Counted from the stretch's first letter, positions 1 to 64,000 are shown. The stretch: DNA of 64,000 nt from Spironucleus salmonicida (GCF_000497125.1 NC_090602.1:1178001-1242000); one strand, 5' to 3'. Translations and numbers: made by a program. Notes: generated by a model not told the origin, from the sequence alone.

Positions 1-90
1 TATGATATTATATATTATCATTTATTTTTACTTATTCTAAAGTATAATTATATATAATTATTTAGTTCTATCTATTTCCACTTCTTTAAT

Positions 91-2526
91 ATGTCTATAG
101 TGGAGATAGGTGCTTCTGCATTAACTCCAGAAAAAATTTATGAACTTCTTCACAGTAAGGGAATAGCAATATTAGATTCATCTGTATCTGCTCGTTTTAC
201 TACTAAAACATCTATAGAATATATAGTTTCAGATTGCAAAACAGAAAGGGATTCAAATCTTTTAGCATTCATATTATAGCTTTTAAATACTGATAATTCT
301 GTTCCTATTGAATAACTTTAACAATTAATTGCTGGTTTTCATGATAATAAAAGCCTTATTTCTACTCCTATCCATTATACTAATTTCTCAGCTTCTTCAG
401 TTTCGTATTTAGTTTCTATCTCTACATCAGTTTTAACATTTGCATATTCTGTATTTTCAGAGCTAGTATGTATTAAATCTGGAGCTTTTATGCAAGAAAA
501 AGCATTTACTGTAAGAAATTTCAATCAGGTAGCGAAGAATCTTAGTGAAGAAGTTAGAATTTATGCCAATGGATCAAAGAAACATGATTTGAAAAAAGGA
601 GACTAGAATAATCAGTTTTTAAACATAGTTAAATTAAAAGAAAATGACATAATCTTGAGATAAAAGGCAAGAGAGGAACTGAAATGTGGTGTTTATCAAG
701 ATGGTATGGAGAACTAGATATAGTATTAATTTTTTGAATCCTTATATTCATCATTGTTAAACGCTTATTAAGATTCAGTATATAGAGAATTCAATTTGAA
801 ACAATTCAGTCACATAGATGGAAATTGGAAACCAACCTAACTCATGACTCCAGTTTAAACTTCACCATTACTTGAAGACCTTCCAACACTGCTTTATTCA
901 TAACTTTAATCTGAATTATAAACTTCAATTCATCTCCTTTTAAGTGCACAAAGTGCTCTTAAGAAGGGTAAATTACAAATTGGAGAGGGAGTAATGCTAT
1001 TTTTGAATCAACTTTCTACTTCTTCTCCCACAAACAACTTTCCACGTCTTTCAGTTATTTCCCTCATTCTTAAAAATACAATTTTACCATCAAATCAGTC
1101 ACATAGAGTACCAATCCCACCTCCTGGCACTCGTGATCTTTTGCCTAACTAAATGCACTCTAGAAAGCTTGCATTAAACCTTATTACTGAAATTTTCGAG
1201 AAACACGGAGCACTTTAAATCGAGACTCCGACGTTTGAAACAAGAGCAGTATTGATGGGAAAATACGGTGAGGACCAGAAACTGATTTTTAACTTGGAGA
1301 ATTTTGGAGAAGAAATCTGCGCTTTACGCTACGACTTGACAGTGCCATTTTCGCGGTTTTGTGCCACGAACGGAATTAGCTAAATAAAACGTTATCAAAT
1401 AGGTAGAGTCTTCAGACGTGATAAGCCCGTTATGGAAAAAGGCCGTTTCCGCGAATTCTATCAATGTGATTTTGATATTGCTGGAAATTATGCTAGTAAT
1501 GTTCCTGATGCCGAAATATTGTGTGTTATCAGTGAAATTCTTAGTGGACTGAAATTAGGAGATTTCACAGTTATAGTTAGTGATAGAAGAATCTTAGATG
1601 CCGTTATGGGCCTCTGTGGGGTATAAAATGACAAACTAAGAGCTGTATGCGGTTGCGTAGATCAATTAGACAAAATAAGTCAGGAAGAAGTTATCGAGAA
1701 GATTGTCGGTAAAGGTGTAGACCGCGAAATTGGTGTGAATGTGATGAAAATGCTCGGTTTTAAGTCCTCTGGATAAGAGTTTTAAGATAAAGTCAAAGAA
1801 CTAGAATAAAACCAGGAGCTATTTACGGTTATTAAACCTTATTTGGAGGATTTAGCTGAGGTACTAAATTATCTCAAGTTATTTAACGCATAAGCATTGA
1901 AATCGATAGTTATTGATTTTTCACTTGCTAGAGGTTTGGATTATTACACTGGTATGATATTCGAGGCAAAAATGACCAAGACAAACTCTTCAATTGCAGG
2001 TGGCGGTAGGTATGATAAGTTGCTATAAAACAATATACCAGCAGTGGGTGGAAGTGTAGGAATTGAGCGTATTTTTGCATTATTAGAGCAAAAATCCTCT
2101 CAGAAATAGCTTCTCCACGTTTTCATAGCCGCAGCCCCAGGTTCTAGCTTAAAGGAAAGAGTCAGGTTAGCAGGAATGTTGCAGTAAAATAATGTAAAAT
2201 GCGGATTATGTCTGAAGGATGCTGGGTCTCTTAAGTAAATGAAGAAGGATATAGATGAGGCGGTGGAAGCAGGCTGCAAATTTTGTATTTTCTAAGGCGG
2301 TGAAGAAATGGAAAGAGAGGTTTTATAAGTTAAAGACTTAGAAACAGAAGAGTAAGTAGAAATTAAGGCAGATGAGATGTTGTAATATATTTTACAGAGA
2401 TTGGGTGCTAAATATATAGAGTTCAGAGACTAATGGATGAAGTGGATCGTTCAGAGAGTTTAAGAAGGAGAAATTACGGTTGATGATATGATGAAGATGA
2501 TCCAAGAACTGAATACCAAAGAGTGA
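91..2526 (+). CDS. HARS: Histidyl-tRNA synthetase (811 aa) with ~340-aa N-terminal extension
   Basis: Single frame with TAR=Gln; motifs [54 protein letters not shown]; ends GAG TGA. Confidence 0.95.
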
Positions 2527-2538
2527 GAAAAACACTAA

Positions 2539-4110
2539 TCACATCACAAGTTAGATCTCGGAAAGATTATATTCCGATTCAGTGTTTTCTAAGGGCTAAT
2601 CGTCCACCGTGTCAGTTTTACCAAAAGCGATTTTCCAGGTCAGCTTAATACTATTCTGCCTACAATACTTCTTTAAATAGTAATAGATAATTCCGACTGA
2701 AATAATGCCACTTATGACGTCATTTATGTTGAAACTAGACATACTGACGTAAAAATTAGCCTTTGGACTCAGACCGTCGCTAGAGTAGCACAGAATTACG
2801 AACAACACCGGAATAAGCAGTATTTGCGTCACAATGGCCACAACGAATCCCTGCCAGAACAAATCTGCGGCCTGGCAGTAGGTGGTGCTCAGATACTGCA
2901 ACGGCAGTATGATGCCGGATGCGCAGAAAATCCTGATGATGTCCGACGCCGTTTTGACGTAAAGCTCGTTTGAGGAGAACACCAGCGCCAGATAGTTTGC
3001 AAACGCGGCGACTGCGCACAGAAACGTGAAATTGAGCAGGCAGACGTAGAAGACGATGACGATGGAGAGCTGCACGAATCGCGTCTTGCGGCCCGCCCCG
3101 CGCGCGTACGCGGCAGCAGTCAGGTAGCTCCCAGTCGAGTTGTAGCATACGCCGGCGGTGACGTTGTATACCGTACTAAGCGTTCCCCAGGCCGCTAGAA
3201 CCTGCTCGTAGACGGCTTTCTTCTGGTCGATATCCGGCGTTTCGTCGGCATAGCGATTCGCGATTTTCGTGATCAGCACCTGCACCGTGCCCAAAACGAT
3301 CATGCCCGAAGCGCTGGAAATTAAGTCTATGATGCCGATTTTGCAACAATTCTTCAACAATTCGATTTTCCACTTCTTCAAAATCAGCCTAGGGCGAATT
3401 TTGACCACACACGTTTTCTATATCAAAATGAGTGATATAAGCAAGCTGGGGACGTAGCTGATGATGTTCGCGAGGCCGGGACCGAAAATTCCCATATCCG
3501 TTAAAAACAGGAAGCAGGGGCACATGATGGCCAAATTGAGCACCTGCTGCCCGATTTGCATGTAGAGATAAAAGGACATTTGGCCGGTTCCCATGAAAAT
3601 CGCTAGCAAAACGTTGTACCAGATGATGAGAATGGAACCTGCCAACTGAGGCAAAATAAAATCGTAAGCTAGGCCTATGACCTCTACGCCATTGTGCTCG
3701 TCGACGAGAATACCTAAAATTTGACGTAGGCAAGGGACGAGGCAAACGGCGATTAAAACACCGCATATGGTTCCTAATAGGAGCATTTGCATAACGAGGG
3801 CCTCTGCGTGTTCAATTTCGCCTTTTCCAATGCAGTTTCCGATGCAGGCGGAACCACCTACTGCAAAGAACCAGCCGAACATGAATGCCAAATACTCAAA
3901 TGGACCTGCAATCGCTACAGCAGCCAGCTACGCTTCTGCGTTAGGTTACGTGCGTGTTACCAAAATGGGAATTACGAAGAGATATAAAGCTGAAATTAGA
4001 TATGAAATGAGTTAACGAGATGCTAAGGATGCTATTGTTCGTAATGGTGACTTTGATCCTAGTGTAATATCCTCTGCTGTGAGTTCGTTCGTCGGATAGG
4101 TAGAAGACAT
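2539..4110 (-). CDS. MATE family efflux transporter (523 aa)
   Basis: Track ORFs 3418-3891 and 2596-3408 share a frame and join across a TAG; many hydrophobic helices; AAVAIAG, IGNCIGKG and MGIFGPGLA segments typical of MATE. Confidence 0.85.
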
Positions 4111-4239
4111 TAATAGGTGAAATAATTAACAGTTAACTTATTAAATAAAATATACATTTTTAATATGAAAAATTGGTATTCATAAAAAGATAAGTCAAAT
4201 GTAAGATAAATTTTCTGATCAGAGTATGCATAAATCCCC

Positions 4240-4953
4240 TCATTATATTTGCACTGCTAAGCTAGCCCCAAAGATCGCAAGCAGGCACACACCGAACATC
4301 TTACTCAGTCTACTCTTTTTCTTTAAATCTTGCAATTTTGTTGATAGGTCGGTTTCGCTTTCACCGAACTTGGATTTTTTGTCCTCAATTAAATCCTCCA
4401 ATTTCTATTTCTCATGCAGAATTTTCTCTGTATTCTTCTGTTATTACTATAAATCTAAATTTAGCTTTTCTATCATTATTTATTTTTCTTTTTGCTCAGC
4501 ATTAAGTAGTTCGTGGGTATTTTCAAGTTACGATATCTCCTTTTCCAGAATTTCTAAATTGGTTTCAGCTTCCATTTGTGCTTTTTCCAGCGTCTCTAAG
4601 TTATTCAATATCTCGTTATTTTCATCTTCAATTTCCTAAATTATATCATCTTTCTCGTGCGATGCCGTTCTAAGAATTTCAATCTCGACTTCATAGTTCC
4701 TTTTTAGTTACTCAGATTACGTTTTCATTTGTTCAATTGTAAGCTCTTAATAATTTGCGTTTGATTTTAAAGATTTTAACTCTTCGAACACCATTCCTAG
4801 CTTATCTTCAACTTTTACACGTTCAGTTATTTCGCGTTAAAGTAGTTTTTCCGTTTCTGGCATACGAGAAATACGTGTAGATGGAGTTCTAATTGATGAA
4901 TTAAGGTTTCCTAGGGTCGCAGTGTTGCAGGGAGAGACTTCGGATTTCTGCAT
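4240..4953 (-). CDS. Coiled-coil protein with C-terminal tail anchor (237 aa)
   Basis: MQKSEVSP start, E/Q/K-rich heptads, ends KKKSRLSKMFGVCLLAIFGASLAVQIQ*; C-rich tract upstream of ATG. Confidence 0.7.
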
Positions 4954-5166
4954 GAATTTTAGGGGTTGGGAAGAAGTTATATTTATACATATAATAATAG
5001 TAATATTATTGTACTAGAATTATTGACCATATATAGTCTATTCAATTAATTTAAAGTGAGAAAATATAGATATAAATGATTATATACAAGAAATTTATAA
5101 TTGTAATAATAACTTGTATATACTAAATAATAAATATAATTTATATAATATTAATAATACAGATTA

Positions 5167-5652
5167 ATGTTTTAACCAAGTCAAAAATTAAAAAATGAAA
5201 TCACTATTTCAGAATTTAAAATTTTTCCAGAATCATCTATACCAATTAAGTATTAAAGTATTTAGTAAACGCTGGATTCTACTGGAATCAAGTAAATGAA
5301 AGCACTTTTAGCATTAAAGACTAAAGAAATTAAAGACAAAGACAATAAAATTTTAGCTCTTTAAACATCAAATTAGCAGATCATTAAAAAATATGAAATG
5401 TAATCCAGATAAATCAATACCCTCATAAAGCAGTTTTAAGAGTCTGAAGAAAAATTATAAATATTAACCCAGAAACTAACATGGACAATAAAGTAGTTGA
5501 ATCTGAGGGATGCAGAGTTAAAAATTAATGGTTTACGTAAGGAAAAGGGTAAGAAACTAGAAATAGTTCACTTAGTAAAGGATTTTTATGTTCCAAAACT
5601 GAACGTCACCCAAGAGGAGTTATAGATAATAAACTAGTATCTGACCGAGTGA
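5167..5652 (+). CDS. Hypothetical coiled-coil protein (161 aa)
   Basis: ATG after AT-rich spacer, open to GAG TGA. Confidence 0.6.
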
Positions 5653-5654
5653 GT

Positions 5655-6371
5655 TCATTCTATGAGCTTATAAGGACCATGTTTTCTCTAATAGGGTTTC
5701 TTTCGTTACATCTCGTACAGATTGGATTTTATCTGAACTGGGGACTTAGAACCTGGGAAAACTTAATATTCTGGTTTTTTATACATGTCATTGAGATGAA
5801 GTCCTTGTTTTTATGTCTGCTTAATATAATCAAATGAATGACCTTAACATAGCATATACATATCTCTCATTTTTACTGCAATATCCGCTTCATATTCGTT
5901 CATTTTAAAAGACAATGCGTTAGGAAAATCAGAGTTTTATTGCCCGTTTCTAGTTACCGGATCTGTGATGTTCTGAACTGTATTCTATTTCTATGTTTTA
6001 ACTATTTACTAACCTACTTAAAAGCGGGAGTCTGGTATTGATGGTTTTTAAAACTAAAGTGTATCAAGAACTTTCTAAGGTTGAGGTCGTGGTCTCTCCT
6101 CTCGTAGACATTCTCTTTATGCCATAAATTGTTCTAGCTTGCCTTAATCAAAATCTTATAATGTGGTTCTTGTTGCTAGTCTAAGACAGTGATTCTTTTA
6201 AACATCTTTATGAGGATTATCAAATGCTGATACTAACCGCTTGACTGATTTTGGTCTAGACAATGGTCTTTATCCGGTTGTTGGTCTAGACCGAAGAGGT
6301 GTCATAGATCCTGTAAGAAATGTATGTTGTTTGTAGTCTGGATAGTTTGACAAAAATTCTAAGGATTTCAT
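5655..6371 (-). CDS. Hypothetical basic low-complexity protein (238 aa)
   Basis: MKSLEFLSNYPDY...RSRPTTGQRPLSRPKS; ATG and TGA share a frame. Confidence 0.6.
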
Positions 6372-6525
6372 TCTAAATTGAAGCGGTATGTAGGTTATCA
6401 ATCTTATATATATTTAGAAGGTGATGTTGCGTAAAAATTTATATATAAGATCATATAATTTGTTTAATTTATTATATGAACTATCCAATAATAGCATTAA
6501 TTTATATCAATATAATTTTCACAAA

Positions 6526-7521
6526 ATGACATTTTATCAATAACTGGCATTATGCCGATTCATGAATAAAGTTGTGCATAAATTAAAAAGCACTACTTAA
6601 AATTAATAAATTCTTAAGCTTACTAAATTTTCAATTGAATAAAGCCAATACTCAAACTAAATCACTAAAATACTCTACAATCTCCGAGAAATTACGTAAT
6701 CTTACCAAGCTGATATTACTATAATTATGAAAATTACATTTAATTGTATTCGGTTTTTCTTTTAGTTCACTCAATACGATAAGAAATTATTCATTTCAAT
6801 TATTGCTAACACCTCTACATATTTTCCTGAATCATCAATCCACTTTATTCCTTTTATATAATAAAATTTTCTTCCCTGCTAGATAATTTAACTCTTTGAT
6901 CCTGAGACTGACAAGGAGAACCTGTTAAGTACGTTTTTCAGATTATTAATGAACCTATCGAAACAGCTTAAGTATGTTTAATAGAATGGTATTTATATAA
7001 GTTTTTTAGCTATCTATGGCTAGGTATATCAATTTTTTATAGATAGCCCTACTGATTTAAGGATGCGCTTCTTTTAAGGAAGACAAGATGCTTCTTAAAA
7101 TTTTACATCTACTGTTAAAAATTTGATTGTAGGCAATATTGAATTTATTCCATCCTCAAACCTAGGATCTTTATTCCTCTCCTTATGTGATCTAACTGAT
7201 TCTTACATTTTACTAGAACGCTGTTTGGAATATTTACCTGATTCGGATAGTGTGATAGAGAAATTCGTGCAACAGTTTGATGATTATTCATATAATAAGA
7301 ATTACATCAAGTTATTATTAGTTTTTAGTAAAAATGAAATCTTGAATCTTGATTTTGATATATTAGTAATACAAATTTTATCGCTTAGTGAACATAGTAG
7401 TATTATTGATTAAATTTTATGCTTCTAAAATATACTTAGAGACGGAGAATGGGATCATATTTTGTCGTTTGAGTGGGATCCAGCAGATGGAGAATGGGAC
7501 TTTTTGTAATGGGCGTAGTGA
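6526..7521 (+). CDS. Hypothetical protein (331 aa)
   Basis: Contains track ORF 7123-7413 in frame; C-terminus has DGEWD twice; ends TAG TGA. Confidence 0.65.
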
Positions 7522-7533
7522 ATATTTAAAAAC

Positions 7534-8130
7534 TCACATAATTACACTTTCAAACTATGATTTTAGAATAATATGCTCTACACAGTCTTCTTTACATTAT
7601 TGTAACTTTCTTTTTAAAATAATTCGTTAATGACCACTTTTGATCGGAATAATCCCAATCGAAGGCTTACAAAAAAGTAAAATTTTTGCTAACTACTATG
7701 TTGTTGACAACTATTGGGCTAATTTATGATGTAATCCGTAGTCAATGAGATAGAATTAATTATTACACTTAAGTACTGAATTTTATGTTATATTATGTAT
7801 TTATATATTGTTACTTTCTAAGAATTTTATTATTTATGAGAGAAATATATACAACTGATCAACATTTGTTTCTTTATCTATTTTGGAGCCTTTAATATAC
7901 TAAATGATTTAATACATCCTAGAATCAATAATTTGGATCCCAATACTTTTCACTAATCCAGGATAATATTAAAGAGAATGTATTCGGTCTATTTCATCTA
8001 TATTTTCTTAATTATGATCAAATTATCGACAAATGAAATGTTTATGACCATTGTATGCTCCTTTAGAAGGCCAATTTCCGTATTATACACTCCTATTAGT
8101 AATTTTCATATCAAGCACTTTTTTAGGCAT
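7534..8130 (-). CDS. Degenerate protein-kinase-like protein (198 aa), probable pseudokinase
   Basis: YPGLVKS (HPNIVK-like), FLESNNIQIHNITQNSVL (catalytic-loop-like, no HRD), FYLIDYG (DFG-like). Confidence 0.55.
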
Positions 8131-8319
8131 TTATTTTTAATATTTTATAATATGTATATATAAGTATATTATATCCATGTAATACTTTCTCAATTATATG
8201 ATATAGTTATGCAACTATTTCTGGTATTCATATAACAGCCTTTATACGTTATCCTTAAATTATTTTAAGTGCATTTCATGTCAATATCTACTGTTAGCAT
8301 ATCTAAACTATCTACATCC

Positions 8320-9414
8320 TCACTTAATTGCTTTGCCCTAGTTCATCAAAATAATCATATATTCGTTAAGAAACTACGCCATTTCGAGCAGCTCAGCCTC
8401 GTTTCGAAAATTGTTCATTTCAATCATTTTGTAGCTCTCTTTTGGAGTGAAATTTCGATCAATAAATGTATTAACACTATCCAAACTGACTGACCTGAAA
8501 TCACCTCCTTCTATAGCTTCCCCGTCCTTGGCGTCTCCAACAACCTGGCAGTTAAAACACTGGCAATTTGCGCACCACACACCGCAGTTTGAGCTGAAAA
8601 CGCCGTAAAACTCACGTTCGCACTCTCTGCACAGGGCCTTACAATTTTGCATTTTGAACATAAAAAACTATCTTTTACGAATCTATTTCAATTTCCACTT
8701 TTCTCTCCTTTCGCCACAAATTCCTATTTTCAGGCAAATCGGACATGTTAATTTTCCGTAATTTTTGAAGCAGAAAACGTGAATTTGATGCCCACAGTGC
8801 AGAATCTGGCAGTTCTAGCTCATCTCGTCCAGGCAAATCGGACAGTTTCCTGAGATTTTGACGCAGTTGTGAGTTGCAAAATTGGATTTTTTGATGCATT
8901 TATCGCAATTATTACAATGCTGAAAATCATTTTTCTTTCCTATTCGGCAAGTATTGCAAGATATACAGTGAAAAAGTGGCTTAATTACAGGTTCTATAGA
9001 AGTTAATAAAGGGCAAAATTAGCAAATTTGTGAAGCTAAAACCTGGTCACAATTAATACAAATTTTACCCATTTGCTATGTTTTTGCACAGAATTTGCAA
9101 GCTATTTGAAAGTATTCGAATTTGTGGTCATAAGTTTCGTTGTGGCATCGCCTGCAACTTGTTAAATTTTTGCACACTTTACAAACGTAAAAAGCGCCAG
9201 AAACTTCGTGGTCGCATGCTAAAGCATACTGGACAGAATACGATTCAATGTGGGTTTGCTTATTGATAACTTTATTAACATTTTTAAGCAAAAACTGCTT
9301 CTCTTCGGTGATAATTGATTAGATAAAATGATCTTGAGTTCTATCTGCGTATGTGCGTGTTTAAACTAATACTTGGCGTGAGTTTTCGTCGATTTTATCA
9401 ACTATTAAATTCAT
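8320..9414 (-). CDS. RCHY1: CHY zinc finger / RING-H2 / zinc-ribbon protein, Pirh2-like (364 aa)
   Basis: CDH...CKVC...CRRCH (CHY), FHCISCNTCRIG, CPICL...CGHQIHVFC...CPIC (RING-H2), CREC...CANCQCFN. Confidence 0.85.
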
Positions 9415-9830
9415 TTTATGTATCTTATTATACTATTATTATATGATAATATAAATTTATATACGATTAAATAAATAATATGATTAATATATTGTAAATA
9501 TAAAATAATTTGATTAAATTTAGTTTAAGGAAGAGACAAATTAAATGAGAAAATAACTCGTAGCACTGAGATTACAATATATTTATATGTAGATATCAGT
9601 CTTATATGGAAAATAAGGTGTCAAAAATTAGTTATTCATTTATTAACATCTAATTCTAAACCAATTTATATTCGATATTGTAGATATTTTTACGAGTTTT
9701 AGGAAGTAATATTATTGTTAATTAATAAAAGTTTATTTATTTAGTATACAATTTGTATACTTTCAATATTTTTAATGATTGATTCTATAATAATATTAAA
9801 TCAACAAAATTTATCTGATCTTTATTTAAA

Positions 9831-10283
9831 ATGTCGATTTCAATAATTTTTGCCAGTGAATCCGCCACAACTTGTTCAGTAGCAAATTTAGCTTTTCATA
9901 TTTTAGAAAAGAAAGGTATCTAATCTACAATAGCATAGGCAGATCAAGCAACACCTGATATGTTTAAGCAGACGTTTATGTATTTTACCTCTAGCTATTG
10001 TGTAGGCGATCATCCGAATGTAGCTATTGTGAATAACGAATTTTTCGCACACCAGAAAGAGTTTTAAGAAGCAGTAAAAGGATAAAAATTTGCTGTCTAT
10101 GGTTTAGGTAGCAAAAGCTTCAAAACTTATAATGCTGCGGCTGAAAAAGCCGAATAAGTATTCTCAGCTGCTGGTGGAATTAAAATTATCGATACAATGA
10201 AAATTGATACTACTTAAGGTAGTGGTGAAGATCCAGAGGAACTAGTACATGAATTCATTGATAAATTCATTAACAGCATGTGA
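9831..10283 (+). CDS. Short-chain flavodoxin (150 aa)
   Basis: IIFASESATT (FMN phosphate-loop variant), TSSYCVGDHP, KFAVYGLGSKSF. Confidence 0.85.
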
Positions 10284-10298
10284 GTGAACGTAATATAA

Positions 10299-10877
10299 TC
10301 ATTATAGTTTATCGCTATCAATCTCCTGAATTGTGGTACCATAAAAACATCTCTCTATCCCTAGCTTTTATAGATCGATTAACCCTTACTCCGCTTCTTC
10401 TGTACTTCTACATCCTAAAATCACAAAACTACCATTGGGCTACACAGTAATAATAAAGCGTTTACCATCTTAAATTTTAGTATATTTTGCACCAAATCTT
10501 GCCTCAATATCAAAATCAGCACCTGTGATCTCACAAAATTTATTCAAGTCAACATTTTTGCCATAATCGCCAGTTATTAAGGACTAAAAGACTGAAAATG
10601 AAGTTATTTGGTAACTATCATCTATTTTTCTTAATAATTATCGAACAAAAATAAAATTTTCTCTAACAGATTTTATAGTATCAGAGCCTAGAAGAGTTAT
10701 AAAACCAGCTGCAGTAAGTTTGAAAAATGTGTTGTTGTGTGTGAAAAAAATTACTGCTTAAGAGTGATGCATTTGGGCGATAGGCAATATTTCATACACT
10801 TTATCAAGAGGAATTGAATTAACTTTAGCCTGTGCTGTATAGTGATGTGGTTATAAGGTTAATTTGAAGTCAGTCAT
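10299..10877 (-). CDS. TBP: Highly divergent TATA-binding-protein-like protein (192 aa)
   Basis: Two internal repeats ending AAGFITLLGSDT and PNGSFVILGCRSTEEA, matching the TBP SGKxVxTGAKS pattern; TBP-core size. Confidence 0.65.
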
Positions 10878-10989
10878 TATAAATAAAATTAATAAATTAT
10901 ATTAAACCATATTTTATTATATATTAGTTAAGATGTATTTATTTGAAATAAACATATATAATTTTTATTATCTTCATTGCATTCCTTAA

Positions 10990-11517
10990 ATGGAAGGTAT
11001 TTAATATGCGTTTCCTATGAAGTATAGCTATGAAGCCCCTGAAGTTTCTTTCTATGCACCTTCTGATGATACTTCATGTGGGTCAGCTTATGCTAAAGTT
11101 GCAGACTCAGAAGTTTTTGTTTCTCTTTCAGTTTTTCTTTCACCATCTGATGTTTAAGCTGAGATAGATTCAAAAGAAATCTCATCTGAGTTTGTTTCAA
11201 TGGTATTTAACAGTTTAGAACTTGCTGTTCCAAAATAATAAGATGATGATTTCTTACTTTTTAAAATCAAAATTTAACTTGTTTAAACTGGTGGAAGTGA
11301 TGATTATGCAATTGCATTATGCTTAAATTAACTTGCAATTCATTCATCTATTTCTTTAGATACTCGAGAAAAACTATTTGTCAATTAGCTTGATATAAAT
11401 TTCAGTATTTTCGATTCGTCTGATGTAAACCGTAAATTCAATGGATGTAATCTTTTGTAAAGATAATAACTCCATGGAAAATTTGAGATAAAAGATATCT
11501 GGTAGGAAATATGGTGA
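10990..11517 (+). CDS. Possible RNase PH-fold exosome subunit (175 aa)
   Basis: GSAYAKVADSEVFVS and IQLVQTGGSD resemble RNase PH domain-1 motifs. Confidence 0.4.
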
Positions 11518-11529
11518 TATTATATTTAT

Positions 11530-11958
11530 TCATTCATCGTCATTTTCATAATCAACTTTTATTTTGTATAATATTTCCTCGGATACCAATTTGCTAGTTA
11601 TTGCGGCCGTCAAGGAGAGATTCCATTCATCTTATGAAGCAATATTTTAAAGCATAGGAATAGCTTCCATGAACATAATTTCTTACTATTCTTAATCAAC
11701 TGTCAGAATATCTAGAGAGCCGACTTCAAATATGTTCAATATAGTTATAAATTATATTTTTGTTGAGGAACTGTTTTATTTTACAGAAGCTTTTAACTTA
11801 TTCTTAAGTGACTTAAAACCTTTAAAGGAAAGTGTAATAACTAATGGTTTAGGATCCAAGGAATCATACAACTCGGCCTATATATCATGGTATGACAGAA
11901 AGCTAAGGAAATTCTGAATAAAATCAGCATTTTCGTCATCGTATACTTATAAAAGCAT
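11530..11958 (-). CDS. Hypothetical protein (142 aa)
   Basis: MLLQVYDDENADF...YENDDE*; ATG and TGA share a frame. Confidence 0.55.
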
Positions 11959-12007
11959 TTTAACTTTTAAATAAAATTTATTTATATCATATAATAAGCT
12001 GTTCATT

Positions 12008-12042
12008 TCCATTCCTCACTTCTCCTTTCGCTCCACTCATTA
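12008..12042 (+). promoter_or_regulatory. C-rich pre-ATG motif (TCCACT core) of GlyRS
   Basis: TCCATTCCTCACTTCTCCTTTCGCTCCACTCATTA then ATG; the same hexamer precedes five other genes. Confidence 0.6.
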
Positions 12043-13779
12043 ATGTAAAACACCCTGGTCCGCAGATTTATCGTAGCGCCCTCTTTCGAGATTTACGGCG
12101 GCGTAGCCGGCCTCTTCGACCTCGGTCCTGTAGGCTGCCAGCTGCGTCACAATATTATTGACCTCTGGCGCAATATGTTCGTTGTTGAGGATGACCTTTT
12201 TGAGATTCAGTGCACGAATTTGGTGCCTGAGGTGGTACTTAAGGCGTCCGGACACATCGCAAAATTCGCAGATTTGATGGTCAAAGACAGTAAGACTGGC
12301 GAGTGCTTCCGTGCTGATAAAATTATCGAGCAGTTTTTGGAAAAGTTGGCTGAGGCAGAAAAGAATGAGGAGGCTAAAAATAAAATTCAAATTGACATCA
12401 ATTCAGCGGACGGGCTGAATATTCAGGACACCGCCGCATTGATCGCTAAGTACAACATTGTTTCGGAGCGCGGAAATCCCCTTTCTGAGCCTTTCCCGTT
12501 CAATTTGATGTTTGCAACGTCAATAGGCCCCGACGGCCGCGCACCAGCGTATCTACGCCCAGAAACCGCCCAGGGTATTTTCATGAACTTTAAGAGAGGC
12601 CTGGAGCAGTCGCGTTCTCTTCCATTTGGAATCGCTCAAATCGGGTCTGCGTTCAGGAACGAAATTGCGCCCCGCGGTGGACTTCTGCGCGTCAGAGAAT
12701 TCGAATAAGCTGAAATCGAATATTTCATTTAGAACAGAGAGGCAGGTCATCCTCATTATAAGGAAATTGAGGATGTTAGCTGTAACTTCTTCACCTCAGA
12801 TGCTTAGTTAGCTGGCACTCAGCCAGTGGTTTTGACCATTAAAGAAGCTGTAACACAAAAAGTCCTTGCCCATGAATCTTTAGCTTATTATATAGCTAGA
12901 ATTTACATGTTTTTGACAAGGCTGGGACTTGATTCTCAGAAATTGAGATTTAGACAACATATGCCTAAATAGCTAGCTCATTATGCTAAAGATTGCTGGG
13001 ATTGCGATTGCTTGCTTAATTCTGGTTGGACTGAAATAGTTGGTGTCGCTGATCGCTCCGCCTTTGATTTAGAAGTTCATTCTAAGGCATCTGGATAAGA
13101 TTTAAGTGCTTTTATCTAGTATGACACCCCTGTGGAAGTTGAGTAAGCTAAATGTAAGGCAGTTATGAAATTTATAGCTAAAGCACATAAATAAAACGCA
13201 CAGGGAATCAAAAAATATCTCGAGGAATCTGATATGAATGTTATTTTACAGATAAAAACTGAGCTTGAGAATAATTAAAAAACGATCGTTTAGGGCTGTG
13301 AAATTACACCTGAGATGTGCGAATTTACTGTTGGAAAATGCATGAAATACGGTGAAAATGTTATTCCTATTGTTATTGAACCATCAATTGGTATAGGCCG
13401 TGTCTTACATTGTATTTTAGAGCATACTTTTTATTAGAGAGATGAATAACGCACTTCGTTCAAATTCCCAATTGCTATTTCCCCAATCAAGCTTGGGATA
13501 ACAACTTTATAAAACGATGATAGAATTAATCCAATTGCCTAAAAATTAGTTAGAGAATGTAGGAAAGCAGGAATCATGTGTAAATAAGATGATTCAGCTG
13601 TTGCTATAGGTAAGAAATATGCTAGATTTGACGAAATAGGTGTTAGCTATGTAGCTACTATTGATTTTGACACCTTAGAAGATAAAAAAGTTACTATAAG
13701 AGAAAGAGACTCTATGCAGTAAGAAAGAGTTAACCTTGACTAGCTCATTTAAACTTTACTGAATAAGATCAAAGAATGA
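12043..13779 (+). CDS. GARS: Glycyl-tRNA synthetase, eukaryotic/archaeal type (578 aa)
   Basis: [78 protein letters not shown]. Confidence 0.97.
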
Positions 13780-13790
13780 TTTCATATAAA

Positions 13791-14396
13791 TCACTGAGAA
13801 TCTAATTCTTACCTAAAATTCTGTAACACAAAATGAGTAATGTGTAGAATATTAGTCACAGACTATTAATACTCATGCTCCATGAATATATTAAATATAC
13901 AAGGCCAGTTTTAAGGTGATTCTTATATCTTAATAAGCTCAAAAAGAACAGAAATATATTAGCCCTATATCTGGTAATTTATACATGAAATATTCTTGAG
14001 ATACAAATAGTCTTCATAACACTACTCATGCTAAGAATCAAATAGTTTGTTAAAGCTTTTCATTTATTCAGAACAATTTGATAGTGTCAATAATTCTTAT
14101 AAATCTTTCCTTGTGCAATAGGCAATCTAAATTTTATTCTTAAATTTTTATAAGTGGGATCTTATTTAAATTTTGGATTTCGTAGTCAGTAGATTAAAAT
14201 TTTCATTCTATATTAATATTTAAATTAGAATATCATGTTCTTCCTGGGACCAAAATCTTGATTATTATTTTGCTTTATATAGTGATGTTTTAATATTAGA
14301 TAGCACAGATTTTAGTTCTATTAAGGACTATTAGTATAAATAATCTTCAGAGTCTTCTTAAATTGTATCAAGAATTGATAAAGATATGAAGTCCAT
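13791..14396 (-). CDS. Single-repeat Myb-like (SHAQKYF-class) DNA-binding protein (201 aa)
   Basis: FWSQEEHDILI...TKSKIQIRSHLQKF; ends CAG TGA. Confidence 0.75.
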
Positions 14397-15187
14397 TATA
14401 ATTTTAATAACTACTTAATTTGATATATATGTTATCAAATTATGTCTATCATTTAAAAAAGTTTTTATAATCTTTTTACTTATTAATTTTATTTTTATAA
14501 TACTTTGATAATAAAATGATATTTTCTATTTTATATATATTAAAAATTATTTGCTAATGAGTTGTAAAAAACTGTTTCTTAGAAAGAATATTTATATTAT
14601 ATGATTTTGAGATTACGTGATATTATATAGTGGCATGGTAAATTTTCAATAAATAAGAGTATTGGTCGTCAAATTAATTTCTATATATTTATATATTATT
14701 TATAATTTCATAACTGATCATGATTGAGTTAATCTTTTTCCTAATAAACATAATATATAATATATATTATTTATTTTTGTAATTAATAAATGACAAAATC
14801 ATCAATATCATTATATAAGATTTATTTCTTATTTAAAAAAACGTTTCTGTAATCATTGTAATCTACAATTTTCATTGTTTTACCATTTTAATAATGATAA
14901 ACATTGTTATCGCCTTCTTTTCAAGTAAAATAATATATCTAAAAATTTATGAGAATACAAAAGTTTTGCGGTATATCTATGATTAGAGAAAATATTAAAT
15001 AACATATATAATATTTTATCATTCATAAATTAATTTTGACTTTAAAACTATTCTTATCAATATTTCCTAGGACACATAACACGTATTTTAGTACAAAAAA
15101 TTATATTATGCAAGAATTATTATAATTAATAATTACTTGTATCTCTGTAATATTTGAAAATATATAAGTAAAGTTATTATTAATCAA

Positions 15188-16111
15188 TCAGAATAGACTA
15201 ATTAGTTTTAACTAATTTGCTGCTACACAACTTATCCACTTACCATCCCCTGCTCCCCAACAACAACTTTCAATTTCGCAGTCAAGTTTCACTCCTAAAA
15301 AAGGCTTACTTAATTAAAAATCTTCATATATAAAGAGGTTTCCATCAGCTCCTGATGAAAGAAAAGCATTATTTATAGTTTTACTTGCACTTAGTCCAGT
15401 AACTTAATTCTTATGATTTTTACCTTACATAACAGATGAAGGCATCCGTCTATCAACAGAATAAATCATCTAAGATTGATTTTATATATACAAGATCATA
15501 TGGCTTTAGCAAGTTTCAACTTGTAATATATCTTGTTCTGTTTTCTTAAGTAGTGCCGGAGAAGGTGTTCTTAAATCCCATAAATACACACCATCTGCGC
15601 CTCCAACCAAAATTTCGTCTTTTGCAGAAAATATACCTTTATAACAACCAGGAATTTTAACCTATTATACTTATTTCTATTCAACAATATCAAAAATTGT
15701 TAGGTTTTCACTGCTTGATGAAGAAAATACTTTTGATAAATCAAATTTATTAAATTTTGCAGAAATGATAGGATATATATCATCAATTGATTAACTAATA
15801 ACTCCCTTTAATTAAATTTTCTGATCTTTTATTTCGAATAAACGTATTGAGTCTGAAGATGCTAATAATAGATCTGTATTTGTTAAAGAGGCTGAAGGTA
15901 AAAAATCTAATTCTGATTGAGGAAAATGGGTAGGATACTAATCAATTGTGTAAAAATTACTGCTAATTTTATCAAATGTAACGATCTATATGAAATTAAG
16001 GGAATCTAAAGAAAGCGAGGAGATAGCTAAAGTTAACTACTAGTTTTCTCGCCATGAAAATGTGTGTGAATATAGTGGCATTGGTGATTAGTAAGAATAA
16101 CATAGAGCCAT
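15188..16111 (-). CDS. DCAF7: WD40 protein, DCAF7/WDR68/AN11-like (307 aa)
   Basis: YQSPMPLYSHTFS...LAISS, DLLLASSDSIRLF, GADGVYLWDLR, DRRMPS, SGADGNLFIY. Confidence 0.7.
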
Positions 16112-16224
16112 TTCTCTGTTTTCAATTAACTATGTTATTAAAATATTATATATAAAATAATAATATAAATATTTTATTGCTTTATTCCTTTCAACAAGGT
16201 CTACAATTCGTTCTATTATTGTAG

Positions 16225-16506
16225 ATGCCATTCACAATGAAATTACATTTTTTAACACTAGATTTAGAAGATATATATGACTAATTAGGTAAAATAGATA
16301 GCTTAATAGTAGTAAAATTTCCAAAATAGAACTTAGTATCTGTTTCTTGTTTTAACAAACTATTTCAAAGACAATTGTTGTCATTGCTGCATATCTATTA
16401 GAAAAAGTGTATTATTACATCATTATAAATATTCAATAATCATGATGACTTTAAAAGGTTGTGCAAAGAAATGTAAATAAATTTAAAAATTACATTAAAT
16501 GACTGA
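16225..16506 (+). CDS. Small hypothetical protein (93 aa)
   Basis: ATG to TGA open frame only; no motif recognised. Confidence 0.3.
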
Positions 16507-16799
16507 GTTATAAATTATTTGTAGCGCTTTTCCAATGGATAGTATGAAATGTATATACGTTTATTAAATTACTATTATATTATAACTAATTATAAAATAG
16601 CTCTAAAAGTTTATTCTAATCTATCATTCATATCGATATGAAAATTGCAGTAATCTACAATTAATAATATATAATATCGACTTCTTAAAAATGATATATT
16701 ATTATATATTATATAGATATATAATATTAATTTTTCATTCTTGTTAATAAATAAAATATTATATAAAATATTATATATTAAAAAATTATTCCTCATTAA

Positions 16800-17114
16800 A
16801 TGTTAATTGTAGTATTTATTAATCCAGATACAAAAATTAAATATTATATGACTATACCAGTTCCATCATTTAACTATAGGCTTCTTTATGATTAAATCAC
16901 AAAAAGAGTATATTTAGATTCAAAATTTCATATTGTTACATAATTTCAATTTAGATTTAATGGAATATTTTGTAGTAGCTAAGATCAGGATATTGATAGA
17001 TCAACAACCATTACAGAAGAAGAGGCCATAAGTTTTATCAAAAAGAATAAGATTACTTTTTTATATTTATTTGAATAGTCTCATTTTTAAAATGAAGATT
17101 ATGACTATGAGTGA
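16800..17114 (+). CDS. Small protein (104 aa), PB1/ubiquitin-fold candidate, paralog of 18073-18381
   Basis: MLIVVFINPDTK...LYLFE...DYE*; visibly similar to the neighbour; ends GAG TGA. Confidence 0.65.
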
Positions 17115-17388
17115 ATTTAGATGAGTTAATTAACAGTATATTCTCCTTTATATAGTAAGTATGCAAATATGTTAATAGTGTGTTTTACGTTTACTAGTGA
17201 GCATGAATAGTTATAATACTTAACAATATGCAGGACACTCGAAAATAATATAAATTAAGTTAGTTTATAACTATATATTTAATGACTATAACCCAAATCA
17301 TGCTTATCTTAAAAATTAATGAAATTACATTAAGATAGAAAACATATTTAATTTTAAATATTATATACAATATACATTATTTTTATTA

Positions 17389-17712
17389 ATGGACTTAGTA
17401 TAAGATCATTACAATAGTGTAATGATGTAAATAGGTTAAACTGAATAAAAGATAAATGAACTAAAGAATAGTATTAAGGAACTAGAGGAAACATAAAAAT
17501 TGTAACAAAACATTATGTCATGCTAGTAATAACATATTGAGTAAATTGAACAAAAGTGTTAACGGTTAGAAAAGGTATTAGCACCTAATAGTAAATTAAA
17601 TATCAACTTAGAGTAAATGGAGCGAAAAGTTGTAGCATAGCAATAAGTATTAAAAGATTATTATGGATTTTATAAAATGTTTGTCAACATGAATGATATA
17701 AAAATATAGTGA
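17389..17712 (+). CDS. Small coiled-coil protein (107 aa)
   Basis: Q/E/K-rich heptads; ends TAG TGA. Confidence 0.6.
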
Positions 17713-18072
17713 TTTTACGTATAGAGTTATATTGTAGTACATTAAGATGAAACCTAAGAAAAACAAGCTAAGTATATATTATCTGATTTTCATATTTTAT
17801 TGCTAAACTTAGTGTATTATAAATACTTACTATTTAATAAATATTACAATTATTATACCTATAATGTTCAGTCTATATTATTAGTAACTTTTACACTAGT
17901 ATTATTAGCTATTTAGATTACTTATACTTATTTTGAATTAAAAGAATACTAAATATTTTTATAAGCTTTAAATTTACATATTATTTACTAAAATGTGTAT
18001 AAATAAATTTTCTTTAAATTATTATTCTACATTTGTAGATCATTACTAAGGTAAAATATACTAACACTTTTT

Positions 18073-18381
18073 ATGATTGTTGTCATTTTAGTCAACCCAG
18101 ATTCAAAGCAACGAATCTATATGGTTATTTAACAAAAATTCAAAAATTTATAAGCCTTATAGGATGTTATTAAACGAAAACTTTTTTCAGAAAAATAATA
18201 TAAATCTTTGTACTATTCATTTCATAGACTATATGCGTAATCTGTTCATGATAAGGAATAACATGGATATCTAGAAATTCATTAAACTGACTAAGAAGTC
18301 TTGTCCTTGCTTAATACCTATGATCGACCTATATTATATATGTTTGAACCTGGTTCTACTTCTTTTGATGATTATGAATGA
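18073..18381 (+). CDS. Small protein (102 aa), PB1/ubiquitin-fold candidate, paralog of 16800-17114
   Basis: MIVVILVNPDSK...LYMFE...DYE*. Confidence 0.65.
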
Positions 18382-18785
18382 TACATGCTAAAATAATGAG
18401 ATATGTTAACATAATATCCTTTTAATCTAAAAATATTTTTAAAAACTATACTGAACTATAAAGATACTTAATTTCACTATAATTATGTACCAACATTAGT
18501 GATCTGATATCAAACTGAGGTTACAATATACTTATATTTTATATAAATATTTTATACTTTCATTTTATAAAACATGTAGTTTAATAAATATTAAATAATA
18601 TTTATCTAATTATTAAATATGAGCTTCATATGAACATGGGAAAAACTAAGGTTCTAAATAAATTATTATAAAAGTCATAATTTAAGATAACAACAGTATA
18701 TTTATTAAGCTGATAATTAAGTAAATAAATAAGTAATTATATAGTTTATAGATAATGTAGAGAAATTGTAGATATATCAAACAAA

Positions 18786-20540
18786 ATGAACGATAAAATA
18801 ATAGAAATATGTAATCTAGCTAACATTATGTTAGCAGTTATTTGTTTCAATGAGTTCCACTAGTATACTATAAATTATTCATAAATGTATGATAATGTTT
18901 CTTTATAAGAATTTTTTATTAATAATATTTTAGTATTTAGTATCTTTTCAACAATGTGTTGTTAAGTTTTAGAGATACTAGGAATTTTAGATTTCAATGA
19001 CTTAAAAGCCTAAATTTTTTGCTACTATATATGTTTTATTGTTTATGATAAAAACAAAATACTAACTTTAGTATTAACAAAATTGTAACAAGAAATATAC
19101 GATATAGTCAATATCACTTTAAAAAAATAAAATCGTTATGATATTTTTACAATAAATAATCTTATAAATTTGATACTAGTATTGTTGTATTTAATCATAC
19201 CCTATGACTTTTTCATCACATTTTTCTATTTACTAACTTTCAACTTTACAATATAGTCTTTATGTAATTTTAATATGATACATTTCATTTAATTATATAA
19301 AATTTATTAGTTTTATCCTCAGTTAAGCTGTTAATCATTAGCCTGTCACTTATCTAGTAATATATTAATTGAATTCTTTTAAGTATTTAGAATTTCAGAA
19401 AACATTTTAACAACTAGTAAATTAGACTATTTTATAATTAAAATATTCCAGCAAGATACTTAAATTTCTTAATTGATAAATGAGGAATAAACTCGTATAC
19501 TTAAATTATATAATGAAGCATAAGAAGCAAATAAATAATTTGAGGATCTTATCAATAGTAAATTTTATTGTAAACAATAATTTTTTTTGCAAAAATAGAA
19601 GCTAGGTCGTAAGCTGTTTAATATTTTAATATAAACTGACTTAAAAAAGCAGTTTATATTAAAATTATATAATAGTATCAATTAAGCTTTTAGCTTAGAT
19701 TTAACATTATATCATCATTCTATACCTATAGTATAATAAAAAATTAAAAGAATCTCAAGTTATGAATTAGCTGCATCTTTAATTTAAAGGAAATAATCTA
19801 AAATAAAAGATGTCTTAGTAGAATATTTTGAATTTGATTTTCTTAACGAGGATGCACTTAAATATTTTTGGTTTATTCACTCTTTTATTTAAGATTTAGA
19901 TAGCACACTATAAATATCACTAGAAAAACCACTCTTATAAGCAAAAATATATAAATTATTTGATAAATCAACGATAATAGATAAAAAATAAATAAAATTC
20001 ATACAAATCGGATAAACAAATGCATTCATTACTCCTTAATTGTATAAAAATTATGTATGTATTAGATTTATAGGAACTACTATTGAGACATTTATTGCCG
20101 ATGTGTATTAAAAAAATTAACTAGAAGACTAATTGCTTGATACAATAACTGATATTTCACTTAAAAAATTAATTTAGCATGACTATAACTAAATTCACTC
20201 AGAATAACTAAATTTATTCTTAGATATTTTACTAAAGCTTGAGATTATTGTAGTATATAATACAAATGTATGTTAAATATATATTCCGTAAAGAAAAAAA
20301 CCAGAAATTCGATCATTCATTTATAATTGTAAGTTAAAAAGTCATATTATTGATTCTAATAATTAAGTATTAATATATAAGTTTTTTATAAGGCACCAAA
20401 ATCCATTTTCTAATACATATGTAGAATTTTATGAAAATAATGTATGTATTAACAATGATAAAATCTAGATTAAAGAAATAAAGTATTTAAGCATTTTAAG
20501 CTTATTAAAATGTTATTCTAATTATATTAACTTGATTTGA
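18786..20540 (+). CDS. Hypothetical protein with N-terminal hydrophobic segments (~584 aa, start uncertain)
   Basis: Long frame without TGA; several putative TM stretches in the first ~170 aa. Confidence 0.5.
19623..19665. repeat. Perfect 16-bp inverted repeat with 11-nt spacer
   Basis: ATTTTAATATAAACTG (19623-19638) and CAGTTTATATTAAAAT (19650-19665). Confidence 0.85.
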
Positions 20541-20542
20541 TA

Positions 20543-21073
20543 TCATTCATCGATTAAATAATTATCTGATGTATGTTTTTATAATATTTAATCGACAATA
20601 TAACCATTATTGGAATATTCTAAATCAATATCTTCCATAATTGGTTAGTATTCAACATATTTTCTTAAATATTTATTTTATTTTGATGGGGTATATGTTT
20701 CAGCAAATTATATTTGTCTGGAATTAAAAATTTTAGTTTATTCTTAAGGTTGTGATACTTTTATTTACTTAGAACGAAATTTAGTCTAAATAAATGACGG
20801 AAGTTTTTTAAGTGATTACTCTGGATATTCTACTTATTTCTATTTTATACAAACTTTTGGTATTTCCTCAATTTTTACTGCATCTAAATACACCTATTCT
20901 TCAATTTATCTAATTTTAGAACGATCTACATCCTAAATTGTAGGTCTTTTCACATATGTATAAGGAACATACTATTAATAATTATTAAGATTCTTACCTA
21001 ATTGAGCATCCTTCATATGATTTTTAAATTTTACTCCATGTGCATTTATTAAAGATATTGTTTAAGAGTACAT
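20543..21073 (-). CDS. Hypothetical protein (176 aa)
   Basis: MYSQTISLINAHG...NYLIDE*; ATG and TGA share a frame. Confidence 0.55.
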
Positions 21074-21216
21074 TTTGAAAGTTAAATTATAATTATTTTA
21101 TCAAAATATTAGAGTAAATATTTTTAATATATTAAGTTTAATCTTATATATTCATATATATAAAATATTATGTACTAATAGTTATTTATATATAATAATA
21201 TAAAACTATTGTTAAA

Positions 21217-22473
21217 ATGGAAGAGAATTAAGTAACATTTATGTAGAACAAATATGATGAAAATTCTACATATGAAAATTAATCAAAATATTGGTTCTTA
21301 TAAATCAATCCTGGAGAGAATTATTATTCACAGTATGCATCTATGAAAGAAGTATCATATGATTCTTTTCTTTAATATTAGTGTATGAAATTTTATACTG
21401 ATGGTGGAGCAACATCTTCATCAGGTGGACCTGGAGGTTATGGGGTAATTGGTGTCGAGAGTGGCTTTAAAAAGTTAGAATTTAATCAAAGTTTTAAGAG
21501 CACAACCAATAATAGGATGGAGTTAATGGCCATTTTATGTGTAGTTAAATCATACAATAAAGATATTTATATAGCAACTGATTCATGTTATTCGATTGGA
21601 TGTCTCACCAAATTTCATTTTGGTTGGTTTAAAGATAAAAGTTAAAAAAATAAAATAATTTCTAATTATGATTAAGTATCAAAAGAATTAAAAAATAAAG
21701 ATTTACTCTTTTAAATTTTGTATTATGCTTAAAATAAATGTGTTAGGTTATGTCATGTTAAAGGACATAGTGGTGATAAATTTAATGAGATGGTAGATAA
21801 GCTAACATGGATAGGACGAGATACTGGTGATATTGATGTGCCATATTTGACTTCAATAAAAGTTTAGCATCAAATACAAAAATCTAACAACCAAATTAGT
21901 GATATAAGTTAAACTATAGCCAAACGATAAATTTTAGAGAAATTTCATTAGTTTACCTTCCATATTAATGATATTAGTTTCATAAATTATAATGTATGCA
22001 ATTTTGATACTAAAATGGTTTAATATTAGGAATTTTAGAATATGAAAGGGAAAAAGTATTTTATTAATGGGCATTATAAATCATCTAAAGGTGGATTAGG
22101 CTTAATATAGATTTAGGATGGAATTATTACTGAGCTTTTTTCATAGGGGTTTTAATAATCAACTAGTAATAGAATGGTTTTAATTGGTATGATTGTAGCA
22201 TTATAAACATTGCAAAATGATGAATAGTTTATTGTTGCTAGCTCAGTGAAATACCCTCTTGATTGTTTTACCTAATGGTTAGGAGGATGGCTATAAAAAG
22301 ATTTTAATGGTATTGCAAATGTGGAATTAATAAAATAAAATTTATGTTTAATGATGGGCAGAAAATGTACTTTTGCACATGTAAAATCATCACTTAAAGA
22401 TGAATATACTATTTAGTCATTGAAACTGGCCAGTTAAGTATTTAATACTTATACCAAAGATAATAACAAATGA
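21217..22473 (+). CDS. rnhA: Ribonuclease HI with two tandem RNase H domains (418 aa), second domain degenerate
   Basis: Domain 1: YTDGG, TTNNRMEL, ATDSCY, KNKDL, HVKGHSG, NEMVD. Domain 2: FINGH, STSNRMVL, ASSVKY, ANVEL, HVKS. In-frame upstream ATG at 21217. Confidence 0.88.
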
Positions 22474-22709
22474 TGTTGTATTTTGTATATACTATAAAAA
22501 ACATCAAATAACTTCGTTATTACATAATATTATCAAATTTCATACAGTATATTATTCTAATAAATGACCTTTTTAACCAATAACTTCTTTTATTCTAATT
22601 TATAATTTTATATAACATCTACCAAGAAATTGATTAAATTCCGTTTTAAAATATATTTATATACCATTATTATATAATATATCTAATAATTAATACGACG
22701 CCTAAATTT

Positions 22710-25700
22710 ATGCAATTCGAAACGTACAAATAAGCCATTACTCCAACTCTATTTTCAGACTTGCAAGAACTTAAAACTCAAATTTCAACTGGTGTGTTAC
22801 CAGAGGAAGAATTTTTAACTCATTTACATTAGATAGCTTTGATGCGCACATCCTCAGAAACAGATAAAATTGCTTCTTTTGCTCCACACCTAGCACGCCA
22901 ACTGGGTCAAAATGAATATCCACCAAGACCTGTATCTGCCGCTCAAAAAGGAGCCAAAGCACCCTAAATAACACCTAAAGAGACTTTTAATTTTAACCCT
23001 AAAAATAATATCTTGGAACACGAAATTAATGCTCAAAGTGCTCTTTCATAGACATTTGCTGCTGCACGTGTTTATTAAGCATGTGCATACGTTCACTGTG
23101 CCAGCGAGAAGGGGTTGTAGGTTTCTTAAGAGTTGCTTGAAATCGGATTTAGAGGCGGAAGCGTTGTTTGGAGCGATTTTCAGATAATATGTAACCTTCA
23201 GGTTTAAAGCATTTAACGATTAATTTTGAGACTTTTGGATAGCATTGGACACGGTGATAATAGTTTGTGGCTTGTTGCTCTTGAACGGGCGGAGAGCTTT
23301 CAATCCAAAAAACGGCCTAGCGACACAATCAAGCACATTGTAGACTATAATTTATGCTAGAGCTACGGGCATAGTTTTAACTGTTTTTCTGTATTTTTAG
23401 CAGAGTTTATTTATCTATGGAAAAACTGCAAAGATAAGTCTGACATGTAGAGTTGCTTGTTAAATTTGGGCCTTAAGATGTCATAGGGATTGTATATGAG
23501 TGCTTTATGCGCCAGTTCAGTTGGATTTTTCATAAGCGAGCATTTTGTTAATATTTTGTAGGAGTTCTTTTTAATATATATGGAAGAATTAAGTAAAATT
23601 ATTACCGAATACGAAGAATAAGTTACGGGTCTTTAAATTATCGGCACTTGCATATCTTAAGGTGTTGAGCCAACGGAATAAGCCTTACTAAAATCAAATT
23701 AAATTCTTGGATTAAAGTTATTACCATAGTCAACAGAATATATATCAACATTTTATTAAAAACTATAGTAGAAAATTTAAATTAGAGTTATAGGTATCAT
23801 TTAAGTTGCGCTTAAACTTTAACTAATTATTTAAAGATTTAACTCATTAAGTATCCTTTAATCAGAAGAATAAGAATGTTTTAAGTATATAACAGAATCA
23901 TAAGGATCATTGTCAATAGATTTTTAAATAGCTGCGGAGTCAATTAATTTTATTGAATCATAGCCTAAGCGATTTGTTAAAGCTGATGAAAATTTAGGAT
24001 TTTTAGAGACATTTTCAACTATACCTTATTAGGTAAAGCTCACTACTTTTGAATCTACAGATTTTGATTATTTAGTTCTGAAAAAATTTATTAAATCTCC
24101 AACATTATTTTTAGATAATTTAAAGATAATAAGCAGTTTATATGCAGTATTGGAACGCACTCAGAATCAAATATTAAGCAAAGCCTAAATATTTAGAGTA
24201 GATGTTTAAGGATAGCAGCTAACATTTATGCCTTAATTAACTTTGATCTTTGAATAGTTGTATACTATTTACTTGTTATCAACATAATAAACTGATCCTA
24301 AAGGTGCTAAACAGCCAGATAAAGGGAAAGCCCTTGACTAAACGTAAACAGTTTAACAAGGTTAGTTTTTAAGTAATGTAATAGAACAGTTAGTAGTGCC
24401 AGAATCAGCAATGATGTCTACAGCAAATTTTTAACCTATTTAAGCATATCCATAGTTGTAGATTATTGGTTAAATTTCTTATATATAATTTTTACTGAAA
24501 TTTAAAGTTTTCCTAAATACTGATTTAAAGGGGAAAATATATTAGTCTATGATAAATTAGATAATAGAAATGATAAAATAATTAAAATGGCAATTTTAGG
24601 AGGTAAACTAGAAGTAAAAGAATCAAGTAGATTTACCATAAACCGCAGATACATTAATATAGCAATCGTCAGTACCAGTAACATTAAATTTGGTATTTTT
24701 ATTATCTACTTTTTTATGTTAGTTCTAATTTTAATTACATACATTAAAATAGAGTCAATAATTAGTTTTAACATCATAGGTTAGTAACCTTAATTTAATT
24801 TTTGATTTTATTAAATAAGATTCTTCATATAGATTTAATTGTGATGATCTTTATATAGAACGTTGTGATTCTTACATATAGATATTTAAATTTATTGCAA
24901 ATATAACTCAAGAACCTACAATGCTTAATGATTAATTAAGATTAATTTTAGAATAAATTAATTCATCGTATAAAAATTTAAATTAAAAAAGTTATTCTAA
25001 CGAATTTACTTCCAGAATATAACTAGAGATTACGAATTTAATAATAAAAATCATTAACTTATCTTCAAAATATTTTAAAACTGAAGTTAGCTAGTAGCTA
25101 ATAGATTTTTATAGTATTGACAGTACTTTTTCCTTTGTAGCTCCATAGTCTACTATTTCTTATACTACTGTAAGAGAAAAACTTCTTGCTTAAAGCCTAG
25201 AAAAATCCATTCTTCGATAAGCCACGATCTAAGCACAGTCTTCTGGCTCTTAGAAAAGGAAGCAGTAACCCACAACAATGACTCCTTATAATGTTTGGAG
25301 AGGTTAATTTATTCATTTATTAATATAAAATTTAGTTAAATAAAATTATCACCAACATGTTTTTGATATTATGTTTACATCAAAGGATCGTACATTTATT
25401 TACGCTTCATTGGAACTATTATAATATGGAATTTATTCATTGCTGTAGCTTCAAAAATATGACTCGATTATCGAGCTTTTTAACTGCACAATATTACAGG
25501 AAACTAATTACTATATTCTTTCAAAATTCACATTAAACCTACTTTTCGCAATAAACCAGAGCCTTTAGGAGAAGTAAGTTAACTACTGTATTGAATTTAT
25601 AATCCAGCAAGTCCAAGAGAAATTAGTAGAGACACCATAGAAAGATATGACTTAATTTATCGCATAGATGCATATTTTATATTCATATCAGATCAAGGAC

Positions 25701-28700
25701 TACGCGACAGCAATTGGTCAAATCAAATAGCAATTATCAACGTAAGAAAATATTGCAGAAAAACATCTTATACAATATATGATCATCTGCCTAAATGACT
25801 CAATAAGTAACACAGTTTTTGAGTAATTAAGCGAAAAAATATTCAAAAATGAGGAATTCGACCCTTCAGAGCAGAACTTTTTGGTCATTCTTTCAACCTT
25901 TAAAAAGATCGATTTAAAACCAGTTTTGCACTCAGAAACAGAAAATTTAATGTTAAAGCTACAATTGCTAACCATTTTAATCGAAAATTAAAAATAAAAC
26001 TAAGCATTTGTCCTGTTTAATAGCATCATTCAGTAGCTAGTTTCGAAGCGCCTCGATTTCGAAGAATTAGCCGAATTTTTGCAAACTTTTTTGATTTTCC
26101 TGAGATTCTGCCATAAAACGACAAATTTCAGGATTTCTCCGTTATTTTTAGCCGAAATTTAACGCAATTTGACGTCAGAATCACTAGGAATTTTCGACGA
26201 ATTTCTCTTCATTTTTGCTTAAAAAACGTCTCAATTTTACGTTAAAATCCGTCAAATTGAGCAGAAATTCCTCAATTTCGCTCTTGAAGTATCAGTTCTC
26301 GGATTCGTCGAACTGGCTCAGGTTTTCTCGCAGTCAAAAATCGGTTCAAAAGCCTTCGAAGATCTCCTTGCGAATTCGTTTTTGACGAATTTTACGACCG
26401 AAAAGGAGCCAAATTTGGAGTTTGTGCACCTCAACGCGAGCCTTTACATGAACTTTTGCTACCTACCGAAACTGACGCTGAAACTGCTCATTTGCTTCGT
26501 TCTGAACTTGTTGATTTAGGGGTTCGAGGAATCGTAGATTTTAAACGTTTTGCTGAACGGAATTTTCAATCGCTCGGCCTACAAAATTATAACTTAGGAC
26601 GGGTTGGAAACGCATTTTTACGACATTTGCGATTTTTCAAATTTCGCGGAATTAGATCATTATTATATCGATTTGGGGCTAAAGTTAATCACTGGGTTTA
26701 GCTTACTGTTGGAAAAAGAAATGTGGTTTTTAAACGAAATTTTCGACAAAATGTAGAGTGGAAATTCGGTTTCACAATAGTGCAAGCTTGTGCATTTGGC
26801 TAATAAAGTATATTGTAATATCAAAAACGAAGTTTTAAATGTGCAAATTCTTGAATAAAATTAATTTTTGCGAACTGTTTTGAAATATCAAATGTTGAGT
26901 CATTTTGACTTGTAATTTACCTTCATTGCCGATGAATACATACAAATGAATGTTATTTAGTAGTAAAATTATCTCGTTAATTTACCAAAAGAAGAGGATT
27001 TGGTCGCATTATATGAACAAATCAAGCTGATTTCATAAAACTATAATAGAGATACTTATTATATTTTAGGCCTCATCTGTCTGGCTGCACCTCATTCAAT
27101 TTTAGAGCAAGTTTTATAGGACCAGACGTTACCAAGAGTTATGAGTTTGTAATTACTCATTTAGGGAAGGAGATTAATCATATCACGCATAATTTTCGAA
27201 AAATTACTTTTAGATTCAAGCTATCAAGAAGAGAAACTGATATAACTATTACTAGGTCAAATTAACCAGTGCATAATAAGTGTTGTTTAAGATTAACCAG
27301 AGGCATTATCTGACACATATTTTTCATCTTTGAAAGTTTAGGATCTTCTTGTTACACGCTGGTTGGCCTAAACAACAGAGTCAAAAGAAATTGACTTATA
27401 TGAGGTAATTTGTAGCCCATGCTCATTTAACATTAATTCAATAGATTTAATTGAGAATGTTTTAGACTATTTACTTGGCTCTGGAATGGTTTATTTAAAC
27501 CCGGATTTAACTACAACTGAAAACTCTAAATTGAATGAAAAGCAATAAACAGACAACTAAACCTAAGAAGAGGTAGAAGAGGAAGTTAAAGAGCCTAAAA
27601 ATAACAAGTTTGAGCTTTTACTCAATAAGTTAAAAAATATTTAAACACATTTTATTCTAGCCGAACCGACCCAAATTACATATAATAACATCATTTAATT
27701 ACAATCTGATGCAGCGCCAATTTCATCAAAAGGAAAAGAGCCGCAAACAACATACACGACTTACAAAGTGCAATATTCACTCAATATTGTCGCCCTGCAA
27801 ATTTTCTAGAACCTATTGCTAAACCTTATTACCGAAATTTTCGAGGTCTCTAAATCGCTCAATCAAAGTACGTTCAGCTTGCCAGAAAAAATCAGTCAGC
27901 TCACTCCTTATATCATGTAGCTGATTTTCAGGCAGCATACCTCACTAGTATTGCCACAAGAGGCCATCTATCCAATTTCTTCAGCGACGCAAGACGAAAT
28001 TGAGCAGGTTTTCAGCACCTCAGAGGTGCAGCTTTTCCCACTCTATATAGACCTCACAAACACGCTTTTCCACGCTGTCAAAAGCCAGTAGGTCCCGCTG
28101 GTCAGATTTTTCACGAATTTCATCACTTTCAGGGACCTAATGAGCAGCGAATTTTCTGGTCTGGACCTCGCCCTGCTGACAGGTGTGTCGTGTTTATAGC
28201 AGAACCAGTTTCTGCTCGACTTCAAGGTTTTGGCTCAAAATCAGCCGTTTAATCTGGCAGAAGACAACAGAAACACCAATTTTTACGCTATGAGCGACGA
28301 AAATTCGACGACGATTTTGTCAACTTTTTCGGCCGAACAGGTCACCGAAAAGACCAAGAAACCCGCTAAAGAGGTCCAGGTTTCGAGTTTGAGCTTCTCG
28401 AGTTTGCACGTCAAAAATTACGAAAACTTGGCCGAACTGATATAAGCAAGTTTGAACTCGCATTTTGCGGCACTCTAGATCTCAATGTCAGCTTTTCTCG
28501 CTCCAATTCACTCGAAATTCACTTAGTTACAAAATTCGCTTCAGATCGTTTCGTTTAAGTCTTTTGGCTATTTGGTGCAATAAGGGTCGTTTAAGAAGGT
28601 GAAAGAACTGTCATTGGGCTCGGTATCGCTGCTTGGGCAGGACTTCCTGGCGCTCAGATATGCGAAACACAGCGTTTTTGCGGCCAATTGGTGGGCGGTT

Positions 28701-29675
28701 GATTTTGGTGCTTTTAGGGCGTTGAAAGAGCAGGTGTAGGGGATAAATTGCGAGGGAAAACTGGATATCCAGGCCAAATTCGAGCAGTTTGAAACTAAAA
28801 TTTTGAGTAATATTAAGAAAGAAATGGCTGGAAAAGGTGTGGAATGTGAAAATAATGCAGATATTGAAAACTACGTTTCTATTGAATAAAAGGAGTGGAA
28901 AATTCAGCAGGAATTGCTTTTTAGCAGGCTCAGCAAAATATTTGATTTGTAGGAAAATGTAGAAATTTCCTATTTCACAGGAAACTCTCCTCAAATAGCC
29001 AATTTGATGATATTCTTCAAAAATATGTGTCCCAGGCTTAAAGTTCTTCAGCTGTTACCCGGGAAACCAACTGAGCAAGTGTAAATTATATCTCAAAAGG
29101 GCGTCTTTTTCGATATATTGAACGATTTCCAATACGCTCAGTCGAATCGCTAGCATTTTGATATGCAGTACGTCTTCAACTTTGTAAAAGAGAAGTTATC
29201 ACCTAGCTAATACTACAAATCTGATGAAATAAGCTACTTTACGAGTTAGCAAAAGTAAGTCTTGAACGTACTTTTACAACCAATTGGTGATCTAGCGAGT
29301 CCGATTGATCAGAAATGGAATAACAGCGAAAATATAAGCATCACCGCGCCATTGGAATTCACTGAATAACGTAGTATAGCGATGGTAAAAACGTACCATC
29401 CAGTTTAAAAGATTTTCCGTGGTAGCTACCTCTAGCAATTATTGAATGTTTAGAAGGGTAGTGGGAAATCCAGTCTGGCTACATTAAGTCTTGGTAACTG
29501 GAGCATCTTTATTTGGAAACTTTTTATCGAAATTGTTAATATACCAGAAGTGGTAGATAAAAAGGCAAAAGGAAAAGAACAACCTGTTGTGCGGGCTAGT
29601 GTAGACGATTTACTAGAGTAAACTGATAATTGGGGTTTTTACAGCGATTCTATTACGTCAATCGGCCTAAAGTGA
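22710..29675 (+). CDS. Giant helical protein (2321 aa), tentatively CFAP46-like with C-terminal CHAT/separase-like region
   Basis: No in-frame TGA over 6.9 kb (checked); KGAK/KGK low-complexity linkers; VFAANWWAV and terminal SITSIGLK resemble CHAT-domain motifs. Family call is weak. Confidence 0.55.
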
Positions 29676-29686
29676 GCGATAATATT

Positions 29687-30853
29687 TCACATTAAATCTG
29701 GAAGATCATCGGGAACCGAGAACTCTTGTTAGTTTACATCTTCGACCCTGTTTTAAATACCTTCACCTTCTTTAAATTTTCCATAATTGGTTTGTCCTAG
29801 TTAGCTAGTCGTTTTGCGGTAACCTTTTGAATGATTATCCTCAATGTCATCTTCATCCTTGTCTATTTCTACGGCCTTATAACTATAGGGCTTCTCAATA
29901 ACCTCACCATCTCCCAATGGACAATTCAGCTTTAAAACACCCGTGCTGGTAATCCTGAAGGCCTTAACTTCTGTAAACTTGACCCGTTTAGGGAGTCTAA
30001 CTTGGAAACTTTTCTCCCGCAAAACGCCATAAACGAAACTTTCATTGACATCTACATCGACAAGTTAATTGTTTAAGTGAATAGGTAGATGAATTTATAT
30101 TTGAAGCTCTTATTTTACATATACTTCGATAATTTCGATTTAAAACTTACTTTCGTTCCACTACATTATTTCATTATTTTCGTTCATTTATCCCTTTTCA
30201 TGGAAAACTTTAGGCGTTTCTGGGACGTTGTCTTATGCAGTTTATTCAGCAGCTCGTTTCAGGCGGGTTGATGCATCGTTTTCCTCATAGTCTGAACCTT
30301 CAGAGTTAATTATAAATTCTGGTAATTCGAATTTATAGACTTCACTTTCTATTTAACTTTCTACTTCTTTGAATTTTTGAAACATTAAAATTCTATCTGT
30401 TTTGCTGATGTCTTTTCCATCTAACTTCGTAAGTTTTTGCAATTTCGTAACAGTAAAGCACATGAAATTAGGCTCTTATACACAAGGGTTTCCCATAAGA
30501 TAAAGTTCGTTTAGATCTTAAAGATTTTCTATATTCGATAAGTCTCGATAATCTGCAATGTAATTAGCAGTTAAATCTAGTTTCACAAGCGACTCTAAAC
30601 GATCTAAATTTTCAATTCTAGTAAGTCTATTAAGCGCTAGATTCAAATAACATAATGATTTAAGCTTATTGAGTCCTTCTATTTATGCAATTTTGTTGTT
30701 TTATAGGAGCAATATTTTGAGGCATTTAAGGTTATTCAGAAATTCAATTTTACGAATTTTAAACTAATGGAGTGCTATTTCTTCTAAAGTTTCTAAGGGA
30801 CCGTCATGGTGTTCTGTTCGTTTCTTAACTAAAGTGAGGTCAATTTTTACCAT
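29687..30853 (-). CDS. LRRC6: LRRC6/DNAAF11 (tilB) dynein-arm assembly factor (388 aa)
   Basis: KKRTEHHDGPLETLEEIALHQ, LLLQNNKIAQIEGLNKLK, LDLTANYI, LYLMGNPC, C-terminal DDLPDLM. Confidence 0.9.
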
Positions 30854-30968
30854 GTTAGTGGAGAGGCTGAATAAAGTATATATAATTTATATAATAATTG
30901 ATTTAGCTCTAAATCTAATACTGATATAATATATTATAAAGAGTAAAATTTATTAAGTTGAAAAATAA

Positions 30969-32015
30969 ATGGATACTTAGCTTCTAAAAGAAAATTAAAT
31001 ACTTAATGAAAAATTAGCTTATACTTTAAAATAAATTAAATAACAGGATGCTGATCTCTAATGTCATAGATAAAATACTATCTAATTATAATAAAAATTA
31101 ACATCAGATAAGAAACTTTCTAATTAGTTATAATAGGAATTTTAAAATACACTAGATAATACAACATAAAATTATGATCTTAAAATAAATAACCTTAATT
31201 AATAAATACAAATTTTCACATAAAAATTGAAGTCTGAGACTCAATTTTCTCTATAAATTTAGCAAAATTCTTAATTAGAAACTAAAAAAATTAATTCTGT
31301 TTTATAAGAAATTTACTTATCACTCCATGAAACTTGTGAATTAGCACTACCAGGTATGCCTGGTTCAAATATATAGTTGGATGCTTCATCAGATCCATAG
31401 TTGAATGAAGTTTTAGAAAAAATAACTTCTGTTACAAGCTAGATTAAACTATCCATAAAGGCATTTAAAGAAGGAAACAAGTTAATTCGTGAAAAATTAA
31501 GAAATGAAAATAAATGCTATAAAGTGGATATTGAGGTAGAGAAAAAGAAGAAAACAGAAATTTTGTAAACGTGTGAAGAATATAAATAGAAAATGTTTTA
31601 ATTGGAAAACGAAGTCTTGAGATTAAAGAATGAAAATGATAGTTTACTATCTTAAAACAATGAATATTAGTTAATGAATAATGAACTTACAATTTAAAAA
31701 GAATAATTTTATAAAGATTGTTATTAGAATAAAATAATTATTTAATAGTTATAAGATGAAGATAAAATAACATAGCTAAAAGTTAGTGAACTTGAGAGTA
31801 GAACTAAAAATACTGAAAATATGATTGGAAGATTTAAAGCTGAAAATGATTAATTAAAACAAGAAAATCATTTATTAGAAGAAAATTTAAAAGTTTTTAT
31901 ATAAGTGGAACCTGAATTAGAATTAGATAGAGAATAACTAGTTAAAATGGCCACAGAAATTGAAGATGAAGGCTTAGAAGAATATTTAGCCAAATAATTA
32001 TTGTAAATTGTGTGA
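30969..32015 (+). CDS. Coiled-coil protein (348 aa)
   Basis: Q/E/K/N-rich heptads in one frame to GTG TGA. Confidence 0.65.
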
Positions 32016-32821
32016 GTCAATAACTTTTAAATTAATCATATATTTTAAAAAATTATCTTAATTGAATGTAATCTATATAACAATAATATTTAATATATAT
32101 TGATTAAAATTTAGTAGCTTACGAGAATTATATAGTCAACTTCAATTATTAACTATTTTTAAGATACATTAAATATAAGACTGTACTATTACAAATGTAG
32201 ATATTTAAATATAAAATGATTATATTTGCGTATGATAAATAAACCCAACAAATTCTAATTATTAACAATAATGCATACTAGTAATTATCTAGATTTCATA
32301 TTACTTTGTTAAACAAAAATATAAGCTAAATTCCGTAACTAAATAATTTGTCAAAATATTGATCCATATTCAATCACAGTTTAAATATTATCAGTTAAGA
32401 TGGTGTTCGTTATATTTTCATTATTACCTATATTTTCAGTATTCGAGTTAATTGAAATAGATTGTATATCTTTTTACCAATTACAAAACAATATAAATAA
32501 GTTAAAATAAATCAGAAAGTTAATTAACCTGGTTAGTTCAATTAGTTTGATAAAGAATTGATATTGCTAATAGAAATTGCTTAGTTGATTTCATACGTTA
32601 AGTTAAATGATATTTTAATTTATTAAAACTTTATTGGGATAATTTTAAAATATTTATTATTTCCTTGACATAAATAAAATAAGAAAATTTAATAAGTCCA
32701 CTTATATAGTTCTAATAAATTATTAATATCATAGTGTAAAATGATAAAACTTGATAATTACACACTATTTATAGTAAAATATTTATTATATATTAATATT
32801 ATTATTTATAAAAGCAGCTAA

Positions 32822-33175
32822 ATGAAGTAATTTAGACGTTATACTATTACATATCAACCTCACGCTGATTCTATTCCCCAGTCTTTATTTTTCGAAAACA
32901 ACTTTGTAACTGTACCTCAATAATAAATTATCACTGAGACAGCTGATATTGACTAACGAATAGTGGAAAAACGGCGCATTATTTAATATTATCAATTTAC
33001 TTAAAAATAAAAATAAGAACCAATGAATAGTAAGATTGTTAAAGATGTGGAAAGAGATTTTTGTGAGTGTAAATATAAGCGAAGAAGAGTTTTAAACAAT
33101 TTATTTCAGTTTGAAACTGTTGATATTTTTATTCCACAATAACCTAATTCATTTATTCCTAAGAGACCACAGTGA
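32822..33175 (+). CDS. Hypothetical protein (117 aa)
   Basis: MKQFRRYTITYQP...FIPKRPQ*; ends CAG TGA. Confidence 0.55.
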
Positions 33176-33310
33176 GTAATATAATCCTTGTTACTCAACT
33201 ATCGATTACGATTTAGTTTAGTTTCCATTTTCCTTTTTTCACTTTACTGCATACTTCTATTTAGTATTATCATACAAGAATATACTATATCCGCCCAAAT
33301 TTACCAAAAA

Positions 33311-35194
33311 ATGGATAGTAAAAAAATTCAGGCAGACCTGTTGCTCAGAGAGGCGGAGTAAGCATACAGAATACAAAATTTCAACAAAGCTATAACATCA
33401 CTTACATATGCAATTGAACTGTCAGCTAGCTTTTCACTTTATAATTTTAGATCTAAATGTTATACTGCAGCTTCCTATACAGATTAGGCGATATAAGACG
33501 CAAATACAGCTATAAAATTTAATAAAGATTCTCATGAGGGCTATTTTTGTCGGGCTGAGGCTGAATTCTTCAAGGGTGAGTTCGAATTAGCACTTGTTGA
33601 CTATTCCGTATGTTAATTCAAAAGAAGTGATATTTAGGAGCACCGTAGAGGAATTAACAAATGTGAAGAATCAATTCGTAAGGCATGTGAAATTTAAAAT
33701 GTAGACAGATACGTTTAACTTTTAGACCAAGGAGTTTTAATTGAGAAATCACTTTAAAACCCTGGTGAGAACATAGTAATAGAAATATATTAAGGGCCAC
33801 TTGACTTTGTTCCAAGCGAGAATGCTACAGGAATTGAGAATATGACTGGTATCGGTAATACACAAAACATAATTGAAGAGGTTGATCCATTTGAAATACT
33901 TGACATTCCTTCTGATAGAGTTTATAGATCAATTTCCTAAAAAGCTAGACGGTCAGTCAGCTATAATAGAATTGGAAAAATGGCAGAGGATAGAGAATTT
34001 TTAAAGGAAATTGCTCAATTAGATATAATTTCTTCTATTACAAGTAAAGGAATAGGTTACATAGATTAAAGAGAAGATTTTTGGAGAAATTAGGACTCAA
34101 ATAATTCTAAACCAAAATCCTTTAATAGAAATCGCAAATCCGTTCTGCCATCAGCCTCAAAATCTCCTATAAGAGCTCAATCGGTCAGATAAGATAAAAT
34201 AGCTTCACTTGCTTCCAAGATATCTTCATACCGATATAAAATTTAGTAGAATGACACCTAGTAAATCGACAGAACTACATTTTATTAGAATAAAATCCCA
34301 CGAAACCCATAAATCGAACTAGCAATTAAATAACTTTCAATTTTTGTTAAAGAGGTTTCTATTAATATCACTGAAGCTGTGAATAAATAAGCTTACGACC
34401 TAGCTATTAAGTTTTCTCAATAACTTATATTCCGTCTTAATAAACAATCTGATCCAATTTTGAATCTTTTTTAGTCCAAAAATCAGATTCTTGCAGATAC
34501 TTTTTGTACAAAAGCTTGCATAGAAATCAAGCTTAATAGCGAAAATGCTTTTAAATCCTTCGATTAATCAGTTGATTTTGCAAAAAAATCTGGAGATATT
34601 TCTACAATTTTGAAGGTTAAGAGAGAACATGCAAAGGCTCTTTTGAATGTTAATTCGGTCGTTAAAGCACTTTAAAAGTTTAAAGAAATATAGGAAATCT
34701 GCTAGATTTAACAGGTTAATTTGGACAATGAATTTAACGTTTCTAGATGCTATTTTGAGCTGAAAGAGTACAATTAGGCCATCGAACATGGAGTTAATAG
34801 CTATGAGGGTTTAAAAGCAATTTTTAATAATAGGTATCCATAAAAAGAACTTCCTGAAATAGTTGAATTTTCAGTTTTTAAGGAACCTAAGGTCTGTGAA
34901 ACTGTATGCGATTTGTTATGCTTGCTCGGTCGTAGTTATTAATAATTAAAAGATACCGAAAATGCTAAAAAATGGCTTAATTTATGTCTTAGCGAAAGTG
35001 TTAAATACGAGGATTTCTCTAGTTTGAAAGCTGCTGAAGGAGGTTTAAAATAATTGGGAGAAATGGGATCGATTCCAGCAATTTTAGGATAAATAGAATA
35101 GCCATAATTGAATCGAGGTATGAGCATTGGGCTCAGCGATGGCTAGTATATGTGTAATGATAGTTTGGATGCTTTAAAGAACATATATTAGTGA
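33311..35194 (+). CDS. TTC25: TPR protein TTC25/ODAD4, outer dynein arm docking (627 aa)
   Basis: RAEAEFFKGEFELALVDY...RRGINKCEESI and EDREFL...GIGYIDQREDFWRNQ match TTC25 conserved blocks. Confidence 0.8.
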
Positions 35195-35902
35195 TCGGAG
35201 TGGATATTTCAGAACAAAGAGTGAATTAAATTACTTAAGTTACTACTCTTGGCTTAAATTAAGAACTTTTTTTAATGAAAGCTTATATAATATATTTTGA
35301 TAGTAAATTATAGCTATAACAAAGTAATTAAAATTAGCTTCAAAATGATTGCTGTGTTTATAGAAAAATGTTTTAAGGTCAGCTTGGATAAACAATATAA
35401 CTATTTAGCCTCACTTTAGTTAATAACCTTATTATTGCCTAGTTATGTATAATTAGTTGTAGTATTATTTATCTAAAACTCATGATGATATAATTAAGTA
35501 TATAATTGCTGATGAGAAACCTTAGGTATAATATTATTTTATTTTATAGAGAAAAGTAAATGAAAAATAATATATATAAAACTATTCAAAATACGAAATA
35601 CCAGCTTTATAGGATCTTAATTAAATACTTTTTATTAAAATACACAAATTTCGTGTGTAGTTCCACGCATGACTTCTAAATAAATAGACACAAATTTACT
35701 ACATAAAATCCAATTAATTCATATTAAATATTAATTCAAATTTATTTCAAATTTGATTTATAGATGTGATTTACTTATTTTTGTAACAGTATTTATATAT
35801 ATTAAAATAAAATATAGTAAAAAATTAATGTTTTTAAATTTGCTCACAGATTATTAGCGAATTATTATAATTATAATTTATTGAATCATATTTCTCTTCA
35901 AA

Positions 35903-37069
35903 ATGTTGATTCTGTTAGCCTAAGTATGGCCACAACCAGTACAGACTTATTCTTATAAGCACATTGACAAATAATCATTTATGAAGTAATATACTCAGTC
36001 ATTAGACGAGCATCTAGATAATATCAAATTATTTGTTGGTTCTATTATAACGTATGAATATGAAGTAAGTGAGTGTTAAGATGAATTTTGTAGCATCTTT
36101 ATCCAGAAAACTTTGCTCTAACCTTTTGAATATTACAAAATGCAGTCTTATATTGAAGTTATTTTAGATCCTATGATGGCAATTTCTTATACTGATAGTC
36201 TTAAATTTGGTTATTCTGTTAGAATTAATGAAAATCTACCATTTGCTTAGGATGCATCTAATCTAATTTAGAAACTCATCATTTCATATGAATCAACTTC
36301 TGAAAGCAGGGCATTTACTGCTTTATCTATTGCTGGTTATAATGGTTTTCTTGCTATTAACAGTAAAGAATAAATGATTGGGTTCACTCAAGATTATGAT
36401 GAAGAATGTAATGTTATCATCAATGAGGCTCGAGTTGTTTAACTTCCTACTTATATCGAAAGTGAATTTTTGCTACAACTTGCAAAAGTACACAGATCTG
36501 AACTACCAACAGCTGCTCAATAGTTCTTGCAATATACTATATCTGATTTAATACCAGATAAAATATTTGATTATCTTAGTTAGTTTTACTTTGTCAATAG
36601 TTATATTTTTGGAATTACTAGTTATCAATCATAAGAAGCATATTTCTTTACTTTAAATAAAGAATATCTTAGGAAAATTAATACTTCTGAAAATGCTGTT
36701 TAATCTTCTTGTAGAACAGATTTATCCTTCGTTGTTTCATCAGATTTCCGTACTATTTCAGTTGAAAGATAATTAAATAGTTCACTAGCAAAGACTAATG
36801 ATTTTAAAGTTTTTACTAATACTTTACGTACATTCCCTTTCAGAACTGAGGAAACTCCATCAATAGTAGCATTTACTTAAGTGGATAAATTTTTAACCTT
36901 ATAAAAATGCAATAGCGTTTTTGACGGAAACACTATTGCTTCTTGTGCAGAATTATCTCCTCCTGCTGATTATTGGAGCATTATTTGCAGTTTAATAATC
37001 ATAGCTGTAGTTATTACTGCTTGGGTTTATGGTTGTAGATTTAGTATTAAATAGGCTAAAGATGAATGA
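35903..37069 (+). CDS. Type I membrane protein (388 aa)
   Basis: Short hydrophobic N-terminus MLILLA; C-terminal TM WSIICSLIIIAVVITAWVYG followed by a short tail. Confidence 0.7.
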
Positions 37070-37298
37070 AATTAATTTTATTTATATATTAGCTATATAG
37101 CGTAGTATTTAGACAAATGATATTAGTTGTATTTTATATCTATAAAGTAATAGTAAGATCTAGTCCTCTATTATACTCATTTATTTCGCTTTGATATAAT
37201 AAAATGAAACTTTCTTATACTGAAATAATTATTCATATATCAAAACAGTAATATATTATTATATATATTTAATAATATATTTAAGACGCTTCTTTTTA

Positions 37299-39095
37299 AT
37301 GACGGATAAAGAAAAAGTGGATTTATTTTATTTGAATGAAGGATACATTGTTGATTTACCATTATATAAGTAATATACATAAAAATTTAACTAGTATGCT
37401 CAATTAGTATTTCCTAAACTTTAGTATTTAAAATTTTACAATTAGTTTGATTGGGTAGCAGAATTTTTACCTAGTTTACCAGAATATCTTTACCTTGGTT
37501 AAGAAAATTATTTGACAGAAGCCCTTATAAAATAAAAAAAGGTTGTCGTGATAAACTAGTTATCAGCTTTAACCTCTGTTAAAGTTTTAGTTAATTTTTT
37601 AGAAGCTAATACATACATTATTATTTAGTAATAAAATGGTTTAGACTAAGATATAATACCTAAAAATTATTAGATGATTAAATATGGTTCAGATTCTGAT
37701 TTTATACTTTCTGACCTTTTAAAAGAATCACCGTTTGTATATTTTAAAACTACAGGAAAATATCATTTAACTATTTTACGTAAAACATCAGAAAATTTAT
37801 TAACTACTATTAATAAAAATTAATTTGCATCCTTATCTATTAAAATTGAAAAATGTTTAGCAGATATAAATTTTACTAATTTTAATTAAAAAATGTAAAA
37901 AACTCCAGTAATATTATATTAAGCTTCAAATGAATGGAAAGTTAACTAGTTATCTTCAATTATTGGGGCTAGAAAAGAATTAATATTAACAGTTAATGAT
38001 ATTTTAAAGAACATTATTATATTTTCTGAATTATAAGTTGATATCAATTTATTAATTTAATAGAGTTTTTTGATCACTTTTATTGATTGTAATCTTAATA
38101 ATGAAATATAGTTGCAACTTAGTAAAGAGTTTGCACTGCTGTTTAAAGAAACATCAGAAAATGTTATGTAATTTGCTATTTATCAAAAAATTTAATAGGA
38201 GGAAGCAAACGAATAGCAGAAAGATTATGATATCAATAATTACTTTATATCAAAATAATAGATACCTGTAAATTCAAATTTACATTTTTAAACTCTATTT
38301 ACAAGATAATTTGATACAAACAAAGAAAAATCAATGGTTGCTGAGATGTATGAATATATTTAAATTTTGTCGAATATCAAGAAAGAGGATATAGATACTA
38401 TTATTAAAGAATTTGTGTATGATGATATTATTCTTTAGAAATTGTCAGAAAAAGTTACATTGGCATCGGATACAAATAGAATCGAAAGAAATTTAAAGTA
38501 ATTTAAGAAATTTTATGAAAAAAGTTATTTACATGGTAAGATTTTTGAGAATATGATAGACCTGGGATGTGCAGATGGACTAATTGCTTATTCAATAGGG
38601 GTATATTTAAATATTAAGGAATCAAATATTGTAGGTTTGGACATAAGAGATATAAGAAAAGCAAATATTTAATATATATAAACTGATTTAGAATACTAAT
38701 GTAGTTTACCTGATAATTCAGTATAGATTGCCACTATCTAATAAGTTCTGCATCATATTCACAATTGGTAGAATGTAATTCGCGAGACGTACAAAAAATT
38801 AGAGAATTATGGATATTTTATTATAAGGGAAAGCATTGTATCTGAAACAATAGATTCTCTAATTTTAGATATTTAACACTCTTTATATGCAGTATTAAAC
38901 AAAGAGATGACATCTTAGCAGTATGTGCAAGAATTTGTTACAAATTATATAACACAACATGACATGATTTAATGTCTAGAAGAAGTTGGATTCAAGATAA
39001 GAGTTGTATAAAAAGATTATATGCATGATAAATTTAATAAGTTTTGGATAATTTGCTAAAAATTGATACAGCCATCAGTTTAAATCAAAGAGTGA
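37299..39095 (+). CDS. Class I SAM-dependent methyltransferase with long unknown N-terminal region (598 aa)
   Basis: MIDLGCADG, VGLDI, LPDNSV, VLHHI, GYFIIRE; no in-frame TGA. Confidence 0.8.
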
Positions 39096-39142
39096 TATTT
39101 TATAATAATTACTATATATTCCACTTTTCATTCCACTTTAAA

Positions 39143-40420
39143 ATGATGTACGATATTGATCGAACCACCTCTGACGTTCTAATATTTAATGATAAATAAA
39201 TATTTAGATATGATTAATAAACCACTAGTATTATTAAAATCATTAATCTTGATTCAGAAGTTACCGCTATTTTTTAAGAAAAAGGAAGATATTATGTTGG
39301 TACAGCTTCTGGTAAAATAGCAGATATTAATGAATAAGAATATATTTTCTAAGATATTGGATTAGATCCCATATTATCTATTTTCTCTCATTAAAATTAA
39401 ACATATGCAGGGTCTAATTCTGAAGTTTACTCTTTTGAATATAGTAATAAAACAAAAGCTTCAGTTTTAACGATATAAGGATCTACATTATACCATAAAA
39501 GTTCTAATTCTTTATATATAGCAAACAATTCCGAGTTATCTTATTATCTCATTAAAAATGGTGTTTTTGAGAAAGTTAAGTCTATAACAATTAATTCTGT
39601 TATAAAATAATTATCTTCTAATACTTAAAATTTAGTAGTTTTAACTTAAAACTCAATACTCATTTATAACTATTAAACATTAGTGTTTTAATCATAGATT
39701 AAAAAAGCTTACAATATGTAAAAGTTATTTAGCCTTGTGAATGATAAATAGCATTATTTTGTAGTGAATTCTATTAAAGATAATTCTTTGAATTTCTTTA
39801 ATAACACGTCGTAGGAGTTTGTATTTTAAATTAAGTCACCTGTTGAATTATAATATTATTCGATTTTTTCAAACTAGGAAACCTAAAACTGTCAGCTTTT
39901 CTATATTTATGGCAAGGAAATGGTATAATTTGGTAAATTGACATTTGAAGTAAGATAAAATTAGAAGATGTAAATTAAATTAGAATAAAACATTTTAAAT
40001 ATTACTATTTAACCTCCAAAGATACGTCAACACATAATTCATTAAGATACTATTGTTGATTAAGATGAAACCGCATTTGATATTCCTGCATTAGAGCAGG
40101 CTCTTAGATAGTAAGATATTGAATAGGTAAATATTTGTATTTAATCTTTGGATACTGATATTTATTCTAAAATGACTAATTCTGGTATTTAGTTACTTTT
40201 AGATTTTTTAGTTTCAAATTTATCTCCAGCTGGTGTGATTTGGCTTAAGTCTTTTATTCGTACTATAAAATTAACAACAAAATAATAAGAGGCATTTATG
40301 TTCTCTTATATGTATTATAGGTAACAATCTATTAATATATTAAAAATTGCATAATTAAAAGATCTGTGGGGAGGCCAGATTGGCGAGTTAGAACCTATAG
40401 AAGAAATAGAAGAATGGTGA
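39143..40420 (+). CDS. WD40-like protein with Utp12-type C-terminal domain, Utp5/WDR43-like (425 aa)
   Basis: YYVGTASGKI propeller strands; LEQALRQQD and IWLKSFI helical domain; acidic tail. Confidence 0.5.
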
Positions 40421-40431
40421 TGAATATTTAT

Positions 40432-41685
40432 TCACTTTAGTTTAGTTTTTATTTACTACAGTTATGATATGCTCTTTTCTAGCTCCTCAATTTCCATATT
40501 CATTGAAGTTTCGTCATAATTAAGCATATCATTACAGATACGAGACAATGATACATCCGGTTATGTATTAACAGATTGATTTAAGGCCAAATAGTCGGAT
40601 TCTTCTAATTCGTTATACATTGAATCGACTACATGTTATGGTCCTTCTAAAACAATATCCGATTCTTAAGGTATTTAATCTTTTTATTGATTTTTTCTGA
40701 AATTTTTGAAAAGTTTATTCAGATCTTATTCATTCTTAGTGGATTCCATATCATGTTCTTCATGTAACATTTCAGTTAACTTATTTTTCAATGAGTCTGT
40801 TAAACTCTGTTCTAGATTATATTTTGTAGGGGAATTTTACTATTATATCTATTAATTATCTTTATCTAATATTAAATTTATTTCATCTAAATATTAATTT
40901 TGAGGACTTTATTAGTAACTCTTTTACAGCTTTATTACTTCATTTTTAGAATTTTATTTTTCAATATTCCATTTGATCTCTTGAACTTTATCACCGAATC
41001 GCACAGTTTTATCAATATTTTTGGCATTTTTAAATTGAGTTAACAATGTCTAATAGTTTTATTGCCATAGTTCCGCCTGCTATTATGAAGCTTATTACTA
41101 ATCCTTCGCAAACATCGTTCTATTTTTATAATCGGCAGACTCTGCTTTTAAGTCAATAATTTATTAACTTAATTCATTGTTTTCTAGCATTAGCTAATCT
41201 TAAACTGCTTAAAATGCTTAAGTAAGTTAGTTTATTTCTTCTTGAAATTCTAATTATGTAATTTAGTTTCCTTTTAATTCTTCATTTTCTATTTATAATT
41301 CTGAATTTAGTTTATGAATTTTCTTAGAATTTGTTAATAGTTCTTTCATCTGAGTTTAAAATTAAGTTAATTTAAGAGTAAGATTATGTGATTTTTACGT
41401 TTCTATAGTCAATTCGTTATATGTTTCATTATACTACTAAGTAAGCTATTCTTTTTCTAAGACTAGATTATTATAATTTTATTCTAGTTCTATGTATTAC
41501 TATGAATCTTATATAGGTTTTTACATTTATTATACTTTTTCAACAAAGGTTGAAGCAGTTCTAGTGCGTATATGTGCTGTAAGTTCTTTAATATGAATAT
41601 TTTAAGCATCAACTTCCTTTTTAAGCATCTGATTCTCGTTTTTTAATCTTAGGTTCTACGACTACAAAACAGGCTGAGAATTCAT
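40432..41685 (-). CDS. Coiled-coil protein (417 aa)
   Basis: Q/E-rich heptads; ends AAG TGA. Confidence 0.65.
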
Positions 41686-41737
41686 TTTTGAAATTTTAAT
41701 AAATAACATATTTAATACTATATAATAACAAAAAATT

Positions 41738-42685
41738 TCACTAAAGCTTTATTTCAATATCACCGCATTGCTCGCTATTTTAATCTTCGCTGATAACATT
41801 CTTAGACAGTTGAATACTACTCCAGTTCATCTTGACGCCAGCTCTGCTCGTTATCCTGCGCATTTTTGGCTATTCGATTGTTAAGTCGACCATACTGGCT
41901 CCTAAATGTGTTGCGATTTGATCGCTAATCTACCAGGAGCTCCCGCCCATTTCGTTGTCGAAGTCCATTCGCGAGAAGGTTTTAGATATGTTTTTTAAGT
42001 TTGTGAGTGATTTTATTTGCATCATTGCATCCGAATGCGAAGATTTAGCTAACTCTTGAGCGTACTTAATAAGTGATGAATTGATCTCCAAATATGTTGG
42101 GAGCCTGGTTGGTATCTTGTTCGTGGGAGGAGTTTTTAGAGGAATATTATTAATAGTAACTTACGGACAGTGCGATAGGGAGAGTGCGAGTTCAGATGGG
42201 GAGAGTAGTCTAGAATCTAGCGCTGAGAGGATTAGTGGTTGGCTAGGAAGCACTTGTAGGAGTTGCAAAAAATCGGAAAATGGAAACGGAGACTAAAAAA
42301 ATGACCCTAAATCCAGTACCAGTGTAACCTGATTGGGATCGATTAATGGGGAAACTGTTGATATAAACGGAATAATAGTCTCTACATATGGATACTTGAA
42401 AAACTCAAAAAGTTGATCTAGAGACTAATAGAAATAATTATCGTCATAAAGGGCAGAGTCTGCAAATTCATTCTACATTATAATGCTCATAAGTGTTTCT
42501 AATGAAATATTTTTAGATACAAAAATGAGTTTTCTGTTTTAGTTCATTTCATAAAAAATTCTGTGAGCTACAAAATCTAAATACTTAGCGGTATCATCAT
42601 AAATATAAGTCATTGCTAACTTAAGAGTATTATTATCTTCTGATATTGCAGAATCTATAAGAGTGTGGTTGTATGAGTCTTGCAT
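41738..42685 (-). CDS. Hypothetical protein (315 aa)
   Basis: MQDSYNHTLIDSA...IEIKLQ*; ends TAG TGA. Confidence 0.6.
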
Positions 42686-42754
42686 TAGTTCGGTAAAAAA
42701 TTAATATTATTATTATATAGTAATGATGATTATAAATCTATAAAAGTTTTTTGA

Positions 42755-43096
42755 ATGAGTTAGTTCTCGAAATTACTCAATTAGCGAGTTAGGAGTCCAT
42801 AAAAAGCTGAAGAAATATATCATAAAAGTACGCGTTATTAAGCAGTATAAATGGCATCAAACAGAAAGCTACGAACTGAACTTGAAAAATAGTAGATTCA
42901 TATCTTAGATGCTAGGTAAAGCTCACTACCATCAATCCTTAGACCAATTTAACAACAAATAATTATACCTGAACGGATTTAGATTTGTGAGTAAGTAGTC
43001 CATGAAGATGTAGATGCAGATTTAAAAGTAATGTTACACTATGTAAAAAATCAAAGGAAAGAGTTTTAAGATCTTGATTTGGATAATACTAAATGA
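42755..43096 (+). CDS. Hypothetical protein (113 aa)
   Basis: MSQFSKLLNQRVRSP...DLDNTK*. Confidence 0.5.
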
Positions 43097-43098
43097 GA

Positions 43099-43380
43099 TC
43101 AATCACTTCGATAACGCTTATTAAATTTACTCTAATAGTGAGTATTTTTATTTACCTATCTGTTCGAAATTTTAAGTTGTATCTAAAGTTTTCTAATTGT
43201 TTGAAGTCTTAGTAATAACTACTCTTCCAATTCAGACATGGATAATTTTTATTTATTTTCTGACACGGATTATTATTCATTTGTGTTACTAGGAGTCATA
43301 CTTTAATTTCCTTTATCATTTGAAGACGAAGTTGACGATGCTAATGATTTTGATAAAGTTGATGGATAATTTTCGAACAT
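43099..43380 (-). CDS. Small Ser-rich / coiled-coil protein (93 aa)
   Basis: MFENYPSTLSKS...; C-rich TCATCCCTCC directly before ATG. Confidence 0.5.
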
Positions 43381-43441
43381 GGAGGGATGAATAAAAAACT
43401 ATATATTTACTGTTAAATACATATTTAGTATAAGTAAAATT

Positions 43442-44239
43442 TCACATAATTCTGGCAAAAATAAATATTTTTTTGTAAATACAATTTAGCAACATATAGG
43501 TCCCGAAATAAACTATGACAGAAAAACATAGCCCTGTAAAGATAAACATAATAACTATGGTATTAGTCGGAATCAGCTTTCCAGGCATAAAATTAAACAC
43601 AAAATCTACCACCAATCCTGCAGTAGCAGGTTTAACATCAGTAACGCAAGTTTAGTTAAAAACAGATTATTCTGGTAAAAATTTTGTTGTATCATTATAG
43701 ACTGATGGATCAATATCAGTAAAAGTTGGTTAAATAATATTTTAATGATGACCTGAGCTAACTAATTTACAAATATTAGAGATATTTGAATTTGCATTAG
43801 TAACCTATATATCAAACTCTTAAATATTTTCAATTTTGGTTCCAAAGAAGCTTTCAATTTAAATAAAAACCTTCAAATAGTAAGGCTATCCGAACTGAAC
43901 TAAAGGAAATTAAGGTGTAAAAGCTGTTGGAATGCTAAGCTTTAAAACATTCTTTTGAGGCTAAGTAGTCATTACATACGATGCTGGGAGATCTGTGCCT
44001 ACTATTCCTGGATTTAATTCATTTACTCCAACATTACTTAAGAAAATTAACATATCATATTTTTTAATAGATGGAGGACCGAGCTAAAACTCGGAGGTAA
44101 ATATTCTGTACAAGAACAGAAAGCATACATAAGCTGATATGGAAAGTGGTATAATCTACTTCAATACTAGTAAAGGAATATAATGTAGCTTTCTTTTAGC
44201 TAGTACAGTAGTTTCTTAATTAAGCTAGTAGTTATTCAT
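43442..44239 (-). CDS. Two-TM membrane protein with large loop (265 aa), topology like TMEM231
   Basis: TM1 IIPLSISAYVCFLFLY, TM2 IVIMFIFTGLCFSVIVYFGTYMLL; frame fully translated without TGA; family call is tentative. Confidence 0.55.
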
Positions 44240-44338
44240 TTAGAAACTTCATAATAATAAATGTATAATAATGAAATAAACTAAATATATAATTATCAAT
44301 ATTATATCGTATTAAGCAACATCTATTATAATTTTTCA

Positions 44339-47300
44339 ATGGAACTCGAGTATGTATAAACCCTCTATTTCAGAAAGCTAGCACCAGAAAAAATAACAAT
44401 TACAGCCACTCATCATTCATAGAAAAAGAATATCATCTTTGCGGGGTTATCAAATGGTACAATTATAGGTTGGGATCTTTATTTGCCAATACCAGTAGCA
44501 CGCCTAGTTGCAATCGCCGCACATTCTGGTGCTGTTACAGCACTTTCTTTTCATCATGTTCATGGTCTACTCGTTTCAGGTGGATTAGACCAATAAGTTC
44601 GTGTTTGGGATGTTGTATTTTCTGATTTGATTGATGTATCAGGTGTTTAATAGCTTAAAATGGAACACTTTTTAAATAATGATCCATTTTATGTAGCTCA
44701 TGGTGGTACTGTAGCACCTTTTAATACACCTAATGACTAAAATTAAATGTCAAGAAAAACTGTACTAGTACAAGAATTTGCAGAAAACTCAAGAAAAATA
44801 GTGCAAATTAAAGAATAAGGTTCAGGGTTTTTAGTTTTATGTGGTGATGGAACTTTTAATTATTTTTAGTAGTTAAATGATTTCACAACGAAGCATTTAA
44901 TAAAATATCCACAATTTCATTTGAAAGATAGAGTATATTTAGGATTAGAAAGGAATGATATTGATAGACGAATGGATATTATGGATTTGGCAAATAAATC
45001 AACAAAAAGCCTTTCTACAAATGCTAGCATAGTAAAAGTAGAGCTAGATTCAAAAGCAGGGAGCTAAACAATTAGAAGCATGGAAAGTCCTTTACTATGT
45101 AGTAAAGTTTCCCCAACATGTTGTATTACTACAAGATAAGATGGTAATATTTTTTGCGGTGATAGTATGGGGTAAGTTCATTGCTTATCTATAAATTAAG
45201 ACAAAATATAATATTAATATTGTATTGGGAATGTTCATCGGTTATAAATTAACTAGATGATGTATTTAGCTAAAGAAAATGCGATTATTACCTGTAGCTA
45301 AGAAGGAACTATCAGAAGTATAGTATCAGTTACTGGCTAGATATATTATTCTTTCAATAACTAGAGAGTTAAATAATTTATTGATATTTGTTGTGTTTTA
45401 AGGGAAGTTTAACTAACTGAAGAAGAAAAGGCCGATAAAATTAAAAAACGTAAATTAGAAAGAGATGCTTAACTAAAAAACCAAAATAGATTAACTACTG
45501 TCAGTACGCCAGATAACAACAGCAATGACTAAATTCACACTAATTTATTACCGCCTAAACCTTCTTCTAGAGGTTCATTGAAGAAAGCTGGAGAAGATGT
45601 TCAGATTCTTGCTAATGTAATATCTTCCTCTGAAATGACTTCTGGAGAATCTGTATCGAATTTGTAAGATAATCTTGTGTTAGCAATAGATTCAGATTCT
45701 CAGATCTCAGTTATTGATGCAGCAGTAGGCAATTCAGTCGCCGAAATATCATTTACTGATATAGCACCAAATCTTGCTATTATTCAATAGGATTTAGAAA
45801 AATATAATATAGATACAACACTTCCAATTGTTTGTGATTTTAGACAATCGAAAAACTCAAGTATGTATGCAGTTTAGAAATAAAATACAAGTGCAAGTGA
45901 TGAATATAAACTTCTAAAATTGAACTATAAGCGTTAGTAGTAATAGGCTTAATCAGATGCTTTTCTTGATCATCCAAATTTGACATTATTTGAGGATTCA
46001 CGAGTTGTTAGTATGTTTGTATTCAATCACTAAGTTACTGGATAGTAGTAGGTGTGCTTTGTGAGATATAATTGCATGGATGTGTATTCTCCTAAATTTA
46101 AGACTAGACAATAAGATTAAAAAATATAGAAGCCTGTTAGACTAATGAGTTTACTATTAATGAGTGTTCAGTAATAAAACTTTGACGAAAATATAAGTGA
46201 GCAGAAAAGGAAAAAGTTAGAATAAGCTGAATTTGATGATAATCTGAAACTAACCTTATCTGCTGATCGCATTTTTAAAAGTAGAAGTGTAGCTGGGGAT
46301 GGGAGAATATCAGGTTTTAATTAGTATATGTAGTAATATAGATTGTAAAAAGTACAATTAGGTAAAATTAATGAACCTTTGTAATAATTAAGGTCCTTGT
46401 CACCATTTATGCCTAGAGATTTAGATAGTATTGAGTCATTTGTTAAAAATAATATTGATAATTAGGGTAACTTACCTAAGATCGATGCTCCTAATAGGCA
46501 AGGTGTTGTGGATTCGATGACTAAAATGTCGGTTCCATTTTATGTTTTAATGGCTACAGAAGATAATATTATTAATAATTTTGACCCACGGGTTGTTAGG
46601 AAACCATATCACAACTACAATATTGATTTTTCGACTATAATGAATGCGGAAACTATTGACTTTTAGAAATATACAGATCTTAACGTTACATATAGAAAAT
46701 TATCAACATAGTAAGAAGGAATTTTAAAAACATCAAAAATTCCAGTTGGAGAACTTCCGAAAATTTAACCTATGCCAAACCCAAACAACATTTACTCACG
46801 CCTAACAAAAGGGACTTTAAGAAATGGAAAGGAAATGGCGTCACTATCATTAAGATAGGCAACGAACTGTTCTTCTTAACGCGAGTCTGAATATCGCTTC
46901 TACCATACAAATGCAAAATCTATTGATTCGTAACAAGATCTTGGATTTTATGATCAAGACGTAATTTACAACGTAGTAGATGATGGATCACTGAAAAATG
47001 ATATTAATAAAATGGATATCGAGGTTAAAAAAGTTTCTGAATTGCCTGCATCAAATTGTTTTGAATCAATAATAGATACTGATCCGAAAAATCATAGAGA
47101 TGTACTAGTTTTTGGTCACGAAGATGGTTCATTGACATTTTAACATTTGCTTTCAGGTCACATGATAAGAGCTTTTGGTGCTCATTCTACAGTTATTACA
47201 TAGATTGTATCATTGTAAAATACATCTGGATTTTAGATAGTCTCTATATCTTCAGATTCCCGATTATTTTCAGTTTTAGTACCAAAAACAAATGCATTTA

Positions 47301-48385
47301 GAATTTCATTTTTAGGTTGCTGTTAATTTCCACATGGTATTATTTCTGCTGCATGTGCTGGTAATAATCAAGTCCTCTTCGCAGATTAACATGGTAATAT
47401 TTATTATTGTTAATTGCCATTAACTTCACTGACAAGATTTTTAAAAATATTTAATGGCCCAGAATTCTTTAAGAAGAATGCAGACAAAGTACCAGTTAGC
47501 CATACTTAAGTTATTGAAGCGTAAGATAGCCCAAATAAGCCAGATTCTCCTTAAAGTAGAGGCTCAAAACGTAGAAAACGATAATAACAAACATAAAATT
47601 CAGGTGATAAGCTATCAGACTTTCCATACAGTGTTCATACAATGTAAATTCGTGAATAAAAGCTTTATGTTGTTTTTGAAAATTCTTGGTGTATGGTTTT
47701 TAATAACCTCTTAGGAGACATCGATCAATGGTAAAGTTCATTTGCGTAAGGTGCCAAGGATACAAAGTTATATTTTAAGTCTAATTCTAACTTTAGTACC
47801 ACACAGGAATATTGCTCTCCAGACTATGTATTCAAAATTAATGAGTCTGATACAATAACAACAGTTTACATTATTGCACCTGTCTAAAATGGACGAAAAA
47901 TGCTTGTGAATCCAAATGAAGTAAAGAACAGAGTTCAAACTGAACTGCATGAGGCGCATATATCTTTAAAAGTTGACGAAGCATAAAAGGAAAAGGACAA
48001 AAAAATGTGTAGAAATGCAAAAATTGAAGGCAAATTTATTAATTAAAATGCAAATGTTAAACTTTAAGAATTTTTAAAAGAAAAAACTGAAATAGTAAAA
48101 GAAGAAGATATGATTAGTATGGGTGCTGATTAATTCATACTAGTTGGCTTTAAGAGTGGAGTTTTGAAAGTATTTAGTAGTCAAGGTGAGATGAAATAAG
48201 AGTTTAAATTTAATGATGCCATAACAGGGATTGTAGGTGTAAATCGGGATTTAATAGGAATGCGAATTATTAATTAATTAAAAGAATTTAGAGGAAATCC
48301 TGATCTTTTAAAGACTTTTTGGGTTGGAATGGCTGATGCTTCTGTTGATTCAGATTAGTGTGGGGTATTTTTAGGCGATGAATGA
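44339..48385 (+). CDS. Large WD40-repeat protein (1348 aa)
   Basis: AGLSNGTIIGWD, AHSGAVTAL...LVSGGLDQQVRVWD, FGHEDGS...AHSTVIT. Confidence 0.8.
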
Positions 48386-48548
48386 AATTAGTAAAAACTA
48401 CAGATGCAAGTGATTGATGAGAAATTAATAATATTTTATAAAATATAGTACTGTGATTTCTAATTGTCATAAAATCCAGATGTTTTTCAAACAGTTTTTG
48501 CAAATAATATAACATTTAATTTATTATAAAATAATAAGATCGTCTAAA

Positions 48549-49283
48549 ATGTCATCTCCAACAACACCGACACTTCCTAATTTATCAGGTTCATCTACCC
48601 CATTATCATCATCAAAAAAGTTCATTACAGAAGCAAACAAGACATAACTGACACTTGAAAGAAGAATTCAATACCTTAAGACATAACTAGATGCAACTAA
48701 AGCTCAAAATAAACATTTTGACAGTGAATATCAGAATTCTATGAAATCTTAGGATAATAATCAATAAACTAAGGAAATGTTAGAATAATCTAGATTTAAA
48801 AGAGAATCTGAAAGAGAAGCTAGATAGAAAAAGGCAGATGAACTAAAGCAATAAATTGAATAGAATCTAACAAAAACTAGAAGCTCTTTATCCAATTCAA
48901 GAAGAGATTGTTATCATGAAGGTAGAGATGAGTATCTTAGCCTTCTTGATAGAAAGCATAAAGATCATCAAGAGAACTTGAACAAAAAGAGAGAAAGACA
49001 CGACTTGACCAAATAGTCAGAGGAAAGTGCCAATTAATCAGTCAAACGTGCTGAAAGAGATAGACAAGGTAAAATAAATTAGAGTAGAATGGAGACTAGC
49101 TAAATTTATACCAACACTGGCAGAGATTTCTTATCTAAAGCAGAAAATCTTCAGAAAGAGGAAGAGGCACTAATGAAGTAGATATAATCTATTTAAGAGA
49201 ATACCTAGTAGATCTAACAGAAGATGTAATCGAAAATAAGATCAAGGGTGGGATCTAGAAGCAATAGTGCTAAAGTGAAATGA
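48549..49283 (+). CDS. Charged coiled-coil protein (244 aa)
   Basis: MSSPTTPTLP start, then R/E/K/Q-rich helix. Confidence 0.7.
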
Positions 49284-49828
49284 TACTTAATTTTGAATTA
49301 AATTTGTACATTATATCAGAGATGAAATATTTATAGTACATATGAAATAATGTTGCTCTTCAAACTAAAGTTACCTTATATTTTATTTTTATTTTACTAT
49401 ATTAATTGTTTAATTGTATTTAAGCATACCTTATATTATCTTTCATTAATACTATATTAAAGCATTCTTAATTAATTTATTACCGGACAGTTTTCTTTAT
49501 GATATAATATCAAACATAATATCCTTATAATACAATCTTATAATATAAAATAATAGAGCTAATTTTAGTGTAAAATAATGAAATTGTCACGACATTAAAT
49601 TTTTAAATATTAAAAAACACCAATATTGAATATATTTATGTATTAATAATCTGATGTGAAGCCAACAAAATCCTATATCATCCCACATTGAAATTTATCT
49701 TCAAATATCATTACTATTACTATATTAGTTTTGTTATTTCATCACCATAACTATAAAATATAATTATACAAATACTTCTTGGTTTATATAGAAATATAAA
49801 ATAAATATCTATGATAAATACCTAAAAA

Positions 49829-50704
49829 TCACGCAAAATAAACTCCTCTCTTAGTAAGACTACTTAGTAGCATCAAAAAGTCATCCACACTCATTTTTGC
49901 GCTTCGAATTTCCTAAAAAGTATTTTCTGCTATGCTTTCTGCAATAAGAATCTTCAATTCCTCAGTTGTTATCTATTTCTTATTAGCTAAAATATAGTTT
50001 TAAACCAGTTCCTTCAGCAAGAATTTTACTCCAAAAATAGCACTAAGCTAACGATTTTTCTTACTAAAACATACTCTAGTTAAGCCTTCAAATTGTAAAT
50101 ATTCTTGCATACTAAGATTTTGGTTTGTTTATGGAATAACTTCGACAACAGCAGAGTCAACCTTTGGTGGTGGAGTGAAGTTTTATGGGCCAACTTTAAG
50201 GATAATTTTGGCAGACTTCGCTAACAAACGGGTGTTAACCGATAATCTGGAGTATGCAGATTAATTAGGTTCAGCTACTATACCTTAACAAAATTCAAGC
50301 TAGAACATCAGTGTAAATTTACGAATTCTAGTAGATGTATGAGCAAGGGATAAGAGTTTGAAAAGTATTGAAGACGATACATTATAAGGACAGTTAGAAA
50401 CGCAAATATCAAAGGGTGGAATTTCAGGCATCTTACAGAAATCCCCAGAGATAACAGTAAGTTTAGATCGTAGTTCTGGAGGAACACGCTTTTTAAGTTC
50501 TGACACCATTCTTGGATCAATTTCAATAGCTATTACATGTTTTGCAACTGGTAAAAGATGCATTGTTAAATTACCAGAGCCTGGACCAATTTCTAATACT
50601 GTGTCTGAAGAACGAATTTCTGCCAATCTAACAATGTTTTATATAACGGCAGTATTGGTCAAAAAGTGTTAACCATGATTTTTAGTCAGTTAATAACCAG
50701 ACAT
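49829..50704 (-). CDS. DIM1: 18S rRNA dimethyladenosine transferase Dim1 (291 aa)
   Basis: GQHFL, VLEIGPGSGNLT, EIDPRM, SNCPYNVSS, YSRLSVNT, FTPPPKVDSAVV. Confidence 0.95.
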
Positions 50705-50751
50705 ATGAATAGAAGTGGAGGTGGGAGTGACTATGGTATTAATATATCCTT
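50705..50751. promoter_or_regulatory. Very short divergent promoter between DIM1 and OGT-like
   Basis: 47 bp between the ATGs; minus-strand CACTCCCACCTCCACTT precedes DIM1. Confidence 0.55.
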
Positions 50752-53472
50752 ATGAAAGATATAAATATGAATAAAAATGATTAAGGACTAACTAATGATG
50801 AGTTGTAGTCATTAAGAGACTTATTTCGAAAAGAAGCATTAATTGATGAAGTTTTTGAAAAATAGCAAGAGATAAAAAAAATATAGGATATTAATGAATT
50901 CATTTTAAATGGATAGTTATTAGATGCGTAATATCTTATAGATAATCTGAATATTAAATATGTAGATATCATAACTATTAGACAAATATACTCTTAGTGT
51001 AAATTAAATAAATAGATTCCATTATAAATTGAAGTAATGAAAAAAATATTTGAATATGGTTAGGTTTTCGATGACGTAATAGAATAAATAACAAATTGCT
51101 ATGAAATTTATCAACATTAAATAGCTTTTAATACTATTCAAAAGTATTTAGATAGATTTGAGGAATATTAAAATACTTGGCTGTTAATGGAATTAGCAGA
51201 TTATTTATTATTTTTCAAAAGATAATATTCCAAATCGTTATTATTATACTAACAATTACTTGAATATTAAAATAATGATGCATTACTAAGTTTGAATATA
51301 AATATTGGGTTGAACATCGCCAGATACCTAACAATACCGAATTAAATATAGCTTACTTTAAATAATGGCTTACATTATCTAGAGTAGACAAAATAATTGT
51401 AAATAAAAGAAAGATAAAGATCATATTTATATATTAAGCTTGGTAAGCTTTTTTATAACATATCTAAGCCATCTTTAGCATTAGAATGCTTGCATACGGC
51501 TCATCTATTAGATACGTCATATTTACGTCCATTATTTATGATAATTAGTTTATTATAATGTTAATTAAGAATAAACTTAGCAAAACCTTTACTAAAGAAA
51601 GCTCCAATTAATCATTATAAGACATATCATTATTATGGAATTGCTGCATAGTTTTCAGATTCACATAAAGAAGCGGTATAATTCTTTACTAAATCTATTT
51701 AATTAAACTAAACATACATGAAAAATTATTTATTCATTGGAGATAGTTATGTAAAGCTATCAAATTTTAATCGAGCGCTGGAATGCTACTAATATGCATT
51801 AGAATTAGATTCAAATGTTCCATAAATATAAATGAAAATCATCAATATTAAAGCTATATTATGTATATATACGGATCACCAGCAGGATTTGAATTAGGTG
51901 ATACTTACTTTAGATAATTATTTACATAGAACCTAGAACCAACAATCGTCTATAAATATAATGAAGCCTATAAACCAGCCTCCAATGTTGTTGAAATAAT
52001 ATTATTCATTTAAAATGAAACCGGATTTACTCCATCAACTTGGAAAGATAATAGAAATAATGAATTATAAAAAAAATTAGCTAATAATAGATTAGGAATA
52101 AATATAGACTTACCCATTTACATTTAATCATCTACTTATTAATGATAAAAAGAAATAAATAATAAAACCAAGTAAATTAGGATTTTTATTATAATTACGT
52201 GTTGATGGATAATTTTTACAGGCTTTTATTGACTTTTTCAAGATGATAGATTAGTCAAAAATAATCCCACATATATATTTCTTTGAGTTATAGTAAGAAC
52301 ATTACTTACAATTATTCTAAAAAGCTAATATAACCTATACTATTTTTAAAGAATAAAATCCTATTAAAATAGCATAAATAATTTATTCTTAGCATATAAA
52401 TATTCTTATCAATATGAATATGCCTGATAGTTTTGTTTGTTAGATATGTTAACTTAAACCTGCTCCTATTTAAATATTATATTTCTAGAACCCTGGATCA
52501 TCTGGAATGAAATAATACGATTATATTATTGGTGATAAAGTTATCTGCCCGATTTAAAAACATTATTTCTATACAGAATAGATTATCATGCTACCTATTT
52601 GTTTTTAAATCTCTAGTCACGCTATTCTATTTAAAGATAGTATATTAGATGAAGAAAGAAATGAATTCGAAAAACCAATAGTTAATAACAATTAAGTTAT
52701 AATTTACGACTAAGATTTAATGACAGGCGTCATCCACATTACACTTAAAGAAAGGACATCGAATGAGTTTGTTCCAGCCAGTTATCCTATAGGTAAATAG
52801 AATTTGCGCAAATATTTTAATATACCAGAAGATGGATTTGTTTTTGGAACCTTTAGTCAATTCTATAAATTTGATGTTGAATTTTTAAATATGATTGTAG
52901 AAATTATGATTTAATGTTCAAATGCTTATTTTATATGTTTAGAATCGCCAGTTGAAGCTGTTGTTAATATTATTAACTATGTAGATAATAAACAGCATAA
53001 ATTATCCTCTAGGTTTATATTTTTACCTTATCTAGATATATAACATAATATTATTAGGCTCAGAAGATCCTTAGTCATTGATGTATTATTGGATACTGTT
53101 AGGTTGTCTGGGAATTATATTATTTAAGATGCTCTATTTGTAGGTACGTTAGTTTTATGTCAGTAAAAAGATTATATGGGATCACGGATTGCAAGTAGTT
53201 ATTTATCCTAAGTTTAGTTATAAGACTTAATTTGCTAGAGTTATAGTGAAATGAGAGATAAGGCAGTGTAACTGTACAGCGATAAAGTATAATTTAATCA
53301 TTATAAGAAAATCCTTTAGAAAAATTACAAAAATATATTTGACCTCTAAGAATATGTATACTACTTCTAGAAAGCGATGCTATAGGTGAATTCTAATTGG
53401 TAATAAGGATTGGCGCCAGCATCTTTTGAAGTTGAAAAAGAACCAAATTATTAAAAATCTGATTAAAAATGA
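50752..53472 (+). CDS. OGT: TPR + GT41 O-GlcNAc transferase-like protein (906 aa; alternative start 50767)
   Basis: ILINMN...KPAPIQ...PGSSG..YDYIIGD...YTEQ, IPEDGFVFGTFSQFYKFD, DVLLDT, SRIASS. Confidence 0.85.
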
Positions 53473-53514
53473 TTCTTTTATATTATTTATAATATAGTAT
53501 TCACTTCCCCTTAA

Positions 53515-53754
53515 ATGTCTAGTTCAGACGATGCATTAAACATAGAAGACTAAAATGTATAAGAGGATATTTATGAACCATTATACAATAATGTACATAT
53601 TTGGGATTTGGATTTAGATTCAATACCAGAAAAAATGTGGAGAAATTGTAGAACTAGGGAAGATATTACTAAATATTTCAATTATGGATTTGATGAGGTT
53701 ACATTTAGGATGTTTTAGCAATACAAGTAAAAACAAATGAAAGGTTAAAAGTGA
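53515..53754 (+). CDS. FIP1: Minimal Fip1 polyadenylation factor (79 aa)
   Basis: DLDLDSIPEKMWR...DITKYFNYGFDEVTF is the Fip1 motif. Confidence 0.85.
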
Positions 53755-53938
53755 TATATAAATTTATCGTCATTTTTTGAATAATACTTTATCAGTTCTT
53801 AGGTTATATTTTAGCTAGTAATATAAACAATAATACCTATCACCGATATCTAGGTCAAATCTGGCTATTAAAATTACTAATAACAATCATATTTCTATTT
53901 ATAATAAAATATATAATATTCATAATTTTCAGTTCAAA

Positions 53939-55549
53939 ATGGCTCTTGTTGCGTTCACAGAGTAGCCAACTTTTTTAATAGCAACCCCTGAAAATATTGC
54001 AGCTATTTCAAATCATAAAATACACTTTATTTCTAGTTAATTTTCGTCTATAGAGACTCCTCCTTTATAACCAATTTGTCTAGATTTTATTTAGGATAGT
54101 GTACTAGCATATGGAACAAAAACTGGCGGGATCGGAATCTTCGACTATCGAAATAGCGTGCATAACTTATTTACTCCAGCAAATCTACGATATTAAACAT
54201 ACTTGATTAAAGCCAATAGCAATACTCTTTGGGCGGCCTGTGACTAAAATGAAAATTCAGTTGCCATGTTTGATCTACGAAATATGTAGTAGCCTCTATA
54301 GGTTAGTGATGTCGTGACAGATAAGATAGTCAGCTTTGTATAGAAAGAAAATGGACATGTGATTTGTGTATCTGATAATGGGGACTATACTGAGTTTAAT
54401 TGTTTTGGAGATTTTGTTTCGCGAAAGATTTGCCAGAGTTCGAAACGGCTAATTCAGACATGTTACAATATGAAAAATGAGTACTTTATCAGTTTGTTCG
54501 ATGAATCCGTGGTTGTGCATGACATGGATAACGTTTATGATGAAATTATTAATGAAGGTGCGGTGTATGAAAACGTTTTTTTCGCTAATACTAACCAAAC
54601 GGTTTTTGTTAGTAATGAGATGATATCTATATGTTCTGACAAGTGTGACGAAATTTACACTATTGATGCCAGAAACAGCCTTGCATGTTAATTTAAAAAT
54701 GGGTTCCTGTGGTGCTAAAATGGCGAGTTGTTCTACGAGGACGTGAACAGCAAAAAAGAGTGATATTATTATACGCTAGTAATTATTTATTGCAAAATGA
54801 TCTAAACGGATATCTAAAAAATTCACGAACTCATTTTAGCGCCGATTACGGTAAATTTACGCTTATTTTTCAACTCAGAGCACCAAAAGTATCTAATTCA
54901 GTATATTTCGTATTTCTATGCTTAGCATAGCCTAGACTCTGTCATAGTGCAGTGCCCGGATGATTTTCCGGACAATACATCTAAAATTATTATTTTGGCC
55001 CATTTGAACAGCTTTTCGCATGAACAGTAGCTTCAAACGCTGCAGAAAATTCGTAACTACCCGCACATCCTCGCGGTATCTACATTTTCAGTCCATGCTG
55101 GCCTACTACAGTCCTTCGATTTCGTAATGCAGACCACGACGCCGCTCGTACCAACACCTCTGTCTCTATACAACTCAAAGCTGGCTGCTTTCGACGCCGG
55201 AGCGGCCTCACGTCTGGGGGAGATTTTCCTGGACCCGCGCCTGCGAACGTTCGTAAAGTAGTGCCAGTTCGCGCTGAAGGTAACACATTTCCAGGCGAGG
55301 GGTGTGTTGGTGTAGGGCTGCTCCATGGGATTCGACAGCAGCGCGGAACTGCTGAGCCGAGTGCTGGCGCGCTTCCACATGCGCTAGTACTGCGTCCCGT
55401 AGGACGTGAAGGACGCAGTGTTGATGTGTGTTGGGAGCCGCTTCCTAGCACAGGTAGTTTTCAGGGCCAATGGTGATGCACAGAAATGGAGCGCCGCGGA
55501 CGTCGAGGAGGTCGTCCGCGGCGTTATGGCGAGATTCGAGGGGTTTTGA
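53939..55549 (+). CDS. WD40-repeat protein with helical C-terminus (536 aa), possibly katanin p80-like
   Basis: LAYGTKTGGIGIFDY, VAMFDLR; domain layout like KATNB1 but similarity is weak. Confidence 0.55.
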
Positions 55550-55780
55550 GTGTTAATAGTTAAGGTGCTAAAAGGCTTACTGCGCAAAGTTAATGGCAGC
55601 AGTATAACAGGGGTGCTTGCTTTTAAAGTCCTCATAGTTTGGGTTTCGGTGGTGGGTGCGATAACTCATTTAGAATGACTAATTTATCTAATATGTGAAA
55701 ATTACATATGATTTTCCGTTCTGGTTTGTCTCTATGATCGGTAAATACTCCAGAAATATGAATAAATATGCAGTAATCCA

Positions 55781-57295
55781 TCACTGTACCATTTCCTACA
55801 CTCTTTTCCACTCGATACTGCCTTCGATTGCGTCTTCCAAGACACACTCAACGTTGCCTTCTTCGAGCATCAACACGCTGCGATTTTTCTTCGCTTGTTC
55901 GTTCTGATCAACCGAGATTGCTTGCGTAAAAAGTTAGATTGCACGCGATTAACTACCATTTTTATAGGCCAAAACACCTAAATTTGTGAGCGAGTCTGAA
56001 TTTGTCTAGTCGGAAATCAATGAGCACTCAAATGCCTCCTGTGCAGCAAGAAAATCGCTAGTTTTCAAAAAGCAAATTCCGATATTCAAAAAAATTTCAG
56101 AGCGGAGTCTACGAATTCTATCGGATTGTAAGGGCAAGGTGGAAGTTGGCACTGAGCTTTAGAAACCTATTTTTGAAGGAAATGACCCGGTTTTCTAGAG
56201 AGCTGTAAGGAAAGAAATGAAAGCATTCCCCAGGAGGTCATCTTTCAGTTAACAGACTCCAAGATTGTTCCATATAGACGCATCGTTTGAACGGATTAAT
56301 AGGAGACGCTTGTATAACTAAATTGCATCCTTTTCGCACAAAAACGAGTTCTAGCGCTACCATCCCGAAGAGATTAACGCGGCCGCGCCAGACAGCGCTT
56401 CTAGAGACCCAGGATCTATTTGCAACGCCTATGAGTAGTAGTTAAGCGCCTACGTGCCGTCTTAAGTAATTTCAGCCAAACGTGCAGCAGCGAGAGGTAC
56501 ATGCGGGGAAGTCTGAAACTAGAGTTCTGCCTCCTTGAGAATTACTTTTGCGTTAGCAAACTGCTTTCTACATGCCAGCGCTTGGCTGAGTTTCAAAATC
56601 GAATCCTCGCGATTCAGGAAGCGCAACGCGGCCCGTAAATGCCGCTCAGCCTCCTCGTAGTTCCCTAGCAGATAGTATGCCCGTGCGGCGCGATCGCAGT
56701 AGAACCAGTCGGATCCCCTGGCCTCTCCGTAGTGTTACAGAAACGCGAGCGCTTTCGCAGGGTTCGGCGTGACGTCGGAGTCGTTCAGGGGCTACAACCG
56801 CAACAGGTAGTTTACAAATACCCTACCGAATACGGGTTTTCCGCCGTAGCTCTCTGGGATCTTGTCAGAGTACTGGAAGTTGTTCACAGTAGCGGTACCC
56901 ATACGCGTCATATGGCCAGTGCGCCGTCCAGATTGCAGCGCTCCAGTAGCGATTCTGGAAGAGCCGAGTCGGGACGCGGACTTCGACGCCGGGCGCCCCA
57001 TCGCTGCGGTTAGCGGCCGCACGAAGCCCGAATTCAGGCGGGAGCTGGGCCGGAAGCTTGTGGGGAGCGTCCCGGGAATGTTAAGATTCTGACCTAGTGC
57101 CTCCTAAAAATCGGCTAGCGAGTTCTCCTCGAACTCGGTTTCGTCAAAGTATGATAGTTCAGTCTGTGCCTGGGTCTTGATTAGCAGTGCAAACTGATCT
57201 GCATGGTTAATTTTAAGAAGTTGCTCGGCTATGTCGATCGCTGCTGCGTAATCGTAACGGCGCAGGGCCATGTAGGCTAGCTGGATTGGGTCCAT
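55781..57295 (-). CDS. BBS8: BBSome TPR subunit BBS8/TTC8 (504 aa)
   Basis: MDPIQLAYMALRR...DQFALLIKTQAQTELSYFDE, SGFVRP, TRMGTA, C-terminal TPRs; ends CAG TGA. Confidence 0.88.
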
Positions 57296-57438
57296 TTGAG
57301 AAATTGAACGAATACTTGAATATTATATGCAAAATAAGGTATAATTTGGTAATTTTGTGATTATGACATTATATGGTTAAATAATAAATAAAAATCAGGG
57401 TTAGAATTAGAGTAGATTCTTCATATTCCCCTCTAACA

Positions 57439-58365
57439 ATGAGATTTCTATGCGGACCAAACAAACTTCACATCTGGTTCAAGGCTGCAACGCTTGATGA
57501 CAGTGACTATTTGAAGCAGAATATGAAGAGCTTTGCAAACAGAAAAGACACGCGTCAGACCTCGAATGAGTCAAAAGCAATATTTGGAACCGCTGCAATT
57601 CATATAGCGGCTATATTTTAGAAATCCAATGCAATATAAGTTTTATTGGAAGAAGAGGTGCGTTCTAGGACAGATTCACCGTTAACTATTAAGACATCTC
57701 TTCTGCCTGCCGCAGCTGGAATTTAATTATCATCAGGTTAAGACTGTCTACATTTAGCGATTGCACGCGGCAATTTTGATTAAGTTAGAATAATACTTTA
57801 GTTTTGTGCTCTTAATCCTCAGAAAACAGTTATTGGTAATATCGATGATGATAACATTAGTCATTTAATGCTACTTTGTTATTTTCCATTGTAAAAGTAA
57901 ATTGAAGATCTTATTAAATAATAAAGTATTCTAAGCGAATTCTCTATTTGCATTAAAGGAAAGGGTGCCATTCATATTTGTTGCTAATTAGGTCGTTGGG
58001 ATACTATAAGAGTTTTTGTTCAATTATGTAGCTAGTTTAGTTAATTGGTAGAATACCTTTATATTTAAGTTGTAGCTACACATGATAGAAAGACTATCTT
58101 TGATTACTTAAATGAAGTTATAGATTTTGAGAAATGTGAAAGTTCATTAAAGGCAAAAGATATTTGTAAGGAAATGGTAAATACTTTATTACCTCATGCA
58201 ATCAAGTTTATGTAAAACGATATGAAAAAATATGGTCTTCAACTCAGCGAATTTTATAAAGTTCATGATGAAAATATAGAGACAGTGCTCGAAGAATTAG
58301 ATTTTAACACGTTTGGAAATAATTATAAGGAAGAAATTTAAGATAAATCTGAAAAAGTTGAGTGA
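57439..58365 (+). CDS. Ankyrin-repeat protein (308 aa)
   Basis: GTAAIHIAA, GQDCLHLAIARGN, GAIHICCQLG. Confidence 0.75.
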
Positions 58366-58403
58366 TTTATAATATATTATTAAAATATACCATTTCAAAT
58401 CAA

Positions 58404-61247
58404 ATGGAGTTACCTATATTCCAGCCAGTTTCTGATAATTAGGTTAAGGATAATATTATACTTGTAACAGAGAGTAATAACATTCAATACACAATTTATC
58501 AGGACTCTAGTAGCAATAATGACTTTGTAATTACAGTTTTTAATAAATAAAATACCATTGCTGCTATCACAATTAAACCAGGATTCTTTTCAATTCCTAA
58601 CGTGTTCAAATGTTCACAATCTGGATATTGGTTAGCATTATCATTTATGGATTAAAAAATTTCAAAAGGGGAGTTTTATCTGATTTATCTAAATTCGAAG
58701 TCTAAACTTGTTTCTAAAAAGGTTAAATAACATACAAAACCTATTACAGCATTTAATTTCATTAATAATTTTGATTCAAATTCAACACTAGTTTAAGAAA
58801 AAATTGAGTAAACGTCACCCGAATTTCTATTTGGTAATAGTCTTGGTGAAGTATTTGGGGGCCAATATATGCAAAAAGAAATAACTATTAATTTATTAAA
58901 GTAATTTAAAGCTGCTGACATTTTGACATTTAGGTAACTTGCTCCAAATAGAATTCTTAATATCTAGTCTGTTTTTACACAGAAATATTTATTTATTATA
59001 ATTAATTGCGGTTTACAAATTAATATTTATAAAATTAAAAAGTAATCAATTTTAATATCATAATTCAAATCAACAGAATAGGACTTAGAGCTAGCATCTA
59101 TTGTTAGTGATGGAAAAATACCAACATAGTTTTTTGATTGCTTGGTGTATAAAAATACATATAAATTCTTATGGCTAACAAATGGTGGCAAAAATAAATA
59201 ACTTAACTTTCATGAACTAAAAATAAATCTAATTACTAATGAGTGCTCTTAGCTAAGAGGAAACGTCTTAAATAAATTTTCAGATGGAAAGTTACGCGGA
59301 TTTCAGGCTTTTAACTTTTTGGGACTTATTTATACCGATTCATCTTATTATATTATTGATCTTATAACAAAATAAATATTTAATTAGTAAGATTTTAAAT
59401 TCAAGCTAGGTAATAAAGTTTAATAATTTGCTTAAAAATAAACACTGTTTGTGTTGCCCAAATAACCTAGTGATATGTAATCAATAAACTATGTTAAAAG
59501 TGTGGCGTATTGTCAAATATCATTTAAGAATGAGTAATATAATTCATGGAGCTCATTTTTGTACATAAATGATTATGAAAATGCTCTTAAATTTTCCCAG
59601 ACTGATTAATAAACAGATACTGTTTACAAAGAGTATGCTATTCATTTAATTGATAAAAATGACTTAAATAAAGCTGCACAAATTCTAGCTCTGACAAAAT
59701 GCAATTTTATAGAAAAATACTAAGAGCTCATAAGTCAAGGGTATTTTATTCTTGCTAGTTACTTTATTGAGTACCGTATTATTAAAAATATAGATGAGGG
59801 AAAACATGACGAACAATTGTTAACACTACTTTCATAAGTATAGGTAGATAGTATTATTAGAGTAATAAATAGTTATATATAGTAATAAAATTAAAAATAT
59901 GATTTAAACAAACTTTATGGAACAGATAATTTATTTTAGTTTAAAGTTGATAGTATGAAGTAAATGGAGATTGAAGATATCCTTTATGAGTGGTAAAATA
60001 AACTTAGATTATTACTAACAAATAAAAATAGTAGTATGTTCTAATTTTTACTTTAAAAAGTAATTAAAAATATGTTGTTAAATGCTAATTTAGAAAATAT
60101 ATATGCTGAGTTTTGTATGGCTAAAGAGCTTTATGAGTATCCAATTTAATATTATTTGAAGACTAGAAATTATGATTTAATTATAGATATTTATAGAAAA
60201 ACTAATATAGATTTTATATTTTAGTCATTAGATCAAGTTATTTCGCATAAGTAAATAGAATCTTTTGATATAATTTAGCGATATCTTAATGATGATCCTA
60301 TAAACTTCCCATATAATTAACTCATTACTATTTTAAAACATAACTAGCATAAAATTAATGAATAAAACTTTGTAAAATTCTCAGAATGGTATTCTTTGGT
60401 TTATATTGGAAAAAATTCAGTATTTATTCACGTCCTCATATAGATGTTGTAATAATTAAGATTGTAGGATATTGTTGTTTAGATTATTAATACAACACCA
60501 GTATTACTACATTATTAAGAAATTTTAATCTACTCATAAAAATTCTCAAATTTAAAGATTTAAATAGAATGTTTATTGAAGTTAAATAAATTTCAAGATG
60601 CTTTAGAGTTATAATTTTAGTCTTTTAGAAGTATTGATATAAGCGAAATTAAACATATAGAAGAATTTGATGAAAACTAAATCACCTTTGGAAAATTTGA
60701 TGAAGTATTTATTAGCTTTAATGAAGTATTAAGCTTTATTCGTAAAGATAAGATGTTTGAACTTAGATAAATGTATATTAAATTATTTACATGGTACATT
60801 AACATTGAAATTGTTAATTTAAATAACAGTAAAGCTATGTTTTAAGTAAGATATAAACAACTATAAATGATTTTTATAATGATTTCATAGGTAGAATTTT
60901 TACGAATTTCGGATGGAATTAAACTGATTCCTAAAGATATTAAAATTGGAGCTATTATGGGTTTAGTGAACAAATGTTATTCGTAAATAAGTAATAGAGG
61001 AGTATAGATTGATTAAATAATAGATGATGACAAAGACTAGTGCAATAATAAAGAAAATAATGCAAAGTTAGTTGTTTTTAGTGAAAAATTGTTATGCTAA
61101 AAATGTGGAAAAGACTTTAGCAAAAATTGCGACGTTGCCGTTTTTCCATGTACTCATTGCTGGCATAAAAGCTGTCTAAGTGATAATTATGATGAATGCA
61201 AGTTATGCAATGAATAAGCGATAGAAGAATGCTTTAATCCGCTGTGA
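58404..61247 (+). CDS. VPS18: Vps18/Pep3 HOPS-CORVET subunit (947 aa)
   Basis: SWSSFLYINDYENALK...TVYKEYA...AAQILA block; C-terminal RING CQKC...VFPCTHCWHKSC...ECKLCNEQAI..CFNPL. Confidence 0.8.
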
Positions 61248-61257
61248 TAAATTTTGC

Positions 61258-62796
61258 TCACTTCTTCTTAAGATCATCATTTTCGAGATCTTCGATGCCA
61301 ACTTATCCACCTTTATAATCATTATAATTACTCTTAACATTGGCTCTTTCGTCCATTTGCCACATTAATGCATGACCTCCAGTCGCTGTCTCTTTATACG
61401 CAGAATGCATATCCTTTCCAGTTTTATACATGATTGCAACTACTTCATCAAAAGAGACGGAATATTCAAATATACCAGTAACAGCAATAATACCACAGTT
61501 ATATGCAGCTAAAGCAGCATGCCCATTTCTTTGAATACAAGGAGCAATAACTAAACCTTCGATAGGATCACATGTTAAACCTAGTAAGTTTTCAAGAGCA
61601 TTCTTTGCAGCTTATTCATACATCTATAAAACTTGTGAAAGAGTTACATTATCATTTCCAGGGCACAATTTTAACTCCAGATAAACAACTGCCGCGGCGG
61701 CCATTGAACATGCTACACCTACTTCAGCTTAGCATCCAGCTTCAGCTCCAGATACAGAGGCATTAGCTCTACAGATATTGCCGATTACACCGGCAACAGC
61801 TAAAGCATCGCAGATCAAACGATTGACAATAGTTTTAGGAACCTAGCGGGACATTTTATGCTTGTAATAAAAGTATAAGATTGCAGGTAAAACGCCACAC
61901 GCACCACACGTAGGGGTGGTAACAACATCATGGAAGGCAGATCCATTATTTTCGGACACAGCCAATGCATAAGCTTATATAGCAAATCTCTCACCTAAAG
62001 TACCTTTAAAGTTAAGGGCTTTAGCCTTTTCATAAAACTTATGGGCTAGGCGAGGATAAATTAAAATACCACCACAGTCGATGTCTTCAGTTTGCTTTAA
62101 ACCTACTTCTACACAAGATCTCATAGTTTCCCAACATTTTAAGAAGTGTGTCTAAATAAGAACATCCTAAATTACTTTATCATGGGCGAATTACCCTTTT
62201 AAATGCTAGTCCATAAGGATTTTAGGAAGACCTAATTTACTTAAAGGTTCTCTATTCTCAATATCATAGACTAAATGTTATAAAGTCATTTATTTTTCAG
62301 CACAGTACTTGACATAATCAGAGAACAATCTGAAGTTACCAAAAGTTGGCGTATTACCGGATGATTTTTTCTTAAGAGACTCCGAAGTATCATTAGCTGG
62401 TTTAAGATTATTAACATCTGTGGCATCACCGTCTTCAAGAATACCACCACCTACAGAATACCAAACGCGATCACCTATAACTTTATTGGCCTGATCTAAG
62501 GCTTAGAAATGTAAGCCGTTAGTATGCGCAGGCAATCTATGTTCCATATGCCATTCTATTTTGCACTTATCTCCAAGTACCTATAAAATAGCATAATCAG
62601 TTTTATGTCCAGATCCAGTTAATGCCAGAGAACCATATAAATGTGCAATATATTTAGGTGCTGAAGGATAAAGAGACTGGAATAGCTCAGCTGCTTTCTT
62701 AGGGCCCATAGTATGAGATGAAGATGGTCCAGAACCAATTTTGTATAAAGTTCTAAGAGAATCCATATCACGATGGCAGGGTTCATAGCATGCCAT
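61258..62796 (-). CDS. sdaA: Fe-S-dependent single-chain L-serine dehydratase, bacterial type (512 aa)
   Basis: YKIGSGPSSSHTMGP, YGSLALTG, YSVGGG, SGAEAGCQAEVG, GLTCDP, PCIQRN, YKETATGG. Confidence 0.93.
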
Positions 62797-63036
62797 ATTT
62801 ATACGGAGTGGAATAACTTGATAGTCTAATTTATAGTATTATAATAGAATTTATCACTGATTCACATTATAATTAATGAATTAAAAGGTATTTACATTAT
62901 AAATATTAGTTTTACGGTAAACAAAAAATTTATAACACAGTATTATATATATTAAATTTATTTAATATATTTTGTGAAATGAAGAAATCACAAATCTCAA
63001 AGTATACATAATAGTATATAAAATTCGATAGATATA

Positions 63037-64000
63037 TCATTCTTAGTCGTTAAGCAAGTTTCCTGCAACATCATCATTTCCGAACAAATCTTCGTTATTT
63101 CCCATATCAGGTTAGTCTTCTACGACTTTTAATTTATTGTCAGCAATACGAGCGGCTTGTGCAGTCTCTAATTTAGTATTGGATAATGTGTTATCATTAG
63201 ATTGACCTAAACCCCCTGCTTAAACCTTTTCTAATCTACCTTACCATTGGTTGGCTTCATCATTTTAGCCTAATGTCTATAGACAAACTATCAAGTATTT
63301 TATAGCATCAATGCATGCAGGCCATTTCTTCAAGATTTTTCTATATTCTTCGGTAGCTTCTCTAGTTTGATTAGTTTTTCTTAAGCAAGCAGCAGCAGAT
63401 AAAAACCATGTAGGAGTCAAATAATCTACTTAAGCACCCTTCTCGAAACACAACCTTGCTTACTCATATAATTCTTATCTAACATAATAGCTACCTAACC
63501 ATTTAATGATATCTAAATTATAAGGTACTAATCTATGAGCCTCCTTGAAATAATGAGCACCTTAGCTTTCTTCTCCTAAAATTTGGTGTAATTCTCCTAA
63601 TCTAGAAAAAACACAAGGATCCTGAGTGTTGTAATTTAAGTAATAAGTCTATAAGCTATTAAGCATAACTACAGCCTCTTCAATCTTAGTTAATTTTATC
63701 AAGCATTCGGCACTCATAAATAAAGCATCAGTTTGCTATGGAATTCTAGTAATGACCTTAGTAAATTGAATCAAAGCACTTTCATATTCTTGTTTCTTGA
63801 AGTAAACTAAGCCACTGTTATAAACAGCCTATAAACAGTCAGGGTTCATCTCATACGCCTCATCAAATTCTTTCAAGCTAGCATCCCAGCGATCAAGTTT
63901 TGCCAGAGTGCAACCTAGATTTACCTTAGCAAACGAGTCGAAAGGATCAACTAAAATTGCTGTTGTAGAGTGAGCAAAAGATGCTTCGAAATCACCTTTT
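63037..64000 (-). CDS. IFT88: Intraflagellar transport protein IFT88, 3' part (runs off the window)
   Basis: TPR array; DPCVFSRLGEL...AHYFKEAHRLVPYNLDIIKWLGSYYV...FERG; acidic tail DLFGNDDV. Confidence 0.88.

Follow-up and report, generated by a model that had tools for sequence, protein, structure and literature searches.

Close spacing of convergent stop codons in Spironucleus-type DNA: a probable packing limit set by mRNA 3′-end formation

Convergent genes in this stretch of DNA, a 64-kb window of Spironucleus-type diplomonad nuclear DNA, often end so close together that their facing stop codons form a short unit, TGA-Nk-TCA, in which k is most often 10 to 12. What sets this spacing? An earlier note on the same DNA proposed that the distance is quantised, at 2 nt or at 10–12 nt, and that the two stops act together as one element for 3′-end formation on both strands. 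The window has a GC content of ~30%, and its genes are without introns and use TGA as their sole stop. TAA and TAG are both read as amino acids (code 6): only table 6 gives uninterrupted ORFs as long as 2401 aa, and Pfam domains run across many TAA and TAG codons, with 19 such codons read in the glycyl-tRNA synthetase (GlyRS) ORF alone.

An independent gene map was built from table-6 ORFs, six-frame 3-periodic Markov margins, and a shuffled-sequence null. These margins and the null took the place of a simple codon log-odds gene caller, which separated genes poorly because their GC varies from 0.19 to 0.50. Pfam matches at E ≤ 1e-3 were obtained for 18 of the 40 largest ORFs. Spurious long ORFs also occur, such as a 572-aa antisense ORF (46023..47741, − strand) inside a WD40 gene, with a margin of −84. 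Among eight sequencing runs, the four of DNA type contain 0.99–1.00 of sampled words and the four guessed to be RNA contain 0.66–0.68. The map yielded the same 13 convergent junctions as the earlier note, and at the 11 close ones the sequence agrees with the gaps given there, which are 12, 2, 12, 15, 12, 11, 2, 11, 11, 2, and 10 nt in order along the window:

2524..2541: TGA-N12-TCA, between histidyl-tRNA synthetase (91..2526, + strand) and a MatE transporter (2539..4110, − strand); sequence, with a Pfam match for both.
5650..5657: TGA-N2-TCA, between two genes for hypothetical proteins (5296..5652, + strand; 5655..6371, − strand); sequence and deposited proteins.
7519..7536: TGA-N12-TCA, between 6388..7521 (+ strand) and 7534..8274 (− strand); sequence, with 7/239 and 0/271 null ORFs scoring as high in coding margin.
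10281..10301: TGA-N15-TCA, between a flavodoxin gene (9831..10283, + strand) and a TBP-like gene (10299..10955, − strand); sequence and Pfam.
11515..11532: TGA-N12-TCA, between 10933..11517 (+ strand) and 11530..12012 (− strand); sequence, with a coding-margin null of 20/351 (weak) and 1/404.
13777..13793: TGA-N11-TCA, between glycyl-tRNA synthetase (12043..13779, + strand) and 13791..14636 (− strand); sequence, with Pfam for GlyRS.
20538..20545: TGA-N2-TCA, the perfect palindrome TGATATCA, between 18786..20540 (+ strand) and 20543..21073 (− strand); sequence.
29673..29689: TGA-N11-TCA, between a 2401-aa ORF (22470..29675, + strand) and a DNAAF11/LRR gene (29687..30853, − strand); sequence, Pfam, and margins of +199 and +65.
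40418..40434: TGA-N11-TCA, between 39143..40420 (+ strand) and 40432..41799 (− strand); sequence, with a coding-margin null of 3/345 and 0/247.
43094..43101: TGA-N2-TCA, rejected, between 42755..43096 (+ strand) and 43099..43422 (− strand); the minus-strand ORF is unsupported.
61245..61260: TGA-N10-TCA, between a 947-aa ORF (58404..61247, + strand) and L-serine dehydratase (61258..62796, − strand); sequence, Pfam SDH_alpha and SDH_beta, and margins of +87 and +55.

Supportable ORFs meet at 10 of these 11 junctions, and the junction at 43096/43099 falls. Its 107-aa minus-strand ORF carries no coding signal (98/228 null ORFs equal or exceed its margin) and ends in the context gatTGA, and a search among the proteins of 58–188 aa in a collection of 5.8 billion proteins found no match to it. 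Because margin, stop context, and protein search all fail to support this ORF, we dropped the junction; if 42755..43096 is a real gene, its convergent gap becomes 345 nt. The region contains alternative ORFs as well. The other two 2-nt pairs are better founded. At 5652/5655, the plus- and minus-strand ORFs correspond to deposited proteins P0003 and P0001, with C-termini identical to the ORF ends, and null ORFs score as high in 0/272 and 8/263 cases, respectively. At 20540/20543, the minus-strand ORF is identical (100%) to the 176-aa deposited protein P0002, while support for the plus-strand ORF consists of its 584-aa length and a positive margin (+24 to +28), with the non-consensus stop context attTGA.

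The remaining pairs differ in how well each partner is backed. In the 15-nt pair, the plus-strand gene matches Flavodoxin_1 (E=4e-11) and the minus-strand gene matches TBP at E=1e-4, under the gathering score. A Pfam search with 6388..7521 and 7534..8274 gave no match at E ≤ 1e-3. The 281-aa partner of GlyRS (13791..14636) has a weak Myb_DNA-binding match (E=0.08) and a weak coding margin (null 61/246), and a second in-frame minus-strand stop, the TCA at 13782-13784, lies 2 nt from the plus-strand stop of this pair. At 40420, the plus-strand stop is doubled in frame, as TGATGA.

Close spacing at 10–12 nt is not what chance placement would give. With 43099..43422 dropped, convergent genes end ≤15 nt apart in 10 of the 13 pairs and 231, 345, and 545 nt apart in the remaining three. 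Seven of the 13 fall at 10–12 nt (P=7.8e-5 against any smooth, monotone geometric law, under which the probability of a gap in this interval can reach at most 0.096), and this value holds after a generous correction for the post hoc choice of interval. The interval 3–9 is empty among the 10 close pairs, with P=0.003 under a uniform 0–15 law in what is a post hoc test. Across the whole window, counts of TGA-Nk-TCA are flat, with 22 at k=2, 20, 24, and 19 at k=10, 11, and 12, and a range of 11–32 over k=0..30, so the 10–12 pattern is a property of gene ends and not a general periodicity. Reading-frame quantisation was considered and set aside: the gaps fill all three residue classes modulo 3 (2, 2, 11, 11, 11; 12, 12, 12, 15; and 10), and there is therefore no frame rule. 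The observation in the earlier note is accordingly confirmed in part: the 10–12-nt cluster is real, but the 2-nt class, with two solid pairs in the window, is not statistically established.

The stops themselves carry the context described for polyadenylation in this genus. In Spironucleus, UGA is reported to serve both as stop codon and as poly(A) signal, in the form A-G-UGA (PMC1805757; PMC2874811; PMC3916229). As the earlier note had assumed, the gene calls fit such a stop-overlapping signal: positions −2/−1 are AR in 27 of 40 calls against a background of 0.22 (P=6.5e-10) and AG in 14 of 40 against 0.06, and 37 of the 40 have a purine at −1, against 0.50 over all codons. At +1, directly after TGA, where the published signal favours T, the calls have 20 T, 11 G, 9 A, and no C, and the first 10 nt downstream of stops are 80–81% A+T, compared with 70% in the window. 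Within coding sequences, the sense strand shows no depletion of ARTGA, which occurs 178 times where codon shuffles predict 180.1 (z=−0.18); AGTGA occurs 31 times against 40.2 expected from the shuffles (z=−1.5). The signal must therefore comprise more than this pentamer. Avoidance of the signal inside coding sequence is a property described for Giardia (AGURAA) and has not been published as a criterion for Spironucleus.

The distance over which the published signal acts matches the spacing found here. In the portions of the literature that report Spironucleus ESTs, the stop lies on average 13.2 nt from the first A of the tail, with 122 of 134 at 9–14 nt (Andersson et al, 2007; PMC1805757); for S. 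barkhanus the distance is given as about 13 nt (Roxstrom-Lindquist et al, 2010; PMC2874811), and another account describes an AGTGA signal that is followed by the tail after about 14 bp (Xu et al, 2014; PMC3916229). Gaps in the 10–12-nt class average 11.29 nt, which places the A of the partner's TCA 12–14 nt past the stop, at a mean of 13.29 nt. With gaps of this length the two 3′ UTRs would overlap completely, neither entering the coding sequence of the partner. Taking the 13-nt UTR length from the literature (PMC1805757), two UTRs sum to about 26 nt, and the stop-to-stop distance is shorter than this sum, at ≤15 nt, in 10 of 13 pairs. Judged from these published averages, which come from other genes, cleavage in the 10–12-nt pairs would fall at the stop of the partner.

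We consider it probable that the 10–12-nt spacing is a packing limit imposed by mRNA 3′-end formation, with convergent genes sharing one minimal 3′ UTR. The first part of the mechanism is already published: the poly(A) signal (A-R-UGA) includes the UGA stop, and the transcript is cleaved and polyadenylated at a nearly fixed 9–14 nt downstream; because that distance is nearly fixed, each gene needs about 13 nt of A+T-rich sequence past its stop. No promoter would be needed between convergent genes, and deletion pressure could drive them together. In the end state, each roughly 13-nt 3′ UTR would consist of the spacer and the complement of the partner's stop codon, so that the two UTRs would be mutual reverse complements and each mRNA would end at or next to the partner's stop, without crossing its coding sequence. 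The spacing could thus emerge from two independent stop-embedded signals, with no dedicated symmetric element, and the 2-nt pairs would be rare exceptions in which the final three or so codons of each gene act as the UTR of the other. Same-strand neighbours are spaced more widely: stop-to-first-ATG distances begin at 31–47 nt (31, 33, 38, 45, 47) when overlapping first-ATG ORF calls, whose true starts are uncertain, are excluded. Such larger minima are expected if only convergent pairs dispense with a promoter.

The 15-nt pair, the eighth in this group, supports a packing limit. Its gap contains the second, out-of-frame AGTGA pointed out in the earlier note (10283-10287), whose TGA (10285-10287) is 11 nt from the TCA at 10299. 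Two features of the gap distribution sit less easily with a packing limit. A tail of gaps at 13–40 nt is predicted, and the window has only one (15) before the gaps jump to 231, 345, and 545; and a hard wall at 10 leaves two well-supported 2-nt pairs unexplained.

The interpretation offered in the earlier note, in which the two stops form one symmetric bidirectional 3′-end element with the partner's TCA at or near the cleavage site, appears unlikely. Under this reading the TCA itself would take part in cleavage through its CA dinucleotide, and two registers (2 and 10–12 nt) would be selected directly. It does account for several observations: the A of the partner's TCA lies where the published 13.2-nt mean (PMC1805757) would put the first tail A, the near-empty upper range of the gaps (≤15 nt in 10 of 13 pairs, ≥231 in the other three) is easier to reconcile with a selected register than with a soft limit, the extra AGTGA in the 15-nt pair restores an 11-nt unit, and the GlyRS pair has its additional in-frame minus-strand stop at the 2-nt position. 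That AGTGA was sought post hoc, however, and a TGA at one of three fitting offsets has a chance of ~0.06 (1216 TGA in the 64,000 nt of the window). The window has 20 other 3′ ends, and at 0 of these 20 does a TCA begin 10–12 nt past the stop; their downstream sequence is simply about 80% A+T, with no positional C-A signal. It follows that neither TCA nor CA is required for 3′-end formation, and that one symmetric element is not needed. The TCA does lie at or near the expected cleavage position (mean 13.3 nt against the published 13.2), but it is not a required element, and two independent stop-embedded signals at the packing limit would give the same picture. Spacers of the close junctions conserve nothing beyond A+T richness, and the 2-nt pairs have shrunk from three to two through the loss of a false one. 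A dedicated bidirectional terminator or protein-binding palindrome would show extra conserved sequence at 3′ ends generally, and none was seen at the 3′ ends of the window. Taken as a whole, the interpretation is partly supported.

A related reading, which we regard as quite unlikely, is that selection holds discrete registers, with 10–12 nt as the main one and 2 nt as a minor one. The 8–18 bp unit would then be a true bidirectional 3′-end module, in which the machinery measures from each UGA and cuts at the partner's stop or a fixed step past it, producing mRNAs with perfectly complementary 3′ ends of 13–15 nt. Were this so, spacer length would be under purifying selection genome-wide, and AGTGA 'repairs' such as that at 10283-10287 would be compensatory.

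It is very improbable that the pattern arose by chance and ORF calling, through a one-stop code that makes spurious long ORFs common and a choice of partners for their close ends. Spurious ORFs do exist here, as the 572-aa antisense example illustrates, the reported partner 43099..43422 proved to be unsupported, and coding margins are weak for 13791..14636 and 10933..11517. Nevertheless, at least one partner has a Pfam match in five of the eight pairs of the 10–12/15 group (both partners at 2526/2539 and 10283/10299, and one at 13779/13791, 29675/29687, and 61247/61258), and all three deposited proteins compared end at the ORF ends used. The A-R-TGA enrichment across calls and the clustering at 10–12 nt also argue against an artefact, and the flat window-wide counts mean that a chance TCA would not favour 10–12.

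It is extremely improbable that TGA-N10–12-TCA is bound, as DNA or RNA, by a dimeric factor whose half-sites are separated by about one helical turn, the site serving as a roadblock or terminator between convergent genes. Nothing speaks for this except the geometry of an inverted repeat and the difference of roughly 10 nt that separates the two proposed classes. The half-sites are stops plus the −1 purine already accounted for by the poly(A) context of each gene, the spacer varies in length (10, 11, 12) and is unconserved in sequence, and the motif is not over-represented elsewhere in the window. The earlier remark that the two classes differ by about one helical turn came without evidence, and one member of the 2-nt class has been lost. 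The TGA-N2-TCA arrangement may resemble bZIP/CRE-type palindromes; nothing in the data calls for this resemblance or for the helical-turn idea.

These junctions stand close to systems already described in Spironucleus and in other eukaryotes. As in the published dual-use signal, TGA is the sole stop, with A at −2, a purine at −1, and an A+T-rich stretch after the stop, and a 10–12-nt gap together with the stop of the partner adds up to the UTR length in print. In contrast, the relevant passages of those accounts (PMC1805757; PMC2874811; PMC3916229) do not mention stop-to-stop spacing of convergent genes, and a literature search for such a rule found no statement in the passages it returned; Xu et al (2014; PMC3916229) report just 47 genes that overlap, by 38 bp on average. 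In Giardia intestinalis, another diplomonad with a compact genome, 3′ UTRs of convergent neighbours overlap as well, with 892 of 1,097 mapped tail-to-tail pairs overlapping in transcript (Franzen et al, 2013; PMC3610916), while the overlap here is deduced from gaps and published UTR length. Unlike the Spironucleus signal, the Giardia AGURAA overlaps the stop in a minority of genes (potential WGURAA dual-use signals in 7.4–18.3% of genes across G. lamblia A, G. lamblia B, and G. muris; PMC11529991), and the passages concerned report variable UTR lengths and describe no discrete spacing. Because the signal includes the stop in the present genes, their overlap takes the form of a fixed spacing. 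Convergent genes with shared polyadenylation regions or bidirectional termination zones between them are described in Arabidopsis (PMC3032780) and yeast (bioRxiv 10.1101/2022.11.02.514956), where one short intergenic region likewise serves 3′-end formation on both strands; as described there, these zones are tens to hundreds of bases long and have no anchor in the stop codons, whereas the unit in this window is 16–18 bp and bounded by two stops. Metagenome contigs queried with the GlyRS protein gave 80 loci that were kept, of which 79 are prokaryotic-looking at 28–38% identity and one, a 1,033-bp contig (L001) with 52% identity to GlyRS, ends 2 nt past its gagTGA stop; none of these 80 loci is informative on spacing.

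Nothing is overturned by these results: both the stop-embedded signal and the 13-nt UTR had been published before, and the spacing is a consequence of the two. The sample is one 64-kb window with 12–13 convergent pairs. A TGA-N10–12-TCA junction with A-R before each stop offers a cheap reality test for hypothetical convergent ORFs, useful because spurious ORFs are long under a one-stop-codon code. If the rule holds genome-wide, it would allow the distance between poly(A) signal and cleavage site to be read simply from sequence alone in an organism with reduced and poorly understood 3′-processing machinery, and would mark a physical packing limit for convergent genes in a eukaryote.

Translated with NCBI table 6, the window is filled with long uninterrupted open reading frames (ORFs) of up to 2401 aa, and 18 of the 40 largest have a Pfam match at E≤1e-3. 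The matches include histidyl- and glycyl-tRNA synthetases (HisRS and GlyRS), MatE, flavodoxin, RNase H, DNAAF11/LRR, rRNA adenine dimethylase, GT41 glycosyltransferase, and an iron-sulfur L-serine dehydratase. The TGA-only code, the absence of introns, and the anaerobe-type enzymes point to a Spironucleus-type diplomonad. Candidate lateral acquisitions are MatE, flavodoxin, and the serine dehydratase, which is of bacterial type. Genes were mapped by their coding margin, the score from a six-frame 3-periodic Markov model, with each test gene excluded from training and with margins calibrated on ORFs arising in Markov-simulated sequence of matching composition. In 4-kb bins across the window, GC content lies between 0.21 and 0.39; the S. 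salmonicida genome is described in excerpts of two papers as 12.9-14.7 Mbp with 33.4-33.5% GC and nine chromosomes (PMC3916229, PMC9509377), and its public annotation lists 8,661 genes (PMC9509377). Individual genes spread more widely, with the MatE gene (2539-4110) at 47%, two neighbouring genes (54797-57295) at 50%, and several others at 19-25%, which fits the variation in base composition along the genome noted in passages of an earlier study (PMC1805757). The margin of the MatE gene is negative when the model is trained on the other genes. A 2.5-kb stretch of 19-21% GC (16232-18785) lacks a large gene, and three small ORFs within it, each with a good coding margin and an A-R-TGA stop, may be unrecognised small genes:

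16800..17114, plus strand, small ORF
17389..17712, plus strand, small ORF
18073..18381, plus strand, small ORF

The independent gene map recovers all 13 convergent junctions described in the earlier note within the window. The 11 close ones are present in the sequence as reported, with 12, 2, 12, 15, 12, 11, 2, 11, 11, 2, and 10 nt between facing stops, and ten of them stand as gene pairs. A TGA-only code readily gives rise to long spurious ORFs, as illustrated by a 572-aa antisense ORF (46023-47741, minus strand; margin -84) inside a 1400-aa WD40 gene (44183-48385, plus strand), and partners without a Pfam match were therefore checked separately. Both genes of the 5652/5655 pair (last base of the plus-strand stop/first base of the minus-strand TCA) match deposited proteins of 118 aa and 238 aa, which have later ATG starts and C-termini identical to the ORF ends used here, and the minus-strand gene 20543..21073 is matched over its full length by a deposited protein. 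The exception is 43096/43099, where the minus-strand ORF 43099..43422 has a margin at null level (equalled or exceeded by 98 of 228 null ORFs), a non-consensus stop context (gatTGA), and no matching protein in the protein collection searched. This leaves two of the three 2-nt junctions as gene pairs, and the plus-strand gene 42755..43096, if real, has a convergent gap of 345 nt.

Seven of the 13 convergent pairs have gaps of 10-12 nt, an excess beyond chance even under the most favourable geometric distribution, which places at most 0.096 of its mass there (P=7.8e-5), and this class is robust. Across the 64-kb window, TGA-Nk-TCA occurs 22 times at k=2 and 20, 24, and 19 times at k=10, 11, and 12, with a range of 11-32 over k=0..30 and no excess at either spacing, so that the regularity is a property of gene ends. 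Convergent gaps above 12 nt in the window are 15 nt, then 231, 345, and 545 nt. The 15-nt pair reads TGAGTGA, placing an out-of-frame AGTGA 11 nt before the TCA, a suggestive fit to an 11-nt unit that was recognised post hoc and has a chance of ~0.06 for a TGA at one of the three fitting offsets.

The 2-nt spacing is not established as the second class that had been proposed: only two solid pairs have it, a roughly 1-in-10 event if gaps below 10 nt are evenly spread. No pair has a gap of 3-9 nt; if gaps were uniform over 0-15 nt this would have P=0.003, in a post hoc test. The two solid pairs show that the predicted untranslated region (UTR) can overlap the end of the partner's coding sequence by ~8 nt. 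The minus-strand gene of the 13779/13791 pair has another in-frame TGA three codons past its stop (TCA at 13782-13784) and only 2 nt away from that of GlyRS, a single case that hints that genes may switch between the two arrangements through gain or loss of a stop three codons away. A tandem in-frame stop is also found at the end of the plus-strand gene 39143..40420 (TGATGA, 40418-40423).

That the 3'-end signal is embedded in the stop codon and followed by a 13-nt UTR is already known. According to passages of the S. salmonicida EST study, the mean distance between the stop and the first A of the tail is 13.2 nt (9-14 nt in 122 of 134), A is favoured two bases before TGA and T after it, and a U-rich stretch is found close to the tail (PMC1805757); excerpts on S. 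barkhanus describe the same pattern at about 13 nt (PMC2874811), and those of the genome paper give the signal as AGTGA and place the tail about 14 bp further downstream (PMC3916229). The stops in the window match this context, bearing out the part of the earlier note that made each TGA part of its own poly(A) signal. Among 40 gene calls, position -1 is a purine in 37, and positions -2/-1 are AR in 27 (P=6.5e-10 against a codon-wide frequency of 0.22) and AG in 14 (vs 0.06). No stop is followed by C: the +1 base is T at 20 stops, G at 11, and A at 9, and the first 10 nt downstream of stops are 80-81% A+T. At the last sense codon there is a strong bias to GAA, GAG, AAG, AAA, TAG, TAA, CAG, or ATG, so that the 3'-end signal holds the C-terminal residue mostly to E, K, Q, or M. 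A GC-rich 1,033-bp metagenome contig coding for a GlyRS 52% identical to that of the window (L001:900-1033) has a stop in the context gagTGA two bases short of the contig end; the contig may come from another TGA-stop diplomonad. Besides S. salmonicida, diplomonads with TGA as the only stop include S. vortens, S. barkhanus, Hexamita, and Trepomonas.

The proposed poly(A) pentamer is not avoided within genes: on the sense strand of 39 coding sequences (55,530 nt), ARTGA has 178 occurrences where codon shuffles predict 180.1, and AGTGA has 31 where they predict 40.2 (z=-1.5). The pentamer alone therefore cannot define a 3'-end site, and recognition of the true site must depend on more than A-R-TGA. 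In Giardia, where the signal usually stands apart from the stop, the hexamer is by contrast reported to be depleted in coding sequence.

A gap of 10-12 nt places the A of the partner's TCA 12-14 nt past each stop, and the mean of 13.29 nt agrees with the published 13.2 nt (PMC1805757, excerpts), upholding the proposed distance. On the simplest reading, each 3' UTR is made up of the spacer together with the partner's stop in complement, and two independent stop-embedded signals have been pushed to their minimal distance. Both UTRs would then be the same 13-15 bp on opposite strands, and neither transcript would have to enter the other gene's coding sequence. Convergent pairs can reach this limit because no promoter is needed between them. 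For same-strand neighbours in the window, the shortest intervals between one gene's stop and the first ATG of the following gene are 31-47 nt, overlapping first-ATG calls aside; one such overlap is the ATGA at 22470-22473, shared by the stop of a double RNase H-domain gene (21217..22473, plus strand) and the first ATG of the 2401-aa ORF. A soft packing limit predicts that further gaps trail off between 13 and 40 nt, however, and the window has one, of 15 nt; given this thin tail, the spacing may instead reflect a selected register. The single symmetric element proposed in the earlier note, with the partner's TCA at the cleavage site, fits the geometry but is probably not what the junctions represent. 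A TCA starts 10-12 nt past the stop in none of 20 other 3' ends, where downstream sequence is rich in T and A but has no C-A preference at any position, and the spacers have only composition in common; a functional TCA is not needed. Independent signals at the packing limit give the same picture. Neither a protein-binding palindrome nor a difference of one helical turn between the classes finds support.

In Giardia, tail-to-tail transcript overlap is pervasive, affecting 892 of 1,097 pairs according to passages of PMC3610916. The literature search found no statement of discrete stop-to-stop spacing in the text passages of diplomonad and poly(A) papers. Apparently unstated in print, the stop-to-stop spacing of convergent genes is a direct corollary of the Spironucleus 3'-end rule.
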